Shown: piece by piece, positions 1 through 64,000 of the stretch | Numbering within the stretch: position 1 is the first letter of the stretch | How the letters are laid out: each line of letters opens with the position of its first letter | Virus record (IMG/VR): IMGVR_UViG_3300044645_002359 | Span: 1-64,000 of that record | DNA length: 64,000 nt | Reading direction: 5' to 3' (one strand) | Notes under the pieces: generated by a model | The model's database searches: none | Told to the model about the DNA's origin: nothing | The model's input: only the letters and a program-made list of their open reading frames with translations | Program-made: the position numbers and the translations under genes

Positions 1-17
1 AATTAATTCCAAGTTAA

Positions 18-90
18 GGGTCACTAACTCAATTGGTAGAGTAACTCCCTCTTAAGGAGTAGGTTCGGGGTTCAATTCCCCGGTGGCCCA
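18..90 (+). tRNA. tRNA-Lys(CTT)
   Basis: Cloverleaf; AC arm actcc-ctcttaa-ggagt. Confidence 0.9.
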
Positions 91-192
91 TACGTCTTTA
101 GTGAAGTCACTTTAGGCAACCGTGCTGGAGTAACCACTACTAAACTGCTCCTTCTTTCGAGAAATGTTTTCGGTTAAAAGATCGAAGAAAAC

Positions 193-265
193 GGGGGCAA
201 ATGTTCCAAGGTGGCGAGGACGCTTTGCAAGCGACTTGTGATCGGTTCAATTCCGATTGTCTCCA
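193..265 (+). tRNA. tRNA-Ala(TGC)
   Basis: Loop tttgcaa; G3:U70 pair. Confidence 0.8.
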
Positions 266-363
266 TTTCTGCTAACTCAGAATTATCCCTAAGTTCGCAA
301 TTTCTGAGGGATTTGATTTAAAAGTCTAGACTGTGAAATTGCACCCCAACTCTTGGGGTTAAT

Positions 364-432
364 GGGTTGTAGATTCAGTGGAAGAACGCCTCCTACTTGG
401 GGGCAGGCGCAGGTTCGATTCCTGCCAACCCG
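364..432 (+). tRNA. Aberrant tRNA-like gene, anticodon unclear
   Basis: D and T arms intact; cctcc-tactt-ggggg gives a 5-nt loop. Confidence 0.55.
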
Positions 433-669
433 ATTGTTTCCCTTGAGGAAACAGTTCCTTAGCATTAATATAGGTTGCCGGTTTGCGGCTAAGGATTAGT
501 AATAACCGGAAATGGCGCAGGATGCCCGCCCACCAGTTCACCTGGCAGAGTCCTTAAGGCGACGAAGCGTGACTCGTAAGTTCTTCGTGACAGGCTACCC
601 TGCGCTGCCTACACAAGTAGCATAGAGGTGTATCCGGCAACAAGACACCGAAAAACGAGGGATACTAAA

Positions 670-879
670 ATGAAAGGAACAATTTCTCCGGAACTTAGGG
701 CCATCTTAGCAAACCCTTCGACTTCAGAGGCTTTTCAGGAAGGGTTCTTAAATCGGGACCGTTCCAGACCAGCGGTGAATATAGACCTAGGCAACGGTCA
801 AACAGTCACCGTGAGAAACTTCTGGGCAGCGGCTCCTAAAAAGAAGAGAAATCTGTTTCAGATTCTCTTCGGGCGATAA
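670..879 (+). CDS. Hypothetical protein
   Basis: ORF in a tRNA spacer, ATG 670. Confidence 0.55.
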   Translation: MKGTISPELRAILANPSTSEAFQEGFLNRDRSRPAVNIDLGNGQTVTVRNFWAAAPKKKRNLFQILFGR

Positions 880-882
880 ATT

Positions 883-1040
883 TGAAGTGTGCCGGAACTG
901 GTATACGGGGGTGTGGTATCAGCCAATACGGATGGGGTTGTAAATGCTAATAGCAACTTCCTGGCTCATGGTCGGAACCACCTGTTAAGTAGCAGCCAAA
1001 CGCAATCTTAACATTGAGAGTTCGAGTCTCTCCACTTCAA
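883..1040 (+). ncRNA. Leu-like tRNA body with greatly expanded anticodon and variable regions (two CAGCCA motifs)
   Basis: Acceptor tgaagtg/cacttca, Leu-type D arm, T arm gagag-ttcgagt-ctctc; 158 nt. Confidence 0.65.
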
Positions 1041-1058
1041 TGTTTTTCTTCGAAAAAC

Positions 1059-1130
1059 GGGACCATAGCTCAGTGGTAGAGCGTTTCTTTGACACGGAAA
1101 AGGTCACAGGTTCAAGCCCTGTTGGTCCCA
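1059..1130 (+). tRNA. tRNA-Val(GAC)
   Basis: tttct-ttgacac-ggaaa. Confidence 0.9.
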
Positions 1131-1246
1131 CTTTTCGCTAACGCGAAAACGCAGAATCGTCTCCTGCGTTAAGAAACTTCGGTTGGTTGACGATAGGCCA
1201 AGGTCCGAAAACTGTAGGGTTCCTGGGTACCGTAAACCTGGGACGT

Positions 1247-1319
1247 GGGAATGTCGTATAGTGGACTAATACCCTCGGCCGATTACCGAGATACACAGGT
1301 TCGAATCCTGTCATTCCTA
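1247..1319 (+). tRNA. tRNA with GAT anticodon (Ile?), atypical C33
   Basis: ctcgg-ccgatta-ccgag. Confidence 0.65.
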
Positions 1320-1358
1320 CTTTGCTTAGGCAAAACTCTCTGTTTTTCGCAGAAAAAC

Positions 1359-1431
1359 GGCCCTATCGACTAATGGCGTAGGTCGCTACCTTCTCAAGGT
1401 GGAAATACCGGTTCGAATCCGGTTGGGGCAA
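1359..1431 (+). tRNA. tRNA-Glu(CTC)
   Basis: ctacc-ttctcaa-ggtgg. Confidence 0.85.
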
Positions 1432-1580
1432 TTTCCCTAAGGTTCTTAGGGCTTCCTGAACTAAATATAGGAACTGAAACCGAGTTCGATTCTCGGGGTA
1501 CTTGGTAGTTGTGTGGGTTCGATTCCCACCTAGAGTGCACGGTGCACGGGAAGGTTCGAAACCTTCTGGTTTAGGAAAAT

Positions 1581-1665
1581 GGAAGGGCAATCCGATTGGC
1601 GACGGAACCGATCTTGAAAATCGTTGAGTGTAAAAGCCTTGGGAGTTCGACTCTCCCCTCTTCCG
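1581..1665 (+). tRNA. tRNA-Ser(TGA)
   Basis: Loop cttgaaa, long variable arm. Confidence 0.9.
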
Positions 1666-1707
1666 TGCTTTCTGCTTTTGCAGAAAGAAACTGCTCCAAG
1701 GAGCAAT

Positions 1708-1779
1708 GCGAACGTAACTCAGCGGTAGAGTGCCTCGTTGCCAACGAGACTGTCGAGGGTTCAAATCCCTTCGTTCGCT
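1708..1779 (+). tRNA. tRNA-Gly(GCC)
   Basis: Loop ttgccaa. Confidence 0.9.
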
Positions 1780-1956
1780 TGAAACCTTGCGGTTTCAGGT
1801 TGTTGCCCGACATAAAAACACCGCCCTTCTCGGGCTGTTGCAAAGTCGGAATTTGCACTCGCAACATTTGCAATGAGTGGCAAAGGCAAAGGGAAGAGAC
1901 AACAACTTCAACTTCTGCGGGGGATGGCGCCATCCCTCTCAGAGCTTAAAAAGTGA

Positions 1957-2038
1957 GCGCACGTGGCGGAACAGGCAGACGCGTATGGTTTAGGCCCATA
2001 TGGGGTACCCCATGGAGGTTCGAGTCCTCTCGTGCGCA
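1957..2038 (+). tRNA. tRNA-Leu(TAG)
   Basis: tatgg-tttaggc-ccata, variable arm. Confidence 0.9.
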
Positions 2039-2164
2039 CTTACCTCTGGTTAATAATCTAGAGGCAAAGGCAAGTAGCTCAGTTGGTAGTCCAACCTTGT
2101 TGTTTGACGAGACAAAAGTTTACTTATTGTGGGCACAACTATGATAAGTTCACTTCTGGAAAGA

Positions 2165-2237
2165 GCCTTCTTAACTCAGTGAACAGAGTACCGGGTTTCG
2201 AGCCGGTGGGTCGCAGGTTTGAATCCTGCAGAGGGCG
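2165..2237 (+). tRNA. tRNA-Arg(TCG), apparent 8-nt anticodon loop
   Basis: accgg-gtttcgag-ccggt. Confidence 0.7.
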
Positions 2238-2256
2238 TTTTCCTTACGGAAAACAT

Positions 2257-2345
2257 AGAAGAGTGGCCGAGTGGCTTAAGGCGACGGTTTGCTAAACCGT
2301 TGAGTCGCGAAAGCGGCTCCGGGGGTTCGAATCCCCCCTCTTCTG
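2257..2345 (+). tRNA. tRNA-Ser(GCT)
   Basis: Loop ttgctaa, long variable arm. Confidence 0.9.
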
Positions 2346-2347
2346 TT

Positions 2348-2435
2348 GAGAGTGCGTCTGGGCAGGACGGGTGCGACGGCATCGAAAGTTCGATTCTTTC
2401 ATCTGGCAATGGTGGTTCGAATCCACCTACTCTCA
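2348..2435 (+). ncRNA. tRNA-like RNA with two T arms and no anticodon loop
   Basis: Acceptor gagagtg/tactctc; T arms gaaag-ttcgatt-ctttc and ggtgg-ttcgaat-ccacc. Confidence 0.6.
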
Positions 2436-2439
2436 AATT

Positions 2440-2529
2440 GGAGAATTGACCGAGTGGCTTATGGTGCCTGCTTGGAAAGCAGGTGGTGTCCTCATCGGGC
2501 ACCCGTGGGTTCAAATCCCTCATTCTCCG
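2440..2529 (+). tRNA. tRNA-Ser(GGA)
   Basis: cctgc-ttggaaa-gcagg. Confidence 0.9.
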
Positions 2530-2617
2530 TCGCCCCTAAAATGAGGGGGTCAATGTAGAATCGTCTAGCGGCTTCTCTACACGGTAAAGCCCGGTCTTTT
2601 GCTTCAGCAAAAGGGTT

Positions 2618-2680
2618 CGGTTAACCGCCCTGAACCGTTCGGTTCACACCCTTGTTTCTGCTCCGCAGAAACGCTATCAT
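2618..2680 (+). promoter_or_regulatory. Class I repeated promoter
   Basis: cggttaaccg; TTGTTT-17-TATCAT; ATG 2687. Confidence 0.8.
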
Positions 2681-2686
2681 AGAGTT

Positions 2687-2953
2687 ATGGAAAGCACTTC
2701 ACGGATGAGACTGAAAGACTGGTAGAATCTTGGGCGTAACGCTCGAGTAGAGGGTGAGAACCAAGCAAGCTGGATTGCTCTTATTCAAGATGATCTGTCT
2801 CAACTAACTCACTCTGACGAAGCCTTTTTGTCAGGACACACCTCGCTATTGTCTTGGAGGCCCCTCTCAGCCTTCTCTCCCAAGATGATTAGCACGGGTC
2901 CCTCTCCCTTAATTCGTCAAGTTTTCGAGAGACCTTTTCGCTTCTTTCTCTGA
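2687..2953 (+). pseudogene. Leaderless hypothetical ORF with in-frame TAG at 2723
   Basis: MESTSRMRLKDW*NLGRNAR... stays open to TGA 2951. Confidence 0.6.
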
Positions 2954-2969
2954 GAAGCCCCATCTATAA

Positions 2970-3040
2970 TCCGGAGTCGTCTAACGGCAGGACACCTCCC
3001 TTTGAAGGAGTTTACATAGGTTCGAATCCTATCTCCGGAA
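2970..3040 (+). tRNA. tRNA-Gln(TTG)
   Basis: Loop ctttgaa; acceptor tccggag/ctccgga. Confidence 0.9.
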
Positions 3041-3135
3041 TTGTCTGAAAGTAAACTTAATTCAAGTGAGTTTACTTTTCAGCAAGCCCCTATAATAGGG
3101 ATGTAACGCGGGTGAGTGTTTCGCTCCGCGAACTC

Positions 3136-3183
3136 AGATGATTCAGCGATTGACTCCTTCGAACTGGAAAAACAATCATCTAG
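3136..3183 (+). ncRNA. Helix-CAGC(A/G)A module, type 1
   Basis: agatgatt-cagcga...aaaac-aatcatct. Confidence 0.65.
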
Positions 3184-3470
3184 CCTAATTTTGTTAGAAA
3201 TTTTCAAAACACAGTAAAGTCCCAAAGTAATCGGAACAGGCATCAGGGTTCAAATCTATAAGTAAATGCTGATAGGCGTATTGAACCTACGTTGATAAGG
3301 ACGGTATCGAAACCCCGCCTTCTTATTGAAAATAGATTCTTTTGCTTCCAGGTTCGATTCCCTGGTTGGGGCATTGCCCACGGTTGGGTCTGGGTAATAT
3401 GACTTAGGGTATAAATGGGAGACCATCACCTCAAAGTTTCATTACCCTTGGACTCAAACCAAAGCAGCAT

Positions 3471-3543
3471 GGTGGTAGTAGCCAAGCGGTAAGGCATCTG
3501 GTTGTGAGCCAGAGTAGCGCGGGTTCGATTCCCGTCTATCACC
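3471..3543 (+). tRNA. tRNA-His(GTG)
   Basis: tctgg-ttgtgag-ccaga, G-1. Confidence 0.9.
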
Positions 3544-3582
3544 CTTTGCTGACGCAAACATTGCGAAAGCATCACACAAAAT

Positions 3583-3664
3583 GCGGGTATAGCTCAGCGG
3601 TAGAGCACTTGTCTTCCAAACAAGAGGCGAATAGTTCACGCAGGTTCGAATCCTGTTACCCGCT
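3583..3664 (+). tRNA. tRNA-Gly(TCC) with extended variable loop
   Basis: cttgt-cttccaa-acaag; 15-nt variable region. Confidence 0.85.
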
Positions 3665-3693
3665 TTTTTCTCTCACGAGAAAATTTCAAATTT

Positions 3694-3764
3694 ACGTAGA
3701 TGGTGTAGCGGTAACATGACGGTCTCCAAAACCGTTGTCCACAGTTCAATCCTGTGTCTGCGTG
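3694..3764 (+). tRNA. tRNA-Trp(CCA)
   Basis: Loop ctccaaa. Confidence 0.9.
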
Positions 3765-3784
3765 TCTTTCGCTTCGCGAAAGTT

Positions 3785-3847
3785 CGGCTAACCGTCCCCA
3801 ACGGTTCGGTTCTCCCCCTTGTTTCTGCCCCGCAGAAACGCTATGAT
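3785..3847 (+). promoter_or_regulatory. Class I repeated promoter
   Basis: cggctaaccg; TTGTTT-17-TATGAT; GTG 3854. Confidence 0.8.
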
Positions 3848-3932
3848 ATAAGGGTGGTTGAGAGAGGGCTTCGCCCTCACCTCCTCCCTGGTTTTTGCGA
3901 AAGCAAAAAAGCAACTTGACAATTTAAACATT

Positions 3933-4013
3933 GCCCGTCTGGCGGAATGGTAGACGCACCTGACTTAAAATCAGGCGCCGAAAGGCGTGGGAGTTCAAGT
4001 CTCCCGATGGGCA
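3933..4013 (+). tRNA. tRNA-Leu(TAA)
   Basis: Loop cttaaaa, variable arm. Confidence 0.9.
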
Positions 4014-4133
4014 TTGCGTTGGCAAACGCAAAGGCGAATGGCTACTATGCACGGTTGCCGCCAGCCTGAGATTGGCCCCTTGGTTCGATTCCCTGGCCTC
4101 TGGTGAGGTGGGTTCCCAATCTCTCAATTTTTT

Positions 4134-4207
4134 GCCCTGGTAGCTCAGTGGAAGAGCACTACGCTACGAACGTAGGTTTTGCGGGGGTTCGAATCCCTCC
4201 CAGGGTG
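4134..4207 (+). tRNA. tRNA-Arg(ACG)
   Basis: ctacg-ctacgaa-cgtag. Confidence 0.9.
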
Positions 4208-4274
4208 TTGCCTCCAGCAGGTTTGCTAGTGCGGTTCTTAAGAACAAGCAAGTGAGCCATTTCTTGAGGTTAAT

Positions 4275-4348
4275 GACCTTGTAGCTTAGCGGCTTAAAGC
4301 GCCTCCCTGTCACGGAGGAGATCAGGGGTTCGAATCCCCTCAGGGTCG
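4275..4348 (+). tRNA. tRNA-Asp(GTC)
   Basis: Loop ctgtcac. Confidence 0.9.
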
Positions 4349-4478
4349 TTTTTGCTATCGCAAAAACCCAAAGCCATGGGTAACTGATGGCACAAAGGGT
4401 GTGAGTCCCGAGGGGAAAGCAACTGCAATTGTAATACCCGGCCCTTCAAAGTAACTTGCAGGTTTCTTCATAGGGATT

Positions 4479-4548
4479 TGGACGTTAGCTCAACTGGAAG
4501 AGCGCCGCCCACCGGTGGAGGTTGCGGGTTCGAGTCCCGTGCGTTCAA
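4479..4548 (+). tRNA. tRNA-like gene with 4-nt anticodon loop
   Basis: ccgcc-cacc-ggtgg; D and T arms and acceptor intact. Confidence 0.7.
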
Positions 4549-4609
4549 TTTGCCCTCAGGTGAAAGTCTAGGGGTAATAATTACCGGGAGATCAAACCCT
4601 GGTAAAAAA

Positions 4610-4686
4610 CGGGAATTAGCTCAGTCTTGGTGAAGAGCGCTCGTCTGAAAAACGAGAGGTCCGCAGTTCGATTCTGCGATTTCCGG
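4610..4686 (+). tRNA. tRNA-Phe(GAA)
   Basis: ctcgt-ctgaaaa-acgag. Confidence 0.9.
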
Positions 4687-4707
4687 TTGTTTTGCGATAG
4701 CAAAACT

Positions 4708-4761
4708 AAGATGGTTCAGCAATCTAAAAACTTTCTTTTTGGTAGAAAAACAACCATCTTG
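4708..4761 (+). ncRNA. Helix-CAGCAA module presenting a Gln(TTG)-like anticodon stem-loop
   Basis: aagatggtt-cagcaa...tttct-ttttggt-agaaa...aaccatctt. Confidence 0.75.
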
Positions 4762-4879
4762 TGTAACCTCACAGTTACAAGCTTCGGAATTGACTTAGAA
4801 AGTGGTGCCGTCACCACTCACAGTTTTAACTGCAGAGTTTAGTCAATCTCCTTGATCGTAGCGGGTAAACGGTCTTCAA

Positions 4880-4951
4880 CGGAATGTAGCTCAGAGGGAG
4901 AGCACTCGTCTGGGGGGCGAGAAGTCGTCGGTTCAATCCCGGCCATTCCGA
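4880..4951 (+). tRNA. tRNA-Pro(GGG)
   Basis: ctcgt-ctggggg-gcgag. Confidence 0.85.
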
Positions 4952-5142
4952 TACCGACCGCAATAGATCTTGCGCGGTCGGGTTCACCTAGTAAGTGGTG
5001 AGACGAATTACACGATTTCCCATCGGTAATACTATAAAAAGCAAACTTGCAAGAAAGGTGTAAGTCCTAGGTTGAGTCCTCGCCAAGGAAGCAACCCTCT
5101 CCGCGAAGCGATTGGCAGTCGTTAGCATAAGGAGAGCCAAAC

Positions 5143-5210
5143 CGCTCCGTAGTTTAGTGGCAGAACGTCCCCGCGACGGGGTTAATTCGGGTTCGAATCC
5201 CGACAGAGCA
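5143..5210 (+). tRNA. tRNA-like gene with 5-nt anticodon loop
   Basis: cccc-gcgac-gggg; T arm tcggg-ttcgaat-cccga. Confidence 0.6.
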
Positions 5211-5396
5211 ATTTGCCCACAAGTGACAAATCCTATTTCATATGAAAGTAGAAACACCGAAATTGGTGAGAGAGATTCTTCAAGATGCTGAGGCAAGGAA
5301 ACAACTGGCTGCTGCCATAGCTAATCCTTCTCTCACTGTCACACTTAAGGGTAAAACCTATACGCTGGAAAGCATTAAGTTACACACTTAGCACAA

Positions 5397-5470
5397 GGGC
5401 TCGTAGCTCAATTGGAAGAGCACCTGTTTTGCAAGCAGGGGGGTTGTCGGTTCGAGACCGATCTTGTCCA
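5397..5470 (+). tRNA. tRNA-Ala(TGC), second copy, mismatched acceptor
   Basis: cctgt-tttgcaa-gcagg; G3:U70. Confidence 0.8.
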
Positions 5471-5530
5471 CTTGGGGTCGCTCCCCCTCTGAGTAAGTCC
5501 ACCAGGTCTATAATAGACGAAAGGGCTCCA

Positions 5531-5604
5531 CGGGATGTAGCTCAGTTTGGTAGAGCCTTCGCTTTGGGAGCGAGAGGTCGCAGGTTCGAATCCTGTCATC
5601 CCGA
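5531..5604 (+). tRNA. tRNA-Pro(TGG)
   Basis: Loop tttggga. Confidence 0.9.
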
Positions 5605-5632
5605 TTGCCGTAATTAACACACGGTACAATAA

Positions 5633-5704
5633 CGCGGAGTAGAGAAGTAGAATCTCGTCAGGCTCATACCCTGAAGATCGCTGGTGCAAATCCAGCTTCC
5701 GCCA
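5633..5704 (+). tRNA. tRNA-fMet(CAT)
   Basis: tcagg-ctcatac-cctga; 1:72 mismatch. Confidence 0.8.
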
Positions 5705-5874
5705 TGTTTGCTCCAGCAAACCAACTATCTTGCATAACCTACCGGTTAGAGCGCGTAACGCTCGGTACCACCCCCCGAACGGGGTTCTCCCAGGCTTGTG
5801 CCCCAGGCCTGGAGCCTCCTGCCCCCTAAGGACAAGGTGCCCTACAAGGGCTTCCAGGCCCCTCTCAGAGGGGG

Positions 5875-5937
5875 CGGTAAGCCGACCCTTCCGGTTCGGT
5901 TCTCCGGCTTGTTTCTGCCTCGCAGAAACGCTATGAT
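5875..5937 (+). promoter_or_regulatory. Class I repeated promoter
   Basis: cggtaagccg; TTGTTT-17-TATGAT; ATG 5944. Confidence 0.85.
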
Positions 5938-5943
5938 ATTAAC

Positions 5944-6261
5944 ATGGAAATCACCGCTTCGTCATCGCCCCTTTCCCCCGCTGAGATGGTCATGGGTTTC
6001 GTACACCGGGCTCGCTCGTCCAGCTTTGCGGGCGGCTTCTCTGAGCGCGACTTTGCTGCTCATGTGCTTCTCTCCGCAGTTGATCAAGTTGATTTGGATC
6101 AATATTCGCGGGAAGCTTTTCTGGCGATCGCCGATGAATTGAGTCGCTATCGCCCGCTTGATATGGTCGAGGAACTGTCAGCCCGTCTTCGCCGTCGGGA
6201 AGCTAGCTTGCAGGCACGTCGTTTACGTCGTCAGCAGCGTATCGCAGACAGAGTAGAATAA
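5944..6261 (+). CDS. Hypothetical protein (leaderless)
   Basis: ATG 6 nt after -10. Confidence 0.7.
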   Translation: MEITASSSPLSPAEMVMGFVHRARSSSFAGGFSERDFAAHVLLSAVDQVDLDQYSREAFLAIADELSRYRPLDMVEELSARLRRREASLQARRLRRQQRIADRVE

Positions 6262-6492
6262 TACGAGGCTCAACTGGTTTTGAGCCACTTTAACTAGTGC
6301 AACTCTAAACCAACATGACAACCCTGTACGTCTTCAAAAAACCAGATATGTACTTGTACGAACCCTAGGCAAAACACCAGAGGAACCTCTCTTTTCGGTG
6401 ATTGCCAGCGGTCCATGAAAGCCATTAACAAAGAACGGCTCCGTTTATTCTGACCTTAGCGGAGTGAAATACAATCTTAGACTCAAACAACT

Positions 6493-6693
6493 ATGAAAAT
6501 TAAGGCAATCACACCTCTTGGAACTTTTGTCTCTGTAGAGCAACCCTTCACCGAGTCTCAAAGGAAAAGACTCGACGAGATCTTGACAAATAATATAGAA
6601 GACCTTAAGTTCTACACTTGTGTAACTGAGGAGGGTCCGGTATATTTCGGGCTGAATGTAATTCAAAACTCCGTTTTTGTCCTCCTGGACTGA
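6493..6693 (+). CDS. Hypothetical protein
   Basis: ORF track. Confidence 0.6.
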   Translation: MKIKAITPLGTFVSVEQPFTESQRKRLDEILTNNIEDLKFYTCVTEEGPVYFGLNVIQNSVFVLLD

Positions 6694-6724
6694 AATAAGG
6701 GGGCAGTCACCGTGGCCCTTTATC

Positions 6725-6796
6725 GGGAGATTAGCTCAGCGGTAGAGCGCCTGCCCTACAAGCAGGATGTCATCGGTTCAAGCCCGGTATCTCCCA
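6725..6796 (+). tRNA. tRNA-Val(TAC)
   Basis: cctgc-cctacaa-gcagg (C33). Confidence 0.85.
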
Positions 6797-6950
6797 TTTG
6801 CTCTGAATCTAGATGAAGGGCAAAGTTTTCAACCTGTGAAAACCTGGTAATGCGCACCCTGCCAGTGTCTGGCTTTTTCGATAAGAGCCCGTTACTAGCC
6901 TATATCAACGTTAAAATAAGGGTAGAGCGGAGGTCGCGCCTTCGCATCTT

Positions 6951-7022
6951 AGGTATGTAGCCAAGTGGTAAGGCAGCTCACTGTTAATGAGCCCAGCGTA
7001 GGTTCGATCCCTACCATACCTG
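6951..7022 (+). tRNA. tRNA-Asn(GTT)
   Basis: Loop ctgttaa. Confidence 0.9.
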
Positions 7023-7048
7023 TCCCAAGGGCTTAACACCCTCGGCAA

Positions 7049-7119
7049 GCCCCTATAGCTCAGTGGTAGAGTGCCTCTTTGGTAAGGAGGAGACGCGAGT
7101 TCAATTCTCGCTGGGGGCT
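7049..7119 (+). tRNA. tRNA-Thr(GGT)
   Basis: Loop ttggtaa. Confidence 0.85.
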
Positions 7120-7136
7120 TTCGCTTCGCAAAGGTT

Positions 7137-7199
7137 CGGTTAACCGCCCCGAAACGTTCGGTTCTCACCCTTGGCAAGCCCTGGCAAAGACCCTATAGT
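7137..7199 (+). promoter_or_regulatory. Class I repeated promoter
   Basis: cggttaaccg; TTGGCA-17-TATAGT; ATG 7206. Confidence 0.8.
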
Positions 7200-7205
7200 T
7201 AGAGC

Positions 7206-7382
7206 ATGAACGAAGACACCAAGCGGCGGATCCTTGAAACTCTCCAAGATGAGCGGGAGGCTCGGTCCAAGGCCCTTGCCTCGCGAGGTTTCACGAGTGA
7301 GCAAGCCCACGCTTACATCGCGGGATACACGGAATCCGTTCTCAACCGCATCCAAGAGCTTCTCTCTGATTCAATCTTGTGA
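7206..7382 (+). CDS. Hypothetical 58-aa protein (leaderless)
   Basis: MNEDTKRRILETLQ...; read manually. Confidence 0.65.
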   Translation: MNEDTKRRILETLQDEREARSKALASRGFTSEQAHAYIAGYTESVLNRIQELLSDSIL

Positions 7383-7523
7383 CGAAACCCGTGAGCCGAA
7401 ACCAAAGCAGATACCTCAGAGAGGTTAGAGACTTTCCTACGAAAATTGCTAAGCAACTCTGGAAGAAGTTTGCCAGAAGAGCAGTTAGACTCCGCAACAA
7501 GAAAACCTTTGAACGTGAAAACC

Positions 7524-7751
7524 ATGACAAATACCAACGCGACTGACGCCCAAACTGTGATCCAACAAGGTTTGAAGATCAACCAACTTCTGCGAGAAAT
7601 TGATTCCCTTAAGAGTCTGGCAGAGGATATGATCCACGCTCTAAATATGGCCTCGTATGACGTTGAGGATCCTTCCAAGAGCCACCTGCTGGAGGTGAAC
7701 GCCGACCAATTTAGCGATAGGTTCCTGTCGATTATTCGGTCAGAGCCCTGA
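7524..7751 (+). CDS. Hypothetical protein
   Basis: ORF track, internal ATG. Confidence 0.6.
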   Translation: MTNTNATDAQTVIQQGLKINQLLREIDSLKSLAEDMIHALNMASYDVEDPSKSHLLEVNADQFSDRFLSIIRSEP

Positions 7752-7788
7752 GTTTACTTTCCTAAGGCAACCCTATAATAGGTTCAAC

Positions 7789-7861
7789 GTTCCAGTGGCC
7801 AAGTGGTCTAAGGCTGGTGCCTGCAAAGCACCGATCGTCGGTTCGACTCCGACCTGGAACT
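7789..7861 (+). tRNA. tRNA-Cys(GCA)
   Basis: Loop ctgcaaa; U73. Confidence 0.9.
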
Positions 7862-7890
7862 TTGCGTTAGAGTGAAAATTCTAAAGCCAC

Positions 7891-7964
7891 GCTGGCTTAG
7901 CTCAGTTGGATAGAGCAGCTGTTTTGTAAACAGCAGGTCGTCGGTTCGAGTCCGACAGTCAGCT
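7891..7964 (+). tRNA. tRNA-Thr(TGT)
   Basis: gctgt-tttgtaa-acagc. Confidence 0.9.
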
Positions 7965-7981
7965 TTTTAAATCAATCGAAA

Positions 7982-8221
7982 ATGTCAAGGGTAACCCTAA
8001 AGCAGCTGATCAAACAAGGTTTCGAACAAGAACCTCGTGACGGCACCGTGACAATTTTTCGAAACCTGCGGGACGGAAACTTGTATCGCATCTACCTGGC
8101 TTCCCCACGGATGTATACTGGAAGCCGGTTAATTGCTGAGCGCATGTTTTATCCCAACGGAGTCACAAAGCGGATTCCTGAGTCCCATCAGAAAGATTAC
8201 GTTGTTGTTTCCTATCGATAA
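7982..8221 (+). CDS. Hypothetical protein
   Basis: Tiled + strand ORF. Confidence 0.6.
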   Translation: MSRVTLKQLIKQGFEQEPRDGTVTIFRNLRDGNLYRIYLASPRMYTGSRLIAERMFYPNGVTKRIPESHQKDYVVVSYR

Positions 8222-8240
8222 TCATGATTGATATCAACGA

Positions 8241-8474
8241 ATGAAACCCACGAATTCTCCACCTGAACTTTTCCTGCCGCTTGAACGAGCTGTCGTAGCT
8301 GCAGCCTATCAGAACCTTTTGATTGATCGAATCAACGTTCCCCTTGAACAGGGTGAAGAGGAAACCCCTTGGCAAAATTACCTTGAAGAGGCTCGCTACC
8401 TTCTTAAGGAGACTGGGGAAAACTACAAGGGTCAACACGGTCATCCCACTATCAAAGTTTTCACTGAAAATTAA
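8241..8474 (+). CDS. Hypothetical protein
   Basis: Tiled ORF. Confidence 0.6.
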   Translation: MKPTNSPPELFLPLERAVVAAAYQNLLIDRINVPLEQGEEETPWQNYLEEARYLLKETGENYKGQHGHPTIKVFTEN

Positions 8475-8485
8475 GACCCTGAATT

Positions 8486-8776
8486 ATGGAAATTTGGCAA
8501 ACCTACCGAAACGCCGACGACATTGAAGGGCGAGGCCCCATGGTCCCTGACCGGGCATTCCTCCATGAGCACCATGCTGCTGAGTACATTGATGCCCAAC
8601 CGGGCATTATGGGCCGGAGGGGGGAATGGTCCAAGCAAAAGTATGGGGATTGGGAGATGAAGAGGGTGTTTGTGTATGAACACAGCGTCATTGAGCAAGA
8701 ACGCCAATTGGCTGCGCTCAAAGAAACTGCGTTAGCTAAGCTCACTGTGGCGGAAAAAGAGGCTCTGGGACTATGA
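8486..8776 (+). CDS. Hypothetical protein, C-terminal ALAKLT..E.EALGL motif
   Basis: Tiled ORF. Confidence 0.7.
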   Translation: MEIWQTYRNADDIEGRGPMVPDRAFLHEHHAAEYIDAQPGIMGRRGEWSKQKYGDWEMKRVFVYEHSVIEQERQLAALKETALAKLTVAEKEALGL

Positions 8777-8799
8777 CGATCAAGTCAATCTAAAGACAG

Positions 8800-9252
8800 A
8801 TGGGAAAGTATTCTTGCAATGTTGACGGAAAGGTTCTGGACTGGAAGTTCACCAAATCTAAGGCTAGCTCTGGCACCGAAATAACTTGGAACTTCTTTCT
8901 AGGTGAAACGTTTATTGGGCAGATGGTTAAGGCCCGACGCAGCGGGTGGGACCCGTACGTTCACCATACTCGGTGCCCTTTCGGCGGCCTGCAAGGTTTT
9001 GCAACCAGGTACGATGCGGCAGAGTACATGCTGAAAGTTTGCGGTTTCATCAAACACCCGGACCAGCAGTATATCGCAGAGATGATAGACTTGGAGCACA
9101 TGCCTTTCGAGTTTGGGACCTTCAAGGAGTTTATTGACTGCAAACAGAAACTAAAGGTTGCTGAAGAGAAGTTGGCTGCTGCGTATGAAAGGGAAGTTGC
9201 ACTAGAGAGTCAGCTCTCTTGGGCCGAAAACCCTGAACGTATGGGCAACTAA
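8800..9252 (+). CDS. Hypothetical protein
   Basis: Tiled ORF, 150 aa. Confidence 0.7.
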   Translation: MGKYSCNVDGKVLDWKFTKSKASSGTEITWNFFLGETFIGQMVKARRSGWDPYVHHTRCPFGGLQGFATRYDAAEYMLKVCGFIKHPDQQYIAEMIDLEHMPFEFGTFKEFIDCKQKLKVAEEKLAAAYEREVALESQLSWAENPERMGN

Positions 9253-9285
9253 CTCACACCAAATAACACTAACCCTACCAAAAAA

Positions 9286-9576
9286 ATGAACCCTGAAGAA
9301 TTTTGCATTTGGTTAAGAGGCTTCCTAGATGGGGCTGATACTTTATATGGCCTTAGCCTTGATAAATTGAATACACTTGTAGAAAAACTGAACTCGGTCT
9401 CACCCCAGTCAGTTAAAACGGAATTCACCCTCCCTAAGATTACAGAAGACGAAGCTTATCGTATGAAAAAAGCAATTGACGATTACCAATGGCCACCTAA
9501 AAAGAGTGACCCCTGGGCACCTCCGTACAGATTTACCTGTGACAGTCAGGAGCCTGATATTAGATTAAACTGCTGA
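9286..9576 (+). CDS. Hypothetical protein, FCxWLxG family 1
   Basis: MNPEEFCIWLRGF. Confidence 0.7.
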   Translation: MNPEEFCIWLRGFLDGADTLYGLSLDKLNTLVEKLNSVSPQSVKTEFTLPKITEDEAYRMKKAIDDYQWPPKKSDPWAPPYRFTCDSQEPDIRLNC

Positions 9577-9599
9577 TTCCCCCTAAAATTATAACAAAA

Positions 9600-9788
9600 A
9601 TGAGTCAAAACGACTTCCTGTGTTGGCTTCAGGGCTACATCCTAGGTGTAACCGGCACTCAATTATCAGACGAACAAGTTGATCGTATCCATGGTAATCT
9701 GGTAAAAGTCACTTACCCGCCACAACCGGGGCAAACACCTTTTCCTGTTAACGGCCAGAGCCCAACCGGGGAACTTTACCGCTGTTAA
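9600..9788 (+). CDS. Hypothetical protein, FCxWLxG family 2
   Basis: MSQNDFLCWLQGY. Confidence 0.7.
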   Translation: MSQNDFLCWLQGYILGVTGTQLSDEQVDRIHGNLVKVTYPPQPGQTPFPVNGQSPTGELYRC

Positions 9789-9807
9789 TTCCACTTTCAT
9801 AAACACA

Positions 9808-10080
9808 ATGCAATCACGAGACTTTTGCTACTGGCTCCAAGGACTCTTTGAGCTTGGGAACCCTCAGACGCTTACCTCTGAGCAAATCCAAATCATCCGC
9901 AATCACCTCAACATGGTTTTCTACCATGAGATTGACCCTAGTTTCGGGGGACCCGAGGTTCAGGATGCCCTAAACACGCTACACTCGGGGTCTGTCTCAC
10001 TGTCAAACCAAACACAGTCTAGCGAGTTGTTTCACCCCGCCCAAAGACCCCCACGAAATGGTCCCCTCATGAAATGCTGA
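9808..10080 (+). CDS. Hypothetical protein, FCxWLxG family 3
   Basis: MQSRDFCYWLQGL. Confidence 0.7.
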   Translation: MQSRDFCYWLQGLFELGNPQTLTSEQIQIIRNHLNMVFYHEIDPSFGGPEVQDALNTLHSGSVSLSNQTQSSELFHPAQRPPRNGPLMKC

Positions 10081-10314
10081 ATTGCGAGTAACGTGAACTG
10101 ATAAGAAAAATGGACAGCAAGACTCGAGAAGAAATCTCAGCATTGATTGATGGCAAAATTCGTGAGCATGAATTCAAGGTTGGTTGGGTCAGCGGACTCA
10201 TTGGCGTGGCCTTCGTGGTTGGTATAGTCCATGCTATTTGGCTGCTGAAACAGCTTGCCTCGTTTACGGCTGCGAGCTGAAGGTAAAATAACCCTGTAAA
10301 TAAACAGGGAACAA

Positions 10315-10386
10315 GGTTGGATAGTTCAGAGGTAGAACGGCTCTTTCATACGGAGTAAGTCGCAGGTTCGAATCCTGCTCCAGCCA
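10315..10386 (+). tRNA. tRNA-Met/Ile2(CAT)
   Basis: gctct-ttcatac-ggagt. Confidence 0.8.
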
Positions 10387-10393
10387 TTTTACC

Positions 10394-10411
10394 GGGGTAA
10401 GTTTAACTGAG
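10394..10411 (+). promoter_or_regulatory. Putative late promoter GGGTAAGTTTAAYTGAG
   Basis: Also at 11321 and 27022; variants at 45711, 52097 and 22919. Confidence 0.6.
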
Positions 10412-10423
10412 TCCACGAAACAT

Positions 10424-11262
10424 ATGCAGAGTTCTTTTTCAGCTAAAGCTATTGAGACAGTTAACCTTCTCCTGGGTAGTTCAGGCACACTTGACTACAC
10501 ACGTTGTGTAAGACCGGATGGTACCGCCTATGGGACTTCAGGTTCCTGTCGCAAGGGTACGCAGCAAAATAAAGCTGAAATTCGGAAGCTAAAAGCCAAG
10601 ATAAAAGAAGCTGAGGGGGTTATAGAGTACCAGCTGAAAGCAGGCGACCCGGCATACGCAAGTCTCTGGGCCAAGCGATTAGAGGAACACAAAAGAAAAC
10701 TAACCGAACTTGAGGGCAATGAGCCGGTCAAGCCAACTACAAAATCAAACGCTCCAGTCTTAACTGGCGTTGAAAAAAGCGCCTTGGTTAACTATATGAC
10801 CGGGGGCTCCATGGAAACTGGGAATTTGCTGGATATAAACTGGAGGCTCAGGGGATTAGGTGAAGGGCTGATCTCATCTACCGAAAACGAACAAATCAAG
10901 AATCTGGACTCAGCCTTGAAGAAACTACCCGGTAATTCGTCTGGGCAGGAGTTTTATCGGGGTGTATCTTTGGAGCCTGAGCAAGCCAGGAATCTCTTAA
11001 CTTCACTGAAAAGTCAAGGGTCGTGGAAAGACCCAGGTTTTCTTCCTACTCGCGAGACAGAGAACAGGCAGAAGAGTTTGCAGGTCAAGGGGAAGTTTCC
11101 GTCATTTTCATTACGCGGTCCAAAAACTTACGAGATGCCGGTAAATACGCTCCCGAAGAATTTTCGGATCAGCAAGAATCAATCCTCCCCCGGAATACCC
11201 CTTTAAGGGTTACAAACATTAAAAAAGACGGCGAGCTAATTGTGGTCCATCTGGCTGATTGA
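10424..11262 (+). CDS. DFTRC-family protein with C-terminal VIP2/Alt-like ADP-ribosyltransferase; single-base frameshift at 11038-11041
   Basis: YRGV...GFSSYS...DQQESILP once 10424..11206 and 11023..11262 are joined. Confidence 0.75.
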
Positions 11263-11350
11263 GCTTCCCATATCCACAATTAAACTTCCTTGGCTCAGCG
11301 GTTTCAACCTTTGGTGCAAGGGGGTAAGTTTAATTGAGCTCCCTTAACAG

Positions 11351-12127
11351 ATGCAAAGCTCCTTTTCAGTCGATGCCCTAAACAAAGTCGACCGGCTCTT
11401 GGCTGGTGCGGATGCTTTAGACTTCACTCGTTGCGTAAGGCCCAATGGCACAGCCTAGGGGACAGCAGGTCAATGCCGTAAAGGAGTAGAACGTCCAGAA
11501 GAAGAGACGGAGAGGCAAGATCGTGAGAAAAAACAAGTTCTGTATCTGATTGACAAGCGTTACTCCGATGACCCGGAAAGAAAGGCCAAGGTTCTTAACA
11601 GCTTCGAGGCCAACGGAAACTTAGCCGACAAGATTCGAGAGTTGGATGACGGGAACACCGTAATACTTTCAAACCACATGAACATTCATCTGGAGAGAAA
11701 ACTCAATGACATTGACAGTGTATCCCTGACATTAGTAGGCAGAGCAGACCAAAAAGTAAAAGAGATCAGCTTCACTGCCAACGGGGAATTGGATTACGGA
11801 AGCATAGAAGATCCAAAGGATCGCGTCAAAGCTGCTTTAACTGTACGAAAGTTATTTACGATGCTAACAAAGGCTTTGAACCCAGGGGATATGCTCTCTT
11901 GCTACGCCTGGGATGAAGACGGAAGAGAGCAACAAAGAGAAAAAGCCTACAAGAAAATTGGCTTTCAGCCCCAGGCTGACGGTAGTTTGTTAGGAGAAGT
12001 TCAATCGGGTGGCGGTGTTGCCTTCCGAGCTGAACCTGCATTCTCAGAAAGCAAAGGAAGCTGGGTAGACTGGTATGTGGCCCTATTCGGTGAGCTGCCC
12101 CGGAGAAGCTCCTCCAAGGCTCTCTGA
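11351..12127 (+). CDS. DFTRC-family protein with in-frame TAG at 11456
   Basis: MQSSFS...DFTRCVRPNGTA*GTAGQCRKG; open to 12127. Confidence 0.7.
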
Positions 12128-12255
12128 GGCTGCTTAGGCGAAGGGCTACCCTTCCGTGCCCCTCGGCTGAGACCCCGTCCGAGGCTCCTCTAGCCCCCTT
12201 AGAGCGGTGGTGCGTCTTTGCTGAGCAAAGGGTCGGTCTTTACTACGTAAAGGGT

Positions 12256-12318
12256 CGGTAAGCCGCCCTGAACCGTTCGGTTCCCACCCTTGGCCTTCGG
12301 TCACAAAGGTAGTATAGT
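12256..12318 (+). promoter_or_regulatory. Class I repeated promoter
   Basis: cggtaagccg; TTGGCC-17-TATAGT; ATG 12325. Confidence 0.8.
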
Positions 12319-12324
12319 ATTTGT

Positions 12325-12621
12325 ATGAAAAGCGACCTCACTCCCGTCCACTTCGCTGCTATTGAAGAAACGCTAACCCTGATCGGTAGTGGGTTCGAAC
12401 CACGCAGTCTCATGAACAAACTTCTGTTCGATCTTTTTCCGAACGAAGACCAAAAGTTCTTGGATTACTGGGCTGGTTACAGGTTCGTTCACCTAAAAGG
12501 AACTGCTTTTCTGTCGAGTCGAGAATGGATCCTGACAGACATGGTTCGCGAAGTTCTTCAAGGCACTGCCCAAAAGTGGTTTGAAGATTGGCTTCAAGAG
12601 CACGGTCAGGTAGCTGCCTGA
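12325..12621 (+). CDS. Hypothetical protein (leaderless)
   Basis: ATG 6 nt after -10. Confidence 0.7.
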   Translation: MKSDLTPVHFAAIEETLTLIGSGFEPRSLMNKLLFDLFPNEDQKFLDYWAGYRFVHLKGTAFLSSREWILTDMVREVLQGTAQKWFEDWLQEHGQVAA

Positions 12622-12630
12622 TCACAACAA

Positions 12631-12703
12631 ACCGGCATAGTTCAGCGGACAGAACGCGAGCCTTCTAAGCTTGATGTCGGGGGTTCAAATCCCTCTGCCG
12701 GTG
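12631..12703 (+). tRNA. tRNA-Arg(TCT)
   Basis: cgagc-cttctaa-gcttg. Confidence 0.9.
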
Positions 12704-12720
12704 TTTGTCTACTTAATCAA

Positions 12721-13059
12721 ATGTTTCAAGATCGCGAATCCTACCTGCGCGAAGTTGCCGAATGGCAAGCAACCTACGCCCAGCTGAGTGAGCGCCAGCG
12801 CAACCGCAAACTAGAAATCAAGGGCACACAGCGGAACGCCAGTGAAATCCCCGTGTTTTCTTACCTCTGGCCCGTTGAACAGCAAGAGGCGTGGAACCGT
12901 GAATACGGTCGCTCCTACGGCTCCTACACGAGCCGACATTCCGCCTTGCAGCTCACCGTCAACGACGTAGCCCTTCAGGCCCAAGCAATGCTTCGAGCTC
13001 GCTCTGCCATGAAGGCTGAAGCCGGTCGCCAAACAGCCTTGCTTCCCGCTGTTGTCTGA
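12721..13059 (+). CDS. Hypothetical protein
   Basis: ORF track. Confidence 0.7.
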   Translation: MFQDRESYLREVAEWQATYAQLSERQRNRKLEIKGTQRNASEIPVFSYLWPVEQQEAWNREYGRSYGSYTSRHSALQLTVNDVALQAQAMLRARSAMKAEAGRQTALLPAVV

Positions 13060-13073
13060 ACCCTTCGGAGGGG

Positions 13074-13136
13074 CGGTGAACCGAACGAACCGGTTCGGTT
13101 CGCAGCCTTGTTTTCGCCTCGCGAAAACGCTATGAT
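13074..13136 (+). promoter_or_regulatory. Class I repeated promoter
   Basis: cggtgaaccg; TTGTTT-17-TATGAT; ATG 13143. Confidence 0.85.
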
Positions 13137-13142
13137 TATTGT

Positions 13143-13337
13143 ATGAAAACAGCCTACCGAGTCGACGTCATCACTGGAACCAACAAGCGCAACCGGCGTG
13201 AAGTTGTCAATCGAGACGGATTTACCGTTTTCAGTGAAGCCCAGCGTTGGCGAGATTCGGTAGCTCGTGAAAATCCGCAAGCGTTGGTTGTAGTTACCGC
13301 ATACGCTTCTCCAGAGAGCCTACTAATTAGGCTCTGA
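13143..13337 (+). CDS. Hypothetical protein (leaderless)
   Basis: ATG 6 nt after -10. Confidence 0.7.
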   Translation: MKTAYRVDVITGTNKRNRREVVNRDGFTVFSEAQRWRDSVARENPQALVVVTAYASPESLLIRL

Positions 13338-13357
13338 CAGGAACCTCTCAGAAAACA

Positions 13358-13639
13358 ATGAAATCGAAAACCTATTCATTCGCAAAACAACCTGGCCGCA
13401 AGGTTTCTCTTTACGAGGTCGAATGCCTTGAGGATAGGGTGAACACCTTGGAGTCTTGCCTAGAGCACTCAGAACGGCTGAGGAAAGTAGAAAACCTGAG
13501 TGCCGATAACTTTGAGCACTTTCTCATCGAGAATGAGCCCCTGGTTGCGTTCACACCTGAAGGAGAGTCCTTCTTTCCTTGCACCTCCTCGATCTCAAAG
13601 TCAGGAAACGGTGTAGGAAAGTTCGCCCGTCAGTGTTGA
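13358..13639 (+). CDS. Hypothetical protein
   Basis: Tiled ORF. Confidence 0.6.
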   Translation: MKSKTYSFAKQPGRKVSLYEVECLEDRVNTLESCLEHSERLRKVENLSADNFEHFLIENEPLVAFTPEGESFFPCTSSISKSGNGVGKFARQC

Positions 13640-13646
13640 CGGCCAC

Positions 13647-13719
13647 GCTCCTTTAGCTATCTGGTGAAAGCAGCAAACTCATAATTTGCCTCAGACGTGT
13701 TCGATCCACGTAAGGAGCA
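13647..13719 (+). tRNA. tRNA-Ile2/Met(CAT)
   Basis: gcaaa-ctcataa-tttgc. Confidence 0.85.
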
Positions 13720-14102
13720 TTCTAAAACAACGGAGTTACAAATGGATTATAACGATCTCTTAATCGAGATTTTAAACATGACACCGGAACAACGCACCCA
13801 GAAGGTGAAAGTTGCTGATGGCGACCACGGAATGGGTTTCTCTGAATCTGATTGTACAGACATCCGACGGCTTGAAATCTTAAACTGGTGCGGCCCGGCG
13901 CTGTTTCTTAACTAACTTTGATACCAATGCTAACACGAGAGCAAGAAACGTCAGTTATGCGTTTCTACGACGAACTTTCCCTTGATCATAGAGAATCTGT
14001 AAACTTCTTTGTTAACATGGTTTCCAGACTAACTGACTTTGAAGCCATCGAGATTGACACAACCAATAATAAAGTTCACTTAAAGAAACTTTGACTCCAT
14101 AA

Positions 14103-14176
14103 GCCTTGTTAGCTCAGCTGGATAGAGCACATCTTTCCTAAAGATGAGGTCGCAGGTTCAATTCCTGTACAGGGTG
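14103..14176 (+). tRNA. tRNA-Arg(CCT)
   Basis: catct-ttcctaa-agatg. Confidence 0.9.
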
Positions 14177-14237
14177 CTTTTCACAGGTAGGAACACAAAG
14201 GGGGTAGACTCCTCACACAACAAATCACTGAATCAAA

Positions 14238-14600
14238 ATGGAAAAAACAAAGAAACTGGTTAAAGAATACAAGTTGGACCCTGAAGAAACCAGGTACCTT
14301 CGGCCTTTGGAAGAGGACCTTGAAGACCTTCCCACAGACTTAAGTGAACTTGTAAGCCACATTAATTCTCTCATAGATGAAGGTTTTACGACCTTAGACG
14401 TAGACATCTCTGGATGGGAGGGGTCCGGTACAGCTTATCTTTCCTATTTCAAAGAAAGAGAGGAAGCTGACGCAGAATTTCAGGCACGACTGAAAGTTGA
14501 ACAAGAAAGGGAAGAAATAGCAGAAAGACGGAGGGTGACTATTGCGGGACTATCCCAGGAGCAAAGAGAGGCTTTGGGCATTAGTCAATACGCTTCTTAG
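14238..14600 (+). CDS. Hypothetical protein, C-terminal LSQEQREALGI
   Basis: ORF track. Confidence 0.7.
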   Translation: MEKTKKLVKEYKLDPEETRYLRPLEEDLEDLPTDLSELVSHINSLIDEGFTTLDVDISGWEGSGTAYLSYFKEREEADAEFQARLKVEQEREEIAERRRVTIAGLSQEQREALGISQYAS

Positions 14601-14630
14601 AGTTCTATTGAAAACAAAAACAAAGGCAAA

Positions 14631-14998
14631 ATGACGAAACTCAAAAGACTGACTGTGTATGACTACAAAATGCAGTCTAAAAAGAGCAATACACCGATGA
14701 TGCTACTTATGTTTTCAGTGGGGAAATTTCAGCAGTTATTGCGTATCTTCAAGATATCTTAAACGAGGGTTTCACCCACATGGATACAGAAAAGTGGGTT
14801 GAGGAGGAGTACGGCCATGGGTATGCAATGTGTGAAACTAAATATTACAAAGTTAGAGAGGAGACTGACGGAGAATATGAAAAACGGTGTGAAAACCACC
14901 GAAAACAAAAGGAAGCGGAAAAAGTTAAGGCGGAAGCAAGGAGGGTAGCAATGGAAGCATTGACCCTTGAGCAAAGGGGCGCACTTGGGATTCGTTGA
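14631..14998 (+). CDS. Hypothetical paralog of 14238; frameshift in A-run 14689-14693
   Basis: One extra A gives ...ILNEGFTHMDTEKW...LTLEQRGALGIR. Confidence 0.6.
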
Positions 14999-15116
14999 CT
15001 TCGACTTCCGATGGCGTAATAACCGAACCTTTTTGTACGGTAATCCGAACCCACACCCGAAAGTAAACGACCTCTAATAGCACCAACACCCTCCAGCCCC
15101 AAACCCTAAGCAAACC

Positions 15117-15575
15117 ATGCCAAGCCCCAAACAACCACAATCCGGCGAAGAAAAAGCTCTTCGCAAGCAGCAACGTCTGGAAAAAGAAGCTGAATTAAAG
15201 GCCGCCGTTATCCAGACTCAAAAGAAGGAGATGGAGAATTACTTCCAGGGTTTACCTCGTCTTATCCTTAATTTGCTTTCAGAACTTGATAAAGAGGTTA
15301 TTGACTATACCTTAAAACAACCGGAATCCAATAAATTCGAACTTACCACCCATAATTCAAACTTCGGCCTCTCAGATAATAGCCTTAATTTTACGGTATC
15401 TCAAGATGACTACTCTTACTCTGACTACGTTAATCTGAAATACAATATCGATAATGCCTTCTCAGTGATTGAGTCCATTAGACGCTCTCGTCTTGAAGAA
15501 GAAGAAAAACACCGTAAACGGCAAGCTGCCCTTGCAAAACTTGACCCCGAAGACCGTAAACTTCTAGGGCTTTGA
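15117..15575 (+). CDS. Hypothetical protein, C-terminal ALAKLDPEDRKLLGL
   Basis: ORF track. Confidence 0.7.
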   Translation: MPSPKQPQSGEEKALRKQQRLEKEAELKAAVIQTQKKEMENYFQGLPRLILNLLSELDKEVIDYTLKQPESNKFELTTHNSNFGLSDNSLNFTVSQDDYSYSDYVNLKYNIDNAFSVIESIRRSRLEEEEKHRKRQAALAKLDPEDRKLLGL

Positions 15576-16162
15576 TTGCCTTTGAGAAGCAAAGACTACT
15601 ATTCATGGCCAACCAATCAACCCAAATGAAGCCCGAATTTCGCATCCGAGAACGCCACTATGGCAGCGAATCTATACCTTATCGTACAACCTTTTTCTAC
15701 TGTGAGAAAAAATTTCTATGGTTCTGGATACCAGTGTTTAAGATAGATGTCGGTAAAGGCAGAGACGTAATCCGAGGTTTCGGGTCCCTGGAAAAGCCCA
15801 AAAGGCAATAAGTGACTATTGCGAATACACGAAGTTTCACTACCCCTGCTAAAACAATGACCGAACCCCCAATCAAAAACTGCTCTACATGCGGCCACAG
15901 CACCCCCGGTGAGTATAGCTCGCAAGTAGGCAAAGATCGATATCGCTTTTGCAATCTTTGCAGTGAGTCTTGTTCTTTGGTCAATAACCCAGCACTATCG
16001 GGCTCGCATTGGGCTTGCTTTAGACACAGCCAATGGGTACCTCAACCAACCTCGCCACCGAAACCCTCAACTATTTGGCAACAAATCGGTAAGGCAATCC
16101 TTGCCAAACTTACGCCGGGTTACCCAAAGTGAAGGGAGGTTCGGTCTTTGCTACGCAAAGGA

Positions 16163-16225
16163 CGGTTACCCGAACCGACCCGTTCGGTTCCCCCCCTTGT
16201 TTCTGCACTGCAGAAACGGTATAGT
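16163..16225 (+). promoter_or_regulatory. Class I repeated promoter
   Basis: cggttacccg; TTGTTT-17-TATAGT; ATG 16232. Confidence 0.85.
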
Positions 16226-16231
16226 ATATGT

Positions 16232-16624
16232 ATGGAAAGCACTACCTCTCGCCGTGGAATCCTCTGGTTGTCTGACCCAGACCAAGAGTTTCGGGTGTGC
16301 ACAACCTTTGCCAACGCTGCACGCCACTTGCATGTGACTTTGCAGTTTGGGATTTATGAGAACGAGATTCCTGCCGGGATTTTGGGTCACACTTTCTCTG
16401 TTCGGGCTACAAGCATCTGTTACAATACCCGAATTCAAGCTTTGCGCGTAGAACTGCCTACCGAACTCCAAGACGTTTGTCAAAACGAAAACCCTCATAT
16501 GACAATCTCGATGATTCCTGGAGTTCGCCCCGTTGAGTCAAACGAGATGTTGCAGGGTTCCTATCATTCCGAGTCAGTAGACTTTGAAATGTCTCTCATC
16601 TGCGAATTTTCACCCTTCAACTAA
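16232..16624 (+). CDS. 2H phosphoesterase (tRNA ligase CPD-like)
   Basis: Two HxT motifs: LHVTLQFG and PHMTIS. Confidence 0.7.
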   Translation: MESTTSRRGILWLSDPDQEFRVCTTFANAARHLHVTLQFGIYENEIPAGILGHTFSVRATSICYNTRIQALRVELPTELQDVCQNENPHMTISMIPGVRPVESNEMLQGSYHSESVDFEMSLICEFSPFN

Positions 16625-16835
16625 TCATGTTTCCTAACAGTCCAGAAAAAATCGTGTCCTTCCAGGTTGTACCTGCAAGCTGCCTTGAATACCCAAGCGA
16701 GCTAGGAGAGAGTGTGGTATATTTGACCAAAGAGCACGTGGTTGCCCTCGACTCAGAAGGGATGTTATGGGCAAGAAACGTTGACGAAACAGGTTGGACC
16801 TGCTTAAACCCTTCCTAAATTAAATCCGGAGACCA

Positions 16836-17105
16836 ATGACAGCAACTTCTTTTGATGACATCCTCGACGAATACTATGAGGAAATGAACCAATACATGAA
16901 AAATCTGGCAGTTGAACTAGGTGTGTCCATCTGGTGCGCGGAAGACGTTTGGTACTTGCGTACTCGTTCACGCCACACCCCGGAACTGGAAGCCGAACTG
17001 ATTGCACTCCATGCTGCAGGCACTCCTCCGAACATGTGTGATTTCGGTGTGACCGAAAACACTCAGGCTTACATCCGAGAATCTTGCGCTGACACCCGAG
17101 GGTGA
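16836..17105 (+). CDS. Hypothetical protein
   Basis: Tiled ORF. Confidence 0.65.
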   Translation: MTATSFDDILDEYYEEMNQYMKNLAVELGVSIWCAEDVWYLRTRSRHTPELEAELIALHAAGTPPNMCDFGVTENTQAYIRESCADTRG

Positions 17106-17480
17106 CTGTGTCAAGTAACGAAGATGAAAAAGACGCCGAACTGTTTCGATTCCGGGCGCAAGAACTATGTGCCCGCCGCAAAGAAGTTTCTAATGCACTA
17201 GAGTGGTGCAGAACTCCAACCGAAGCCCGAAACACCCTTTCCGCCATCATGACGTTGAAAAAAGCTTGTCCAAAGTCAAATCCCTAACTTCCGTAAAAAA
17301 AATGATCCCCAACATTAAATCCAAGGACATCGAAGTGCGCCTGCTCAGCGAACTTTCTCCGCAACTTCCGGCAGTCAAAGAACCTGACAATCGCCGTTGT
17401 GTATACAAGCAGATTCAAGCAGAATTTCGCCATGAGGGGTTGTACTGAACTGAATTAGTTCCCCCCAATTAAGGGGACAC

Positions 17481-17552
17481 ACCCACGTAGCACAGCGGTA
17501 GTGCAGCCGTTTCGTAAGCGGCAGGTCGCTGGTTCGAGTCCAGTCGTGGTTT
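17481..17552 (+). tRNA. tRNA-Thr(CGT)
   Basis: gccgt-ttcgtaa-gcggc. Confidence 0.85.
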
Positions 17553-17781
17553 TTCCTTTACTCTTACAAAGTGCCTTCCTTTATTTACAGACCAGAAACT
17601 CGAATTGCTGTTGGAACCTTATTAAGCGTCATTGGCTTGGCAATTCCGGGTCGTTCTCCGGGTATAATTTTTTGTGCTGTCGGTGGCGCGTTACTTGGGT
17701 CGGGAGTTTCTGGTTTTCTTCGGTGATTGCCCCCGGACAGCTTAACCGACTATCTATAACTCTGGATCCCTTGAAATCAAA

Positions 17782-18042
17782 ATGGTAAAATCAGCCCGAA
17801 GACGCCACCATGCCATGCGCCTGAGGAATAAATGGCTGAGGCTGCTACACAACCTGAGCCCTGAGCGCGGTCTTGACTGCATCACCTTTGGCAAGGTCTA
17901 TAGCAAAGACCCAATTGATTGCGGAAACCCACGGTGCAAACTTTGCTCTTATGCGAAGGTCTTACACAGCAAAGAGAAAAGGTTGCTTGAGAAGAGAGTT
18001 GCCAAGAATGAAACTTTAGAATTTAATAAGGAGGGCGGTTAA
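17782..18042 (+). CDS. Hypothetical basic protein with CxxxxCxxC
   Basis: DCGNPRCKLC. Confidence 0.65.
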   Translation: MVKSARRRHHAMRLRNKWLRLLHNLSPERGLDCITFGKVYSKDPIDCGNPRCKLCSYAKVLHSKEKRLLEKRVAKNETLEFNKEGG

Positions 18043-18098
18043 CCGTCCCGAACCGTTCGGTTCCCACCCTTGTTTCTGCGTTTCAGAAACGCTATAAT
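18036..18098 (+). promoter_or_regulatory. Class I repeated promoter
   Basis: cggttaaccg; TTGTTT-17-TATAAT; ATG 18105. Confidence 0.85.
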
Positions 18099-18104
18099 AT
18101 GATT

Positions 18105-18629
18105 ATGAAGAAACCAACCTACACCATTTCAGCGGTAAACACCGACGGCTCATCCGAGTTTCCTCGTCCCGAATGTCTACCTCAAGCTGGCGATGTCCTT
18201 GTGGTTGAAAAGCCTTTCAGGACTCTGGCTGGTTATGACTATCAAGTTGGTTCTAGGCTGCGTCTTATTGAGCGAACGCTAGATGCCCCTTTTAGACTTC
18301 TCAGTTCTCTTGGTAATTGGGTGGTAGAATGCCCATTTCAAAAGTCCGTATGGACCAATATTGAGCTGATGATTGCTGAGGGGACGTTGAGTTGTGACAG
18401 GGGACCCGAAGCTGGGGAATGGCTACCGATTAGTACCGCTCCAAAAGAATACAAACCTTACTCAATGTTTGTCGTGATTGCTATGGATGTCACCGTTGGC
18501 GCCGCGATCCGCTATACGACAGACCCCTATTGTGTTTACCGCACGGGCGGAACATACGTGAGGTGGCCACACTTTTTTCCTCCAACACATTGGAGGCCAC
18601 TCCCTGATTATAACCCAAAAACCAAATGA
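18105..18629 (+). CDS. Hypothetical protein, DUF551-like C-terminus
   Basis: W..IST.PK...PTHWRPLP. Confidence 0.6.
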   Translation: MKKPTYTISAVNTDGSSEFPRPECLPQAGDVLVVEKPFRTLAGYDYQVGSRLRLIERTLDAPFRLLSSLGNWVVECPFQKSVWTNIELMIAEGTLSCDRGPEAGEWLPISTAPKEYKPYSMFVVIAMDVTVGAAIRYTTDPYCVYRTGGTYVRWPHFFPPTHWRPLPDYNPKTK

Positions 18630-18756
18630 CTAACTTCCTCAGTAGACTCAATGCCCTTCTTCCCCCAAAGAAGAAATTCATCGTGCTCACAGATTTAAAG
18701 TCGGGCGACCCGTTAACTCCCCAGACCAACCTGCCAACTTAAACGTACAAACCAAC

Positions 18757-18987
18757 ATGACACTTACACCCGAACAAATTAGTCTCTTCAATTCTCTCGT
18801 AGAGAGACTCCAGGCTAAAGCTTCCCGGCCACATGCAATTGATTACCGAGGCGATGACTTTTGTGCGATAGATGCAGGAAGCTATGACGATGCTTTCGAT
18901 TGGGGCTGCCAAGTAGGCGAGATTGACTATGCCCGAGAACTATGCAACTTTCTGAAAGTTCCCTACACCGTAGACAAAGAATGGTGA
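18757..18987 (+). CDS. Hypothetical protein
   Basis: Tiled ORF. Confidence 0.65.
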   Translation: MTLTPEQISLFNSLVERLQAKASRPHAIDYRGDDFCAIDAGSYDDAFDWGCQVGEIDYARELCNFLKVPYTVDKEW

Positions 18988-19355
18988 CGCCTCCACTCAT
19001 TTACGTGGCTGCACCTTACAATGACCCTGACCCGGTAATCGTCCAAAGGCGCATGGAAACCGTTACTTACGAGCTTGCTGTATTGGCATCAAAAGGCTCC
19101 GTTGCTTTCTCTCCACTGCTCATGCACTTTTGCTTAAACACGGGCATCGAACTCCCGTCTGACTACAATTTTTGGGAGAATTTCTGCCTGACAATGCTGA
19201 GCAAATCAGACGCACTCGTGGTCTTGACACTTCCAGGATGGGTTGGGTCTTCCGGAGTTCAATCCGAAATTTCCTTTGCCAAGGATATAGACATTCCAAT
19301 TTCTTATCAAACACCAAAGCAAAATGACTACACAAATTCGACAAGCAGTATTTGA
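18981..19355 (+). CDS. DUF1937 / nucleoside deoxyribosyltransferase-like protein
   Basis: IYVAAPY...FSPL...SDALVVL..GW..SSGV..EI..A. Confidence 0.7.
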   Translation: MVTPPLIYVAAPYNDPDPVIVQRRMETVTYELAVLASKGSVAFSPLLMHFCLNTGIELPSDYNFWENFCLTMLSKSDALVVLTLPGWVGSSGVQSEISFAKDIDIPISYQTPKQNDYTNSTSSI

Positions 19356-19785
19356 GACCAATAGCTCAAGCACTCACTCACTCAGTATATCCTCGGGTGA
19401 CTCTACTGATCTACTAAGCACCCTGCCATTGGACGAAGAGGGAAACGTTGTACTCATCGGAGGTGAATTTGGTTGGGAAATTGAAGACTACACTGACGCC
19501 GACATTAAGGCTAATTACGCGGCTATCTATGTTGAATCTTGGGCAGGAGAGAAAAGTGAGGAATACAGGGAAGTTCTAAATTCGGTGATCAAACAGCAAA
19601 CCGGTTGCTTCAGTGTTGTATATGACCTTAACACGTCGTGGGAGGAAGGTAAAGATCCTTCCTACATTGACCACCAGTCTGTAGAAGGAGGTCAGTTAGA
19701 CTACTTGTTTGAAGACCCCGAACTCTTGCGACAGTTTATCTTTAACCCCCGCAGCGTCCTTCACACCGACAATGACAACTACTGA
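19324..19785 (+). CDS. Conserved FETNSSSTHS-motif protein
   Basis: QIRQAVFETNSSSTHSLSI. Confidence 0.75.
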   Translation: MTTQIRQAVFETNSSSTHSLSISSGDSTDLLSTLPLDEEGNVVLIGGEFGWEIEDYTDADIKANYAAIYVESWAGEKSEEYREVLNSVIKQQTGCFSVVYDLNTSWEEGKDPSYIDHQSVEGGQLDYLFEDPELLRQFIFNPRSVLHTDNDNY

Positions 19786-20674
19786 GTCAATTCTTCACAG
19801 TTACAAAAACGGCAACTGCAAAGTTACCTTATGCTCGAATGGGACTAAGATCCGAGAAACCCTTGACAACAACCCCCCGTGGGCGAGACACCCGGAGAGT
19901 ATTGACGTGAAAATTACAAACTTTTGTGATCTAGCGTGCCCCTACTGTCACGAAAATTCCACCCTTGGGGGGAAGCCTGGGGATCTGAACCGTTTGCTTT
20001 CCATACTGAAGCCCTTGCCAGCAGGAGTGGAGCTGGCCATAGGCGGTGGTAACCCGCTTTCCCATCCTGAACTCATTCCGTTTTTAACCGAAGTACGCGA
20101 CAGGGGGTTAGTATCAAATCTAACTGTGAACGAAAGACACTTGAAACCCTACGAGTTTCTTTTGAGTACCCTAAGTAGGAAAGGCTTGGTCAAAGGAATC
20201 GGAGTTTCTGTCACAGGTACAAACTTACCTCTTCTCAAGCAATTTCTAGAAAACAATCCGCACACTGTGTTCCACGTGATCGCAGGGGTTCATTCCCCGG
20301 AAGTCTTGTCGGACCTTAGCGCTCTGGAAAACAGCAAAACTTTGGTCCTAGGGTACAAAACGTTCGGACGAGGGATTCAGTACTATAGCGACAAAACCAA
20401 ACAGTTGCTAACCGAATGGTATCGAACTATACCATCTTTCCTTGGAAAGATCCACTTGTCGTTCGACAATCTAGCCGTTGAACAGCTTAACATTAGGAGA
20501 TTGTTGACAAACGCAGGGTGGTCCAAGTTTTACATGGGTAATGACGGTACATTCACCATGTACATCGACGCTGTCGAAGGCACCTACGCAAAGACTAGCC
20601 GGAGTATTAAACGAACCCTGTTCAAGGAAATGGACTTAATCACCTACTTCCGGAACCTACCGAAGTTTGCCTAG
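19772..20674 (+). CDS. Radical SAM protein
   Basis: CDLACPYCHE; GGGNP. Confidence 0.9.
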   Translation: MTTTESILHSYKNGNCKVTLCSNGTKIRETLDNNPPWARHPESIDVKITNFCDLACPYCHENSTLGGKPGDLNRLLSILKPLPAGVELAIGGGNPLSHPELIPFLTEVRDRGLVSNLTVNERHLKPYEFLLSTLSRKGLVKGIGVSVTGTNLPLLKQFLENNPHTVFHVIAGVHSPEVLSDLSALENSKTLVLGYKTFGRGIQYYSDKTKQLLTEWYRTIPSFLGKIHLSFDNLAVEQLNIRRLLTNAGWSKFYMGNDGTFTMYIDAVEGTYAKTSRSIKRTLFKEMDLITYFRNLPKFA

Positions 20675-20693
20675 TCCGACTTTTATAAAACGA

Positions 20694-20756
20694 CGGTTAA
20701 CCCTCCCGCCCGGTTCGGTTCTCCGGCTTGTTACTGCAACTTAGAAACGCTAAACT
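20694..20756 (+). promoter_or_regulatory. Class I repeated promoter
   Basis: cggttaaccc; TTGTTA-17-TAAACT; ATG 20763. Confidence 0.75.
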
Positions 20757-20762
20757 TATTCC

Positions 20763-21050
20763 ATGAAAGACGAACAACACGCCACTTTAAGCCACGAAAC
20801 AACATCGGAGGAGCGTCCTATTTGCTTCCTTAAAATTGAACTGGCCCCGAAAGATGGCCGCCCTATTTGGGCTAAGGGGTATATTTGGGGTGATACTTCT
20901 GGTTCCTTGGGCACTTTTTGTGTATGGGCCTATTGGGACGGAAATGTTTGGAAAGAAGCTGGAGTAGAGAACTCAAGCCTTAATTCCCGTCACCTGTATG
21001 AATACATGCCCCTTACACTGAACTCTGCTGTCAGAGATATACCAATCTAG
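20763..21050 (+). CDS. Hypothetical protein (leaderless)
   Basis: ATG 6 nt after -10. Confidence 0.65.
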   Translation: MKDEQHATLSHETTSEERPICFLKIELAPKDGRPIWAKGYIWGDTSGSLGTFCVWAYWDGNVWKEAGVENSSLNSRHLYEYMPLTLNSAVRDIPI

Positions 21051-21089
21051 TTTAATTCCGATAACTCTAAACATACCGGATCACAACAA

Positions 21090-21413
21090 ATGAAAAAAGC
21101 CATCTACAAGTTCTACCAAGACCACGGCCGGATGGGTAGCCTCGAAGGAATCTTCGTAGCTGACCCCGAAGAAGTAAAGCGACTGATTAACAGCCAAGAA
21201 GAAATCTACTTTGGCGAAGTCCTTGGAAAGCACAGTGAAATTTTCGGCCCCATTAGCGAAGGCGAAATCACAATGGTATCCGACGATCCCGCGTTTGTAA
21301 AGCTTTTTGAATTCCACGATTTATCTTCTGGGTATTGTCCCTTTGATTATCTCGAAGATGATGACTACGGTGATGATGACTATGAGGGACCCGAAGGCCC
21401 CTGCCCAGCTTGA
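21090..21413 (+). CDS. Conserved phage hypothetical protein
   Basis: GRMGSLEGIFVA...YFGEVLGKHSEI. Confidence 0.7.
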   Translation: MKKAIYKFYQDHGRMGSLEGIFVADPEEVKRLINSQEEIYFGEVLGKHSEIFGPISEGEITMVSDDPAFVKLFEFHDLSSGYCPFDYLEDDDYGDDDYEGPEGPCPA

Positions 21414-21474
21414 ATTAACGGGCACCAAAGTGAATCCCAATGCTCCACCCCTCAAATAAGTACCTAAAATCAAA

Positions 21475-22083
21475 ATGACCAACTTCCCACCCACAATCCC
21501 ACAAATTAAAGCACTTCGTGAAAAAACTGGGGCAGGTATGATCCTTTGTAAGGAAGCACTTATTAACTCCAAAGGCGATGAAGCAGGGGCAATCACTTGG
21601 CTGCGCCAAAAGGGTATTGTCTTAGCTGATGGTAAAATTGGTAGGGCTGCCAAAGAAGGGATCATCTCCAGCTATATCCATACAGGTGGCAAGATCGGTG
21701 TACTCATCGAAGTGAATTGCGAAACTGATTTTGTGGCAAGATCTGGGCCATTCCAAGAGTTCGTTCGCACTTTGGCAATGCAAATCGCAGCTTGCCCCTC
21801 CGTTAATTACATCTCAATTACCGAAATTCCAGAGTCTATTCTTTTGGACGAGACACGGATCGAAATGAGCAAGGAAGATCTTGCAAAGAAACCCGAAGCA
21901 ATGCGTGGCAAAATTGTTGAAGGTAGGGTAGCCAAACGTTTCAAGGAAATGTCTTTGATGGACCAACCATATATCAAAGATGGCACAATGACTATCGAGA
22001 CTTATGTCAAAAACTTCGCTGCTACGGTTGGCGAAAACATCGTTGTGAAGCGATTCGCTCGCTTCGTTCTCGGCAACTCCTGA
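21475..22083 (+). CDS. tsf: Translation elongation factor Ts, short cyanobacterial type
   Basis: IKALREKTGAGM..CKEAL...EVNCETDFVAR...GENIVVKRFARF. Confidence 0.95.
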   Translation: MTNFPPTIPQIKALREKTGAGMILCKEALINSKGDEAGAITWLRQKGIVLADGKIGRAAKEGIISSYIHTGGKIGVLIEVNCETDFVARSGPFQEFVRTLAMQIAACPSVNYISITEIPESILLDETRIEMSKEDLAKKPEAMRGKIVEGRVAKRFKEMSLMDQPYIKDGTMTIETYVKNFAATVGENIVVKRFARFVLGNS

Positions 22084-22183
22084 ACCTGTCACCTGCGAAC
22101 AAATGTGGAGCCCAGCATATCTACCATTGTGGATGAGGCAACCATTGCCCCCCATTAATAAACGCACACAAGCGTCTCAGGTC

Positions 22184-22281
22184 GAAGAAATGGCTCTCAA
22201 GGCCGAAGAGATGGCTAACAAAGCCGAACGCATGGCTCTCAGGGCCGAAGAAATGGCTCTCAGGGCCGAAGAAATGGCTCT
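22184..22281 (+). repeat. About five 21-nt tandem repeats (AEEMALR heptads) in ORF 22103-22330
   Basis: gaagaaatggctctcagggcc units. Confidence 0.85.
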
Positions 22282-22326
22282 AATACTCCTATCATTAGAA
22301 ATTGAATTTGATCAGCGGCGAAAACA

Positions 22327-22539
22327 ATGAATATCAAACTTGCAACTCCCGGGGTCCGGGTAGCTTATATTCCGGGACACGCTTTTGGAGACATGGCCCA
22401 TCCAGACGTTGAACATGGTATTGTATCATCTAGCAATGGCAAATACGTGTTTGTAAGGTTTGACAGAACAGTTTCACGATTCGGGTGGGACGGAGCTACA
22501 TCACAATCTTGCTGCCCTGAGGATTTGGTAATCCTATGA
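22327..22539 (+). CDS. Hypothetical protein
   Basis: Tiled, ATGA overlaps. Confidence 0.65.
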   Translation: MNIKLATPGVRVAYIPGHAFGDMAHPDVEHGIVSSSNGKYVFVRFDRTVSRFGWDGATSQSCCPEDLVIL

Positions 22540-22793
22540 ATAAGCCCTACTTGTTAATTGCCGGAGACTGCTATTACCCCCATGACACTTTAGATTGGGT
22601 AGGTTGTTTCTCAACCTACGAAGAAGCTCGAGAGCAAGTAGAACCCATTACTACACATGATTACTACACTCAAGGGAAAAACAAGGGTGAAATTAAGTCT
22701 ACTCGCACTACTTATGTTGTGAAAGGCGAAGAGTATGGAGCCCGGACTTGTGATTGGTACGAAATTGTTGACTTGAAGCGATGGACACAGTAA
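22536..22793 (+). CDS. Hypothetical protein
   Basis: Tiled ORF. Confidence 0.65.
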   Translation: MNKPYLLIAGDCYYPHDTLDWVGCFSTYEEAREQVEPITTHDYYTQGKNKGEIKSTRTTYVVKGEEYGARTCDWYEIVDLKRWTQ

Positions 22794-22811
22794 ACACCTC
22801 CCTACAAGGAC

Positions 22812-22874
22812 CGGTCACCCGAACCGAACCGGTCGGTTTGCACCCTTGTTTCTGCAGCGCAGAAACGGTTTAAT
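22812..22874 (+). promoter_or_regulatory. Class I repeated promoter
   Basis: cggtcacccg; TTGTTT-17-TTTAAT; GTG 22881. Confidence 0.75.
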
Positions 22875-22937
22875 ATTAGAGTGAAAGACTCCGAAGCCCT
22901 GTTGACACGACTCGTCGAGGGTAAATACTAAGTTCCT

Positions 22938-23417
22938 ATGTACTCAGCAATGACTATTGAAACTGAAGCCATCGATAAAATCGAACTGGTATTCAATCAC
23001 ATTCAAAATGTTCAAAGAAGTTGTTATAAGCTAGGGCTGAAACTTATGAAGCGTGGAGATATTGAACTTGGTCGCAACCTAATTGCCAACGGACAAATCC
23101 ACGACAACTCCAAATTTAAAGGCATTGAGTTTGCCCACCTTTTTCATTCAGACCCTTTGCTTTCTGAAGTCGTCAAGCACCATCAATCTGTGAACCCTCA
23201 TCACCCCGAATACTGGGGTAGCATCCACGATATGCCAAAAGTTTACGTTGCTGAAATGGTGTGCGATTGGTATGCTCGGTCAACTGAGTTCGGTACCGGT
23301 ATTCGAGAGTGGATTGATAGCAAAGCAACACAAAAATTCTCCTTCACTACTGAAGACCAGGTGTACAAAACCATTCAGGAAATGTTGTTCTTACTACTTG
23401 AGCCGAGCTTCAGCTAG
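22938..23417 (+). CDS. DUF5662 / HD-like metal-binding protein
   Basis: IHDNSKF...HHQSVNPHHPEYW...EMVCDWYAR. Confidence 0.75.
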   Translation: MYSAMTIETEAIDKIELVFNHIQNVQRSCYKLGLKLMKRGDIELGRNLIANGQIHDNSKFKGIEFAHLFHSDPLLSEVVKHHQSVNPHHPEYWGSIHDMPKVYVAEMVCDWYARSTEFGTGIREWIDSKATQKFSFTTEDQVYKTIQEMLFLLLEPSFS

Positions 23418-23450
23418 CCTGGGTTATCTCTCTTTCGCACAGCGAAGGCT

Positions 23451-23513
23451 CGGGTAATCGACCGAAGACTTTCGGCTTGCACCCTTGTCTTTGCAACTCA
23501 AAACTACTATACT
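23451..23513 (+). promoter_or_regulatory. Class I repeated promoter (divergent)
   Basis: TTGTCT-17-TATACT; ATG 23520. Confidence 0.7.
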
Positions 23514-23519
23514 ATAAGT

Positions 23520-23759
23520 ATGAATTACAACGAGTTCCTCAAGCGTTTTTGGGATAGTGCCGGAGAGGCGCGGCATAGTTTAAGGGTAGGGCAGCACCTT
23601 ATGAATGAACTTGGCAAGGTGAGCCCCATTGCTTACAGCCGAATTCCCTCAGAGTTAGACCCGTTCTACAACGATCTTCTTCTCCCCAACTTCCTCAAAT
23701 ACCTGAAAGCAAACTGGAACGACCTGACCGATCCACTCAATTCTCCCGAACGCAAATGA
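23520..23759 (+). CDS. Hypothetical protein (leaderless)
   Basis: LRVGQHLMN motif. Confidence 0.7.
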   Translation: MNYNEFLKRFWDSAGEARHSLRVGQHLMNELGKVSPIAYSRIPSELDPFYNDLLLPNFLKYLKANWNDLTDPLNSPERK

Positions 23760-23938
23760 CTCGTGTAGTGCCACTGTCTAACAAAGCTAAGAATCGTTTG
23801 GTCAACACCATGGAAAGTAACCCGGATATCCGCATTGAACAGCGGAAGGGTAATAAGGTGTTTTTCATTTCAGCAAACGGAAAGTACTGTGCCTGGGTCG
23901 ATCTTTCCGGCGACCCTAACTGGGTCATTGTTCTTTAA
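23756..23938 (+). CDS. Hypothetical protein
   Basis: ATGA overlap. Confidence 0.65.
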   Translation: MTRVVPLSNKAKNRLVNTMESNPDIRIEQRKGNKVFFISANGKYCAWVDLSGDPNWVIVL

Positions 23939-24107
23939 CACACCTGTCTTTAACCTTAACGTGACTCAACTAAAGACCGAAGTACCTTCCCAAACCATTA
24001 GCGATCCGATAGCCCTTAGCAACCCTGTTGTTGATAGTGTCCTTATTATAATACTTTTCACCGCTCTCGTTTTCATGTTGAAACTCGCTGTGAAAGTCTC
24101 GAAAGTT

Positions 24108-24170
24108 CGGTAAACCGAACCGATCCGTTCGGTTCTCACCCTTGTTTCTGCAAGGCAGAAACGCTATGAT
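24108..24170 (+). promoter_or_regulatory. Class I repeated promoter
   Basis: cggtaaaccg; TTGTTT-17-TATGAT; ATG 24177. Confidence 0.85.
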
Positions 24171-24176
24171 TATTGT

Positions 24177-24419
24177 ATGAAACACTACCGGCTGTCCGTA
24201 TCGGGTGAAGTGGTTACCAAGATCGTTGGTTTCGACTCACCCGACTCAGAACTTTACATTATCGCCCACGCTCACAATCTTTTGAAGTCGGGTGATTTTT
24301 TCTTCTTGGAGAAGGCAATTCTTGAGGAATGCCGTCCTAAAGATGAATCTGACGTCACTGTCGCAGAGTTTACTTTTAGCCGAGAAGGTTGGACTGCTTT
24401 CTACCCTGCGAGGGTCTAG
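24177..24419 (+). CDS. Hypothetical protein (leaderless)
   Basis: ATG 6 nt after -10. Confidence 0.65.
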   Translation: MKHYRLSVSGEVVTKIVGFDSPDSELYIIAHAHNLLKSGDFFFLEKAILEECRPKDESDVTVAEFTFSREGWTAFYPARV

Positions 24420-24660
24420 GGTCTAAGGGCAAAGCCCTACCATACGGCTCAAAACTGGGTGTAGCTCGGGCAGACGTTGCGGTGGACAAGGGGGCAGTAC
24501 CCTTTAGCTCCACTTTCCCTTTACGGGGCTAATCTAGTTTCGACACCGTGAAAGTGTCACTTGAGTGAAAGCCGCTTGCATAAGCACAAAATAGACGCTA
24601 ACAAAATCGTCAAATTCGAGAGGACTGCCGTAGCCGTTTGAGCTATAGCATTCTGACTCA
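24420..24660 (+). ncRNA. ssrA: Circularly permuted (two-piece) tmRNA, tag (A)NKIVKFERTAVAV
   Basis: T arm and acceptor tagctcca end at 24512, upstream of 5' ggggctaatctagtttcgac at 24525; tag frame 24597-24641. Confidence 0.85.
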
Positions 24661-24664
24661 TTGC

Positions 24665-24683
24665 GGGGGCTTCGGCCCCCCTT
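24665..24683 (+). terminator. GC hairpin with TTCG loop after tmRNA
   Basis: gggggc-ttcg-gccccc-tt. Confidence 0.7.
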
Positions 24684-24701
24684 AAACCAATTAGAAACAA
24701 A

Positions 24702-25094
24702 ATGTTGCAAATTACCTACGAGTCAGAACTAGACTCTGACTACAGGAAAGAACTTGATTCTTGCACAAGCGTTCAAGATTTGAAAGCCTTGATTGACAAG
24801 TACAAGGCAGTCTCCCCCGACTTAAAGGATGTTGTAATTGAGAGCGATGCCGATTACAATGAGTTCAAGAAAGGCTTAGCCGTGGAACGAACTGGGCAAT
24901 ATGCTGGTGACGAATGGTGTGAAAGATTTGGCTCTTTGGCCCTTCCTGTCTACATGCTTTACGCTTCACTTTTAGCCGGAGAGTATGGGGCACCTTGGGG
25001 AGTTGCTTACTTTAGAATGTGCGCGGAAGGGGCTGTCCCAGGTGTAGACCCTGAGCTTGCGAAACAAGAAATTTTCTCATTTCTGCCCAGTTAA
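24702..25094 (+). CDS. Hypothetical protein
   Basis: ORF track. Confidence 0.7.
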   Translation: MLQITYESELDSDYRKELDSCTSVQDLKALIDKYKAVSPDLKDVVIESDADYNEFKKGLAVERTGQYAGDEWCERFGSLALPVYMLYASLLAGEYGAPWGVAYFRMCAEGAVPGVDPELAKQEIFSFLPS

Positions 25095-25099
25095 ACAAA

Positions 25100-25450
25100 A
25101 TGGAAATCAACCCTAAATTATTGACCTCTTCCGGAAAGAAGAAAGTTAAGAAAATCCTAGCAGAGTACAGTCCCCCAAACTATAACAGTCTAAATTGGAG
25201 TGACTTCCAAAGGGGGGAAGATTATTACAAGTTCCAATCTGAGTGGAATACCCACAAGGTCCTCAGGGAAATTTTTGATGGGTCTGGAATTGAAGAGAAT
25301 GATGAATACGAAAGCGGTTTTGAAGACCTTAGTTATAATGAAGGAATAATTTACACGAACATTGCCAACATTATAATCAGTTTAAGAAACCAAATTCAAA
25401 ACACTGAAGAAACCGCCGATGAAGCTATCAGGCGATTGAATAATATCTGA
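25100..25450 (+). CDS. Hypothetical protein
   Basis: Tiled ORF. Confidence 0.65.
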   Translation: MEINPKLLTSSGKKKVKKILAEYSPPNYNSLNWSDFQRGEDYYKFQSEWNTHKVLREIFDGSGIEENDEYESGFEDLSYNEGIIYTNIANIIISLRNQIQNTEETADEAIRRLNNI

Positions 25451-25931
25451 TTGGAAAAATGACGCACTTACTTCTTGAAGGGCCAGACGGACGGTCTTAT
25501 ATTGCTAGGAAAGCAGAGCTTTCAAATGTTCCATGGGCATATGATAGGGAAAGCTGGTTGGTCACAGAATTTAACCACGGTACTAACCCGCCCACAGATT
25601 GGTGGATTGAAGAATCGGTGAACCAATGGGGTAGAAGCCAGACCTATGATAACCTGGACAAGTTTACCATCTTAGCAGCTCACTCAGACTAACCCTTGCA
25701 CCTTTAAAACAAAATGAACATTTACAATCAAGTTGCCTTAGTTGAAGGGCCTGACGGAAGACATTATATCGCAGAATGGCACCCTAACTCTTACTGTATT
25801 ATAGAAAACGAGGGAATTGGGTGGTGGTTGGGACCATTCGAGAAATTTGGATTATTTGATGACAGGGAATGTCCGAAAGGTCCCCTACCTTCTTTGAAGG
25901 GTTACAAGATACTTGCACTTCCCCCGAAGCA

Positions 25932-26639
25932 ATGAAAATCCTATCAAAATTCAAAGATTACTACGACTATGTAGAATACCTGTATAGCCAAGAAGGTGGA
26001 GACCCGGCTAACACTTATGTTCGTAGGGACGTGGAAGGTAGGGACGAGTATAGTTGTGGTTATTTTTCCATTGGTGCGAAAGGGGGAATTCCACCCAAAC
26101 CGTTGCCAAAAGATGGCATATACTGGAAAAGAAACCCAGATGTATTCCCCTGGTCATATAAATGGTGCTCGGTATGTGGTAAGTTGTATCTATTGGTGGC
26201 TGAGGAACCTGGAGTGTGTCTCCCCAAATATAAACTAATTACCGAGGCTCACCCATCCCTGGACTTAGTCTACAGCAGATCCCCTGGAGTTTGGTTCAAA
26301 GAACCGGACATTAAAAAGCTAATTGGAGTACCTAACCCAGCCTGCGTTGAAATATCCAGAAAGCTACAAATTCCTGTCTTCATTTTGGAAGATTCCTACT
26401 ACAAGAACCTTGGGGAACCATTTCATGTGACACTGAATCGAACGGTGCCAAACTTGGGGGAACTGGGGTTTGCGTCTATAATTTCTGCTGAGCAAATGTA
26501 CCAGGAGATTGCAATGTTTTTGACTTCCCTTAGGGATAACCCCGACAGTTTGCCACCAGTTAATATTTCGGACAAGGACCGATTGACACAAAAGGGGTTT
26601 GATTCTAAGATTTCTTTCCGCGGAAAACCACCTAAATAA
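25932..26639 (+). CDS. Conserved phage hypothetical protein
   Basis: MKILSKFKDYYDY...QEIAMFL...DKDRLTQKGFD. Confidence 0.75.
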   Translation: MKILSKFKDYYDYVEYLYSQEGGDPANTYVRRDVEGRDEYSCGYFSIGAKGGIPPKPLPKDGIYWKRNPDVFPWSYKWCSVCGKLYLLVAEEPGVCLPKYKLITEAHPSLDLVYSRSPGVWFKEPDIKKLIGVPNPACVEISRKLQIPVFILEDSYYKNLGEPFHVTLNRTVPNLGELGFASIISAEQMYQEIAMFLTSLRDNPDSLPPVNISDKDRLTQKGFDSKISFRGKPPK

Positions 26640-26667
26640 CCCACCGTAAATTCAACAACAACAACAA

Positions 26668-27042
26668 ATGTATTTCTACGCTATCTCCCGCCGGGACCTT
26701 CCAACGCACCAACAAGCTATTCAGTCGGCCCATGCTCAGCTGGAGTATTGCCGTTTACGGGGAGTTCCTGAGGGCGAGCATCCCTCTTTCGTTTGGTTAA
26801 CGGTGGAGGAGAGGTGGCACCTGATAGATTTACTCTTATCATTAGAGTATCACTCTATACCGGTAGTTAAGTTCCACGACCCAGACTACAAGGGCTATGA
26901 CCCTAGCGCAATCGCTTGTTTGGTTAATGAGGAAAAACGATACTTGTTGTCTCATCTTCCCCTCTGGAAGTGTGAAGCTCCTCGAAAGAAAAGTGGGCTG
27001 TTGAGCTGGTTTATCAGAAGAGGGGTAAGTTTAACTGAGTGA
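26668..27042 (+). CDS. Peptidyl-tRNA hydrolase PTH2-like protein
   Basis: RRDL...QAIQSAHA...F.DPD...SAIA...LPLW. Confidence 0.6.
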   Translation: MYFYAISRRDLPTHQQAIQSAHAQLEYCRLRGVPEGEHPSFVWLTVEERWHLIDLLLSLEYHSIPVVKFHDPDYKGYDPSAIACLVNEEKRYLLSHLPLWKCEAPRKKSGLLSWFIRRGVSLTE

Positions 27043-27052
27043 ATGAGATACA

Positions 27053-28645
27053 ATGCAAGGTTCCTTTTCTGAACAGTCACTGAAGCAGTACGAAGAGTTA
27101 ATCGGAGAAATAGCTTCTGTAAACTTTTCCGAATTAAATTCAGATGTGTACGATTTCACACGTTGCGTTCGCGCGGACGGTACTGTCTACGGTTCACGAG
27201 GAAAGTGCCGCAAGGGACGTGAGGCTGCCGCAGGCGCTGGCCCTTCTCAAGCCCCGAGGAAGAGTACGGCAGCTCGAATGGCTGCTGCCGCTGAAAAGTT
27301 AGAAAGTCCTAAGCAAACTCCGGCCAAAGTTAAGGCACCGGTTCCCGCTCCCGTAGCAACTCCAGCAGTTAGAACCGTTAAAAAGCCCAGGGCAGCCCCA
27401 CTCACCGCTGAGGGAAAGGCAGAGAAGAAGTGGCTCGCACAGAAAGATAAATTAGACGCGATAAAGGCAGAACACGCCAAGATGATTGCTGAGGTTGAAG
27501 CGCAGGGGCACAAAGTATACGCCACCGGTACGGGGGCCAGTATGCTTCATAGGCTGGCTAAAGAGAGGGGAATTGCTACACCGGCTCAGCTATCCAGTAT
27601 GCGAATAAAACTCTTCCAACAAGAGCCTGAGCGCATCAAAAAAGAAAGGTTGGCGGAAGAAGAGAAGAAAAGACTGTCGGAAATTGCTGGAACCACTAGA
27701 GAACAGCGCAAGGGGATGGTCCGTGAGCGAATTGAGGAGCTGAAGAAGAGCAAATATCTAGACACGTTGAAGGACGTTAATAACAACGTCGAAATGATGA
27801 AGAAGTGGATAGAAACAGACCCTTCCATGGATACCCTGAAAAACCGTGTTGCTTTGACGGCAATGCGGTCTTTCCGTGCGCAAATGGTGAGAGAAGCAAG
27901 GCTTAAGCGAGAAGAAAAGTACAGGAGCCTTGACGAATTCCTCAAAGAGTCGCCCAAGTATAACAGAACCCCTGGTTCCAGGGAGCCTATGAAAGCTAAG
28001 TATGATGACAGCGAAAGGGAGCAAAAAAGACTTGAAAAGATTTATGAAGCACAAGGGTTTAACGCTAGACCAGAACTTGTAAGGTCAAGATCTGACCTTG
28101 AGAAAAGGAAGGACATCCTAAGAGAGCCTGACGGAAGGCCACTAATTCTCTATCGAGGGGTATCGGAAGAAAGCTTAGCAAGACAGTTCCAAGGCTCTGG
28201 TCCAGACGGAGACAGACACTACCCTGGTCGGGGGGTGTATGGAAACGGGAGTTACGCTGCTTCTGCGGGGGGAAATCCGGGTTCTTGGAACACGGACGGA
28301 AACTTTGACAAGACTGCACAAAGAACAGCTTCTTCGTATACGAGTAGTGGTGGAAACCCTAAGGATAAAGTTACAGCCTTCGCTCTTCGTTCGGACGCAA
28401 ATGTGGTTCAGTTCGAAGGGACAAATCCTGCGCTAAGGGACTTAGAATACAGAAAATGGTCAAGAGAAATTAGGAAACAGGCGTCAGAGAAATTCGGGGC
28501 TGAGTTTAACGATCAGGGCGAAGCTGCCGCTGCTATGGGAATCCACGCCTATAGAGTTCCAATGAGTTCTGACGAAGACTACTGGATTATTCTAAATCGC
28601 GGTGCTGTCATCGCTGCACAAGATTCTCAACTACCAGACTTATGA
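27053..28645 (+). CDS. DFTRC-family protein with coiled coil and C-terminal ART-like domain
   Basis: YDFTRCVRADGTVYGSRGKCRKG; LYRGV...GVYGNGSYAA. Confidence 0.75.
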   Translation: MQGSFSEQSLKQYEELIGEIASVNFSELNSDVYDFTRCVRADGTVYGSRGKCRKGREAAAGAGPSQAPRKSTAARMAAAAEKLESPKQTPAKVKAPVPAPVATPAVRTVKKPRAAPLTAEGKAEKKWLAQKDKLDAIKAEHAKMIAEVEAQGHKVYATGTGASMLHRLAKERGIATPAQLSSMRIKLFQQEPERIKKERLAEEEKKRLSEIAGTTREQRKGMVRERIEELKKSKYLDTLKDVNNNVEMMKKWIETDPSMDTLKNRVALTAMRSFRAQMVREARLKREEKYRSLDEFLKESPKYNRTPGSREPMKAKYDDSEREQKRLEKIYEAQGFNARPELVRSRSDLEKRKDILREPDGRPLILYRGVSEESLARQFQGSGPDGDRHYPGRGVYGNGSYAASAGGNPGSWNTDGNFDKTAQRTASSYTSSGGNPKDKVTAFALRSDANVVQFEGTNPALRDLEYRKWSREIRKQASEKFGAEFNDQGEAAAAMGIHAYRVPMSSDEDYWIILNRGAVIAAQDSQLPDL

Positions 28646-29185
28646 ACATTAACGAACCAAGCACCAGCCGTCAACTTGCTGCCCTGATTCAGGGTGTCAA
28701 AGGCGAGCACAGAGACCAATTTATTGAAGACGCTAAGAAAGCGAAAGACATGGGATCTTTCATCAAGCACTTTCTGAAATCTTACGAATGACCGAAGAAG
28801 AGGAAACCTTCGAGGCCACAATGCAGAAACTATTCACTGCAAAGTGGAATATCCCTCAAGCAACCGCAGCTTTGGGCAAATCGGCGAATAAAGAAAACTG
28901 GGAAGAAACGAAAGATCTATTTCGGGAGTTTTGTGCTTTACACCCGCCTGCAACCTTTTGAGGTTGGCGGAAGGGGAGAAGTTTACCGGACCTTCGGCGA
29001 AGCTAAAATATGGGTGCCCTGAGACGTAAATACGTCGCCCATTATGAGAGGGTTCCCTGCCGAACTAGCAGGGTAGGACTCGGAGCCTAACATTGCGCTC
29101 TTAAACTTCTTGTGCCGTGGGAAAACGCACCTTGAAACAGGTGAGTGACCGTTTCCTATACGGATGTTGAATTCTATTTTACTGA

Positions 29186-29863
29186 ATGCTTGACCTCACT
29201 ACACTTGTGGCCGTTTCCATCGTTGGAACTGCTGCAACCCCTCTGAGCGGATTCACTGAGTTAAACAGACTGGAATACCCTGTCCCTCAGCAAGTCGCTA
29301 TCAGAGTGATTGCCCCAGAAACGACCCTGGAATCGGGCCTCATTTGCACAGGCTGCGATCCCACAAAGTTTCTATCGGCTCCCGCTTACAAACTCACACC
29401 AGAGCGCAGAGCCCTTTTAAATACCATTCGCTTCGCTGAAGGAACCTGGAAAGATGGCCACGAGGATGGCTACCGGGTTTTGTTCGGAGGTCGAATGGTT
29501 TCGTCTTTAGATAGACACCCGAACCAAATCCAATACTCCTCGCGCTACACCAGCGCAGCAGCCGGAGCTTACCAATTCCTTCCGGGAACTTGGGGAGAAG
29601 CCTCAAGAAAACTCAACCTTCTAAACTTCGGGCCTAAGAGCCAAGACCAAGCTGCTCTCTTTTTGATCGAACGGCGTAATGCCTTGAGCCTCGCAGATTC
29701 CGGGAAGATCACCCCAACGCTAATCGCAAAGCTAGCTCCTGAATGGGCCTCTCTTCCGACTTATGGCGGCAACAGCTACTATGGTCAGCCGGTCAAAAGG
29801 TATGAGGACCTGCGGCGCTTCTATGAGAGTAACTTGGCGATGCTCCGCCAGGAGGCAAGCTGA
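29186..29863 (+). CDS. Lambda-R-like muramidase / lysozyme (GH104)
   Basis: ALLNTIRFAEGT...SAAAGAYQF..TW...QDQAAL...EWASLP. Confidence 0.9.
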   Translation: MLDLTTLVAVSIVGTAATPLSGFTELNRLEYPVPQQVAIRVIAPETTLESGLICTGCDPTKFLSAPAYKLTPERRALLNTIRFAEGTWKDGHEDGYRVLFGGRMVSSLDRHPNQIQYSSRYTSAAAGAYQFLPGTWGEASRKLNLLNFGPKSQDQAALFLIERRNALSLADSGKITPTLIAKLAPEWASLPTYGGNSYYGQPVKRYEDLRRFYESNLAMLRQEAS

Positions 29864-30336
29864 TGAACGGTTTCCCGAACTTTACTTGCTCGTCGCAACA
29901 AGCTACAATGGTAGCGAGCCTGAGTAATCAGGCACTGAGCCGTGGTTGCCAACCGCAACAAACACGGATGTCGAACTCTAATGTTTTCATGCGTTTTTCC
30001 AAATTAGCCTCATTCTTCCTCGTCGCAGGAATTCTTTCCGGAGTACCTGCACAAGCAAGGCAGTGTGGCCAAGCCAGTTGGTATGGCCCTGGCTTCTACG
30101 GGAACAAAACTGCCAACGGTGAAATTTACCGTCGTGGTACCATGACTGCAGCGCACCCTTCACTCCCCCTTGGTAGCTGGGTAAGGGTTGTAAACCGAGA
30201 TAATGGACTCATTGCCGATGTTCGTATTAACGACCGTGGTCCTTACTATGGTGGTCGAATTCTCGATCTCGGTCACGGTGCTGCAAGGAGCCTTGGAGTT
30301 AGTGGCGTGGCCAACGTTTGCATTTCTCGTCTCTGA
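29863..30336 (+). CDS. rlpA: RlpA-like lytic transglycosylase (true start probably downstream)
   Basis: ASWYG...TANGE...TAAHPSLPLGS...INDRGPY..GRILDL. Confidence 0.9.
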   Translation: MNGFPNFTCSSQQATMVASLSNQALSRGCQPQQTRMSNSNVFMRFSKLASFFLVAGILSGVPAQARQCGQASWYGPGFYGNKTANGEIYRRGTMTAAHPSLPLGSWVRVVNRDNGLIADVRINDRGPYYGGRILDLGHGAARSLGVSGVANVCISRL

Positions 30337-30391
30337 TCGCCATGGGTGATGCCTTGCTGGTACTCACCCTTCTTTCCTATACTTCTTAAAA

Positions 30392-30610
30392 GTGACACGA
30401 TTCAAATTTCGGACCCCTAACGGCTTGACCCGGATTGAGCTTTTAATCTGTGTGGCTATTTTTGGGATCCTTGCATCAATTGTTGCCGGGGAACTCTCTG
30501 GTAAAAGTCCGTACAGAATGAGTGACTGTGTTCGGTCCGGGGGAAATTGGACTGAAGGTTATGAACTCGGGCATGACACCGCACTTTGCATCTACGGCCC
30601 GAGAAAGTAA
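30392..30610 (+). CDS. Type IV prepilin-like small protein
   Basis: NG|LTRIELLICVAIFGILASIV. Confidence 0.6.
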   Translation: MTRFKFRTPNGLTRIELLICVAIFGILASIVAGELSGKSPYRMSDCVRSGGNWTEGYELGHDTALCIYGPRK

Positions 30611-30630
30611 GTTCAACAACCTAAACTACA

Positions 30631-31602
30631 ATGTCCCAACTCAAAATAGAAACTCTTTTCAAGTACTTGAAAGTTACAGATTGGGGGGGAGAAGAGGTTT
30701 ATTTCCCCTTTTACCATCAGAGGCCGTGCCCTCCGCCTGGGACTAGATGGCAAAAATTTGACCCAGTTGATCTAGGATTCAACACTGGAAATCACTTCCC
30801 CCACACCCAGATGTTTGTAGTAGGGAATCCGGATAGGGAAAGTACAAATATGTATGTAGCTTTCCGTGAAAAGAGTTTACTAGAAAAGTTCATTTTCACG
30901 GTGAAGACACATTTCCACCCCTCAAGAGATGACTTTGTGTTGGTAGATGCAATTTTGTCTTTTATTAGAAAGTTTCCAGAATGTTGTTCCTCAGAAGCTT
31001 TCGAATTACAAAAAGAGATCCTACGGAAAAAAGGAAATTCCGAATTCAGCCGTTTCGATTTTTACGATAGAAGCCACATATACATTAACATAGTGAGTAA
31101 GTCCGAAGCTTCATACAAGGTCCATAACCTGAGGGATAGCTCCCGTTGTGTTACAACACTTTCTCCTACAAGCCATTTCATGATTGAGCGGTCGGAGTCT
31201 AAAGCCAGGAAACAAAACCCTTTCTTCACGTCAGTGAATCGTAAAATCCTAGAGATTACTAAAAAAGATGGGCAGACTTTGTTTTTTCCGATATTGCGAA
31301 ATTATTTCATGGGAGTCGCAATGAACACTTTTCAAGACGCATTAGATTTTCTAGACCTTGTCTCTCCCAATGTATATCCAGACTCGGACGTGCGTACAGT
31401 CGGGAAAGCTAAAAAAATCCTAGAAGATGTAACTAGAAGACTTTTTCAACTGAAAAACAGTTTAAATGCCCTCTCAGCCAACGAAGAGACAAGTAAATGG
31501 GTCGTCCAGGAAGTCCAAAAAGTCTATCCGAAGGGGAAAGTTTTTCATGGCTCACGGACAACGGCCTATGAGTTCGGCCCTATAGGAGAAACTATGGTAT
31601 AA
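30631..31602 (+). CDS. Hypothetical protein
   Basis: 323-aa AT-rich ORF. Confidence 0.75.
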   Translation: MSQLKIETLFKYLKVTDWGGEEVYFPFYHQRPCPPPGTRWQKFDPVDLGFNTGNHFPHTQMFVVGNPDRESTNMYVAFREKSLLEKFIFTVKTHFHPSRDDFVLVDAILSFIRKFPECCSSEAFELQKEILRKKGNSEFSRFDFYDRSHIYINIVSKSEASYKVHNLRDSSRCVTTLSPTSHFMIERSESKARKQNPFFTSVNRKILEITKKDGQTLFFPILRNYFMGVAMNTFQDALDFLDLVSPNVYPDSDVRTVGKAKKILEDVTRRLFQLKNSLNALSANEETSKWVVQEVQKVYPKGKVFHGSRTTAYEFGPIGETMV

Positions 31603-31758
31603 TCCCCCATGGTAAATCTCCCAATAATCGACCCAATAGCAAGGTGATTGTAACCCTGAGAGGGCAAAGTGCTATTTGCACCGGGGTTCATAACCCCACA
31701 ATCACATTCCGGGATTTGTAACCCGGATCTGTACAGACAAAACATAAACAAAAAAAAA

Positions 31759-32607
31759 ATGAAAATTCGCATTATTGCTACCTCAGCAGCTATCGCTTCA
31801 CTCGCCACTCCCGCGCTCGCCGCACCTCAATTTTCTGACGCTGCTCGGACAAATTGGGCCTATGGCGCTCTTCAAAACCTCGCTGAAAAGTATGGTTGTG
31901 TTGCTGGTTATCCCGATGGTACTTTCCGTGGTAGCAATTCCACCACCCGTTACGAAAGCGTTGCTCTCGTGAGTGCCTGCATTGATCGGGTTTATGACAC
32001 CCTGAGCCAAGCTGATCGTCGCATTGCAGACGAGGCTCGCATTGCAATCGTAGCGACTGATGCTCGTGTTTCTGCCCTTGAGAACACAGCAACTCGGAAA
32101 GCGGTTGGAGTCGGCAGTTACGTTGGTGCAGGCGTTAACCTGAATCGTCAAGGCGTTAGCAGCGATGCCTATGGAAACAATCGCACTGTTGTTGGAGCTA
32201 CCCTTCAGGGACGTTTCCCCCTGGGTAACCTCTACGGAGTTTCCACTTCTGCCCGCCCCTATGTAAACTTTGCGGCTGGACCAGATAGCCAAATTGGTTC
32301 TGCCCTCGGTGTTCTGGGTACCGTTGACGTTTCCTTGGCTGGGCGTACCATTGGCGGTATCCTCGTTAGCAGCACTAACCTCTACTTCGGTGCCGGTGGC
32401 CAATGGGCTTTGACGAATAATGGTCAGGCCAACTATCAAACTAGCGTTGGTCAAGGTTCTCAGTTTGTATTTGTTGCCGGTGTTGAGCGTTCCTTCACTC
32501 CGTCCCTGGTTGGTTTCGCTGATCTGAAGTTCCCGACCCAGGAAAATGGTGTTGCTGGAACGGCTTACGCCCCAGTTGGCACTATCGGCCTCGGATTTAA
32601 GTTCTGA
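31759..32607 (+). CDS. Cyanobacterial SLH-domain outer-membrane porin-like protein
   Basis: Signal peptide; FSDA..NWAYGALQNL.EKYGCVAGYPDGTFRG...TRYE; C-terminal GFKF. Confidence 0.85.
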   Translation: MKIRIIATSAAIASLATPALAAPQFSDAARTNWAYGALQNLAEKYGCVAGYPDGTFRGSNSTTRYESVALVSACIDRVYDTLSQADRRIADEARIAIVATDARVSALENTATRKAVGVGSYVGAGVNLNRQGVSSDAYGNNRTVVGATLQGRFPLGNLYGVSTSARPYVNFAAGPDSQIGSALGVLGTVDVSLAGRTIGGILVSSTNLYFGAGGQWALTNNGQANYQTSVGQGSQFVFVAGVERSFTPSLVGFADLKFPTQENGVAGTAYAPVGTIGLGFKF

Positions 32608-32614
32608 TTGCTGT

Positions 32615-32640
32615 GGGGGGTTTAACCCCCTCTTTCTTTT
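32615..32640 (+). terminator. Intrinsic terminator
   Basis: gggggg-tttaa-ccccc-tctttctttt. Confidence 0.75.
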
Positions 32641-33029
32641 CATCCATTATTCCAAGCAAAATGACACCCGAAGATCAAACCAACGCAGTTATCAACCAAG
32701 TTAAAACTTCTTCGTTTTTCGTGGTTGCCGCACTGTCCCCCAGCTTCCTTATTTCTCTGCTTTGCGTTTTTGCTTACTTGGTTACGCAATTCCCCGAAAT
32801 TAAGGAGCCAGTTTCTAACGTAATCAGCAACCTCCTGGCCCGTGCCGGAGTTAGGCCCAACCAACAAGACACTCACACCGATAGCAAATGAGTTCGATCC
32901 TTTCCCTTGAATTGATTTTCGCTCTGGTTATGTACGGGGCTGGTGTCATTACGGGGGCTTGGATTGTCGGAAAGCTTCGGCGCCAAAACCCTGTGACAAC
33001 CAACAGGAATTAAAGTTGAGAGTATGGGG

Positions 33030-33092
33030 CGGAAAACCGAACGAAAACCTTCGGTTTTCACCCTTGTTTTCGCTCACCGAAAACGGTATGAT
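33030..33092 (+). promoter_or_regulatory. Class I repeated promoter (ATA at +1)
   Basis: cggaaaaccg; TTGTTT-17-TATGAT. Confidence 0.75.
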
Positions 33093-33120
33093 TACTACAT
33101 AAGCGAAACGAAACTCCCAG

Positions 33121-33372
33121 ATGACCATCAGCCAAATAGTTCACGAGCTATCCCTCGACAAGCTCAAAGAGCTCACTTCAGACTACGAACAGTTCGAGTG
33201 CGATGGTTCGATTCCCAACTGTTACCTTCGAAGGATGGCGGAACGGGCTCAACGAGAGCTGGGCCTGAACTCAGGCTTTCCTGTAATTCTTTGGGTGGAG
33301 AAGGTTGCGTTTGAAGCTTACCGTGAACTTTATAAGCGGTTGCAACACTTGCTTAGCGAAGAGGTCGGTTAA
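33121..33372 (+). CDS. Hypothetical protein
   Basis: ORF track. Confidence 0.65.
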   Translation: MTISQIVHELSLDKLKELTSDYEQFECDGSIPNCYLRRMAERAQRELGLNSGFPVILWVEKVAFEAYRELYKRLQHLLSEEVG

Positions 33373-33407
33373 CCGACCTTTACCTCCATCCTAAACAAGG
33401 CTATACT
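33363..33407 (+). promoter_or_regulatory. Promoter with perfect palindrome ggtcggttaaccgacc upstream of the prs-nampt pair
   Basis: TTTACC-17-TATACT. Confidence 0.7.
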
Positions 33408-33439
33408 TAATTTAACAAGAAACTACGACGGAGCTGAAA

Positions 33440-34429
33440 ATGATCGCCCTACCCAACGTCAAGGAAGAAACGGTTATCGAGCCGTTAGTCAAAGAACTGA
33501 TTCAGGTTACCGTTGAAACAGAAGGCGGTTTGGGTTACGTTCATAGGAAAACTTTTCAATTCAGTGCAGGAGAGACTCAAGTTCGCCTCAGTCCTTTGCC
33601 TACAGGAGTCAGGAAGATTCGAGTTAGGGCGGATATTGAGAGCAGCCAAACTTTGGTAGAACTTCTTCTGACTTTGGATGCTATTAACAATCTAGAGTAC
33701 CAAGGTCCTGTCGGATTAACCCTCCCATACCTTCCTTACAGCCGTCAAGACCGCGCCTGCGCACCTGGCGAGGCTTTTGCCCTTTCTGTTCTTGTAAACT
33801 GCCTCGTCCCGTATCTCGGTGCCGACGACACTATCACAACTTGGGATGTTCACAGCAGTGTGGCACGAACCCTTTTCGATAGTAAATTCCAGGGAGTATT
33901 CTATAATGTCTCCGCAGCGAGTCTCTTGCAGAATTTTGAGCTTGAAAAAGATGTGGTATTCAATCCCTCAACCATTGTCATTGCCCCAGATAAGGGTGCT
34001 GTAGACCGGGCCACAGAAGTTCAAAATGTCCTGGGACTAGAACGGACCGTGTACGCAACCAAAGTTCGCAATCCGGACGACGGCCAGATCCTAAGAACAG
34101 AAGTTCCCGAAGACGTGAATTACCGAGGCAAAAACCTTTTGATTGTAGACGACATTTGTGATGGTGGCCGCACTTTCATCGAACTTGCCAAGGTTTTGCG
34201 AGAATACGAGCCGTCACGTATTGACCTTTATGTGACACATGGGATCTTCTCAAAAGGTTTCAAAGTTTTTGAGGGCTTTATTGACAACATCTACGTAGCC
34301 AACCTGTTGATGGAACTCATTGAGCACCGCGATGGACGAAAGTCGTTCCCATCAGGTTCTGACCTCTGTGAAAATGTGGGATGTTATAGAGAATTTCCGA
34401 GCAACGTGACTTATCTCCGAAACATTTAA
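33440..34429 (+). CDS. prs: PRPP synthetase-like protein (NARP1 Adps-like)
   Basis: FSAGE...PYLPYSRQDR...DVHS...APDKGA...IVDDICDGGRTF. Confidence 0.9.
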   Translation: MIALPNVKEETVIEPLVKELIQVTVETEGGLGYVHRKTFQFSAGETQVRLSPLPTGVRKIRVRADIESSQTLVELLLTLDAINNLEYQGPVGLTLPYLPYSRQDRACAPGEAFALSVLVNCLVPYLGADDTITTWDVHSSVARTLFDSKFQGVFYNVSAASLLQNFELEKDVVFNPSTIVIAPDKGAVDRATEVQNVLGLERTVYATKVRNPDDGQILRTEVPEDVNYRGKNLLIVDDICDGGRTFIELAKVLREYEPSRIDLYVTHGIFSKGFKVFEGFIDNIYVANLLMELIEHRDGRKSFPSGSDLCENVGCYREFPSNVTYLRNI

Positions 34430-34467
34430 CCCTGCTCGACAACCCAAGTCAAACCTCTTAACAAACA

Positions 34468-35970
34468 ATGAAACTCTTCGCCCCTAACCTTACAGACTTC
34501 TACAAGACGGGTCACTACCGCCAGTACCCTGAAAACACGGAGTTCATCTACTCGAACATGACCGCACGGTCGGACCGTCTCGCCAAGATGCTCCCCGACT
34601 ACGACCACAAAGTAGTGGTAGCAGGTATTCTGGGCACAGCAGCTTGGTACCTTCGCGACCTTTGGAACGATACTTTCTTCAGTCAACCTAAAGACCGAGT
34701 ACTTGAAAAGTACCGCAGGCGAATGGACTCGGCTCTCGGACCTGGCGCCGTGAGCACAGCCCACCTGGCCGAACTTCACGACCTCGGTTACCTTCCAATC
34801 CGAGTAAAGGCTCTCCCAGAAGGCACCCGTGTCAATCTGCGCGTCCCCTTCCTCACGGTGGAGAACACACACCCCGACTTCTATTGGGTGACTAACTACA
34901 TTGAAACTGCCCTGTCGGCTGAAGTTTGGAAGCATGTCAACAATGCAACCATCGCCTACGAGTTTCGCCGCCTACTTGACCGATACGCAGATCTAACAGG
35001 GACTGACCGGTCTTTTGTTGACTTCCAGGCGCACGACTTTTCCTTCCGAGGAGTTAGTGGTATTCACGATGCTGCTGCCCACGGGATTGGACACCTGTTC
35101 TCCTTCAAGGGTACGGACAACATCCCGGCAATTGACTTCTTGGAAGATTACTACAACGTTGAAGGCGAATTTATCGCCGGTGGCGTCCCTGCTACCGAAC
35201 ACAGTGTTATGTGCACCGGGGGCCAAGATACTGAGATTGACACCTACAGGCGTCTGATTTCTGAAACTTACCCGACTGGTATTGTTAGCATTGTTAGCGA
35301 CACTTGGGACTACTGGAACGTTCTCACGAACATTGCTGCCCAACTGGAGGAGACGATCCTGAATCGCCAACCGGATGCCCTTGGCCTTGCCAAAGTTGTA
35401 TTCCGCCCTGATAGTGGAGACCCCGAGAGAATCCTTTGCGGCGACCCGGACGCTGAACCCGGCAGTCCAGCCTTCAAAGGCTCTCTGCAGCTCCTCTGGG
35501 ACCTCTTCGGAGGCACCGTAAACGAGCAGGGCTTCCGCGTCCTTAACCCTCGCGTGGGCCTCATCTACGGTGACTCGATCACCCTTCCTAGAGCTCTTTC
35601 CATTCTGGAGAACATGCACAGCAACGGATGGGCCAGCGGTAACGTTGTTTTCGGTGTGGGTTCGTACACTTACCAGTTCCACACTCGCGATACATTCGGC
35701 ATCGCTTTCAAGACGACTTGGACTCAAATCAACGGTCAACCTGTCGAAGTTATGAAAGATCCGATTACCGACCGTGGAACTAAGAAGTCGGCCAAAGGGT
35801 TGCTTCGTGTTGAAGAAGAGAATGGCGAGTACGTTCTCTACGAGCAACAAAGTCGAGATGAAGAGAGTCGAGGAGAACTGCGAACCGTATTTATGAATAG
35901 CCAGGTCTTCGAAAGACCCGACGAGAGTTTGACGAACATTCGCAGTCGTCTTGTCTCGCCAAATTCCTAA
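34468..35970 (+). CDS. nadV: Nicotinamide phosphoribosyltransferase-like protein (NARP1 Namat-like)
   Basis: TDFYKTGH...HDFSFRG...PATEHSVM...VSDTWD...RPDSGDP...KKSAKG. Confidence 0.92.
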   Translation: MKLFAPNLTDFYKTGHYRQYPENTEFIYSNMTARSDRLAKMLPDYDHKVVVAGILGTAAWYLRDLWNDTFFSQPKDRVLEKYRRRMDSALGPGAVSTAHLAELHDLGYLPIRVKALPEGTRVNLRVPFLTVENTHPDFYWVTNYIETALSAEVWKHVNNATIAYEFRRLLDRYADLTGTDRSFVDFQAHDFSFRGVSGIHDAAAHGIGHLFSFKGTDNIPAIDFLEDYYNVEGEFIAGGVPATEHSVMCTGGQDTEIDTYRRLISETYPTGIVSIVSDTWDYWNVLTNIAAQLEETILNRQPDALGLAKVVFRPDSGDPERILCGDPDAEPGSPAFKGSLQLLWDLFGGTVNEQGFRVLNPRVGLIYGDSITLPRALSILENMHSNGWASGNVVFGVGSYTYQFHTRDTFGIAFKTTWTQINGQPVEVMKDPITDRGTKKSAKGLLRVEEENGEYVLYEQQSRDEESRGELRTVFMNSQVFERPDESLTNIRSRLVSPNS

Positions 35971-36070
35971 ACTCAGGGCAAGGGAGAGTTTACTCTCCCT
36001 CTCCGGGGGGTATAATGATGAAAGAACTAACGTCCCCGTGCGATGGGGGAACACCTAAATCACTAAGGTT

Positions 36071-36661
36071 ATGGACTACAAGACAATCGCATACAAAAAG
36101 ACCATTCTGGTCCTCAATTCCACGTATGAACCACTCAATAGTACCTCATGGCGCAGGGCTAGAGTTCTAGTCTTGAAGGAAAAAGCTCATGTAGTTTCTA
36201 GTCGCACAATTCGCCTGAAAAACTACGTGAAGGTCCCCCAAGCCAAAATGGCTGCTGGAAAGCCTTCTCGCGCTCTCATTTTGAAGAGAGACGGACACAC
36301 CTGCCAGTACTGTGAGTATTCCGGTCCCAACCTTACAATCGACCACGTAGTTCCGAAGTCTCGAGGCGGCCAAGACACTTGGCAGAACCTTGTTACTAGC
36401 TGCCTAGAATGTAACAACTGCAAGGACAATCGTACCCCAGAAGAATGGGCTATGGCCCTGAAGAAGGTGTTTGCCAAAGAAACTACGAATGTTTCCCCCT
36501 TGCCATTCACCTGGGATAGCTTCCAGGTCGGAATGATGGAGACCAGAGTAAACAGCCGGGGCACAACCTTAATTGGAAAGCCGAAGGCACCTTACAGCAA
36601 GATGTCTGTTACGATTAGCACTGCCGAAGTTGACGAGTGGCGCGAATACGTTTACGTGTAA
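36071..36661 (+). CDS. HNH endonuclease (McrA-like, cyanobacterial type)
   Basis: RDGHTCQYC...TIDHVVPKSRGG..TWQNLVTSC.ECNN.K. Confidence 0.9.
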   Translation: MDYKTIAYKKTILVLNSTYEPLNSTSWRRARVLVLKEKAHVVSSRTIRLKNYVKVPQAKMAAGKPSRALILKRDGHTCQYCEYSGPNLTIDHVVPKSRGGQDTWQNLVTSCLECNNCKDNRTPEEWAMALKKVFAKETTNVSPLPFTWDSFQVGMMETRVNSRGTTLIGKPKAPYSKMSVTISTAEVDEWREYVYV

Positions 36662-36904
36662 CATCAACAGCCCTGTTTATCGGGGCTTTGCTTTTACAAA
36701 CTTCCCCACTGAAACCTTACTGAAGTTTACAGAGAAAGTGAAAAAATCTAAGTTTAAGAAACTCATTCAGAAGCCACTAAGATTTCATCACCAGGACATT
36801 CACGAAGAGATTGAGGGTTTAACAGACCTTCTGCTTAACGTTTCCAACCGGCTGATTCGAGTAGAGTCCTTGCTAGATAATCTAACTTCAAATAGCCCGA
36901 AGGG

Positions 36905-36967
36905 AGGGTAACCGAACGAAAGCCTTCGGTTCACACCCTTGTTTCTACGAGGCAGAAACGCTATACT
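36905..36967 (+). promoter_or_regulatory. Class I repeated promoter
   Basis: TTGTTT-17-TATACT; ATG 36974. Confidence 0.8.
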
Positions 36968-36973
36968 TAGTTC

Positions 36974-37585
36974 ATGGAAAAGACCCCAACTACAACAAAA
37001 GAGCGGCCGATCTTTTTCAAAGGAGAAATGGTCCGAGCCATTTTGGACGGCAGCAAAACGCAGGAGCGGCGAATCGCTAAAGAGTTTGATGGCTTTCAAA
37101 ATATGGATAAACTTTTGGCTCGGTTCCCTAATCAGGAAGGCTGCCCCTACGGCAAACCTGGCGATCGGTTGTGGATTCGCGAAACGTGGGCCGTTAGCAA
37201 CATGTATGACAAACTCGCGCCATCGGCTATTTGCAAAGACTTGCCAAAGGGTCCTGGCCACGCACCAACCAAAGTCTTGTACCCATCAACCGACAGAATA
37301 TCCGAAGGGATTAAACTTCGCCAATCTATCTTTATGCCCCGCTGGGCCAGCCGCATCACTCTGGAGATCACTGCCATCAGGGTGGAGCAGCTGAATACAA
37401 TCAGTGAGCCTGACGCAATGGCAGAAGGCGTAATTGAAGATTTCAGGCCACCTTTAGACAGGATGGGCATATGCAGCAACTACAGAGTTGCTTACCGAGA
37501 TCTGTGGCAATCCATCCACGGCCCCGGATCATGGGCCGCCAACCCGTGGGTGTGGGTTGTGGAGTTTCGAAGGGTGCAGCTATGA
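36974..37585 (+). CDS. ASCH-like phage protein
   Basis: ERPIFF..EMVRAILDG.KTQ.RR...SIFMPRWASRITLEI...NPWVWVVEF. Confidence 0.8.
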   Translation: MEKTPTTTKERPIFFKGEMVRAILDGSKTQERRIAKEFDGFQNMDKLLARFPNQEGCPYGKPGDRLWIRETWAVSNMYDKLAPSAICKDLPKGPGHAPTKVLYPSTDRISEGIKLRQSIFMPRWASRITLEITAIRVEQLNTISEPDAMAEGVIEDFRPPLDRMGICSNYRVAYRDLWQSIHGPGSWAANPWVWVVEFRRVQL

Positions 37586-38178
37586 GCTACCCAATCCTGG
37601 GAAAAGGCGTGTCAAAACGACTAGGCCCAGCGGTAAACATCATTACTAGGTTTAACACCTTTCGGCCAAGCGCACATTATCCATTGCGCGATGAGTTGGG
37701 TAGGGGTCGCTGGTATTATTCGAAAGAACTATTATCCATAGGCTATCGCCACACCGGCAAAAACATTGTATGGGGTCAAACCATCAGCAGGGGGGAAGGT
37801 CTTCAGTTGCTTTTTGATGATCTTCTAGAACTAGAGTCCAATCTAAATCGCGAGTTGCCTTGGTTTCATCAGTGGCATTATTTGGTGCGTGCTGCTGTAA
37901 TTTCAAGAGCCTTCCATGAAGGGTCCTATTTTTTCAGTAGCATGATGGGTATTGCAATGGGGAACGGCCCTTGGGGCACGCTTAACGGCTCGCATCGCCC
38001 TAGCTTATGCCTTGAAGAATGTCTTTCCTCGCAATGGGAGCACCTTGACGAACAACAAAGAGAACTACGCATTGCTGAGCTTGATTTAGTGGACTTAAAA
38101 GACAAGCTTATGGAGCTGAAAGAAAAAGAAAAACCCCACGTAGGGCACTCGGGGAACGCTCGGAGGATACAACCATGA
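37582..38178 (+). CDS. Hypothetical protein
   Basis: ATGA overlap. Confidence 0.65.
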   Translation: MSYPILGKGVSKRLGPAVNIITRFNTFRPSAHYPLRDELGRGRWYYSKELLSIGYRHTGKNIVWGQTISRGEGLQLLFDDLLELESNLNRELPWFHQWHYLVRAAVISRAFHEGSYFFSSMMGIAMGNGPWGTLNGSHRPSLCLEECLSSQWEHLDEQQRELRIAELDLVDLKDKLMELKEKEKPHVGHSGNARRIQP

Positions 38179-39657
38179 CTCGCCATATGGGCGGAAACTT
38201 TGATGATTTCCTTAGTGATGACGGTCTGTTGGAAGATTGCGAATTGATGGCCCTAGGACGGGTTTCAGGCCATGAAACTAGCCAGGGGTTGGATAGTAAA
38301 GTGATTGAGGAACTAAGGAATATCCACCACGAGCTGCTTGAAAAATCAAAGAACCTCGACCCTGATTCCGAACGCATCCTTAGGGAAAATCTCTGGGACT
38401 TGTATGACTCTTGAGATCAATATGGATGATTTCTGGTTGCATGAAGAAACCAAGCATGAACTCCTACTTATGAGAGCCCGTAAAAAGGTTTGCTCTTATA
38501 ATCAGATTATACCGTCCGAGGATTTCACCACAGATAGCTACCTAGTTTTTCTAGAGTACGCTTCACCGAAGGAGCTGTCTGAGGATATTATAACAGAAGC
38601 TACATTTCAGAAAATTAACCCGATAGGGTGAGGACCATGAAAATTAAACACAAGGACATACTATCACGCGGGCGGTGGAGTGTAGGTGATTTACATCTCA
38701 ATGAAGAACTAGATGAAGAATACAATGTAGACAAAACTTTTGACACCTCGAAACGAGCCCGTTCTTATGCCAAGAGCCTCTTTCTCAGGAACCCTAGCCA
38801 CACCATCTTCCTGACTGCCATCAAGCGAATAAAATTCGATGGTAAATACCTAACTTGTACAAAGAAAGAGTGGGTTGTGACCTTGAAAAGTGGCAAAGTG
38901 AAGTTTAAAAGCAATGGTTTCTATTTTAGCTGATTACCAAAACTAAACGGGCGGTTAACCGCCATAGCCCCCAGGTGACAGTCAGTGTAGGATGACCTTG
39001 GATTTGATCCCCCTTTTTTACAAACCCGTACCCCGGCAGCAATGACATTTAAAGTTTTTACAGTCGAATACCGAGTTGGTGTAGTTTGTTATGATGCACT
39101 ACCCCAAGTAGTATGCACAAGTATGGGCGATTTAAAATCTTTTTGCAGTCTTTTGGAGAGAGATAAAGACGTAATTGAGTATAAAATTACCTCTTGTGGT
39201 GTTACTTTCAGTAAAAAAACTTTAGATGCTGAGTATTTGATGACCAAACTTGTAGAAAAGTTCAATTGGAATTATGAAATTCCAGTGGTTCCATTTGTTT
39301 TTGAGGGTGATTAAATGTTGTAGACAAACTTCCAGATTTGGCATATTCTTGAAATCAACTGGCTCGTCGTGAGCATCTGCCCCGTAATTGACCCATTCGC
39401 ATTACTACCCCACAGCAAAATGGCACGAATCACAGAAGAACAAATCCTGAGCACAATCGGCGAACTTTGGCTTGTCGAGGTAAGAGAGTCTGAACGCGGG
39501 TGGGGAGGTGAGACCTGGAACGAACTTTTCACCACCTTCGGGGAAGCCCAGACTAGATTCATGGAAATTAACAAGGGTAATCCAACCGATCACGTTCCTG
39601 ATTATTACATTGTTGCGTCCAAACCAAGGGTGGCCAAGATACACTTTAACTGAGGGG

Positions 39658-39720
39658 CGGTAAACCGCCCTACCCGGCTCGGTTTCCCGGCTTGTTTCTG
39701 CCACGCAGACACGGTATCAT
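39658..39720 (+). promoter_or_regulatory. Class I repeated promoter
   Basis: cggtaaaccg; TTGTTT-17-TATCAT; ATG 39727. Confidence 0.8.
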
Positions 39721-39726
39721 TAGTTC

Positions 39727-40392
39727 ATGAACGAAGCTCCCTCGAAAACCATGAAACCGCTTCCTGAAGCTGTGACACAAGCTATCCTGTTGAAACCAGG
39801 GGACAGCGTCCAAGTCCCGGCTGTCGGCGTAAAAACAAAGGACGGTTGGAAGTACGAGACCCAAGTCCCTTACCTCCACTTTCGGCAACAACCTGTAGAA
39901 CCCGGTCTGTATCTAGTCACAGACATTTGGATGCACCCGAACGCGACAAATCCGGCTGACCCCTCTTCTTATTGTTACACTCTAAGGAGAATCCGTAGTA
40001 AGCGACGTCTTACTAGCTTAGAGTCAACCTGGAGGGAAAAGTACAAAAAGTCTGGATTTCAAGAGAAGTACTTTTCTTCCCAAAAAGTGAACTACAATTG
40101 CCTCGATTGGGATCAACTTATTAAGGAAGGTAAAGTTAAAACCGATGTGTACAAACCGGGTGAGAAATTCAACCTAGACGAGTTCAAGAAGGATCTTGGT
40201 CAAGTGCTTTACAAGCACAAAGCAACTTTCCGACTTCGTCGCAGTTATGACGGGCCTTGGGATGCTGAGGGTTTTAATGTACTGATGGTATCTGTTCAAG
40301 GGGAAGATAAGGCCACACTTGCGACCGAGTGGCTGGACTTCCCTATCAGACGGTCGGAACCCACCTGGAAGGACGGTAAGCCGAACCGCTGA
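39727..40392 (+). CDS. Hypothetical protein (leaderless)
   Basis: 221-aa ORF. Confidence 0.75.
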   Translation: MNEAPSKTMKPLPEAVTQAILLKPGDSVQVPAVGVKTKDGWKYETQVPYLHFRQQPVEPGLYLVTDIWMHPNATNPADPSSYCYTLRRIRSKRRLTSLESTWREKYKKSGFQEKYFSSQKVNYNCLDWDQLIKEGKVKTDVYKPGEKFNLDEFKKDLGQVLYKHKATFRLRRSYDGPWDAEGFNVLMVSVQGEDKATLATEWLDFPIRRSEPTWKDGKPNR

Positions 40393-40436
40393 GGGCGGTT
40401 AACCGCTCTTGTCCACACCCGAAAAACCTCTATAAT
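40374..40436 (+). promoter_or_regulatory. Class I repeated promoter variant
   Basis: cggtaagccg and cggttaaccg; TTGTCC-16-TATAAT; ATG 40443. Confidence 0.75.
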
Positions 40437-40442
40437 GGAACC

Positions 40443-41082
40443 ATGGAACAAAATCTGCGCCACTACCTGATCGACTGGCTTAACGAGTGGGGCTACAATG
40501 CCCTGGAAGAGTTGGCCGAATTTGACATCCGCGTTGCTCGCGATGAGCGTTACCCGAACCTCTTCAACCTGAAGTACGGCAGCGTGATGGCGGACAAGTC
40601 GCTGCCGATCGTTCGCGCTTGTCGTGGTGCTGTGGTTGAGCGTGTTGATAACGATGGCGACCACTCGCCGTACTACCGCCTGGTAGCGTATGCTTTCGAT
40701 CGTTTCTTCAACGTCGGCGAAGGTTATTGTCACGAACTAGATTGGTCGCATACCAAGGTTTATGAGAAGTACGATGGTTGCTTACATGCTGAGACTAAGG
40801 TAGAAACCTCAAAAGGTACAAACTATCAAAGAGATTTGCGAGAAGCCTGATGAAGTCAAAGTTTACGGCTTCGACCACAAATCTGAAGAGAAAGTAGAAG
40901 TTCCCATTGAGGCTGTCTCTGTCAAACAATGCAAGCCTGACACCCAGTGGTACAAAATCACATTGGAGAACGGAAACACCATCGTTCTAACAGGGAACCA
41001 TAAAGTCTGGGATGAAGTGTCCCATTCCTACATCAGAGTAGATCAACTTTCTGGAGAAGAGGAACTAAAGGAGTTTACTTGA
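40443..41082 (+). CDS. RNA ligase 1 N-extein plus N-half of split intein (frameshift at ~40810-40824)
   Basis: CRG...YAFDRFFN..E...YEKYDG|CLHAETKVET...LTGNHKVW...EELKEFT*. Confidence 0.85.
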
Positions 41083-42131
41083 TACTTGACACTTTCACTA
41101 AGCTCATCTAGACTCATGTCCCGAATGTCTCTCTCCCAGATGTATATTACCGTAAACCCGTATTTCTCCGCAACTCCCTTCTTCTCTATATCCCTCTCCC
41201 AAATTTCTTCCACAAGGGTACTACCCCCTCCCGGAAGGTGAATACTGTCCCCAAACGAATAGATTTCGGGGTTAGCGTGCCAATAGTCCCCCTGGACCTC
41301 TATTAGCACTTTGGTCCCCGTAATCAAAAAGTCAAATTGCCTTCTGGCAACAAATCGAGAGAACTGAAATTTCAGACCCGCAAGTTCTAAAGCTTGAGAC
41401 ACCTTTTCTTCAACCTTGTTCATTTTCGTAAAAAACTTACCACTCAAGAAGTCATCATTGACTTGCTTCCAGAATTTCCTTGTAAGCTCTCCTCTTCTTT
41501 CGGAGTACTCCTGCTTTCTTTCCTCGCCCCACCCCCTTCTCGTTTCCCTGAGTTTTTCTGCTATTGAACTCATCTTTTCCAAGGAAAAAGAAGCTCTAGT
41601 CAGAGAAATTGCCTCCGGGTTGGTAACCCTAAGCTTACCATAGCGCTCAAGATGAGTTTCGTTTATCTTTTCTTTGACATCTGAAAGTTGGAAAACATTG
41701 TCCACCCCGTACTTTGATCTAACTGTTTCATTTCTCTTGTGGTAAAATTCAGTTCCCTTACAGAGAACATTATTCACTCCGTACTTTTCTTGAGAAACTT
41801 TCACCATTTTACTTTTCTTTTGATTTGAACCATTAGCTTCTTTAATTTTTCTTACAGGTATCTCAAAGTAGTCCATTAGAAAAGATAGTCTCCTGCCCGG
41901 TAATCCAAAAAGCTCTTTGAAGTCCGGGAAGCTGAACCCCTTAATCAGGTACAAGTGCTTTAGTTTTCTGCCACTCTCTAGTTTCAGCGCCGGGTAGCTA
42001 AGCTTCAAGGTGTTAAACCTGTACTCCTTTTCCGATAAACCAGGCCCCTTAAGACAGGTTTTCAAATGAATCTTCCTTCCACACTCCTTAAGACAAACAA
42101 AGCAAACCAAACTCTTAACTAGAACCCCCAT
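41043..42131 (-). mobile_element. Free-standing Vsr/DUF559-like homing endonuclease, antisense, between the intein halves
   Basis: KYGVNNV/KYGVDNVFQ repeats; FDF...LIEVQGDYWHA...IYIWERDI. Confidence 0.85.
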
Positions 42132-43008
42132 GAAAATCTCCAAAATAGAAAAGATAGAAAGTGACTCCCACCTATATGATATACAAACTTTTACCCGTAA
42201 CTTCTACGCTGAGGGGGTATTGGTACACAATAGCTTAATCAAGCTCTTCAACTACAACGGGGACTGGATTGTTTCGACGTCCGGATCGGTGGCAGCAGCT
42301 TCGGAAGTTGGTTCCACTGGGCGTTCTTTTGAGGAACTGTTCTGGCTTGTCTTTGACGAAGTTGGTTATTCTCGGGAATGGCTCGATGAGGGTCTGTGCT
42401 ATATCTTCGAACTGTGCCACCGCGATAACCGCATCGTTGTGGATTATGCAGAGCCTCAGTTACCGCTGCTGGCTGTGCGCGACCGTTCCAACGATTTCGA
42501 AGAGCTTGAACTTGTTTCGTTCTGCAACCTGTTCGGGTTCAAAGCTGCCAAGTCGTATGACCTGGGGAGCATGGAAGGCTTGATGGCAGTCGTGAACGAT
42601 CGTGGCGCCGACCACGAAGGGTTTATCCTGTTTGACGGTGTTGGTCGTGCGAAAGCAAAGTCCGATGTGTACTGCCAAATGCACCGTGTTCGCGGAAACG
42701 GCGATCCGGACTTCTCCGAGCTTTTTCTGAACGACGATTTGGAAGAATTCCTACTGCACTTCCCTGAGTACCGTGAGGGCTTCGACGTTCACCTGCGTTC
42801 CATCGACATAATGGAAGTTGCTGTGGAAGAGATCATGGGGGTTTACAACCACTTGAATCAGAAGGACTTTGCTCAAGTTGTAATTGCTAAGGAGAGGGAA
42901 CTGTCGGGGGCTTGTTTTGCGATTCGCTCCGGTAAAGTTGGCTCCTTCGGTCAGTGGCTGGAAGGCTTGTCTCCGAAGAAGCTGGATGCCCTGCTGGGTA
43001 TCAACTGA
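42130..43008 (+). CDS. C-half of split intein (34 aa) plus RNA ligase 1 C-extein
   Basis: MKISKIEK...LYDIQ...NFYAEGVLVHN|SLIKLF..GDW.VSTSG...YIFEL...HEGFILFD...AKAKS. Confidence 0.9.
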   Translation: MKISKIEKIESDSHLYDIQTFTRNFYAEGVLVHNSLIKLFNYNGDWIVSTSGSVAAASEVGSTGRSFEELFWLVFDEVGYSREWLDEGLCYIFELCHRDNRIVVDYAEPQLPLLAVRDRSNDFEELELVSFCNLFGFKAAKSYDLGSMEGLMAVVNDRGADHEGFILFDGVGRAKAKSDVYCQMHRVRGNGDPDFSELFLNDDLEEFLLHFPEYREGFDVHLRSIDIMEVAVEEIMGVYNHLNQKDFAQVVIAKERELSGACFAIRSGKVGSFGQWLEGLSPKKLDALLGIN

Positions 43009-43365
43009 CCTTAATTCCCTTTAGTAAAATCCAAACAAAATGTCAATGTCAACCTACGTCTACGGTTATCGTTCCCCTGACGATGACGAACATCAAAAAC
43101 ATCTCAAAGTTCTAAGAGTTTGCCGCGAAGTTGGGGTTTCCCTTCCAGATGAAACTTCGGACTATTTCGACGGTGTCAAACCAGAGTATATCGACCCAGA
43201 TTGTACTCTGAAAGTGAGGATCCCGTTCATGAAGTCGTCCCCTGTCCTGGTTCCGCAGGCTATGAGATCATCCTTTCGGAGATTCCCCAAGGTGTCCATA
43301 AAATTCGATTTGAACATAGTTGGTAATCCCTAGTTTTCTTTCTTACACATGCACTCAACGAAACT

Positions 43366-43671
43366 ATGAACCCGAACAACGACGATCTGAACTATCTGCT
43401 TAGCCTACCCACCCCCAGACTGCTCAAGGTATTTCAAAGAGTGCGCGGCCAGTTGAGCGTGATAAATGAGTGTGACTGGGACAATTATAAACTTCAAGAC
43501 GAGGAACTTAACTGGCTTCCTGAAAATGCGGATGTTTCGAGGTGAGTTACAGACGAACACGGTCACCCTAAGTTTAACCCAATATATGGGGCTTTGCAGA
43601 TCAGAAATCTAGTGAATCTAAAAGAGAATCTTAAGGCAGAACTTGGCAAAAGGGAACATGTCACCCGTTGA
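43366..43671 (+). pseudogene. Hypothetical ORF with in-frame TGA at 43543
   Basis: ...DVSR*VTDEHGHP...LKAELGKREHV. Confidence 0.55.
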
Positions 43672-43925
43672 ATTCATTACAATTTCATCCTTTATATAAA
43701 ATGATTTCAGTTCAATTTACAAACGCTGATTATGGCAATTCACCCATCGACCATTACCCAGTGACACTTCCTTCAATTCCTGAGAGAGATAGTTTGGTGG
43801 AACTAGATGGAAAGTTACACCGTTTCAATGGCTCAACCTGGGAAGTCTGGTCCCATAGCAATACACACGAGGTTAAGGTTGGCTTGTGTCCCATTTATTC
43901 CGAAAGTAATTAACACGTCAGCAAA

Positions 43926-44399
43926 ATGGCAAAGTCTCAACATTATATCAATGCCCATGGTGAAGAAATTGACTTCACAGTTCAAGTGGCTACTCGTCCG
44001 AACCTTCGAGACAGTATTTCATACATGTTTCAATACCGTGGAATGAACATCCTTGAGCAGATGTTTGACAAGTGCGAAGTGGATCTCACCGTAGAAAAAT
44101 TTGACCTTGAGTACCCCGAGCGATGGGCAAACTTGCTAGAGCTAAGAGCCATCCCTGAGAGAATGATGGTATGTTTTCCCAATCTAAAGACGGTATTCAT
44201 TCAAACCCACTCTGTTTACCTTATTCAGAGCGTACATAATGGTCACGTATTTATTGAGAAATTAATGGATGAAGAAGGTAACGAGGTGATCTACGATGAG
44301 GGAGACCCCAAAGATTTGACAAAACGCTATTGCCCACTTAATCGTGAGTTCAAGGGAATGTTCGTAGCCACTCCCAGTTCGATTCAACATATCCTTTAA
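43926..44399 (+). CDS. Hypothetical protein
   Basis: PERWANLLE...IQTHSVYLIQ. Confidence 0.7.
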   Translation: MAKSQHYINAHGEEIDFTVQVATRPNLRDSISYMFQYRGMNILEQMFDKCEVDLTVEKFDLEYPERWANLLELRAIPERMMVCFPNLKTVFIQTHSVYLIQSVHNGHVFIEKLMDEEGNEVIYDEGDPKDLTKRYCPLNREFKGMFVATPSSIQHIL

Positions 44400-44759
44400 A
44401 TGGCCGAAATCAAAGTAGTCAACAAGTACCACATCGGCGGGAGGCCGATGAAGCCCCCGGAAGGAGTCATTCGTGCAGCAGTTTACCGCAGCACACCTTT
44501 AGGCAACCCTTTCAAAATGGTTAACTCTTCTATTGAGGAGAGGAACAGGGTGTGCGACGCTTACGAACAATGGTTACCAGCTAAGCTCCTGCAAGATGGA
44601 GCTGAGTTAGCCCAGTTCAACGAACTACTGAAACTAGCTCAAACACCGGGGTGCGAGGCACTAGAACTAATCTGCCATTGCGCCCCAAAACGTTGCCACG
44701 GAGACACCATTAAACGCTTACTCGAAACAGAACTTCAAAATGAAATTACCTTTGACTAA
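44400..44759 (+). CDS. DUF4326-like protein
   Basis: VYRSTPLGNPF...LICHCAPKRCHGDTIK. Confidence 0.85.
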   Translation: MAEIKVVNKYHIGGRPMKPPEGVIRAAVYRSTPLGNPFKMVNSSIEERNRVCDAYEQWLPAKLLQDGAELAQFNELLKLAQTPGCEALELICHCAPKRCHGDTIKRLLETELQNEITFD

Positions 44760-44975
44760 CGTCCTGTCAGAACTCTCTACTGAAGACAAGAATCTTTACA
44801 CGGCACTTTTGAGTGTCGTCACAGTTGTAATTCTGCTCCTGCTGGGAATGACCTCTTGTGCTATCACGGAAAGTCGAGAGCGGATTAATAGAACAATCCT
44901 AGATTGCAGAAGTACAGCTGTTAATAGAGTCGAGTCAACAGATACACTCGACTTGATTTGTGGGAAACTGCCTCA

Positions 44976-45716
44976 GTGACACACTCCCGATATGCCATTA
45001 TCGGAGACGTTCACTCTCAAGCATTCCCCTTGAAGAATGCCCTAGACTACTGTTACGATAACAACTTAACTCCAATTATTCTTGGCGACCTTTTTGATTC
45101 GCAGTGTCAGGTTTCAGAGTCAGTTTCTGTTTACAACCTTGTAAGAAAGTCTCAGGGCGATCTTGGAGCGATTGTACTTCGCTCGAACCACCAGCACCTC
45201 CTTGAGAAACTTATCAAAAAAGAAGAGGTTTCCCTTAAAAAAGACTTGTGTAAAACAGTCAGAGAGTTTCAAGAGGCAGGAATTTGTCTAACTGAGGTAG
45301 GGCAGTGGCTTGAAACTTTCCCTTACGTTTTCGCCTTCCGAGACTCTCGAGGACAAGAGTACAGAGTCGCTCACGCGGAAATTCCTGCTTCAGTAAAGGT
45401 ACCGAACTTCGATCAAACCTGGATGTATCTTCACCCCACGGAACAAGAGCTGCGATGCCTGCTTTGGGGCGCCGATTACTCCCTGCCCAACCGTGACCGG
45501 TTCTGGTGGCTCGGGAAGCCCGAGAGGGACTGGGTAGCCGTCGCGGGCCATTACCACAAGGTTGTCAACGATGGCCGCTCTCTCGTCCTCGACGCTGGGT
45601 GTGGAGGGAAGACCCGCGCCTGGTACGACAAGCGTCCCCCTGCGTTACTTCTCTACGACGTTGAGGTCCAAAGCCTGATTGAATTCCCGGCTTTTGATAA
45701 CTCGGTCGTAGGGTAA
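44976..45716 (+). CDS. Calcineurin-like metallophosphoesterase (paralog A)
   Basis: GDVHSQ...LGDLFD...SNHQ...AH...GHYH. Confidence 0.85.
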   Translation: MTHSRYAIIGDVHSQAFPLKNALDYCYDNNLTPIILGDLFDSQCQVSESVSVYNLVRKSQGDLGAIVLRSNHQHLLEKLIKKEEVSLKKDLCKTVREFQEAGICLTEVGQWLETFPYVFAFRDSRGQEYRVAHAEIPASVKVPNFDQTWMYLHPTEQELRCLLWGADYSLPNRDRFWWLGKPERDWVAVAGHYHKVVNDGRSLVLDAGCGGKTRAWYDKRPPALLLYDVEVQSLIEFPAFDNSVVG

Positions 45717-45741
45717 GTTTCATCAGCGCAACTTCTTGATA

Positions 45742-46386
45742 ATGAATCCTGGGTCAATCTCCGAAAGCACTCGCGAACTTGTATTTGACTTTACTCGGTG
45801 CGTCAAAGCCGACGGGAGCTTTTATGGTACGTCAGGTAAGTGCCGAAAAGGCTCCGAAGTTGATGCCAAGGAAAAACCCTATAAAGTAGGAGTAACTTGG
45901 GGCAAGTACAATATTCCAACCCCAGGCCACGCTCGCGTTGTCAAGAACCTGCTCAAGAAATCTCAGGTTGTGAACGTGATTATGAGCGGAGCGAAGACCA
46001 ACGTCGACTGGAACTTGCGAAATCTAATGTTTCGCCGAGTGCTCAAGCAACAAGGGGTGGACGTTTCTCGTGTGAAATTCGTTCACGCCTCAAATACCTT
46101 TGAAGCTCTGACAAAGATCATTGATTCTCAAGGTTCGAAAAATGTTCTCCTTGCACTTGGCGAAGATCGTAAGAACTACCTAGATGGACTGACCAAAAAG
46201 TTAGGGATCGGAGGGCAGTTAATCCCTCGTGCCGCTGGGTCGGAAAGTTCAACTATGATGCGTGGGTTGATTGACTCCAAGGACTTCAAAAAGTTAGGAG
46301 AAATATACGGCAATGATCCTTATTTGGTGAAACTGGCTAGAATTATCCGGAACGAAGAGACGAAGAGGGACGGTAAACCGAACTGA
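45742..46386 (+). CDS. DFTRC-family protein with HIGH-type nucleotidyltransferase domain
   Basis: FDFTRCVKADGSFYGTSGKCRKG; GKYNIPTPGHARV...GEDR...SST.MR. Confidence 0.75.
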   Translation: MNPGSISESTRELVFDFTRCVKADGSFYGTSGKCRKGSEVDAKEKPYKVGVTWGKYNIPTPGHARVVKNLLKKSQVVNVIMSGAKTNVDWNLRNLMFRRVLKQQGVDVSRVKFVHASNTFEALTKIIDSQGSKNVLLALGEDRKNYLDGLTKKLGIGGQLIPRAAGSESSTMMRGLIDSKDFKKLGEIYGNDPYLVKLARIIRNEETKRDGKPN

Positions 46387-46433
46387 AGCCTTCGGCTTCC
46401 ACCCTTGTTTTCGCTGAGCGAAAGCGGTATGAT
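46371..46433 (+). promoter_or_regulatory. Class I repeated promoter
   Basis: cggtaaaccg; TTGTTT-17-TATGAT; ATG 46440. Confidence 0.85.
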
Positions 46434-46439
46434 TAATGT

Positions 46440-46763
46440 ATGAAAAGGAAAGTTAAAAAGAGAATCCAAAAACGGCTTCAGAAAAAAGTCTTTGATTTCG
46501 TACACCCGGTAGATCTGAACAAGGTTGTACCTCAAATTGAGAAAAACAAAAGGGCTATTCAGGCTCTTAGGGCTTTACACCTTGCTTACGATTCCGATCG
46601 ACGGAGCGGTAGTGAGACCTACGGGTACTCTAGTTTAGAGAGTATCGAATCTAGCTTAGAGTACATCTGCGATCGCTGGGGCTGTGCATTCCGCTTAACT
46701 TGGCTTCTCGGAGTACCTGAAGCAGTGAGCAACCTGAAACAATTCAACTCATCTTCAAAATGA
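46440..46763 (+). CDS. Hypothetical protein (leaderless)
   Basis: ATG 6 nt after -10. Confidence 0.65.
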   Translation: MKRKVKKRIQKRLQKKVFDFVHPVDLNKVVPQIEKNKRAIQALRALHLAYDSDRRSGSETYGYSSLESIESSLEYICDRWGCAFRLTWLLGVPEAVSNLKQFNSSSK

Positions 46764-47065
46764 CCCTCAAGAATCTGAAAACTTTCCAGTCTGAAATCGA
46801 AAATCTTCTGAAGTTCGTGAAAAGAACTATTCAGTCTGATGACCGAGCTTGTGAAGATGACACCCTTCCTGGAATTCTGGTGACGGTTGGCGCCGGTGAG
46901 AACGATGACGGTTCTTTCTCTTGGAGTTACCAGACCGGTGACAACAGCTATACTGGAGGGGCATACGGCTTTCCCCACTGGGCCGTAATCAGCCTGCATC
47001 GCCGGAGCAACTGCCGCGCTCTTGCTCAGGATGCTGTGAACGAAATTCTCTACAGCCTAGTTTGA
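46760..47065 (+). CDS. Conserved phage hypothetical protein
   Basis: WSYQTGDNSYTGGAYG.PHWAV. Confidence 0.75.
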   Translation: MTLKNLKTFQSEIENLLKFVKRTIQSDDRACEDDTLPGILVTVGAGENDDGSFSWSYQTGDNSYTGGAYGFPHWAVISLHRRSNCRALAQDAVNEILYSLV

Positions 47066-47100
47066 TACAGCGAATTCAACCCACTTAAACAACCGAAACC

Positions 47101-47481
47101 ATGCCTTGCAGTGACCCTTTCCCCTATGATCTCCCGGAGCCCCCTCCAAGGGAGCACACTCAACAAAAACTAAAATCAAACTCCTCTTACCAGAGAGCGA
47201 AGAATCTGGGACTTTACGGAGTCGAAACCACCGACGAAGAACTCCCTGGCAGATTGATGGAAATTGCGTGCCAGGCGTTTCAAGAGTTGGATAATGCCCT
47301 CTCTGTGCTTATGTTTCCTGGGTTCGTGTACGAGTGTAAATTTCCAGAAAACCACGAATGGTGGATCAACCATCAAGCGCGTGATGCAAAACGACTCGAA
47401 AGAGTTCTAGAGAATGCCCTAGCTAAACTAAGTGCTGAAGAGCAAGAGGTTCTCAAGGCTTTCTTCGGAGAGCAAAAATGA
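47101..47481 (+). CDS. Hypothetical protein, C-terminal ALAKLSAEE
   Basis: MPCSD...WW..HQ..DAKR. Confidence 0.7.
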   Translation: MPCSDPFPYDLPEPPPREHTQQKLKSNSSYQRAKNLGLYGVETTDEELPGRLMEIACQAFQELDNALSVLMFPGFVYECKFPENHEWWINHQARDAKRLERVLENALAKLSAEEQEVLKAFFGEQK

Positions 47482-48011
47482 ATACCATTGAACGAATTGC
47501 GGAGAACCTGGCTATATCTCTCTTAGAGTTTACGGGGAATTACTCAGGGTCTCCTTACAAAGAGAAGGCGGAGAAGGCTCTGGCAGAGTACAATATATGG
47601 GTGAGTAAAGGTTTGCAGTACGCTGCGGCGACCGGGTCTTTGAAGGACTTGGAGAAAGACATTTACTGGTTTCTCTGTGAGAACGAAGACAGCAGAACCG
47701 TTCAGTCTGCCGAGGTTGCAAGGATGGTTGAAGCCTTCCTAATCAGGCAGTCTGCTAAAGTAGACGCTGGCTCTCAAACACATGGAAAAACTTCCAGTGT
47801 AAGGGTGGATCCAGACAAAGTCATGCGATCTTTTCAAGAGGCCCTAGAGTCAGGACTCTCGCAGGAAAGTGCGGTAGGGCAAGCAATCCTGTCGGCAACT
47901 CAGCAAATGTGGAGCCAATCTGATCTAGATGCCAATAGCGCTTCGATTCTATGCAGCTTTTCGGACCTGTGGAAAGAACTTTCCCTAAGCAAACCCTCTG
48001 AACAAACCTGA
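47478..48011 (+). CDS. Hypothetical protein
   Basis: Tiled ORF. Confidence 0.65.
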   Translation: MNTIERIAENLAISLLEFTGNYSGSPYKEKAEKALAEYNIWVSKGLQYAAATGSLKDLEKDIYWFLCENEDSRTVQSAEVARMVEAFLIRQSAKVDAGSQTHGKTSSVRVDPDKVMRSFQEALESGLSQESAVGQAILSATQQMWSQSDLDANSASILCSFSDLWKELSLSKPSEQT

Positions 48012-48014
48012 ACA

Positions 48015-48236
48015 ATGTCTTACCGCTCCCGTCGAAATTCAACCACCATGTCATCTTCCTCATCTTCTGGATGAGGATTTTCCGGATTGCTTACCGTCCT
48101 CTTCATCGGATTGAAACTCACCGGCCACATCACCTGGCCTTGGATTTGGGTTCTTTCCCCGTTGTGGATTTCCGCCCTGATCGCCATTGCTTTTATCGTC
48201 CTGTTCCTAGTTTTGGCTGTCCTCCTTAATAAGTGA
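48015..48236 (+). pseudogene. Small phage membrane protein with in-frame TGA at 48072
   Basis: SSSSG*GFSGLLTVLFIGLKLTGHITWPWIWVLSPLWI. Confidence 0.65.
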
Positions 48237-48706
48237 CCCTTAGCACAACCAACATCCGGAGAATCACCCCCGAGATCGCAGCCAAACTTGACATGCGACC
48301 GGGAGAGTGGTTTCGCAACTTGTTGCTGTGGGATTGCTATAAGGCAAGGCCCTTGGCTTTTAATCGTTGCACAGACCATCAGGAAGTTGTGGCCAAAGGG
48401 CTGTTGCCTGACGAGTTGTTGATTGGCGATTGCATTGACTTGGACTCTTCCTAGTTACCAACATGTTTGAAAATTTAAAACAAAAATTCAGCGAGTGGCT
48501 CGAAGACACTACCCACTGGTTTAAAATCGGTGAGTCAACTATGTGGAGAGCTCGGAACAAACATTAAATTTAACAACCTGACACAAATGACAATACTACT
48601 CTCTTTTCTCCTAGTGGCAGCTACACTGGCTGTGAATCTTTCTATCTGGAGAGCTGCTGAGACTAAAGACGATCTCAAAAAGAATAAAACTAGTTTTTAG
48701 GGGGGA

Positions 48707-48780
48707 CGGTTAACCGACTTTCTGCGGGGCGGAAAGGTTCGGTTCCCCCCCTTGTTTCTACTGTGCAGAAACGCTATGAT
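48707..48780 (+). promoter_or_regulatory. Class I repeated promoter
   Basis: TTGTTT-17-TATGAT; ATG 48787 opens uORF MNMTRA*. Confidence 0.8.
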
Positions 48781-48815
48781 TATTGCATGAACATGACACG
48801 AGCCTAATCTACAAA

Positions 48816-49940
48816 ATGGCAAACATCGAACGCAAACTTGCATCTGTCCGCAAAGTAACGGACATTCGCCCCATCCCCGACGCTGACGCCATCGAATGCG
48901 CCATTGTAGGTGGTGGTTGGCCCGTGGTAGTGAAAAAGGGAGAATTTCAGGTTGGCGACCTCGCCATCTACTTCGAGATTGATTCCTGGATTCCTCACGA
49001 ACTTGCCCCATTCCTCTCCAAGGGGAAGAAACCAAGGGAGTATAATGGAGTGAAGGGGGAGAGGCTGAAAACTGTCAGGCTCCGTGGTCAAGTCTCCCAG
49101 GGTCTCCTGCTCCGCTTCTCGGACATCTCTCCAAGCTTCTACGTTGTCTCGCTAGCCGAACCTTACGGGGGGAGGGAATTTCTCCGAGTTGATCAGTGCG
49201 TGTGGGAGGAAGGTGAGGACTTCACTCTAGAGTTCGGAATTCAGAAATGGGAAGCTCCTGTCCCAGCTTGCTTGGCTGGTCAAGTTCGCGGGAACTTTCC
49301 TAGCTTCCTCGTGAAGACGGACCAGGAACGTTGTCAGAATGTTGTGGAGGAAATCTTTGAGCGCCATAAGGGTGAAACCTACGAAGTTACTATCAAACTT
49401 GATGGGTCTTCCTGCACGGTCTACGTCAAGGACGGGGAAGTTGGGGTGTGCAGCCGTAACCTTGACCTCAAGGAAACCGAAGGCAATAGTTTCTGGAAGG
49501 CTGCTAGGGATCAGGGCATTATCGATGCTATGCTTGCATACAATGGGAAGACTGGTCACAGTATTGCCTTGCAGTCGGAAACCCTTGGAGAAGGCATCCA
49601 GGGCAACCAGGAAGGAATCAAGGGACAACGCCTATTCCTGTTTGACATCTTCGATATCGACAGCCAAACTTACATGAAGCCAGGGGCCAGAATGAACCTC
49701 TTGGACAAGTACCTAGTTCCATTAGGCGCTGATTTAACCCATACCCCTGTCCTACACCCCGCAATGTGTGTAACTGATAGTTCCGCCAACCTTGATGAGC
49801 TACTAGCGTACGCCGATGGCCCGTCCATGAACCCCAAAGTCAAACGCGAAGGCTTAGTATTCAAGTCCAATGACTCTGAGTTTTCCTTCAAGGCCATTAG
49901 TAATGAATGGCTCTTATCCAAGGGAAAGAAGGGTGGCTGA
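48816..49940 (+). CDS. RNA ligase, Rnl2/DRB0094 family
   Basis: RKLASVRKV...YFEIDS...SQGL...KTDQER...KLDGSS...EGLVFK...FKAISNEWL. Confidence 0.92.
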   Translation: MANIERKLASVRKVTDIRPIPDADAIECAIVGGGWPVVVKKGEFQVGDLAIYFEIDSWIPHELAPFLSKGKKPREYNGVKGERLKTVRLRGQVSQGLLLRFSDISPSFYVVSLAEPYGGREFLRVDQCVWEEGEDFTLEFGIQKWEAPVPACLAGQVRGNFPSFLVKTDQERCQNVVEEIFERHKGETYEVTIKLDGSSCTVYVKDGEVGVCSRNLDLKETEGNSFWKAARDQGIIDAMLAYNGKTGHSIALQSETLGEGIQGNQEGIKGQRLFLFDIFDIDSQTYMKPGARMNLLDKYLVPLGADLTHTPVLHPAMCVTDSSANLDELLAYADGPSMNPKVKREGLVFKSNDSEFSFKAISNEWLLSKGKKGG

Positions 49941-50912
49941 TGCCAGTGCCCAAAGGACCCGTTGGCTGAATATTTAAAGTTTATCCACTCCGAAAAATGC
50001 CCCCCCTAATCCGCTACGCAAACTGGCACATTCGCCGTTATAGGCAAAGAAATTCTACTCTGGAGCTAGCAATTATCTTTGCTTTTCATTGTTTGATTGC
50101 TTGTATTTCCTTGGCCGTAGGGGTCATGTCAACCCCTGTGAATCCCCTATTGGTGTCATGGGGCATCTCACTCCTTGCCGTTACCTGCTACATTCATCGC
50201 CCCATTCGCTACTACTGACCGTCCCGCAACCCTTCACCGAAACATCCGACCCTCAACTACAAAAAGGGTATACCACCCGTACTCACACACCGCAATGACT
50301 AAGCCCTTAGCCTACAACTACCCGCCCGGAACCACGCCGGAAGCAATCGAAGCCTTCCGCACCATGTGGGGACAAACCCCCGAAGATGACATTCGTTTGG
50401 GTTCAACCTTTGAGATTTTCCTGAAGGGTTATGTGTGCGGAAGAAATTTATCTAGGAATTTAGACCCTCAAGTAAGAGATAATGATAGTATACGAGATGA
50501 AATCAACGACTTGACTCAAAGGATTGAAGACTTGGAAAGATTCAAAGAAGCTACAGTGAGTTATGATTCCCATGGCAATTATGCCAGACATGTTGGTTGA
50601 TACTGTAATTAATTACCATGCAAACAAATAAACCACAACAACCATGATCGACACCATCCCGCCAACAACATTCGATACTCGAACAGATACCATTAGGTAT
50701 CCGGACGGCGTTGAAGAAACCTTAGTCCAATACCAAAAACGCAACCGCCAATTTGAATATATCCGGGGCCTGCAAAATGCTTTAGAAAGAATGAAGGTCC
50801 TATATCAGAACCCCGGCTGCCTTACCGAAGGGGAGTATAACGCAGCGAAGGACGCCATCCAAGGGCAATTTGACTATTGGGAAATGAATCTGTTTATCGA
50901 ATTCGGAGACAA

Positions 50913-51380
50913 ATGACCATTACCAAATTCTCAGGCCAATTCAGTTTCCTGTCAAACTTTTATGAGAGCGTTCTAGAATACGAGGGGATCAAATACCCCA
51001 CAGTCGAACACGCCTTTCAAGCAGCTAAGACTCAGGATCCCGAAGCTCGCCAGCAAATTGCAAATATGCAAAAGCCGAGCGAGGCCAAAGCTGCGGGAAA
51101 CCGTAACGGCATTATCAGGGACTTTGACCCCGTAGAGTGGGAACTTAGAAAAAACGGAGTCATGGAAGAGTTACTACGCATTAAATTTCAGAACCCAGAT
51201 CTAAAAAACCTCCTAGCACAAACAGGAAACGCAAAACTAATCGAAGGCAACACTTGGGGAGACACTTATTGGGGAGTTGATGTTGTGACCGGCGAGGGCG
51301 CTAACAAACTTGGTGTCATCCTTGAGGGGATTCGCAACGAGATTGCTGAGGCAATGGCAAAGAATAAGCGTCAATCTTGA
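50913..51380 (+). CDS. NADAR family protein
   Basis: FLSNFY...TVEHAFQAAK...KF.NP.L...LIEGNTWGDTYWG...G.NKLG. Confidence 0.9.
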   Translation: MTITKFSGQFSFLSNFYESVLEYEGIKYPTVEHAFQAAKTQDPEARQQIANMQKPSEAKAAGNRNGIIRDFDPVEWELRKNGVMEELLRIKFQNPDLKNLLAQTGNAKLIEGNTWGDTYWGVDVVTGEGANKLGVILEGIRNEIAEAMAKNKRQS

Positions 51381-51395
51381 ACATCCGCACAAACA

Positions 51396-51917
51396 ATGAC
51401 TGCACTCAACAAAACCGAAGGCGACCTATTAGCAATGGCTCGCGAGGGCCAGTTTGACATAATCGTTCACGGGGCAAACTGCTTCAACAAAATGGCTTCT
51501 GGAATTGCCGGGCAAATCAGCCGTGAACACCCTGAGGCTGCTGAAGCCGACCGCGCCACAGAGTCTGGTGACAGGGGCAAGCTTGGCAACTATACTATGG
51601 CTCACGTGCGAGAGATATGGTTGATACAACGTGCCTTCACGATCGTTAACGCTTACACTCAGTACACCTATGGGCGAGAAGGAGACTTGTTTGAGTACAA
51701 CGCCTTTGAAAAGTTTCTGGCAAATTTTGAGACTTTTCTGAGAAAAGTGTACGTGTTGGCGGGTGCCGACAAGAAAACCAGGGTTGGCTTCCCTTACATC
51801 GGTTGTGGCCTTGCAGGTGGAGACGAGCAAAGAATAGTAGAGATGATCGAAAACTTCTCTGTGTCTTGCCAAGACATTGCGGATGTCACTCTTGTTAGAT
51901 TTGTCCGAGATACATGA
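51396..51917 (+). CDS. Macrodomain ADP-ribosylhydrolase
   Basis: GDLL...IVHGANCFNKMASGIA...PYIGCGLAGGD. Confidence 0.9.
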   Translation: MTALNKTEGDLLAMAREGQFDIIVHGANCFNKMASGIAGQISREHPEAAEADRATESGDRGKLGNYTMAHVREIWLIQRAFTIVNAYTQYTYGREGDLFEYNAFEKFLANFETFLRKVYVLAGADKKTRVGFPYIGCGLAGGDEQRIVEMIENFSVSCQDIADVTLVRFVRDT

Positions 51918-52126
51918 ACTCACTACAATGGCTTAACGTTGCCAGTTGCTCTGCCCGCCGCTTATCAAGCCTTCGCTTCAGAGGTAGTTCCACATCGGAA
52001 ACTAAGAAGGGAGAGAAAGAAACTCTCGATATGGCGCTCGCCAAGGTTAATACCACTATCCTAAACCGTCTGAGGAAGCAACTCCCGAACCCTCAAGGGT
52101 AAAAGTAGTATAACTGCGGCTTCAAC

Positions 52127-52459
52127 ATGCAAGGTTCATTCTCTGAAGATTCTCTTAAAATCTTTCACAATTTGGCTTCACAGTCCCAAGGTTTAAGCTA
52201 TAGTGAGTCTAGGGAAGATTCGTATGACTTTACACGCTGTGTAAGACCAAATGGGACCAGCTTTGGAACCTCAGGGAAATGCACACCACCGAATCGCCAA
52301 GCGGCGCCAAGTAATCTTGTAGCGGAAGTTAACCGCGAGGAAGTAGAGGCTCGGCAGTTAATGTCCGGTGGCCGCAGAAACAGCAGGGCTATGCAGCGCC
52401 GCGCAAAAGAACTACTTGAGAGTGCTCGAAGAAAGAGGAGCGGCAAGCCGACGGCATGA
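52127..52459 (+). CDS. Short DFTRC-family protein
   Basis: MQGSFSE...YDFTRCVRPNGTSFGTSGKC. Confidence 0.8.
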   Translation: MQGSFSEDSLKIFHNLASQSQGLSYSESREDSYDFTRCVRPNGTSFGTSGKCTPPNRQAAPSNLVAEVNREEVEARQLMSGGRRNSRAMQRRAKELLESARRKRSGKPTA

Positions 52460-52667
52460 GTTCGGTTCTCACGCTTCACTCCTACAGGTGAGGCACTATA
52501 CTTGTAATACCCTTGTGGAAGCCCTTAGAGCGCACCAGGCGCTCCTAGAGGAGCCCGTTTCTCCTAACCCGGAGACCCCTGCCCCAATAGCGGCGGATGC
52601 TCTACAGGCGGTGTCCGTGCCCTCTGAGTTCATACACAAAGGCACCTCCACCCTGTGACGCAAAGGG

Positions 52668-52730
52668 CGGTAAACCGACCAAAAACTTTCGGTTCTCCCC
52701 CTTGTGCCTGCAGCGCAGAGACGCTATAGT
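52668..52730 (+). promoter_or_regulatory. Class I repeated promoter
   Basis: cggtaaaccg; TTGTGC-17-TATAGT; ATG 52737. Confidence 0.85.
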
Positions 52731-52736
52731 AATAAT

Positions 52737-53468
52737 ATGAAGAACGTCAATTACGCCTTTATTGGCGACCTCCACTCTCAAATTTCGCCTTTGCGAAAAG
52801 CACTGAACTATTGCAACGAAAACGGATGCGTCCCTGTGCTTTTGGGCGACCTGTTTGACTCGCGCATGGAAACCAGCGATAGCGTAGCTGTCTACAACAC
52901 TGTGCGTCAAGCTGTTGAAAACGGTGCGATTGCTCTGAGAAGCAATCACCAGAACAAGCTGGAGCGTCACGCTCGCGGTAACAACGTTCTGTTGAAAGAA
53001 GGTTTTGATCGCACTGTCCGAGACTTTCAAGAAGCTGGTATCTGCTTGACTGAAGTAGGGCAATGGCTGGAAACTTTCCCGTATGGTATCGCCCTGAGGG
53101 ACTCTCGAGGAGTCGAATACCGCTGCGCCCACGCAATGTTCCCCCGATGGGTTCTCGTTCCTGAAAACTACGATGGGGTTTACCGTGTGAACGAAGTGAC
53201 TCGTAAAGCGAAAGATTACATGCTGTATGGGCCACGCCGTGCTGGTGCGGTCTGGCCTCAAGACCAAACTCGAGTGTTCTGGTGGGAAGAAGAATCGAAT
53301 CGCGATTGGGTTCGTGTCGCGGGCCACTACCACCACATTCACGTGAGCGATAAGAGCCTTGTTCTCGACGGACAGATGGGTGGCAGCACCCAAGAAGGCT
53401 TCGACCCGGCGCAAGCTCGCCTCTGCGTCTGGAACCTCGAAGAGCAAACGCTTACTCAATTCACCTGA
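52737..53468 (+). CDS. Calcineurin-like metallophosphoesterase (paralog B)
   Basis: GDLHSQ...LGDLFD...SNHQ...GHYH. Confidence 0.85.
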   Translation: MKNVNYAFIGDLHSQISPLRKALNYCNENGCVPVLLGDLFDSRMETSDSVAVYNTVRQAVENGAIALRSNHQNKLERHARGNNVLLKEGFDRTVRDFQEAGICLTEVGQWLETFPYGIALRDSRGVEYRCAHAMFPRWVLVPENYDGVYRVNEVTRKAKDYMLYGPRRAGAVWPQDQTRVFWWEEESNRDWVRVAGHYHHIHVSDKSLVLDGQMGGSTQEGFDPAQARLCVWNLEEQTLTQFT

Positions 53469-53973
53469 TTGCCTTATGAACTATACTCCTGACCCCGGAC
53501 CCACAGACAATGTCCTCCCGGAAGAAGTCGCTTTTCGAAGTACTGGTTTCTCCCTTGAGGACGCAGTCCAAATTCACTTGTGGGATTTGGTCGTTCAGTG
53601 CGAGAAACTTCGCAAACAGCGAAAGTTTAACCTTGTGAAGTTGCTTCAAACCGAGGGTGAGGATCTCGCCCTAGCTTACGAAAACAAAGAACTTTTCATC
53701 ATTTCATACTTTCACCAAAACAAACAAGTTTGATCTATGCTTAGTCGTTTCTTAGGAGTTCTCTCTGGCCTTACCCTTATTTTGTTCGTCCTTCACTGGC
53801 GCGGTCTCCCCGTTCTCATCCTACTGAAGGCTATCCCCCTTCTACTTATTGTGGGTGCAGGGATTCTACTCATAGTAGCAGGTTTGTCCAAGGACTAACC
53901 CTTTACCCTCCTCTTCTGACTTAAGATAAAAGTCACAACCACGAAAACCAAACTTTCTCAAAAACAAAACCAA

Positions 53974-54792
53974 ATGTCTGTCACTAAAGTTGCAATCGGC
54001 TCTGGCGCCATTCTCCTTTCTCTGGTTCTAGCCGCAGGCCAATTTACCACAATTAGCACGGGTGAAAATGGTCTTTACATTGGCTTCGATGGCCAAGTCA
54101 AAAACGAAGTGCTGACCCCAGGCATCAAGTACGACGGGTTGGGCTCCATCAAGGTGTTTAACACTCGTAAGATCACTGTCACAGCGAACGACCTTCGTCC
54201 CAAGACTAAAGATAACACCATCATGAAAGAGATGGACGTCACGGTTACTTACAGCATTAATCCTAACTCCCTTTACGAGTTTTTCACCAACTACGACCTT
54301 ACCAACCACGGTATTGCCGAAAACGGTCAGCTTCAACTGATGTCAAGTTACATCTCTCGTCTTATTACATCCGCTGTTAACCAGTCGGTAGACGAATTCC
54401 CTGCTTTGGCTGTTAACAGTAGTCTTGAGCAAATTCAAGACACAATTAAGGCCAACCTTTCGGAAGCTTTACAGAAAAATGGTCTTGAAGGTAAGATCAC
54501 CGTGGATTCAATCATAGTTGGCAAGGCAGACCTTCCTGACGACCTGGTTGCCTCGGTTAACCGTGTGGTTGCCGCTCAGTCGGGTTTGAAAGAACAACAA
54601 GTTAGGACAGAAACTGCCCAATTGAAGGCGGAAGAGAACAAAGCTCTGGCTTCTACCGTTACCGCACAATCGTTGGAATACCAGCGAAATGAAATCCTGA
54701 AGGCTGCCTTTGCCAACGGATCCATTCAGAAGATGGTTATCATCAACGGTGCCAAGATGGACTTTCTGCCCGGTGGCTTGACCGATAAGTAA
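53974..54792 (+). CDS. SPFH/band 7 (prohibitin-like) membrane protein
   Basis: N-terminal TM segment, SPFH fold, C-terminal coiled coil. Confidence 0.8.
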   Translation: MSVTKVAIGSGAILLSLVLAAGQFTTISTGENGLYIGFDGQVKNEVLTPGIKYDGLGSIKVFNTRKITVTANDLRPKTKDNTIMKEMDVTVTYSINPNSLYEFFTNYDLTNHGIAENGQLQLMSSYISRLITSAVNQSVDEFPALAVNSSLEQIQDTIKANLSEALQKNGLEGKITVDSIIVGKADLPDDLVASVNRVVAAQSGLKEQQVRTETAQLKAEENKALASTVTAQSLEYQRNEILKAAFANGSIQKMVIINGAKMDFLPGGLTDK

Positions 54793-54815
54793 ACATAAGC
54801 TGAAGCAACGGGGGA

Positions 54816-54877
54816 CGGCTAACCGAACCGAAAGGGGCGGTTCCCTCCCTTGTTTCACTGAGAGAAAACGCTATAGT
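54816..54877 (+). promoter_or_regulatory. Class I repeated promoter
   Basis: cggctaaccg; TTGTTT-16-TATAGT; ATG 54884. Confidence 0.8.
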
Positions 54878-54883
54878 AAGTTC

Positions 54884-55237
54884 ATGAAAACACAATCACT
54901 GGCACCAAAAACCAAAGAAATTCGCGGCGGCAAAGTTGCCGTCTTGTACAGCCCAGGCTTTGGCGCAGGTTGGAGCACCTGGAACTCAGACCCCGATAAA
55001 GGTCTCGAGCATTTCCTATTGTTTGACCCAACCTTGGTCCACATGGTGGAAAACGACCAAAGGGAACGTATCCTCGCTTACGTTGAGTCCGTTTACCCTG
55101 ATTCTGGCTTTTACGCAGGAGGGGCAGATAATCTCTCCATTCAGTGGATTCCAGAAGGTTGTCTGTTCAAAGTTACGGAGTACGATGGGGCAGAGTCCAT
55201 TGAGTACCGTGATTACGATAACTGGAAAATTGCATGA
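54884..55237 (+). CDS. Conserved phage hypothetical protein
   Basis: KVAVLYSPGFGAGWSTWN...F.VTEYDG.ESI. Confidence 0.8.
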   Translation: MKTQSLAPKTKEIRGGKVAVLYSPGFGAGWSTWNSDPDKGLEHFLLFDPTLVHMVENDQRERILAYVESVYPDSGFYAGGADNLSIQWIPEGCLFKVTEYDGAESIEYRDYDNWKIA

Positions 55238-55264
55238 ATCATAAATTTACAAAGAAGAATAAAT

Positions 55265-55638
55265 ATGGGTATGTACACTGAGATTTACGTGAATGTTGAG
55301 CTCAAGCGGGACACACCCGAGGAGGTACTCCATGTTCTCAAGGCAATGTGCGGCAAACTTGACCCCGAGGTGGAGAAAGAAGCACTGGAAGGTTACCCTG
55401 ACAGGTGGTGCATGCTCTTCAGTGACTGCAGCTACTACACTCCAAAACTTACTGCAAGTATTTAGAGTGGGACACAATTTCAAAACAGTGGTCCCTCCTT
55501 GGCAAGGGAGACATTAAGAACTACGAAGGAGAGATTGAGAAGTTCTTTGAATGGATCTCCCCACACGTGGATGCTTGGGATAGAGATTTTATGGGTTACA
55601 AACGATACGAGGAAAGTCAAATACCTCTTTTGTTCTAG
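55265..55638 (+). CDS. Conserved hypothetical protein; frameshift in A-run ~55444-55447
   Basis: MGMYTEI...DIKNYEGEIEKFFEWI...GYKRYEE after one-base repair. Confidence 0.65.
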
Positions 55639-55952
55639 AAGAAGGGCGACTCCTACACGACTGAGCAACCCTCACCACAACTATACTAACACACCCTGAC
55701 TTCAACCGAGAAGCAACAATGAACTTCGAACAAATCTGGAATGAATCCCGTGGCCGTTTCACGAAAACCGGACGAGAGGCCATCCATAATGCTGATACCA
55801 CCGATTGGGTGCAGAAAGGCATTGACCTAGCGTTCAACCACTCTTTCTGGGAAGACATGGCTCGTGAAGCTGTTGAACGCCTTCAAGAAGAAATTGCAGG
55901 GGTAGACAACCTCCGCTGATTACTTCAACGAAACAACTATTCAAAACAAACA

Positions 55953-56477
55953 ATGGGACTCGACTCTCACCTCTACGCCGAAAAGTACGTCAGCAACTAC
56001 GATCATTCCTCTCCTCAAGAGAGGGAAACTTACCACAAAATTGTGGAGGCCACGGGACTCTCATCCCTTGAATACCCTTTGCCTCGGAGCAACAGTGCAA
56101 CGATCCGTGTGAAGGTTGCCTACTGGCGCTAAGCCAATCAGATTCATCAGTTCTTCGTGGAAGTTTCCAAAGAAGAGGACAACTGCCAAGACATTGAGGT
56201 TTCACGTGAAGATCTAGAGAATTTGCTGAACCTTGCAAAGCAAGCTCTAAAAACTCGAGACAAGACTTTGGAGAACTTGAAAGAAGGAGAAGTTGTGGTA
56301 GGGCCGGAAGACATTCTTCCTACTCGATCAGGCTTTTTCTTCGGCTCCACAGACTACGACGAGTATTACTACTCCGACCTTGAACACACGGTTAAAGTCC
56401 TGGAGAAAATACTCAACCATCCGGGTATCCCAAAAGAGGACTACAGCTGGAGCTTCATCTACCGAGCGTCCTGGTAA
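55953..56477 (+). pseudogene. Conserved phage protein with in-frame TAA at 56130
   Basis: MGLD...VAYWR*ANQIH..F...LPT.SGFFFGST.YDEYY...Y.ASW. Confidence 0.7.
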
Positions 56478-56567
56478 TTGCCGAGAGTTTACCGTCTACC
56501 CCTGGCCCTATGTTAGGGCTGTCGGTGTCCACGCCGCCATTTCCCTAGGGTAACCCCGGGAACAAAG

Positions 56568-56593
56568 TTGATACAGCCATCACTTGTATCCAA
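56568..56593 (+). promoter_or_regulatory. CAGCCA hairpin in the leader of the TROVE-like gene
   Basis: ttgataca-gccatcact-tgtatc(c)aa. Confidence 0.55.
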
Positions 56594-56624
56594 AACACAA
56601 AAACAATCAACTTGAGAGAAGAAA

Positions 56625-58118
56625 ATGACAACCTTTTTGAACGCACTCGAAAACGAATTCAATACTACGACCACAGCCAACGGCGCAAAAGCCTATAAGT
56701 CCACAGGTTCCAAGAACCTGGACCTTTTCGGGAAGATTGCAGCCTGCCGCAACGACGTTAGCGAAGCAACTCGCCTATTCAACCTTGCTTATGCTGAAGA
56801 CCCTGAGACCGCAACCAGAATCCTGTTCTGGGCACGTGACATTCGCGGTGGCCAGGGTGAGCGTAAGATCTTCCGAGAAGTTTTCAAGGAGCTGGTTCGC
56901 AATGATGCTACAATCGGCGCGAAACTCATTAGTTTGATCCCGCAGTATGGACGCTGGGATGATGTGGTAGCCCTTGAAGGCACCCTAGTTTGGAATGTTG
57001 CACTCGAGGCAATCAAGGCACAGCTGAACGCTGACTTGAACACCGAAGTTGGAAACTCCGTGTCATTGCTTGCGAAATGGCTCCCTTCCATTAACGCCTC
57101 TAGCAAGGAGTCTAAGAGGATTGGCCGCAAGATTGCCGAGGCAATGGGTTGGAATGAGCGTCAATATCGCAAGGCTTTGACTGCTCTTAGGACACAAATC
57201 AAAATTGTCGAACAGGCAATGTGTGCCCGTGAGTGGGATGCCATTGATTATAGCAAGTTGCCTTCTCGTGCAGGCTTCATGTATCGGAAAGCTTTCGCAA
57301 ATCGTGATGGCGACCGTTACCAGTCCTACCTGGATGCAGTTAAAAAAGGTGAAGCAAAGATCAATGCCGGTACTTTGTATCCGTATGACATCGTTGAGAA
57401 GTGTCTCTACAACCAAGAATCCAATGATACTCTAGAAGTAATGTGGAAAGCCCTGCCGAACTTCATGGAGGGCAAGGAATTGAATGGGCTTGTTGTTGCC
57501 GATGTTAGCCGTTCTATGTCAGGCCGTCCAATGGCAGTATCCATCTCTCTGGCGATGTATATCGCAGAGCGTAATACCGGCATCTGGAAGGACAAGTTCC
57601 TAACATTCTCAGGGAATCCTTCTCTACAGACTGTGACTGGCAGTAGCCTTTCAAACAAGGTTCGCAACCTTAGCCGAGCAGATTGGGGCGGTAACACTGA
57701 TATTCAGAAGACGTTTGACCTTATTCTGGATACTGCAGTTCGGAACAACATTCCAGAGTCAGACATGCCCCGCAAACTGATTATTGTCTCAGACATGCAG
57801 TTTGATAACTGTGTTATCATGGGAGGTAATTACTCCGGTCGTATGAGTTATGGCGGAGCCCGAGTCACCAACTACGAAGCAATCCGCATCAAGTACGCTC
57901 AAGCTGGCTACAGCTTGCCCGAAGTTATCTTCTGGAATGTCGATTCCTCAGATAACGTCCCGATGAAGGCACATGATTCCGGTACCGCTCTCGTTAGCGG
58001 TTGCTCTCCGTCAATCCTGACCGCAGTTCTTACCAGAAACGCAATCACCCCATTGTCCCTAATGAGAGATGCTGTTTATACTGAAAGGTATGACGCTGTG
58101 GGTGCGGTCTTTAACTGA
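56625..58118 (+). CDS. TROVE/Ro60-related DUF2828 + vWA protein
   Basis: T.NGA.AY.STG...LDLF...RDIRGG.GER...YGRWDD...AKWLPS...ADVSRSM...SDMQFD...FWNV...SG.SP. Confidence 0.85.
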   Translation: MTTFLNALENEFNTTTTANGAKAYKSTGSKNLDLFGKIAACRNDVSEATRLFNLAYAEDPETATRILFWARDIRGGQGERKIFREVFKELVRNDATIGAKLISLIPQYGRWDDVVALEGTLVWNVALEAIKAQLNADLNTEVGNSVSLLAKWLPSINASSKESKRIGRKIAEAMGWNERQYRKALTALRTQIKIVEQAMCAREWDAIDYSKLPSRAGFMYRKAFANRDGDRYQSYLDAVKKGEAKINAGTLYPYDIVEKCLYNQESNDTLEVMWKALPNFMEGKELNGLVVADVSRSMSGRPMAVSISLAMYIAERNTGIWKDKFLTFSGNPSLQTVTGSSLSNKVRNLSRADWGGNTDIQKTFDLILDTAVRNNIPESDMPRKLIIVSDMQFDNCVIMGGNYSGRMSYGGARVTNYEAIRIKYAQAGYSLPEVIFWNVDSSDNVPMKAHDSGTALVSGCSPSILTAVLTRNAITPLSLMRDAVYTERYDAVGAVFN

Positions 58119-58305
58119 TGGAAAGGACCCTAGTAACTACGTTAATGTCAGCCCAGGGTCTTCTCCTTGGGTTGAAGTTAACAGGGCAAATAGCCTGGTC
58201 GTGGCTGTGGGTGTTTAGTCCTATTTTAGTTGTAAGCTGTGGGTTAGGGTTACTTATCCTCCTATTGATCCTAGGGTTGATGGGCGGTAAGTAAGGCAGA
58301 CCCGT

Positions 58306-58359
58306 AAGATGGTTCAGCAATCAAACCTTTCTTTGTAACAGAAAAAACCAACCATCTTG
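58306..58359 (+). ncRNA. Helix-CAGCAA module presenting a Tyr(GTA)-like anticodon stem-loop
   Basis: aagatggtt-cagcaa...tttct-ttgtaac-agaaa...aaccatctt. Confidence 0.75.
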
Positions 58360-58403
58360 TTTAAATAAAGTCAACTTCCCTGGTAGTTCACCGGGGCAAC
58401 AAT

Positions 58404-58520
58404 GGGGAATGGTGCAATGGCAGCACACGTAATTAACGGTTACCTTGGATAAGGTACAGACAGCAATTACAAAAATTCCATTCCACGGACGTGACGGAGG
58501 TTCGATTCCTTCTTCCCCAT
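58404..58520 (+). ncRNA. tRNA body (Gly TCC-like) with CAGCAA hairpin inserted in the anticodon stem
   Basis: D and T arms; gtacctt-ggat-aaggtac-aga-cagcaa; cc-attccac-gg. Confidence 0.7.
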
Positions 58521-58719
58521 TTTCGAAAATCAACTCAAGCAATCAACAATGAAGTCATCTCATCTTTACACTTTGATCGGTGTTGTAGCACTGTGGTTTG
58601 TATTGACCTTGACACTAATTCTCAAGGAAAACTATCAAGGTGCTATCGGAACCGGATTGGCCCTTTTCTTTTCCTCGGTTGGTACGATAGGTGTTGTTGC
58701 CCATTTTGAAGGGAACAGG

Positions 58720-58782
58720 CGGTAAACCGCCCCATGTGGTTCGGTTTGCACCCTTGTTTTCGCACCGCGAAAACGCTATGAT
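58720..58782 (+). promoter_or_regulatory. Class I repeated promoter
   Basis: cggtaaaccg; TTGTTT-17-TATGAT; ATG 58789. Confidence 0.85.
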
Positions 58783-58788
58783 TATAAC

Positions 58789-59232
58789 ATGAACCAAGAG
58801 ACCTACTTCCCTTGCTCTCGCCAGATCGAGATCCTCGATCAGCACGAGAACGCCAACGAGATTCCTCCGTACGTTAATTATCTGGTGCGGTTTGAGAACC
58901 CCTACGGTGGAGAAAGTGTCGGAGTGGTAATTGAGCCCAACTCCGAAGGCGTCGAAGAAGTTTACACTAACCAGAAATTTCCGGTAGCTTCCATGCTTCC
59001 TGGCCAATCGGAAAATGACGAGCTTCTGCTCAACCTTTTCCGCACCTGGGTGTTGACTCCGCCGATGTTTACACAAGTCACTGTTCGTCAACAGACGGAC
59101 AAGTTCTACACCTTGAGTTTTCACAATCAGCACTGGAATTTCCATGCCCGCTCTCGGAACCTCTCGTACATCAAAGGGAAGATTCGGAACCTAGCAAAGT
59201 CCCGTGATGTGAAGGTCACCTGGGAGGTTTGA
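58789..59232 (+). CDS. Hypothetical protein (leaderless)
   Basis: ATG 6 nt after -10. Confidence 0.7.
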   Translation: MNQETYFPCSRQIEILDQHENANEIPPYVNYLVRFENPYGGESVGVVIEPNSEGVEEVYTNQKFPVASMLPGQSENDELLLNLFRTWVLTPPMFTQVTVRQQTDKFYTLSFHNQHWNFHARSRNLSYIKGKIRNLAKSRDVKVTWEV

Positions 59233-59272
59233 CTCCAAGTTTACCTCCCTCCTTGAGGCCTATGCTGTTTTT

Positions 59273-59363
59273 GAGACGAGTCAGCGTTAACTAAAGGATA
59301 ATGCGAGACAGTTAAAAACTTTTTCAGCTAGGTGGTTCAAATCCACTGTCAACACTCATCTTG
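59273..59363 (+). ncRNA. Y-RNA-like module: terminal helix, CAGCG and internal T arm
   Basis: gagacgagt-cagcg...gtgg-ttcaaat-ccac...actcatctt; starts at predicted +1 of the TATGCT promoter. Confidence 0.65.
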
Positions 59364-59377
59364 TTCACAAATAAAAC

Positions 59378-59501
59378 CGAAGAGTAGACAAGTGGTTAGG
59401 CAGCGGTAATGCAAAAAAGATTATCTAGTTTAGGTGATTCAGCAATACCCTAATACGCTAAAAGGAACCGCCATACGCAAGTTCGAATCTTGCCTCTTCG
59501 A
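59378..59501 (+). ncRNA. tRNA body with CAGCAA hairpin inside the anticodon loop
   Basis: cgaagag/ctcttcg; gcggt..accgc encloses gattatcta-gtt-taggtgatt-cagcaa. Confidence 0.7.
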
Positions 59502-59521
59502 TTGTTTTTCTTTGAAAACGT

Positions 59522-59570
59522 AGATAGTTCAGCAATTCACCCTAACTCAATAAGGAAAACAACTATCTTG
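59522..59570 (+). ncRNA. Helix-CAGCAA module, type 1
   Basis: agatagtt-cagcaa...cct-aactcaata-agg...aactatct. Confidence 0.7.
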
Positions 59571-59609
59571 CTGAATCTAGTTTCAACAAACTATTTGCGA
59601 AGCAAATAA

Positions 59610-59727
59610 GGGACCGTAGCTCAACTGGTAGAGCGCTAAATAAAAGTTATCTTGTACAAGATACGTCAGCAATTAAAAAATACCTCGTTTAAAGGAGTGG
59701 TTGCAGGTTCGAGTCCTGCCGGTCCCA
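59610..59727 (+). ncRNA. tRNA body (Lys TTT-like) with CAGCAA hairpin between the D and anticodon arms
   Basis: gggaccg/cggtccc; tatcttg-tac-aagata-cgt-cagcaa; cct-cgtttaa-agg. Confidence 0.7.
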
Positions 59728-59970
59728 TTTACCCCAAGTCTAGCCATGAAAATTTCACGGTTGTTACCCTGCTGGCCTGCACAGTGCTAACTCTCTCGCC
59801 AACGTGGGCAAAATACCAGAGTCTAATCACTGGCGCAAACCCGGAGGAAGTTCAAGAAAATGCCTTCAAGAAAAGTATGAGCTATCCGGTGGGCTCTCTC
59901 AAGTGTAGCCAGCGTTGTTCTCAGTGGTGGCATCACGACTGACTTAGCATCAAGAGTAAAAAAGTTTAAC

Positions 59971-60339
59971 ATGACAAATAGTACAACCCCGTTTCACTTG
60001 ACCCAAAGTCACCTGAAACTGCTGAGGAGAATGCACGTAGGTTGGAGCGTCTGTGAGTTTGGTGCTCCCGAGATAGACCCAAAGAGACCATACGGCAACA
60101 GTTGGGTGCTTGGCGACATACACGAGATTTTGACAGGGGAAGACATAGACGAACTAACTGAATCTCAGAAGGAGGAATACAGGCAGTTACACGAAGAAAC
60201 TCAAACAGCCCTCCAGATTATCCTTTCCATGGGCAAGTTTGAGGAAGGCTTGTACATACGGACTAACCCGTACTCTTCCACCTGGGTACCGTACCCACTC
60301 GCGGGCAGAATCGCGGAAAAATCACAAAACGCTACTTAG
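59971..60339 (+). CDS. Conserved phage hypothetical protein
   Basis: GAPEIDPKRPYGNS....DIHEIL. Confidence 0.75.
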   Translation: MTNSTTPFHLTQSHLKLLRRMHVGWSVCEFGAPEIDPKRPYGNSWVLGDIHEILTGEDIDELTESQKEEYRQLHEETQTALQIILSMGKFEEGLYIRTNPYSSTWVPYPLAGRIAEKSQNAT

Positions 60340-60491
60340 TGGGCCAAATCGTAAGACCTCTTTCAGATTTACACCAGACTCTACCAACGAAGCGGGGACA
60401 AGGGCTGCCTTGAACTGCCAGAAACACCGACTTTTTCGGTTTTTGGGGCGAGAACCGGGGGTCAACCGGCTGAGACAGTTTCCAAGAGGTT

Positions 60492-60554
60492 CGGTTACCC
60501 GAACCGGGTGGTTCGGTTCCCCTCCTTGTTTTTGCAGCGCAAAAACGCTATAGT
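60492..60554 (+). promoter_or_regulatory. Class I repeated promoter
   Basis: cggttacccg; TTGTTT-17-TATAGT; ATG 60561. Confidence 0.85.
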
Positions 60555-60560
60555 AAGAGT

Positions 60561-60764
60561 ATGAAAGTTGATCCCTCCACTCAAGTCTCCATCCGCTTTG
60601 ACCCTGTGTCGGTCGAATGGTTTTTGCAAGAAACCGTGAAGGCAGGTGCCTTCAGTTTTCAAGCCACTAAGGTATCCCCGAATTTCTCGAGGCTCTCCGA
60701 GGCTGAAGCTGCTCTGGCTGCTCTGCTTGAAGTGTACGACGCTGCGATGAAAGCCTGCGCCTGA
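60561..60764 (+). CDS. Hypothetical protein (leaderless)
   Basis: ATG 6 nt after -10. Confidence 0.65.
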   Translation: MKVDPSTQVSIRFDPVSVEWFLQETVKAGAFSFQATKVSPNFSRLSEAEAALAALLEVYDAAMKACA

Positions 60765-61020
60765 GCTCAGTGAGTTCGGTAACCCAACCTTTTATTCTTT
60801 CTGAGAAACCGTCCCAGTATGATTATGAAAACTACTAACGCCTCTGAGGAGGCTCTGCTCCTCGCTGGGTTAATGGCGGATTGCGCCATTCGTCTTGTCG
60901 GAGGACAAGACTTAAACGGCACGGTCCCCGCAGCGCACCCGGACGATTTTTCTTACTTTGTCAAACACTTGCGTATTTCAGTAGAGCGGTACAACCGACA
61001 CATCATGTCAATGAACAGCA

Positions 61021-61266
61021 ATGACTAAGCTCCTCTCCCTCGCCGCTCAAGCTACGCTTGATGCTTTCACCGCCGGATGGCTAGACGAGCCCTTGGATCA
61101 GGATCGTTGTCAGTTGGCATCCTCTATTCGCGCCTTAGCAAATCAGCCCCAGGAAGTTCCTGTTCATATTCAGGGCGAGAGCTATTGGCCGTATGTGAAC
61201 GGCATTGAGGCCATGCAAGTGTTCCTCGAGCGCATCGCCGACGAACTAGAGGGCCCCAATGGCTGA
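61021..61266 (+). CDS. Hypothetical protein, paralog of 61259
   Basis: LS.AAQA...IRA.A....IA.ELEG. Confidence 0.7.
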   Translation: MTKLLSLAAQATLDAFTAGWLDEPLDQDRCQLASSIRALANQPQEVPVHIQGESYWPYVNGIEAMQVFLERIADELEGPNG

Positions 61267-61510
61267 CTTATCCCCTGCCGCGCAAGCAGTGGTCAACAAA
61301 ATTGCTGCCAGTGACTGCATTGATCGCGGGGATGTCTACTACCGCCAAGTCGCCACCGTCACCATTCGCGCCGTGGCAGATCTGGTAGTTCCCCTTGAGC
61401 TAGGCCCCCCAGAGCAAGCGCCGATAGACAGCTTCCAGAGGCAAGACCAGCGCAGCAAGACCCGCCGCGAACTCCTTGCCCTAGCCACCGAGTTGGAGGG
61501 CTCCATTTAA
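61259..61510 (+). CDS. Hypothetical protein, paralog of 61021
   Basis: LSPAAQAV...IRAVAD...LATELEG. Confidence 0.7.
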   Translation: MADLSPAAQAVVNKIAASDCIDRGDVYYRQVATVTIRAVADLVVPLELGPPEQAPIDSFQRQDQRSKTRRELLALATELEGSI

Positions 61511-61932
61511 TGTCACCTTGTTCATCCTGCATCCACTATCGAGTGGCCATAGGCAGTCTTCACCCTATCGAAAGGTGGTGCGCTATTTCGGGAGAATGGT
61601 TAAGTGCCAGCGACGTATGGCACAATAATCCTGAGGCACATACCCGAGTTTGGGGAGTCAAAACAAACGACATCCCCGAGTGTAAGTTTACCATGTCTGC
61701 CCGAGAAGTTTGGGAGTTTGACGAATGGCGTGCTTCAAAAATGACTCTATACTATCGGGAGAATCGCGGAGGGTACAAAGGCTTCCACAACGATTTGCGT
61801 AATAGCCACTGGATAGACGCTCTCAACGAAGAAAAAGAGGTGGAATTAAACAACAGTAAGAGGTTCTGGCCCGGTGGTGATCTTCACCACTTTGTACAAC
61901 GACAACCCCGCGCCATCGCCAACGAGCTATAG
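61510..61932 (+). CDS. Hypothetical protein
   Basis: Tiled ORF, N-terminal CxxC. Confidence 0.6.
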   Translation: MSPCSSCIHYRVAIGSLHPIERWCAISGEWLSASDVWHNNPEAHTRVWGVKTNDIPECKFTMSAREVWEFDEWRASKMTLYYRENRGGYKGFHNDLRNSHWIDALNEEKEVELNNSKRFWPGGDLHHFVQRQPRAIANEL

Positions 61933-61935
61933 GGT

Positions 61936-61999
61936 CGGTAAGCCGCCCGTAAACGTTCGGTTCTCCCCCCTTGTTTTCGCACCGCTAAAACGCTAAAAT
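61936..61999 (+). promoter_or_regulatory. Class I repeated promoter (leadered transcript)
   Basis: cggtaagccg; TTGTTT-17-TAAAAT; ATG 62031. Confidence 0.8.
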
Positions 62000-62030
62000 A
62001 CTTACAGTTCAAACAACCCTAACAAACAAA

Positions 62031-62858
62031 ATGCCCGCATTTGCAGTCACAGACAACCTCAACTGGGAAGTTGAGCAGCGTCCCGTTTTCTTCCCTGATT
62101 CCCAGGGTAATCCCGTCCGCTTCGAGGACCGGGTTGCTATTGTTCGCAGCGACAATGAGTTCCCCCTGGGTATCGTGTCCGAGGATTACGAAACGGTCCA
62201 GAACAAAGACCTGCTTGGTCTCATCAACCCTATGGTTGAAGAAGGTCTGCTTACCATTGAAAACATGGGTTATCTGGCCCACGGCGCCAAAGTGTTCGCC
62301 CAGGCTGAGATTAACCAAGAGTTCCGCGTGATCGGCGAAGATTACAAAGCTTTCATCACCCTGCTGAACGGTCACGTGGGTAATGCCTCTGTGGCTATCG
62401 GTCCGGTGGCCACCCGCGTTATTTGCGGTAACACTTTCTCCATGGCATACTCTAACATTGGAGAGAAGTTCCGCCACTCTCTGGGTGTGAATGAGCGCAT
62501 TCTTGAGAGCACCGCAGTGCTTGACTTTGTGAATAGCGCCATGGAAAAGTATTCCAAAAACGTTGAAACCATCGCCTCGGCAACTTGCACTTCCGCTCAA
62601 TTCCGCACCTTCCTGGAAGCAACCTATAAGAAGGAAGCGGATAAGATGCGCAATGTGAACGTTCTCAACGATCTGTTCTACAACGGCGCTGGCAACGAAG
62701 GTCGTACCTTCTACGACGCCATGAATGCGGTCACGGACTTCAGCTCCAATCGCAGCCGGAAGACTTCCTCTGGCCGCTTCGGCTACGCCAACTTCGGTCA
62801 AGGTGCCTCCATCAACCAACGGGCGATGCGAGTGGCCCTGGAGATGGCGGCGGTCTGA
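62031..62858 (+). CDS. DUF932 family protein
   Basis: LGIVS.DY..VQN...LLNGH.G...RVIC.NT. Confidence 0.85.
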   Translation: MPAFAVTDNLNWEVEQRPVFFPDSQGNPVRFEDRVAIVRSDNEFPLGIVSEDYETVQNKDLLGLINPMVEEGLLTIENMGYLAHGAKVFAQAEINQEFRVIGEDYKAFITLLNGHVGNASVAIGPVATRVICGNTFSMAYSNIGEKFRHSLGVNERILESTAVLDFVNSAMEKYSKNVETIASATCTSAQFRTFLEATYKKEADKMRNVNVLNDLFYNGAGNEGRTFYDAMNAVTDFSSNRSRKTSSGRFGYANFGQGASINQRAMRVALEMAAV

Positions 62859-62872
62859 CCTGAGCTTACAAG

Positions 62873-62900
62873 GGTCACAGGGTTGTCCCTGTGGCCTTTT
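62873..62900 (+). terminator. Intrinsic terminator
   Basis: ggtcacaggg-ttgt-ccctgtggcc-tttt. Confidence 0.8.
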
Positions 62901-62925
62901 CACACTGGTACACACCCTGTAAACT

Positions 62926-63525
62926 ATGAATATCGAAACGCTAGAAAAGTTCTGTTCGTCTTGGAGAACAAACTTTGAGAAGCCCTTCGTCTACGATAAA
63001 AAAACTTATTCTACTGATGGGCACATTCTCCTCCGTATCGACAGGATGCTAGAAGGTGTTGAAGAGAATCCTGACTTTCCTTATGACAGGATTAAGGAAA
63101 ACTTCGACGGATCTTTTTTGAACCCTGCTCCCTTGGCCGACTATCGCACTGAGGAGAAGACAGAGATCTGTCCCGAGTGTAATGGAAAAGGAATTGTGTC
63201 GACTTGCCCTGAATGTGCAGGAAGTAGGGAGGTAGAATGGGACTCCGGATGGAACTACTACACTGCTGAATGCCAATCTTGTGAAGGTACAGGGACCCTA
63301 GCTGACGGAGATTCGGGGGATGAATGCGATAACTGCGATGGAAAGGGAGTAATTGCGGTGAGAGAGACAGTACAGATTGGAAACTCAACTTTCACTAATC
63401 TCCTAATCAACAAACTTCTAAACAATTTGCCCGAAGACCTTGAGATCTTCCCGAGCACCGAGAAGCGAAAGCCAGCACTCCTGCGTTGGAATGGTGGTGA
63501 CGGTCTTCTTATGCCCCTCCTCTGA
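62926..63525 (+). CDS. Protein with DnaJ-type CxxCxGxG zinc-finger repeats
   Basis: CPECNGKG, CPECAGS, CQSCEGTG, CDNCDGKG. Confidence 0.8.
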   Translation: MNIETLEKFCSSWRTNFEKPFVYDKKTYSTDGHILLRIDRMLEGVEENPDFPYDRIKENFDGSFLNPAPLADYRTEEKTEICPECNGKGIVSTCPECAGSREVEWDSGWNYYTAECQSCEGTGTLADGDSGDECDNCDGKGVIAVRETVQIGNSTFTNLLINKLLNNLPEDLEIFPSTEKRKPALLRWNGGDGLLMPLL

Positions 63526-64000
63526 TTCACCTCGTAAACAACAAAACTCACAAAAAAATGACAATCACCAACCTTGCACAATCCGCTCGCCTAAGCATTC
63601 AACTGGACACTTCCCCAGGTCTTCCAAAGCTGCCCCACATTCCCCGCAACATCCTCGCCGACAAACTGACTCCGGAACAGCAGGAGGCAAACCTCCTTCA
63701 CGTGTCTCTCTGGATCGTTGAGCGCGACCAGGGAAACTTGAAGATGAACTCGTGGCATGATTCTTGGGCGAACAATTTTGGCTGTGATTTGGATGGCAAG
63801 TACTGGAAGTGGTGCGGTGAACCCTCCTATAAGGAAGGTTTCTACAGCTGCGGTACCGTTCACTGCATTGCCGGTTTCGCCCAGGCAATGGCCGGAGAGG
63901 TGGCGTTTGCTACGTACCCGGCTGCTGCCGGTGAGCACCTGCTCGGAATAGAAGCTGCCTGCCACTTTAACGACAAAGAACACACAGCACTGCAATACCT

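What the first reader, a model, noticed from the sequence alone, without database searches (positions are those of the whole stretch)
10424..52459. Modular DFTRC family: one N-terminal domain fused to different cargoes
Five genes (10424, 11351, 27053, 45742, 52127) share DFTRCV(R/K)x(D/N)G(T/S)x(Y/F)G(T/S)xGxC(RKG), and four also begin MQ(S/G)SFS. Their C-termini differ: an R-S-QxE ADP-ribosyltransferase, an unknown domain, a coiled coil plus ART-like domain, a HIGH nucleotidyltransferase, and none. All five sit 29-31 nt after a GGGTAA motif. Inference: a capsid-targeting or injection tag delivering enzymes with the DNA, analogous to T4 internal proteins and Alt. The recurring (F/Y/I)SE before the motif may be a prohead protease site.
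Basis: partly seen in the sequence, partly recalled or inferred. Interest (0 to 1): 0.75.

Follow-up and report, generated by a model that had tools for sequence, protein, structure and literature searches.

The report
Shared tag on late phage enzymes
A lake-water jumbo phage and its relatives put one short, previously undescribed N-terminal module in front of many different enzymes and give these genes the same promoter-like signal as their head and tail genes, which fits, but does not prove, a tag that loads enzymes into the virus particle for delivery with the DNA.

Summary
All five window genes carry the D(F/Y)TRCV..G..(Y/F)G..G.C module 29-31 nt after GGGTAA. A sixth copy and a decayed seventh lie elsewhere in the 201-kb genome. 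A profile finds 795 protein clusters. Nearly all are in uncultured freshwater phage contigs (2-14 copies each) plus Synechococcus phage S-CBWM1, and almost none are in bacterial genomes. No Pfam, PHROG, NCBIfam or PDB entry covers the module.

The ADP-ribosyltransferase (ART) changes frame at 11038-11043. Gene 11351 has a TAG where a 95%-identical relative has Tyr.

Cargoes are confirmed: an R/SxS/QxE ART, a HIGH nucleotidyltransferase, an ART-like fold and an unknown domain. In relatives they include kinases.

Two new results favour capsid delivery. GGGTA(A/T)A also precedes the head protease, tail fibres and tape measure, so it looks like a late promoter. The cargo of gene 27053 is homologous to the C-terminal domain of cyanophage P-SS2 gp030, a MuF head protein detected in virions.

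[FY][SA]E is 12-fold enriched in the protease/scaffold protein, but two window copies lack it. Packaging itself is untested; confidence is about 0.55.

The parts
10395..10406 (+). Promoter-like element GGGTAAGTTTAA, 29 nt before the ATG of gene 1; it directly follows tRNA-Met (10315-10386)
   Evidence: In a related population (run X4) the stretch 10394-12102 is missing, with the left junction at 10393/10394, one base before this element.
10424..11206 (+). Gene 1, first frame: tag (MQSSFS...DYTRCVRPDGTAYGTSGSCRKG), helical linker and the N-terminal half of an ADP-ribosyltransferase with the Arg motif (FYRGV). Beyond about 11041 this frame no longer matches intact relatives.
   Evidence: PF03496 E 3.8e-4, below cut-off; alignment with intact 306-349 aa homologues
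11023..11262 (+). Gene 1, -1 frame: C-terminal half of the same ART (SSYS = SxS motif, QQE = QxE motif). Homology starts at about 11041, so the gene is broken at the T-run 11038-11041.
   Evidence: Contigs of a second sample are identical across the break.
11322..11333 (+). Promoter-like element GGGTAAGTTTAA, 29 nt before the ATG of gene 2
11351..12130 (+). Gene 2: tag interrupted by an in-frame TAG (11456-11458) at the conserved Tyr/Phe. A cargo domain of unknown function follows; it recurs in at least 12 other family members.
   Evidence: P0020 has Tyr; no family match
27023..27034 (+). Promoter-like element GGGTAAGTTTAA, 30 nt before the ATG of gene 3. It lies inside the 3' end of the upstream ORF 26668-27042 and is read there in a different frame, so it is conserved as DNA, not as protein.
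27053..28645 (+). Gene 3 (530 aa, intact): leader + tag, Ala/Pro/Lys-rich linker, long helices, then a C-terminal ART-like domain homologous to the C-terminal domain of cyanophage P-SS2 gp030 (a MuF head protein)
   Evidence: Z 5-7 to ART folds; phrog_16619 'minor head protein', E 2.4e-22
45711..45722 (+). Promoter-like element GGGTAAGTTTCA, 31 nt before the ATG of gene 4
45742..46386 (+). Gene 4 (214 aa, intact): short leader (MNPGSISE), tag, then a HIGH-motif nucleotidyltransferase (PTPGH ... SSTMMR). It is the orthologue of S-CBWM1 gp39, annotated as an NMN adenylyltransferase.
   Evidence: pLDDT 85.7; PPAT/NMNAT folds, E 6e-6
52097..52104 (+). Promoter-like element GGGTAAAA, 30 nt before the ATG of gene 5
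52127..52459 (+). Gene 5 (110 aa, intact): leader + tag + a short basic tail, with no enzyme. The same short form is conserved in relatives (102 and 106 aa).
   Evidence: (L046 102 aa, P0076 106 aa)

Best explanation
The genes form a paralogous arsenal of late-expressed phage effector proteins. Each is built as: a leader (MxGxFSEEAL..., predicted helical), often a second (N/D)(F/Y)(S/A)E element, a basic beta-hairpin core of about 25 aa (YDFTRCVRxDGxxYGxxGxCRKG) with two invariant Cys, a low-complexity Lys/Ala/Pro linker, and a variable cargo (ART, ART-like domain, nucleotidyltransferase, kinases, many unknown domains, or none).

Proposed mechanism. The genes are transcribed from the same GGGTA(A/T)A late-type promoters as the head and tail genes. 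The shared module docks the proteins inside the assembling prohead, on the scaffold, the portal or the DNA. Where an F(S/A)E site is present, the Mu-I-like prohead protease may trim the leader. The enzymes then leave the capsid with the DNA and act on the next host before any phage gene is expressed, as T4 Alt and the T4 internal proteins do.

What is shown: the family, its modularity, its restriction to phages, protein-level selection on the tag, the promoter-like element shared with structural genes, the cargo folds, and the homology of one cargo to a virion-detected MuF protein.

What is inferred: late timing, packaging, cleavage and injection.
For: (1) Size and modularity. There are 795 clusters at E<=1e-3 and 327 at E<=1e-10, and the module is at residues 1-55 in nearly all of the 150 best hits listed. 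The C-terminal regions fall into more than 20 groups without detectable similarity to each other. Pfam on 127 representatives finds ADPrib_exo_Tox in 8, ART in 6, Pkinase in 3, ABC1 in 2, APH in 2, plus CTP_transf_like, DUF3626, DUF6496 and EAD11; most have no match.

(2) Phage-restricted and multicopy. The five related records checked carry 14, 10, 8, 6 and 2 matches; the 277-kb, 98%-complete genome has 14. Copies often lie in tandem. A scan of 185,579 species genomes found one small MAG contig.

(3) Peptide-level selection. 64% of identical core residues use different codons.

(4) Promoter class. GGGTA(A/T)A lies before the head protease/scaffold, two tail-fibre genes and a third large (1513-aa) gene beside them, the tape measure, and genes at 138455, 145908, 156222, 158597, 159522, 161394, 162160 and 162892. 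12 of 58 GGGTAAA sites lie 24-41 nt before an ORF start, against a mean of 2.6% for permuted words. The element is kept upstream of family genes in distant contigs and before the protease in orthologous loci. Copy 6 sits directly after a GC-rich hairpin followed by a T-run, a terminator-like site. In the tRNA-rich first 64 kb, five of the seven or so sites that stand at this distance before an ORF belong to the family.

(5) Cargo swap with a proven head protein. 27053 matches phrog_16619 'minor head protein'. It matches P-SS2 gp030 at 37% identity, E 5e-33. gp030 carries Phage_Mu_F and Zeta_toxin domains and gave 96.5 peptides in virion mass spectrometry (PMC2784084 Table 2).

(6) Motif shared with the scaffold. 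[FY][SA]E occurs 6 times in the 858-aa protease/scaffold protein. That is 7.0 per 1000 aa, against 0.57 in the rest of the genome (Fisher P 2e-5), and 0.8 are expected from the protein's own composition. Most sites are kept in its orthologues, and one reads LEFAEGE, like the family's NFSEGE.

(7) Polyprotein-like relatives. P0002, P0003 and P0005 carry a second module preceded by (N)(F/Y)SE inside one ORF.

(8) Logic from established knowledge. ARTs and kinases that rewire the host are most useful at the moment of infection, and T4 Alt is made late and packaged for that reason.
Against: No proteomic, transcript-timing or structural evidence exists for any member; the genome comes from a lake metagenome.

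Five of the six copies lie in the tRNA/early-looking region, not in the head module.

10424 and 11351 lack any [FY][SA]E, and the second FSE keeps a fixed 2-5 residue spacing to the core, so it may simply be part of the fold.

One conserved cargo is an NMNAT-like enzyme (S-CBWM1 gp39), whose need inside a capsid is not obvious.

The promoter assignment rests on sequence position only. The spacing to the start differs: 14-15 nt at the protease and 29-31 nt in the family. No sigma factor was found in the record, which is only 71% complete.

The P-SS2 peptides were not mapped to the homologous domain.
Confidence: 0.55

Rival explanations
1. The module is an intracellular address, not a packaging signal. 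A basic hairpin plus a Lys/Pro/Ala linker would tether diverse enzymes to nucleic acid or to one host complex (for example RNA polymerase or the ribosome) during the late phase of the same infection.
For: The core is strongly basic (R, R/K, K, R, K) and is followed by histone-tail-like linkers. The cargoes include an NAD-consuming ART and an NMNAT-like enzyme that would make NAD, which could work together in the cell. Most copies lie outside the head module.
Against: Late production of host-takeover enzymes that act only in a cell about to lyse is hard to rationalise. One cargo is homologous to a domain of a virion-borne MuF protein. The [FY][SA]E element is shared with the protease/scaffold protein.
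Confidence: 0.2
2. The module is a pro-domain or chaperone handle. It would keep potentially toxic enzymes inactive or soluble in the producing cell until it is removed, independent of any targeting. This could coexist with packaging.
For: Many cargoes are toxin-type folds such as ARTs and kinases. There is a possible cleavage motif next to the core.
Against: A 25-aa hairpin separated from the cargo by long disordered linkers is unlikely to inhibit unrelated folds. The tag also occurs without any cargo (52127 and its 102- and 106-aa orthologues) and at the C-terminal end of a coiled-coil protein (L042).
Confidence: 0.1
3. The shared 5' end is only a recombination cassette (promoter plus first codons) that moves genes around, with no common protein function. 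This would resemble the promoter-stem-loop cassettes of T4-type phages.
For: Three copies share an identical 12-nt upstream element. A related population lacks 10394-12102, with the left junction one base before the element. Gene content is variable and some copies are broken.
Against: The coding part is conserved as protein, with 64% codon differences at identical residues. There are invariant Cys and Gly across 127 diverse members. Internal second copies exist without any promoter.
Confidence: 0.04

Closest known systems
T4 capsid-targeting sequence (CTS) proteins: internal proteins IPI-III and the ADP-ribosyltransferase Alt
   Same: A short N-terminal element is shared by otherwise unrelated proteins, including an ART. 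Expression is late-type. A candidate cleavage site ends in Glu (hydrophobic-x-E), as with T4 gp21 (L/I-x-E; from established knowledge). The logic is the same: enzymes are delivered with the DNA.
   Different: There is no sequence similarity. The module is longer (leader plus a 25-aa Cys-containing hairpin that would stay on the mature protein). The protease is Mu-I-like, not gp21-like. There are up to 14 paralogues per genome. Packaging and cleavage are untested here.
MuF (PF04233)-fused polymorphic toxins and polyvalent proteins (PMC5512222), e.g. cyanophage P-SS2 gp030
   Same: One head-incorporation module is joined to interchangeable enzymatic effectors (ARTs, kinases). The ART-like cargo of 27053 is a true homologue of the gp030 C-terminal domain.
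   Different: No MuF domain is present in any family member or in this genome record. Here each effector is usually a separate small gene with its own promoter, not one giant polypeptide.
Phage P1 Dar proteins (DarA, DarB, Hdf, Ddr) and the phiKZ/201phi2-1 inner-body paralogue families
   Same: Sets of head-internal proteins are processed by the prohead protease and ejected to protect or prime the infection. They form paralogous families with conserved N-terminal parts (from established knowledge; PMC12810830 was seen only as a title and abstract).
   Different: They are unrelated in sequence. Those systems have proteomic and structural proof, and this one has none.
Bacterial polymorphic toxins with N-terminal trafficking domains (Rhs, PAAR, MuF, LXG types)
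   Same: The architecture is 'constant N-terminal delivery module + variable C-terminal toxin', with rapid turnover and pseudogenes.
   Different: The family is encoded by lytic-type phage genomes and is almost absent from bacterial genomes. No immunity genes were noticed next to the family genes.

Membership tests
T4-type CTS-targeted internal head proteins | Short conserved N-terminal targeting peptide shared by unrelated cargoes | tested here: met
   M1, G3, F5 and S6 and the hairpin core are invariant or nearly so across 82-127 members with unrelated C-termini. There is no sequence similarity to the T4 CTS, so this is analogy, not homology.
T4-type CTS-targeted internal head proteins | Removal of the targeting peptide by the prohead protease at a defined motif | not testable with these tools
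   Only indirect evidence: [FY][SA]E is 12-fold enriched in the protease/scaffold protein and present in most leaders, but absent from 10424 and 11351.
T4-type CTS-targeted internal head proteins | Physical presence in virions and ejection into the host | not testable with these tools
   The genome is from a metagenome. No virion proteome of the one cultured carrier, S-CBWM1, was found in the paper library.
T4-type CTS-targeted internal head proteins | Expression with the late (structural) genes | tested here: inconclusive
   The family shares the GGGTA(A/T)A upstream element with the protease, tail-fibre and tape-measure genes. No transcript data exist.
MuF-fused polymorphic toxins / polyvalent proteins | Phage_Mu_F (PF04233) domain in the same polypeptide | tested here: not met
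   There is no PF04233 hit in the window proteins, in 127 family representatives or in the 201-kb record. Only the cargo of 27053 is shared with a MuF protein.
R-S-E ADP-ribosyltransferases (PF03496-like), gene 10424 | Arg motif, S-x-S motif and (Q/E)-x-E motif in one reading frame | tested here: not met
   All three motifs are present and align with intact homologues, but the Arg motif is in one frame and SSYS/QQE in the -1 frame. The Pfam score of the first piece is 20.3 bits, below the 23.4 cut-off. Intact relatives reach E 2.7e-15. The gene is a broken member.
HIGH-motif nucleotidyltransferases (PF01467 superfamily), gene 45742 | Rossmann-like fold with (H/T)xGH and ISxxxxR-type signatures | tested here: met
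   PTPGH and SSTMMR are present. The AF2 model has pLDDT 85.7. The top 50 PDB matches are PPAT, NMNAT or NaMNAT, E down to 5.6e-6. Pfam for the window protein is weak (E 0.03). Which nucleotide and which acceptor it uses was not tested.
ART-fold enzymes, C-terminal domain of gene 27053 | ART fold with a recognisable catalytic triad (R-S-E or H-Y-E) | tested here: inconclusive
   The fold matches are weak but consistent: Z 5-7 to the SAIP catalytic domain, diphtheria toxin, tankyrases and MbcT. Invariant R130, H151 and Y163 exist (numbering of the 292-aa C-terminal piece, residues 239-530 of the protein), but the usual ExE position reads (E/Q/K)D(Y/F). There is no Pfam hit.

The most novel reading that the evidence does not exclude
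The DFTRCV hairpin with its MxGxFSE leader is a new, lineage-specific capsid-loading and ejection tag. Freshwater cyanophage-like jumbo myoviruses would use it to pack up to 14 different enzymes per genome (ARTs, kinases, nucleotidyltransferases and many unknown folds) and fire them into the host. On this reading the tag is a ready marker for hundreds of undescribed injected effectors and a portable handle for loading foreign proteins into these capsids.
Probability: 0.5. Interest if true: 0.8.

Novelty: new variant of a known kind. Interest (0 to 1): 0.68.

Why it matters
If the tag is a packaging signal, one 25-residue motif identifies the injected-effector repertoire of a whole clade of abundant freshwater phages. 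That repertoire is 795 clusters at 50% identity, and most cargoes have no known family. It would be a large source of new host-takeover and anti-defence enzymes.

It would also be a second, independent solution to the problem that T4 solves with its CTS and many other phages solve with MuF. A cultured entry point exists for testing it: S-CBWM1 on Synechococcus CBW1002.

Even if the tag turns out not to be a packaging signal, an undescribed, strongly conserved, phage-only module joined to ARTs and kinases under late-type promoters needs an explanation.

Tried and rejected
Amber suppression of the TAG in gene 11351. None of the 35 tRNAs found by ARAGORN has a CUA anticodon. The 95%-identical relative has Tyr. 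A plain nonsense change is the simpler reading.

Programmed frameshift in the ART. The site GGT-TTT-C is not a canonical X-XXY-YYZ heptamer, and the only hairpin (11018-11034) lies upstream of it, not downstream. No homologue shares the split. I treat the gene as broken and left it so.

Assembly error as the cause of the breaks. Contigs of a second sample are identical across both sites.

A known domain for the tag. Pfam, PHROGs, NCBIfam, PDB sequences and the ESM Atlas gave nothing. A full-text search for the motif found only unrelated strings.

The cargo of gene 11351. Pfam, PHROGs, NCBIfam and the Atlas gave nothing.

The overlapping ORFs after 52127 and after copy 6 as frame-shifted cargo. 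They have no similarity to any family member, so these are taken as genuine short forms.

MuF and sigma-70 genes in the same genome. None was found, but the record is only about 71% complete.

The match to the cyanophage A4 pre-ejectosome chain (Z 6.9). It is too weak to use, and the A4 paper does not mention an ART.

Full report
SETTING. The window is the first 64 kb of a single 201,260-bp viral record. The record was assembled from lake-water metagenomes, and CheckV estimates it to be about 71% complete. It is a large myovirus-type phage. It has 35 tRNA genes and a permuted tmRNA in the window. Further on it has a tail sheath, portal, a Mu-I-like head protease fused to a long acidic scaffold-like region, baseplate, tail fibres, tape measure and terminase. 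Its nearest cultured relative for the feature studied here is Synechococcus phage S-CBWM1. Other weak DNA matches are to cyanophages.

THE OBSERVATION. All five ORFs exist at the stated starts and share the core D(F/Y)TRCV(R/K)x(D/N)G(T/S)x(Y/F)G(T/S)xGxC. Four begin MQ(S/G)SFS. GGGTAA lies 29-31 nt before each ATG, and the 12-mer GGGTAAGTTTAA is exact three times.

A sixth copy lies at genome position 155402 (76 aa). An HMM scan of the six-frame translation finds exactly these six. A decayed seventh copy ends the 173-aa ORF at 163591. Its orthologue in another contig has an intact module at that place.

The conservation is at the protein level: 64% of identical core residues use different codons. 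The upstream element, by contrast, is conserved as DNA. At 27023 it lies inside the end of the preceding ORF and is read there in another frame.

TWO BROKEN GENES. I aligned the two pieces of gene 10424 separately to intact 306-349 aa homologues. The Arg motif (FYRGV) is in the frame of the start codon. The SxS (SSYS) and QxE (QQE) motifs are in the -1 frame. The switch lies at the T-run 11038-11041, between ...WKDPGF and SSYS....

Gene 11351 has TAG at 11456-11458, where all other copies have Tyr or Phe. P0020, 95% identical over the cargo, has Tyr.

Contigs from a second sample are identical across both sites, so the breaks are not errors of one assembly. No suppressor tRNA and no canonical slippery site were found. 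I describe these genes as broken and did not join or repair them.

In a third population the whole stretch 10394-12102, which holds both genes, is absent. The left junction lies one base before the GGGTAAG element. Birth-and-death turnover is therefore part of the picture.

HOW BIG THE FAMILY IS. A profile of the six N-termini was scored against 1.84 billion representative proteins. It gave 795 hits at E<=1e-3 and 327 at E<=1e-10. The match is at residues 1-55 in nearly all of the 150 best hits listed.

IMG/VR holds 64 loci on contigs of up to 277 kb. The five related records checked carry 14, 10, 8, 6 and 2 matches, often in tandem arrays. A scan of one genome for each of 185,579 prokaryote species found a single 4-kb MAG contig. 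Among 50,697 GenBank phage records only S-CBWM1 matches. No Pfam, PHROG, NCBIfam, PDB or Atlas entry covers the module, and no paper mentions it.

ANATOMY OF THE MODULE. Across 82-127 members the two Cys, two of the Gly and the initial Met are invariant. G3, F5, S6, D, F, T, R, V, R, Y, G, T, K and G are at least 90% conserved. The consensus is MxGSFSEEALxxFxxLA...FSExxxYDFTRCVRPDGSAYGTxGKCRKGTE.

AlphaFold places the core in a beta-hairpin with pLDDT about 80. A Lys/Ala/Pro-rich linker usually follows.

Some relatives carry a second module inside one ORF. The second module keeps (N)(F/Y)SE plus the core but not the leader (P0002, P0003, P0005). The core is therefore the unit, and the leader belongs to the true N-terminus.

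CARGOES.
- Gene 10424 is an R/SxS/QxE ART, broken as described.
- Gene 45742 has a confident HIGH-nucleotidyltransferase fold with PPAT/NMNAT as best matches. It is orthologous to S-CBWM1 gp39, annotated as an NMN adenylyltransferase.
- Gene 27053 has long helices and a C-terminal domain with weak but consistent ART-fold matches, Z 5-7.
- Gene 11351 carries an unknown domain that recurs in at least a dozen members.
- Gene 52127 has only a basic tail, and this short form is conserved.
- Across 127 representatives Pfam finds ARTs, protein kinases, ABC1/APH-type kinases, DUF3626, DUF6496 and EAD11. It finds nothing for most.

EVIDENCE ON FUNCTION.

First, the upstream element is not private to the family. 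GGGTA(A/T)A, often GGGTAAAGTTTA, precedes the protease/scaffold gene, two tail-fibre genes (PHROG matches) and a third large (1513-aa) gene beside them, the tape measure and about a dozen further genes between 121 and 190 kb. 12 of 58 GGGTAAA sites lie 24-41 nt before an ORF start, against 2.6% for permuted words. The element is kept before family genes in distant contigs and before the protease in orthologous loci. Copy 6 follows a GC-rich hairpin and T-run, a terminator-like site. The element contains a -10-like hexamer (TAAAAT, TATAAT, TAAAGT) behind GGG. I read it as the late promoter class of this phage lineage; that reading is an inference. The family genes in the window are then late-promoter islands in a tRNA-rich region.

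Second, PHROGs places residues 202-523 of the 27053 protein in phrog_16619, 'minor head protein'. The cultured member is cyanophage P-SS2 gp030. It carries Phage_Mu_F and Zeta_toxin domains and matches 27053 at 37% identity over about 200 residues, E 5e-33. P-SS2 ORF 030 gave 96.5 peptides on average in virion mass spectrometry (PMC2784084 Table 2). The same cargo thus rides on an established head-incorporation domain in another cyanophage.

Third, [FY][SA]E, the element that recurs in the leaders, occurs six times in the 858-aa protease/scaffold protein. That is 7.0 per 1000 residues, against 0.57 in the rest of the genome (P 2e-5), and 0.8 are expected from the protein's own composition. Most sites are kept in its orthologues, and one reads LEFAEGE, like the family's NFSEGE. 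Prohead proteases typically cut themselves and the scaffold at many sites after Glu (established knowledge for T4 gp21 and phiKZ gp175). But 10424 and 11351 have no such site, and the fixed spacing of the second FSE to the core could equally mean that it is part of the fold.

VERDICT. The best reading is a capsid-loading tag on a variable set of effectors. It is analogous to the T4 CTS and to MuF fusions but unrelated to either in sequence. My confidence is about 0.55.

The main rival is an intracellular address, such as nucleic-acid or host-complex binding by the basic hairpin. I put that at about 0.2. It is favoured by the NMNAT-like cargo and by the position of most copies outside the head module. 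A pro-domain role and a pure recombination cassette are less likely. The cassette idea is largely excluded by the codon analysis and by the internal copies.

The family is undescribed and large. The concept it probably embodies is known. I therefore file it as a new variant of a known kind.

Noticed in passing
outside the window: genome 164109-165386 and 156222-157844 (L071:109-1386, L070:12222-13844); S-CBWM1 gp161 and gp162 (L073:2925-4791): A second, different short Cys motif, (K/R)(K/R)C(S/N/T)xGKxCxx(T/A)C(I/V)...C, heads a protein kinase and lies about 65 residues into a 541-aa late protein in this genome. It also heads gp162 of S-CBWM1 and is encoded just upstream of the annotated start of gp161, whose start looks too far downstream. 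Kinases thus carry either this motif or the DFTRCV tag, which suggests alternative tags for one purpose.
   Followed up: partly
outside the window: genome 163591-164111: A decayed seventh family copy: a 173-aa coiled-coil protein ends ...QDFSESMGEGEFDFTRNGRKGKAC. Its orthologue L042:3614-4456 has an intact DFTRCV module there, so the module can also sit at the C-terminal end. The gene overlaps the start of the kinase gene (ATGA).
   Followed up: partly
window 58403-58520 and 59610-59727: Two 118-nt matches to the tRNA model (41.5 and 50.1 bits) with an insert of about 47 nt in the anticodon region. ARAGORN missed them. They may be intron-bearing or tRNA-like elements.
   Followed up: no
window 2165-2237 and 4478-4549: ARAGORN reports two tRNAs with abnormal anticodon loops, a 4-base 'ttcg' and a 2-base 'ac'. 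No tRNA-Tyr was called among the 35 tRNAs.
   Followed up: no
window 44958-45716 and 52704-53468: Paralogous metallophosphatases (GDxHS...GDLFD...SNHQ) stand directly before family gene 45742 and just after 52127. S-CBWM1 likewise has 'Ser/Thr phosphatase' gp40 next to the tagged NTase gp39, so this pairing is conserved.
   Followed up: partly
window 11018-11041: A 5-bp GC-rich hairpin followed by the T-run sits exactly at the frame break of the ART gene and looks terminator-like. It is probably a coincidence, and it lies on the wrong side for a frameshift stimulator.
   Followed up: partly
window 10394-12102: In a related lake population (run X4) this stretch, holding both broken genes, is replaced by 15 nt. 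The left junction lies one base before the GGGTAAG element.
   Followed up: partly
outside the window: genome 150948-152711 and 152730-154127: Two tandem terminase-large-subunit-like genes (587 and 465 aa) have near-identical N-termini.
   Followed up: no
L088:3464-7960 (cyanophage P-SS2 gp030): The 2009 paper lists this 1500-aa virion protein as 'major capsid protein'. Pfam shows Phage_Mu_F + Zeta_toxin, and the C-terminus holds the ART-like domain. It is therefore a polyvalent MuF effector protein.
   Followed up: partly
window 24423-24732: A permuted (two-piece type) tmRNA gene with tag peptide ANKIVKFERTAVAV lies in a phage genome beside a near-complete tRNA set.
   Followed up: no

Follow-up and report, generated by a model that had tools for sequence, protein, structure and literature searches.

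The window analysed here, 64,000 nucleotides of viral DNA from the genome of a jumbo phage, carries an rnl1 gene for RNA ligase 1 that is fractured into two halves. Translation of its ORFs places the N-half and the C-half on the plus strand with an antisense endonuclease gene between them that overlaps both (Table 1). The order and orientation of a fractured gene are kept, with the two plus-strand halves in one locus and colinear with an intein-less allele, and the gene array around the locus is otherwise entirely on the plus strand. The frame-0 ORF of the N-half (40443-40850) reads ...YEKYDG/CLHAE..., the slash marking the junction between extein and intein, with the Cys codon at 40779-40781 and two TGA codons at 40848-40853. 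Block B of the intein (LTGNHKVW, 40987-41010) lies in the +1 frame, which runs to a stop at 41080-41082. The C-half ORF (42130-43008) opens with MKISK...VLVHN/S. The endonuclease gene overlaps the N-half by 40 nt, has an alternative TTG start at 42143, and its ATG and that of the C-half both fall within the palindrome CATG (42129-42132). The GC content of the insert is 36-42%, as against 52-53% in the exteins. HMM searches found no extra copies of the intein, the endonuclease or Rnl1 in the window. Megablast of positions 39000-44500 against 50,697 phage records gave no match, suggesting a phage without a close sequenced relative in that set, and tblastn returned only distant RNA ligases and endonucleases.

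Table 1. Features of the fractured rnl1 locus (positions in the window)
Feature	Position	Strand	Basis
Promoter-like site TTGTCC-16-TATAAT	40409..40436	+	Consensus scan; ends 6 nt upstream of the N-half ATG
Rnl1 N-extein, 112 aa, C-terminal KYDG	40443..40778	+	Pfam RNA_lig_T4_1, local Rnl1 HMM
N-intein start, frame 0 (Cys1, block A), to premature double stop	40779..40850	+	Translation
N-intein remainder, +1 frame	40822..41082	+	Pfam Intein_splicing, N-intein HMM
Homing endonuclease gene, 362 aa	41043..42131	-	Pfam, profile, AF2/Foldseek
C-intein, 34 aa, blocks F and G, ends VLVHN	42130..42231	+	Pfam Intein_splicing, profile 122-155
Rnl1 C-extein, 258 aa, Ser+1 first (SLIKLF)	42232..43008	+	Rnl1 HMM, T4 Rnl1 alignment

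Both ligase halves match Pfam RNA_lig_T4_1 (2.2e-5 and 1.4e-8), and a local Rnl1 HMM aligns with the N-extein over positions 1-114 (3.5e-67) and with the C-extein over positions 112-369 (4.5e-140). The motif I lysine, K109 (40767-40769), belongs to the N-extein, and motifs III, IV and V belong to the C-extein as FELCH (42406-42420), EGFILF (42616-42633) and KAKSD (42652-42666). A phmmer comparison with T4 Rnl1 (2C5U, 1.4e-7) aligns KYDGSL, taken from the intein-less allele, on KEDGSL and also matches FEf, EGy and KiKSD, so that motif I and motifs III-V of Rnl1 (PF09511) are all present. The two window exteins retain 82/82 of the columns that are invariant in intein-less homologues. The AF2 model of one such homologue (P0005), which stands in here for the split window protein, has a pLDDT of 89 and matches 2C5U in Foldseek (E 1.3e-14, TM 0.65, 399 aligned columns); the predicted fold of P0005 is the two-domain Rnl1 fold, including the C-terminal helical domain. 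P0005 is encoded by an intein-less allele on a syntenic 282-kb contig (L004), which reads ...KVYEKYDG/SLIKLFNYNG, exactly the predicted splice product. Synonymous differences occur immediately 3' of the insertion site. The window encodes a second RNA ligase at 48783-49940, and no canonical Pnkp was detected with Pfam or PHROGs among the 11 window ORFs scanned, which included those adjoining the ligase and others further off. A Metallophos phosphoesterase gene is located at 44958-45716. In one related locus, L013, kinase genes adjoin the split ligase.

The intein pieces are recognised by Pfam Intein_splicing, the N piece at 8.6e-6 (profile 8-70) and the C piece at 3.3e-3, and an N-intein HMM matches the window at 1.6e-27. 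The residues of a class 1 split intein with the HINT fold are in place, namely Cys1, TGNH (block B TxxH), YDIQT...VLVHN and Ser+1. The split falls at the canonical point of endonuclease insertion, leaving an N part of 100 aa, as judged from intact relatives, and a C part of 34 aa. The closest solved intein is NrdJ-1 (8UBS, 8.5e-5), itself from a fractured gene. Cys1 and TGNH are conserved over 75 split N-halves, and the splicing residues are kept in every C-half examined. Between cassette types the dN/dS of the C-intein is 0.014-0.075; the N-intein, C-intein and endonuclease show dN of 0.05-0.37 with saturated dS, and dN/dS is far under 1 for the exteins as well. From these features we infer that intact copies of the element are split and splice in trans by the class 1 pathway. 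It is very improbable that the intact relatives do without splicing, with the intein halves merely holding the ligase fragments together non-covalently, or with the gene surviving as a relic killed by the endonuclease. A precedent for such an arrangement exists in NrdA of Aeromonas phage Aeh1, whose gene is split by a homing endonuclease and whose product is reported to assemble unspliced (PMC3045599). Against this stand the retention of Cys1, TxxH, HN and Ser+1 across N-halves as divergent as these 75 and their C-half counterparts, and the low dN/dS of both intein halves and exteins. Moreover, the split runs through active-site motif I, and the restoration of KxDGSL needs a peptide bond.

The minus-strand ORF matches Pfam DUF7487 (1.3e-11), DUF559 (7.7e-4) and Vsr (0.027). 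Its product comprises a CxxC-H-C zinc finger (42054-42104), a helical DNA-binding region of KYG repeats corresponding to DUF7487 (~41622-41834) and an EDxHD/Vsr-like nuclease domain (~41097-41426). Single-sequence phmmer against the PDB gave nothing beyond a weak match to 3HRL (0.13) and was too weak to reach I-Bth0305I (3R3P), which was found instead with a family profile at 1.5e-6 (Vsr, 0.009). The AF2 model (pLDDT 89.9) superimposes on 3R3P with a Foldseek TM of 0.73 and on 1VSR with 0.65. The search returned 585 homologues, and E241, D267, E278, D282, H285 and D314 are invariant across 57 homologues. The window ORF is full length and the dN/dS of the endonuclease is 0.09. With these results the architecture given in the preliminary description holds throughout: an Rnl1 gene fractured at motif I by a split intein (ORFs, Pfam matches on both halves, the intein-less allele), an N-half ending KYDG/CLHAE with LTGNHKVW in the N-intein and a stop at 41080 (a small correction sets the N-extein at 112 aa), a C-half beginning with a 34-aa C-intein (translation and Intein_splicing match), and an antisense Vsr/DUF559-like endonuclease that overlaps both halves and starts in the same CATG as the C-half.

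Expression signals are sparse at the locus. A sigma-70 consensus scan of the region for promoters and terminators did not exceed shuffled sequences (5 found vs 3.4 expected), and neither the endonuclease nor the C-half could be assigned a credible promoter from it. The promoter-like site upstream of the N-half may give a leaderless start. Elsewhere in the window, too, ATGs are preceded at 6-8 nt by similar TAxxxT boxes. Like the majority of this phage's genes, the C-half lacks a Shine-Dalgarno sequence; the endonuclease ATG is preceded at 6 nt by a GGAG.

The layout recurs in relatives with unbroken N-halves. The same antisense arrangement is found with intact N-halves of 213 or 209 aa in L001-L003, L007, L010 and L011, and of 208 and 210 aa in L012 and L013. 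The endonuclease lies on the minus strand in the window and in 10 further distinct relatives. On a tree the antisense endonucleases form one group (support 88/79), with the sense-oriented endonucleases of fractured Rnl1 and Rnl2-type loci outside it. Phages with exteins of only 38-89% identity share a cassette that is 95-100% identical, and co-conversion tracts run on for ~180 nt in the N-extein and ~40 nt in the C-extein. A near-identical cassette lodged in diverged exteins, together with co-conversion, fits homing, indirectly. Taken with dN/dS far under 1 in the intein halves and the endonuclease, this mosaic identity indicates that the element is in general functional and mobile.

The window copy differs from these relatives by a small lesion. 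DNA alignment with L001-L003 reveals a 2-bp deletion between 40819 and 40820 (ggtac--aaact in the window, ggtacGAaaact in L001-L003), so the frameshift that the preliminary description had placed near 40810-40824 is real in the sequence. The frame is lost after 13 codons of the N-intein, and the N-half is cut to 135 aa, ending before block B. A complete in-frame N-intein following the N-extein is present in L001-L003, L007 and L010-L013 and absent from the window. Two contigs, one from sample 3300044645 and one from sample 3300059473, bear the truncated 135-aa product, the second contig being known from gene calls, and the product occurs in sets derived from four source collections, NCBI, JGI, Logan and ENA. 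An exact-pattern scan of the viral collection, in which either the deleted or the intact form was allowed, matched only the window's own contig, and the same pattern gave no match in the JGI metagenome collection, from which this sample is evidently missing. Since the same truncated product appears on two contigs from two samples, the window copy is probably dead and makes no spliced ligase. The preliminary description had considered a dead N-intein; this probably applies to the window, and the copies of the relatives are intact. The inactivation seems to be recent, as neither the endonuclease nor the C-half nor either extein is damaged, and loss of the ligase may be tolerated on account of the second RNA ligase encoded downstream.

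Two other accounts of the deletion deserve consideration. It is unlikely, if not negligibly so, that the deletion arose in sequencing or assembly, or represents a minority variant, and that the phage really has an intact N-half and a functional trans-spliced Rnl1. The otherwise undamaged locus, with every invariant extein column kept and a full-length endonuclease ORF, would suit this account, as would a cassette 98.7-100% identical to that of intact relatives (the N-intein is 98.7% identical at the DNA level to that of L001) and a short A run abutting the deletion. A minority variant could also be common to related assemblies. What speaks against it is the identical protein on contigs from different samples and in all four derived sets, and a 2-bp loss is atypical as a short-read error. 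That the deletion is real and that ribosomes overcome it by a +1 (or -2) shift of frame at 40804-40847, yielding a slightly shorter active N-intein, can hardly be credited. The +1 frame is open from 40804, and a shift anywhere in this interval would therefore restore the remainder of the intein, but direct reading of the interval reveals no known slippery or stimulatory motif, the product would be one residue short in block A, and the intein is encoded in a single frame in relatives, which would make frameshifting here a one-off. Programmed frameshifting was rejected because no slippery motif is present.

The reading preferred here, and considered likely on the sequence evidence, is that rnl1 was invaded at motif I by a mobile split-intein cassette with an antisense endonuclease, of which the window copy is most likely inactive. 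The insertion point would be between Gly and Ser of KYDG/SL, and the cassette would consist of the 100-aa N-intein, a reversed free-standing EDxHD/Vsr-like endonuclease gene and the 34-aa C-intein. In intact copies the two plus-strand ORFs would give two polypeptides whose intein halves pair into a HINT fold, and class 1 trans-splicing through Cys1, TxxH, the terminal HN and Ser+1 would join G112 to S113. A single ligase would thereby be rebuilt with the adenylated K109 contributed by one polypeptide and motifs III-V by the other. The endonuclease is expected to cut intein-less rnl1 alleles of co-infecting relatives, and recombinational repair would then copy the whole cassette with short flanks, a step to which the mosaic identity points indirectly. 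With the insertion reversed, the N-half terminates within the endonuclease gene's antisense tail, and a single CATG palindrome provides the endonuclease and the C-half alike with their start codons.

A more ambitious synthesis, doubtful when all of its parts are taken together, would make the antisense Rnl1 elements an old lineage of single origin. The layout would go back to a single capture of the endonuclease in reverse and not to chance in a single genome, and the endonuclease would have to be transcribed in the direction opposite to that of a gene array otherwise all on the plus strand. Convergent transcription and sense-antisense pairing would make endonuclease expression vary inversely with that of the ligase. 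Motif I of Rnl1 would be a hot-spot for inteins, so far unrecognised, at which every stage of the homing cycle is found, and the window cassette would still be competent for homing, spreading a dead intein as a gene-killing drive.

Further Rnl1 inteins at the same site, for which the preliminary description had suggested looking, prove to be plentiful. In public metagenomes, motif I of Rnl1 is occupied by inteins very often, in dozens of 50%-identity clusters, both contiguous and split. Contiguous Rnl1 inteins with a LAGLIDADG endonuclease (P0267, P0276, P0290) and mini-inteins (P0274, P0308) have the same KxDG/C...VHN/S insertion point as the window. Unlike the window element, each of them is encoded by one ORF, with a LAGLIDADG_2 endonuclease in frame or no endonuclease at all, and has no need of trans-splicing. 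Fractured Rnl1 loci in metagenomic viral contigs (L018-L030 and L065) share the KxDG/C...HN/S site and the endonuclease family with the window, but carry the endonuclease on the ligase strand. In L015 it is an Rnl2-type ligase that is fractured near motif I (KIDGEN/C); the locus adjoins a Pnkp gene and its endonuclease is sense-oriented. An RNA-repair enzyme, Rnl1, is added to the hosts of split inteins, and the active-site motif common to nucleotidyltransferases emerges as a recurrent intein target. The empty allele, the LAGLIDADG intein, the mini-intein and the split inteins with sense and antisense endonucleases form, at one site, a natural series for the gene-breaking model, of a kind rarely available together. 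The antisense overlap also raises a problem of expression, since a selfish endonuclease and the host gene it fractures have to be read from overlapping opposite strands. The locus had been put forward as a source of a new orthogonal split intein; this applies to the many diverged NrdJ-1-related N/C pairs of the intact relatives, which are candidate orthogonal trans-splicing tools, and not to the broken window copy.

The preliminary description knew of no Rnl1 intein host and no antisense layout of this kind. Searches that left many subscription papers outside found no paper on inteins of Rnl1 or T4 RNA ligase or on an antisense split layout, and on antisense Vsr split inteins nothing relevant except a 2025 preprint on actinobacteriophages. 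The antisense layout is probably an undescribed variant of fractured genes, and Rnl1 is a host undescribed in the papers found; the novelty is tempered by the abundance of inteins at Rnl1 motif I, by the fractured Rnl1 loci that have a sense-oriented endonuclease, and by the antisense VSR-like precedent in the preprint.

Among known endonucleases the nearest counterpart is I-Bth0305I, the prototype of the EDxHD homing endonuclease family, which is encoded in a recA group I intron (PMC3239194). The window protein resembles it in the C-terminal nuclease fold, in the catalytic acidic and His residues and in a multidomain build with an N-terminal DNA-binding region, and differs from it in the N-terminal CxxC-H-C finger and the DUF7487 KYG repeats. 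As a whole the locus compares best with the fractured genes described by Dassa et al. 2009 (PMC2677866), such as gp41-1, NrdJ-1 and IMPDH-1, which are associated with Vsr-like or GIY-YIG endonucleases and whose hosts comprise gp41, IMPDH, DnaE, NrdA, NrdJ, DNA ligase and terminase. Common to both are a free-standing endonuclease gene flanked at one locus by an extein-N/intein-N ORF and an intein-C/extein-C ORF, the endonuclease family, a phage origin, overlap of the endonuclease gene with neighbouring ORFs, and NrdJ-1 as the nearest solved intein. The three ORFs lie on the same strand in 26/26 of those loci, whereas the endonuclease gene of the window is on the opposite strand, converges on the end of the N-half and overlaps it, and has its ATG in the same CATG as that of the C-half; in addition, Rnl1 is outside the listed hosts and the window N-intein is frameshifted. 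Anti-sense VSR-like (EDxHD) endonucleases have been reported in actinobacteriophage inteins (bioRxiv 10.1101/2025.01.02.630785), and these share with the window an endonuclease on the strand opposite the intein. They are classed there under inteins with non-canonical endonuclease regions and not as fractured genes of two ORFs. That survey includes RNA ligases of the RtcB type only, and the hosts of the anti-sense endonucleases are actinophage DNA polymerase, minor capsid, terminase or thymidylate synthase genes, in contrast to the Rnl1 host of the window.

The ligase gene lies on the plus strand in two pieces, an N-half (N-extein and N-intein) and a C-half (C-intein and C-extein), separated by a minus-strand endonuclease gene. 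Both halves match Pfam RNA_lig_T4_1, the N- and C-terminal parts of Intein_splicing are both matched in the window, and the antisense ORF matches DUF7487 and DUF559/Vsr. The GC content of the insert is 36-42% versus 52-53% in the exteins. The preliminary description had placed here an N-gene passing from YEKYDG to CLHAE with an N-intein containing LTGNHKVW, a C-gene opening with a C-intein that ends VLVHN before a serine, a Vsr/DUF559-like gene on the opposite strand and a CATG shared by two start codons. All of these are present, and its interpretation of the architecture is right.

Features of the fractured ligase locus and of the rest of the window (nucleotide positions)
Feature	Position	Strand	Remarks
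tRNA array	18-17552	plus	35 genes; odd anticodon loops in two (2165-2237, 4478-4549)
Permuted (two-piece) tmRNA gene	24457-24641		Rfam RF04321, 73 bits; tag peptide ANKIVKFERTAVAV (ARAGORN)
PRPP synthetase and nicotinamide phosphoribosyltransferase (NAD salvage), then free-standing HNH endonuclease	33440-36661		Trio also upstream of the split ligase in the related locus L011
N-half	from 40443	plus, frame 0	N-terminal ligase segment to YEKYDG, then Cys-Leu-His-Ala and 19 residues
Premature stop of N-half	40848-40853	plus	Two TGA codons (translation)
Rest of N-intein	+1 frame open from 40804 to stop 41080-41082	plus	Includes LTGNHKVW
Endonuclease ORF	ATG at 42131, stop at 41043	minus	362 aa; overlaps N-half by 40 nt
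Palindrome CATG	42129-42132		Common to endonuclease ATG and C-half start codon
C-half	42130-43008	plus	34-aa segment ending VLVHN, then SLIKLF
Metallophos phosphoesterase gene	44958-45716		Few kb downstream of broken Rnl1
Second RNA ligase, intact	48783-49940		Few kb downstream of broken Rnl1; PHA02142 OB fold and PF09414, Rnl2-like
Ro/TROVE-like RNA-binding protein gene	56625-58118		phrog_850, 4e-152
Two 118-nt tRNA-like Rfam matches	58403-58520, 59610-59727		3' of the Ro/TROVE-like gene

An uninterrupted allele (P0005, 370 aa) is encoded at L004 on a syntenic 282-kb contig, with extein DNA 84.6-86.3% identical to that of the window. Across the insertion site it reads KVYEKYDG^SLIKLFNYNG, exactly the predicted splice product with the rebuilt motif I, KYDG-SL. 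P0005 aligns with T4 Rnl1 (2C5U; E 1.4e-7), with KYDGSL opposite motif I of T4 (KEDGSL) and agreement at the FE, EG and KxKS motifs further downstream, and its AlphaFold model (pLDDT 89) matches T4 Rnl1 over the full length (Foldseek E 1.3e-14, TM 0.65). In the fractured form, K109 (codon 40767-40769), the lysine that is adenylated, is therefore on one polypeptide and motifs III-V on the other, as had been proposed. The window exteins retain every one of the 82 columns found invariant across 37 intein-less homologues. Immediately past the insertion site, five codons (window 42232-42246, L004:5337-5351) specify the same amino acids in the occupied and empty alleles but differ at 8 of 15 bases, which co-conversion of the flanks or immunity of the target site could explain.

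Inteins at this site are common in metagenomes. An exhaustive HMMER search with an intact N-half returned 1,260 proteins, and the 147 new ones among the best 150 were sorted by pattern. Among these 147 are 53 split N-halves (KxDG^C) with an Rnl1-sized N-extein, 21 with a longer one, 11 contiguous Rnl1 proteins with inteins of 351-411 aa (LAGLIDADG_2 by Pfam in 4/4 scanned), two contiguous mini-inteins and 38 intein-less KxDG^S proteins. The search for Rnl1 inteins advised earlier thus yields split, LAGLIDADG and mini-inteins. Some N-exteins are longer (about 160-295 aa in those 21, e.g., P0272, P0287 and P0352) and one KxDG^C N-half, P0260, is preceded by a fused AAA_33 kinase domain, so other ligase architectures are likewise fractured at motif I. 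At L015:2485-5699, a related split intein breaks an Rnl2-type RNA ligase (PF09414) two residues past motif I (KIDGEN^C...HN^CS); the endonuclease there is of the same family in sense orientation, and a Pnkp gene adjoins.

The intein block B pattern is common to 54 IMG/VR loci. Fractured Rnl1 genes carry the same endonuclease family in sense (L018-L030, L065) or antisense orientation (L032-L037 and the window's group), non-Rnl1 loci with a near-full-length copy beside the intein have it in sense, and some of L038-L070 have no detectable copy. A maximum-likelihood tree built from 31 endonucleases unites the 11 antisense members in one group (support 88/79), orientation changes once in 90% of bootstrap trees, and identity within the group falls to 38%. 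Because the antisense endonucleases group together, the layout looks like a single old event, since diversified, in a sampling biased toward the window's relatives.

The endonuclease has 585 homologues, and its family conserves an N-terminal C-x2-C...H...C finger and residues E241, D267, E278, G281-D282-x-W284-H285 and D314. The family profile matches the catalytic domain of I-Bth0305I (3R3P; 1.5e-6) and Vsr of E. coli (0.009), and the best matches of the endonuclease's AlphaFold model (pLDDT 89.9) are again 3R3P (TM 0.73) and Vsr (0.65). These profile and structure matches place it in the EDxHD family that Taylor et al. defined (PMC3239194).

The three-gene layout recurs at seven more distinct loci, and three cassette types can be distinguished among close relatives. 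Members of one type share 94.7-100% DNA identity over the intein-endonuclease-intein block versus 66-89% over the surrounding exteins. A sliding-window comparison shows 95-100% identity across the cassette, a level kept for about 180 nt of the adjoining N-extein and about 40 nt of the C-extein, and then 38-87% beyond these flanks; type-specific synonymous variants adjoin the junction. Such a mosaic is the pattern expected of endonuclease-driven gene conversion with flank co-conversion. Between types, dN of the N-intein, C-intein and endonuclease is 0.05-0.37 with dS saturated or >0.9, and dN/dS is 0.014-0.075 for the C-intein and 0.09 for the endonuclease. As judged from sequence, the cassette is in general functional and mobile. 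The L007 endonuclease (L007:3915-5000) has lost its zinc-finger end through a 1-bp deletion, and several sense-oriented fractured Rnl1 loci (L018-L023, L029-L030, near 4000-4400) retain endonuclease remnants of 100-130 aa only, decay that a homing cycle predicts.

Cys1, TxxH, His-Asn and Ser+1 are kept in 75 N-halves and every C-half seen, and class-1 trans-splicing is accordingly expected of intact copies. Among solved inteins the closest is NrdJ-1, which likewise belongs to a fractured gene. The window copy is different. A frameshift suspected at about 40810-40824 proves to be a 2-bp deletion between 40819 and 40820 relative to L001/L002 (189- and 241-kb contigs) and L003, close relatives whose N-half is intact at 213 or 209 aa. 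The deletion is probably real, because two contigs, each of a different sample, have the identical 135-aa truncated product (with NCBI, JGI, Logan and ENA entries), for the second contig as seen in its gene calls; a deletion-site pattern scan of other collections matched only the window's own contig. The product ends before block B, and the N-intein of this genome is probably dead. No other decay was seen in the locus, and inactivation would therefore be recent. Thus the architecture described earlier stands, but the copy in the window is probably not a working one. The second RNA ligase and the phosphoesterase nearby suggest a neighbourhood of RNA-repair genes, by which the loss of Rnl1 could be buffered.

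Apart from the endonuclease gene, the 64-kb window has no credible gene on the minus strand. The GGAG 6 nt 5' of the endonuclease ATG is unusual for this phage, as a core Shine-Dalgarno is found in just 10 of the 69 plus-strand ORFs of the window. This scarcity, and a TAxxxT box whose end lies 6-8 nt upstream of the start codon in several genes (starts 36974, 39727, 40443 and 46440), suggest leaderless or SD-independent gene starts. No convincing promoter was found for the endonuclease or the C-half. On the simplest reading, one plus-strand transcript would run from the N-half through the antisense region to the C-half, opposed by transcription of the endonuclease.

The 64 kb of the window open a viral contig of 201,260 bp (JGI 3300044645 / IMGVR_UViG_3300044645_002359), whose size and content of tRNA, tmRNA, NAD-salvage, second RNA ligase and Ro-like genes identify a jumbo phage; no close relative was found among deposited phage genomes. 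Permuted tmRNAs typify just a few groups of bacteria, and this one may therefore point to the host. The two tRNA-like elements may be Y-RNA/YrlA-like partners of the Ro-like protein.

Fractured genes were defined by Dassa et al. 2009 (PMC2677866), with all three ORFs stated to be on one strand and no RNA ligase among the hosts; here, in contrast, the endonuclease is reversed and the host is Rnl1. Actinophage inteins with anti-sense VSR-like endonucleases are reported in other host proteins, and the intein-bearing RNA ligases of that survey are RtcB-type only (bioRxiv 10.1101/2025.01.02.630785). Of the two novelties first supposed, the Rnl1 host appears to hold, no paper on an Rnl1 intein having been found in an incomplete coverage of the literature; antisense endonucleases in inteins are already reported in this 2025 preprint, though no paper with the antisense split layout was found in the same coverage. 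The arrangement can be classed as a fractured gene whose host is new and whose endonuclease is reversed, widespread in metagenomes yet apparently undescribed.

What the first reader, a model, noticed from the sequence alone, without database searches (positions are those of the whole stretch)
56568..59727. Candidate new RNP system: TROVE/DUF2828 protein plus a family of helix-CAGCAA RNA modules
Seen in sequence: a TROVE-like vWA gene is followed within 1.7 kb by six RNA elements (58306, 58404, 59273, 59378, 59522, 59610). Each has a 7-9 bp helix whose strand ends in CAGC(A/G)A or CAGCG, followed by an A-rich linker and a tRNA-derived part. Further copies lie in the tRNA array (3136, 4708, probably 883) and in the gene's own leader (56568). 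Helix sequences differ but keep pairing (agatggtt/aaccatct, agatagtt/aactatct, agatgatt/aatcatct). Established: Ro60/Rsr TROVE proteins bind Y RNAs, and bacterial YrlA RNAs mimic tRNA. Inference: this divergent TROVE protein binds helix-CAGCAA and tethers tRNA fragments, acting as a tRNA decoy, protection or repair scaffold. I cannot confirm whether the motif is already catalogued.
Basis: partly seen in the sequence, partly recalled or inferred. Interest (0 to 1): 0.9.

Follow-up and report, generated by a model that had tools for sequence, protein, structure and literature searches.

The report
Phage Ro60-like protein with partner RNAs
A cyanophage-like genome encodes a Ro60-shaped protein of an unstudied family beside a set of small structured RNAs that share one stem plus a CAGCAA signature; the same gene-RNA pairing recurs in very different phages, and the RNAs resemble the unexplained "Class I" RNAs of social amoebae.

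Summary
Nine copies of one RNA module lie on the + strand: a leader copy at 56565, six copies downstream of the gene, and two in the tRNA array. Each has a 7-10 bp helix (P1) whose strand runs into CAGC(A/G/C)(A/U), followed by A-rich sequence. P1 shows compensatory changes (5 of 9 pairs, 0/500 shuffles).

There are two topologies. In one, P1 joins the 5' and 3' ends of a ~50-90 nt RNA. In the other, P1 is a closed hairpin replacing the anticodon loop of a complete tRNA-like body.

The gene (DUF2828+DUF7788) has no sequence match to Ro60, but its model matches phage and animal Ro60 over its full length. Same-strand modules lie near DUF2828 genes in about 14 of 17 sampled phage lineages, and often in the gene's leader.

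Rfam has no family for them. The only weak match, found for the modules of other phages, is the Dictyostelium Class I RNA family, which has the same layout and the motif UUACAGCAA.

Best reading: a Ro60/Y-RNA-like ribonucleoprotein with an autoregulatory leader, acting in tRNA surveillance or repair. Binding and function are untested.

The parts
56565..56614 (+). Leader module. P1 is AAGUUGAU / AUCAACUU, followed by CAGCCA and an A-rich loop. It ends 10 nt before the start codon.
   Evidence: Model R1 scores 60.5 bits. The same leader copy is present in all close relatives and in phage B3. Other lineages also have a module 22 nt or less before the start codon: L016, L025 and L029.
56625..58118 (+). 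497-aa protein with DUF2828 and DUF7788 (vWA-like) domains; a Ro60/TROVE-like fold.
   Evidence: Pfam PF11443 (2e-36) and PF25043 (4e-47). PHROG 850 'RNA-binding protein' (4e-152). AlphaFold2 model with pLDDT 70.5. Foldseek: 9KOP at E 2e-8 and Ro60 1YVR/1YVP at 1e-4, full length. The DxSxS residues D293, S295 and S297 are invariant.
58306..58359 (+). Free-standing module A. P1 is AAGAUGGUU / AACCAUCUU, followed by CAGCAAU, an inner hairpin UUUCU/AGAAA, then AAAAACC.
   Evidence: R1 scores 66.7 bits. Conserved in L002, L011 and L012.
58403..58520 (+). tRNA-like body B. The acceptor, D and T arms are intact. The anticodon loop is replaced by hairpin 58441-58456 plus CAGCAA at 58461-58466.
   Evidence: Rfam tRNA scores 41.5 bits with a 58-nt insert. 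ARAGORN does not call it. Conserved in L002 and L012.
59271..59363 (+). Cloverleaf-like element F. P1 takes the place of the acceptor stem and is followed by CAGCG. Two hairpins follow, then a T arm at 59331-59347 next to the 3' strand of P1.
   Evidence: Fold. The L002 7238-7327 counterpart has a wholly different but perfect 10-bp P1 (z-score -4.4).
59378..59501 (+). tRNA-like body C. The anticodon stem GCGGU/ACCGC encloses hairpin 59419-59439 plus CAGCAA at 59440-59445.
   Evidence: The hairpin covaries among relatives (GAUUAUCUA/UAGGUGAUU, GAUUACCUA/UAGGUAAUU, GACUAUCUAG/UUAGGUAGUU). The L002 counterpart scores as tRNA in Rfam at 47.8 bits.
59521..59570 (+). Free-standing module D. P1 is UAGAUAGUU / AACUAUCUU, followed by CAGCAAU.
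   Evidence: R1 scores 53.7 bits. Conserved in L003-L015.
59610..59727 (+). tRNA-like body E, with hairpin 59648-59663 plus CAGCAA at 59667-59672 in place of the anticodon loop.
   Evidence: Rfam tRNA scores 50.1 bits with a 58-nt insert. Conserved in L002, L003 and L011. Phage B3 annotates its counterpart as tRNA-Pseudo.
4708..4761 (+). Free-standing module in the tRNA array, directly after tRNA-Phe; a near-paralogue of module A.
   Evidence: R1 scores 59.8 bits. Sequence.
3135..3183 (+). Free-standing module in the tRNA array. P1 is AGAUGAUU / AAUCAUCU, followed by CAGCGA.
   Evidence: R1 scores 53.8 bits. Sequence.

Best explanation
The 497-aa DUF2828/DUF7788 protein is a divergent Ro60 (TROVE)-type ring protein with a vWA domain. 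The helix-CAGCAA modules are its RNA partners, so the locus encodes a Y-RNA-like ribonucleoprotein.

The recognition element is the P1 helix together with the junction it opens into. CAGCAA lies 3' of one strand and A-rich sequence lies 5' of the other. This junction comes in three contexts:

1. In small RNAs of about 50-90 nt, P1 joins the two ends. These RNAs are embedded like tRNAs in tRNA arrays or beside the gene, and are probably released by tRNA-processing enzymes.
2. In tRNA-like bodies, the same junction sits as a capped hairpin where the anticodon loop should be. This would couple the protein to something that recognises the shape of a tRNA.
3. In the leader of the protein's own mRNA, the junction ends 10 nt before the start codon. 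There the protein would repress its own translation.

By analogy with Ro60/Y RNA/PNPase and the rsr-yrlA-rtcBA operon, the particle most likely works in surveillance, protection or repair of tRNAs during infection. The genome also carries 35 tRNAs, a tmRNA and two RNA ligases.

Shown here: the protein fold, the RNA family and its covariation, and the genomic association. Inferred: direct binding, autoregulation, processing, and the tRNA-related function.
For: - Fold: the only full-length structural matches are phage phiRo60 (9KOP, E 2e-8, TM about 0.5) and Ro60. The MIDAS residues are invariant.
- RNA family: model R1 finds only + strand copies in the window. Covariation is supported.
- Association across lineages: modules lie on the gene's strand within about 1.5 kb of DUF2828 in phage B3, FelixO1-like, mycobacteriophage, Listeria, Staphylococcus, Campylobacter, Bacillus, Enterococcus, Aeromonas LAh_6 (eight in tandem), BUCT-ZZ01 and four IMG/VR lineages. 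Aeromonas Aeh1 carries only the hairpin type, about 2.6 kb downstream of the gene. A strict descriptor gives 41 hits on the gene strand, 7 on the opposite strand, and about 5 per strand in shuffles.
- Reverse test: 115 IMG/VR loci were picked by RNA pattern alone. Twelve hold DUF2828 within the fetched flank, all 12 on the same strand.
- Leader copies 22 nt or less from the start codon occur in several lineages.
- Precedent: phiRo60 binds two Y-like RNAs encoded upstream of its gene (PMC12135203). YrlA RNAs mimic tRNA and lie next to rsr (PMC4201824).
- RNA-repair context: RNA ligases at 42130-43008 and 48783-49940. RtcB, RNA ligase or CCA-adding enzyme genes lie within 4 kb of DUF2828 in other phages.
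Against: - No binding, expression or processing data exist.
- Neither Pfam nor a profile search of PDB sequences links the protein to TROVE by sequence. The model is of moderate confidence (pLDDT 70.5, TM 0.4-0.5).
- Two window copies lie about 52 kb from the gene. Thirteen of 19 full modules found by pattern had no DUF2828 in the fetched flank. Adjacency is therefore frequent but not obligatory, and genome-level co-occurrence was not measured.
- Three DUF2828 lineages showed no module within 3-4 kb: CBB, an Erwinia jumbo phage and Staphylococcus phage PG-2021_15.
- The modules sit in tRNA arrays, so a role tied to tRNA processing alone is not excluded.
Confidence: 0.6

Rival explanations
1. 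The modules are tRNA-array accessories: minimal tRNA mimics or processing punctuation read by host RNase P, RNase Z or CCA-adding enzyme. On this view they do not depend on the DUF2828 protein, and the protein is merely another gene common in tRNA-rich phages.
For: Thirteen of 19 pattern-found modules lie between same-strand tRNA genes at tRNA-like spacing. P1 is 7-10 bp, like an acceptor stem. Some copies are full cloverleaves with a T arm next to the 3' strand. Two window copies lie about 52 kb from the gene.
Against: This does not explain the invariant CAGCAA. It does not explain the copies placed immediately before the DUF2828 start codon in several lineages, or the runs of 3-8 modules abutting the gene in phages where they are not within a tRNA array (LAh_6, Staphylococcus, mycobacteriophage). 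It does not explain the closed-hairpin version inside tRNA-like bodies. The T4 tRNA cluster, which has no DUF2828 gene nearby, has no module.
Confidence: 0.15
2. The three tRNA-like elements are intron-containing tRNA genes. The hairpin-CAGCAA segment is an intron, removed by an endonuclease and sealed by the phage RNA ligases. The free-standing copies are related or decayed forms.
For: The Rfam tRNA model matches end to end with a single 58-nt insert in the anticodon arm. The phage encodes two RNA ligases. Annotators have called the counterparts tRNA-Val (122 nt) and tRNA-Pseudo.
Against: Removing the insert leaves no canonical 7-nt loop with U33 in any of the three. No Rfam intron family appeared among the matches at E up to 10, and no splicing motif was looked for. 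The same module occurs as an independent unit and in an mRNA leader. The inserts are conserved as such across relatives that are 77-93% identical, and in distant lineages.
Confidence: 0.08
3. The repeats act at the DNA level, as miniature inverted-repeat mobile elements or as recombination or homing sites that spread within tRNA arrays.
For: The element has short inverted repeats flanking about 40 bp, and multiple copies per genome. HNH endonuclease genes are present in these regions.
Against: The inverted repeats differ between copies but stay complementary. That fits an RNA helix, not a shared transposase or nuclease site. There is a strong strand bias in the direction of transcription: 41 against 7, and 12 of 12. 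G-U pairs are tolerated. The orthologous position is conserved across relatives.
Confidence: 0.04

Closest known systems
Ro60 (TROVE) - Y RNA ribonucleoproteins, including bacterial Rsr-YrlA and Thermus phage phiRo60-Yrl1/Yrl2
   Same: - The protein is a ring of helical repeats plus a vWA domain with MIDAS residues.
- The partner RNAs are encoded directly beside the gene, and there are several per locus.
- The RNAs have a terminal stem plus an internal loop, and some carry a tRNA-like domain.
- One FelixO1-type copy even has the permuted order seen in YrlA: T arm, closed acceptor stem, D arm.
- RNA ligase or RtcB genes lie nearby.
   Different: - The protein has no detectable sequence similarity to TROVE and belongs to other Pfam families, DUF2828 and DUF7788.
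- The RNAs lack a YrlA match (RF02553 gives no hit in the window at E up to 10). They carry CAGCAA rather than the conserved CGAA-type motif described for YrlA and the phiRo60 partner RNAs (PMC4201824, PMC12135203).
- In the window's tRNA-like versions the RNA ends are in the acceptor stem, and the protein-type helix is a capped hairpin at the anticodon position. This is the reverse of YrlA.
- The leader copy suggests autoregulation; none of the Ro60 text read here mentions this.
Dictyostelid Class I RNAs (Rfam RF01414; Kjellin et al. 2021, PMC7919456)
   Same: - Similar size, about 55-65 nt.
- A short terminal stem with many compensatory changes.
- A conserved single-stranded motif directly 3' of the 5' strand. 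In Dictyostelium it is CCUUACAGCAA. In Staphylococcus and Felix-type phages it is (C)UUACAGCAA(U).
- An A-rich run (AAAAACC) before the 3' strand.
- They start with AAG and end with CU(G/U)G.
- The P1 of the window's leader, GUUGAU/AUCAAC, nearly equals the D. discoideum stem GUUGAC/GUCAAC.
- RF01414 is the best Rfam match for 4 of the 4 non-cyanophage modules it scored well on.
   Different: - Scores are 19.7-22.4 bits against a gathering score of 41.5.
- The window's own copies are not hit at all, because they lack the UUA spacer.
- The source is a phage genome, not a nuclear one, and there is no DUSE promoter.
- The known direct binder in Dictyostelium is the RRM protein Rnp1A.
- The Dictyostelium RNAs were reported as unique to Dictyostelia.
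- Whether Dictyostelium has a DUF2828 protein could not be tested here.
tRNA (RF00005) and phage tRNA-array stable RNAs (T4 species 1/2, rnaC/rnaD)
   Same: Three elements keep acceptor, D and T arms and score as tRNA or close to it. The free-standing copies sit in tRNA arrays, as T4 rnaC and rnaD do.
   Different: They have no anticodon loop. T4 rnaC and rnaD carry no helix-CAGCAA module.

Membership tests
Ro60/TROVE protein family | Sequence match to the TROVE domain or to solved Ro60 proteins | tested here: not met
   Pfam gives only DUF2828, DUF7788 and a weak VWA_2 match. Neither phmmer nor a 15-sequence profile finds Ro60 among PDB sequences.
Ro60/TROVE protein family | Helical-repeat ring followed by a vWA domain (overall fold) | tested here: met
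   Foldseek with the AlphaFold2 model gives 9KOP (phiRo60) at E 2e-8, TM 0.48/0.51. It gives 1YVR, 1YVP, 9NEP and 2I91 at E about 1e-4, TM about 0.42. All are full-length alignments, and lower hits match only the vWA domain. The model is only of moderate confidence (pLDDT 70.5).
Ro60/TROVE protein family | MIDAS motif (DxSxS) in the vWA domain | tested here: met
   D293, S295 and S297 are invariant in 15 homologues sharing 37-85% identity.
Ro60/TROVE protein family | Binds Y-type RNAs through a conserved helix | not testable with these tools
   This needs EMSA, RIP or a structure.
YrlA / Y RNA (RF02553, RF00019) | Covariance-model score at or above the gathering score | tested here: not met
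   No YrlA or Y RNA hit in window 58100-59800 at E up to 10, and none at gathering threshold in the whole window. The only YrlA hit is a 23-bit match in L016, which spans two separate tRNA-like genes.
YrlA / Y RNA (RF02553, RF00019) | Encoded beside the gene for the ring protein; terminal stem plus internal loop; tRNA-like domain in at least one copy | tested here: met
   The topology of the tRNA-like copies differs from YrlA, except for L021 5418-5553.
Dictyostelium Class I RNA (RF01414) | Covariance-model score at or above 41.5 bits | tested here: not met
   The window has no hit. The FelixO1-like phage scores 20.1 and 19.7 bits. The Staphylococcus phage scores 22.4 bits twice. All four are full-model alignments, with E between 0.05 and 0.2 in about 250 nt.
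Dictyostelium Class I RNA (RF01414) | Short terminal stem kept by compensatory change | tested here: met
Dictyostelium Class I RNA (RF01414) | 11-nt motif CCUUACAGCAA next to the 5' strand of the stem | tested here: inconclusive
   The window copies keep CAGC(A/G/C)(A/U)U directly after the stem, without UUA. Most copies in other phages have (N)UA CAGCAA, and one Staphylococcus copy has CUUACAGCAAU.
Dictyostelium Class I RNA (RF01414) | Nuclear gene with a DUSE promoter in a dictyostelid | tested here: not met
   The context here is a phage contig.
tRNA (RF00005), for 58403-58520 and 59610-59727 | Covariance-model score at or above 29 bits | tested here: met
   41.5 and 50.1 bits.
tRNA (RF00005), for 58403-58520 and 59610-59727 | Seven-nucleotide anticodon loop with an anticodon | tested here: not met
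   58 nt replace the central 11-13 model positions. ARAGORN calls none of the three. No canonical loop is left after removing the insert.

The most novel reading that the evidence does not exclude
The DUF2828 protein and the helix-(UUA)CAGCAA RNA form an ancient ribonucleoprotein shared by phages and eukaryotes. On this reading the Class I RNAs of Dictyostelia, so far thought unique to social amoebae and of unknown mechanism, are its eukaryotic branch. A DUF2828-type Ro60-like protein would then be their missing partner. The family is present in plants, and possibly in amoebae; the uncharacterised DdR-21 pull-down protein DDB_G0281243 is one candidate to check. The RNA itself may be a reduced tRNA, with P1 as the acceptor stem.
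Probability: 0.3. Interest if true: 0.95.

Novelty: new variant of a known kind. Interest (0 to 1): 0.85.

Why it matters
DUF2828 proteins occur in about 700 sequenced phages, including the FelixO1, Listeria P100-type, staphylococcal, mycobacterial and Campylobacter groups used in phage therapy and biocontrol. They have thousands of metagenomic relatives. No function has been tested and no partner RNA described.

Showing that these proteins form a second, sequence-unrelated Ro60/Y-RNA-like particle would have three consequences:
- It would add a widespread class of phage non-coding RNAs.
- It would explain many 'pseudo-tRNA' and over-long tRNA annotations.
- It would give a handle on how tRNA-rich phages guard their translation apparatus.

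The resemblance to Dictyostelium Class I RNAs would matter too. If it reflects common descent or a common partner, a 20-year-old open question about what those abundant RNAs do would become directly testable.

Tried and rejected
- Rfam at gathering threshold on the window and on eight loci returned only tRNA and tmRNA.
- A YrlA match for the window: none.
- An RF01414 match for the window's leader: none.
- PDB sequence searches with the protein and with a profile found no Ro60. NCBIfam gave nothing.
- A general covariance model for all phage lineages could not be built. MAFFT would not keep the 3' strands of P1 in register. I used a Python descriptor with shuffles instead.
- I tried to pull out long (eukaryotic) DUF2828 homologues by placing a 1000-aa unrelated first sequence in the query alignment. 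It failed: the search followed the first sequence.
- Whether Dictyostelium has a DUF2828 protein, and what DDB_G0281243 is, could not be settled from the papers or their truncated supplementary proteomes.
- T4 species 1 and 2 RNAs were examined as possible relatives. They have no module.
- The background rate from the pattern-selected IMG/VR loci was not usable as a clean control, because every locus was chosen to contain the anchor.
- The consensus promoter and terminator scan around the locus was uninformative.


Full report
**What is there**

The window is part of an uncultivated ~201-kb phage contig; IMG/VR locus L014 carries an identical copy of the DUF2828 protein. It carries 35 tRNA genes and a permuted tmRNA. 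Its nearest sequenced relative for the gene in question is Synechococcus phage B3, at 58% amino-acid identity.

ORF 56625-58118 encodes a 497-aa protein. It matches Pfam DUF2828 and DUF7788 (a vWA-like domain) and PHROG 850, 'RNA-binding protein'.

**Anatomy of the RNA module**

The common unit is a 7-10 bp helix, P1. One strand of P1 is followed at once by CAGC(A/G/C)(A/U)U. The other strand is preceded by an A-rich run, typically AAAAC(C). Two topologies exist.

- *Type 1.* These are 56565, 58306, 59521, 3135 and 4708, and, with a larger interior, 59271. P1 joins the 5' and 3' ends of a 50-90 nt unit. The interior is a small hairpin. In 59271-59363 it is two hairpins plus a T arm, which gives a cloverleaf with P1 in place of the acceptor stem.
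- *Type 2.* These are 58403-58520, 59378-59501 and 59610-59727. A complete tRNA-like body (acceptor, D and T arms) carries P1 as a capped hairpin, followed by CAGCAAU, where the anticodon loop should be. The Rfam tRNA model aligns end to end with a 58-nt insert. ARAGORN calls none of them.

In both types the A-rich run lies 5' of one P1 strand and CAGCAA lies 3' of the other. The two types therefore look like circular permutations of one junction. This is an inference.

Each tRNA-like body is preceded by a type-1 unit.

**More than chance**

- TCAGCAAT occurs 11 times against 2.3 expected.
- Covariance model R1, built from 14 cyanophage copies, finds five hits in the 64-kb window. All are on the + strand, with E between 1e-8 and 1e-11. 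It also recovers copies in phage B3 that were not in the seed alignment.
- On 22 distinct sequences, 94.9% of P1 cells pair and 5 of 9 pairs change on both sides. None of 500 shuffles reaches the covariation score. Slid controls fall to 18-56% paired.
- RNAalifold predicts the same helix on its own.
- The hairpin of the type-2 elements also covaries among relatives.
- The suspected copy at 883 is a 160-nt tRNA-like element with, at best, a degenerate internal mini-copy.

**The protein**

Sequence methods do not connect it to Ro60.

An AlphaFold2 model (pLDDT 70.5) was searched against the PDB. The only full-length matches are these:
- 9KOP, the Ro60 homologue of Thermus phage phiLo: E 2e-8, TM 0.48/0.51.
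- Xenopus and human Ro60 (1YVR, 1YVP, 9NEP, 2I91): E about 1e-4, TM about 0.42.

Lower hits cover only the vWA domain. The DxSxS MIDAS residues are invariant in the family. The protein is therefore Ro60-like in architecture, but belongs to a separate and experimentally uncharacterised sequence family. No functional paper was found.

**Association of gene and RNA across phages**

Phage B3 has the same leader copy, three type-1 copies and a type-2 'tRNA-Pseudo' around its gene. Fourteen IMG/VR relatives (77-100% identical) keep all element types.

Distant homologues (30-45% identity) also have same-strand modules next to the gene:

| Phage | Modules |
|---|---|
| FelixO1-like FO1a | 3, plus 1 with a permuted tRNA-like interior |
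| Mycobacteriophage DyoEdafos | 3 |
| Listeria LP-066 | 3 |
| Staphylococcus S-CoN_Ph8 | 3 |
| Campylobacter F360 | 2 |
| Bacillus Skywalker | 4 |
| Enterococcus GVEsP-1 | 3 |
| Aeromonas LAh_6 | 8 in tandem, up to the start codon |
| Synechococcus BUCT-ZZ01 | 2 |
| Aeromonas Aeh1 | 2 type-2 bodies, one annotated as a 122-nt tRNA-Val |
| Four IMG/VR lineages | several each |

None was seen within 3-4 kb in Pectobacterium CBB, an Erwinia jumbo phage or Staphylococcus PG-2021_15.

A strict descriptor gives 41 hits on the gene strand, 7 on the other strand, and about 5 per strand in dinucleotide shuffles.

In the reverse direction, 115 IMG/VR loci were picked by an RNA pattern alone. Twelve contain DUF2828 in the fetched flank, all 12 on the same strand, 44-3123 nt away. 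By comparison, only about 1.4% of sequenced phage genomes have the gene at all.

Thirteen of the 19 full modules found in that way lie between same-strand tRNA genes.

A module ends 22 nt or less before the start codon in the window and in B3, L016, Campylobacter F360 and BUCT-ZZ01.

**Relation to known RNAs**

No Rfam family reaches threshold. YrlA does not match the window.

The only family that matches type-1 modules is RF01414, the Class I RNA of Dictyostelium. It matches two FelixO1-type and two staphylococcal copies with full-model alignments. Scores are 19.7-22.4 bits, with E between 0.05 and 0.2 per ~250 nt, against a gathering score of 41.5.

The Rfam consensus is a 6-bp terminal stem, then CUUACAGCAAU, an A-rich stretch ending in AAAAACC, the 3' strand, and UG. 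That is the same layout as the phage modules.

Kjellin et al. (PMC7919456) describe Class I RNAs as follows:
- About 60 nt long.
- A terminal stem kept by compensatory changes.
- The 11-nt motif CCUUACAGCAA beside the 5' strand.
- They start with AAG and end with CUGU.
- They were reported as unique to Dictyostelia.

The D. discoideum stem GUUGAC/GUCAAC nearly equals the P1 of the window's leader, GUUGAU/AUCAAC.

The window's own copies lack the UUA spacer and are not detected by RF01414. This is a resemblance bridged by other phage lineages, not family membership.

DdR-21 pull-downs recovered Rnp1A, GuaB, NdkC and an uncharacterised protein, DDB_G0281243 (bioRxiv 10.1101/2020.04.05.026054). 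I could not determine whether that protein, or any other dictyostelid protein, belongs to DUF2828. The family does occur in plants.

**How it most likely works**

The best-supported reading is a Ro60/Y-RNA-type particle. The ring protein binds the P1-CAGCAA junction. The variable part of the RNA is a small hairpin, a cloverleaf or a whole tRNA-like body, and it presents a tRNA shape to other factors. The leader copy lets the protein repress its own translation.

Two precedents support this. phiRo60 binds two Y-like RNAs encoded upstream of its gene and recruits host PNPase (PMC12135203). Bacterial YrlA RNAs mimic tRNA and sit next to rsr, often with rtcB (PMC4201824).

The genomic context points to tRNA upkeep:
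- The window holds two RNA ligases, a phosphoesterase, EF-Ts, a tmRNA and 35 tRNAs.
- RtcB, Rnl2 or CCA-adding enzyme genes lie within 4 kb of DUF2828 in Listeria LP-066, LAh_6 and CBB.
- Mycobacteriophage LeBron, whose Ro-like protein (gp53) presumably belongs to this family (cluster L mycobacteriophage proteins annotated Ro-like match the window protein at 38-39% identity), also encodes an RNA ligase and a polynucleotide kinase (PMC13148394).

Binding, processing, autoregulation and the tRNA-related role are all inferences.

**Rivals**

1. Accessories of tRNA arrays that are independent of the protein.
2. Intron-containing tRNA genes.
3. DNA-level mobile or recombination repeats.

Each explains part of the picture. 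None accounts for the invariant CAGCAA, the leader copies, the strand bias and the covarying stems together.

**Verdict**

This is a new variant of the Ro60/Y-RNA kind, built from a different protein family and a different RNA motif, with an unexpected likeness to Dictyostelium Class I RNAs.

Noticed in passing
window 1-8000: Besides the called tRNAs, the tRNA array holds many orphan T-arm-like hairpins in series (about 190-260, 1470-1560, 2341-2436, 3230-3370, 4060-4110). Two 'tRNAs' have odd anticodon loops (2165-2237, 4478-4549). A 160-nt tRNA-like element lies at 883-1042.
   Followed up: partly
window 2625-2690, 3780-3850, 5880-5945, 7135-7205, 58724-58790: A repeated block, GGTTCGGTT ... 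TTGTTT, 17 nt, TATGAT, lies just upstream of ORF starts. It is probably a phage early promoter with an upstream element.
   Followed up: no
window 24423-24732: Permuted (two-piece type) tmRNA: Rfam RF04321 at 73 bits, and ARAGORN reads the tag peptide as ANKIVKFERTAVAV. This fits a cyanobacterial host.
   Followed up: no
window 42130-43008, 44958-45716, 48783-49940: Two RNA ligases (Rnl1-like and Rnl2-like/PHA02142) and a metallophosphoesterase: an RNA-repair set in the same genome as the Ro60-like protein.
   Followed up: partly
window 33440-35970, 21475-22083, 53974-54792, 10424-11206: PRPP synthetase plus NAMPT (NAD salvage), an EF-Ts homologue, and a Band-7/SPFH protein. One ORF has a weak, sub-threshold match to an ADP-ribosyltransferase family.
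   Followed up: no
L021 5418-5553 (Salmonella phage FO1a): This module's interior is a permuted tRNA-like domain (T arm, closed acceptor stem, D arm). The topology is that of bacterial YrlA, but with P1-UUACAGCAA as the terminal stem.
   Followed up: partly
L148 3026-3994 (Aeromonas phage LAh_6): Eight tandem modules run up to the DUF2828 gene. The annotated CDS start (3911) overlaps the last two modules and is probably too far upstream.
   Followed up: no
L028 7061-7173 and 7193-7311 (Aeromonas phage Aeh1); L001 9866-9975 (Synechococcus phage B3): Elements annotated as a 122-nt tRNA-Val and as a tRNA-Pseudo are type-2 chimeras. Here the motif reads CUGCAA or CCGCAA, and part of it can pair with an upstream triplet.
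   Followed up: partly
window 58118-58294, 58549-58725, 58789-59232: Three small ORFs are interleaved with the RNA elements. The first matches PHROG 1374 (unknown function, membrane-like). The other two have no family match.
   Followed up: no
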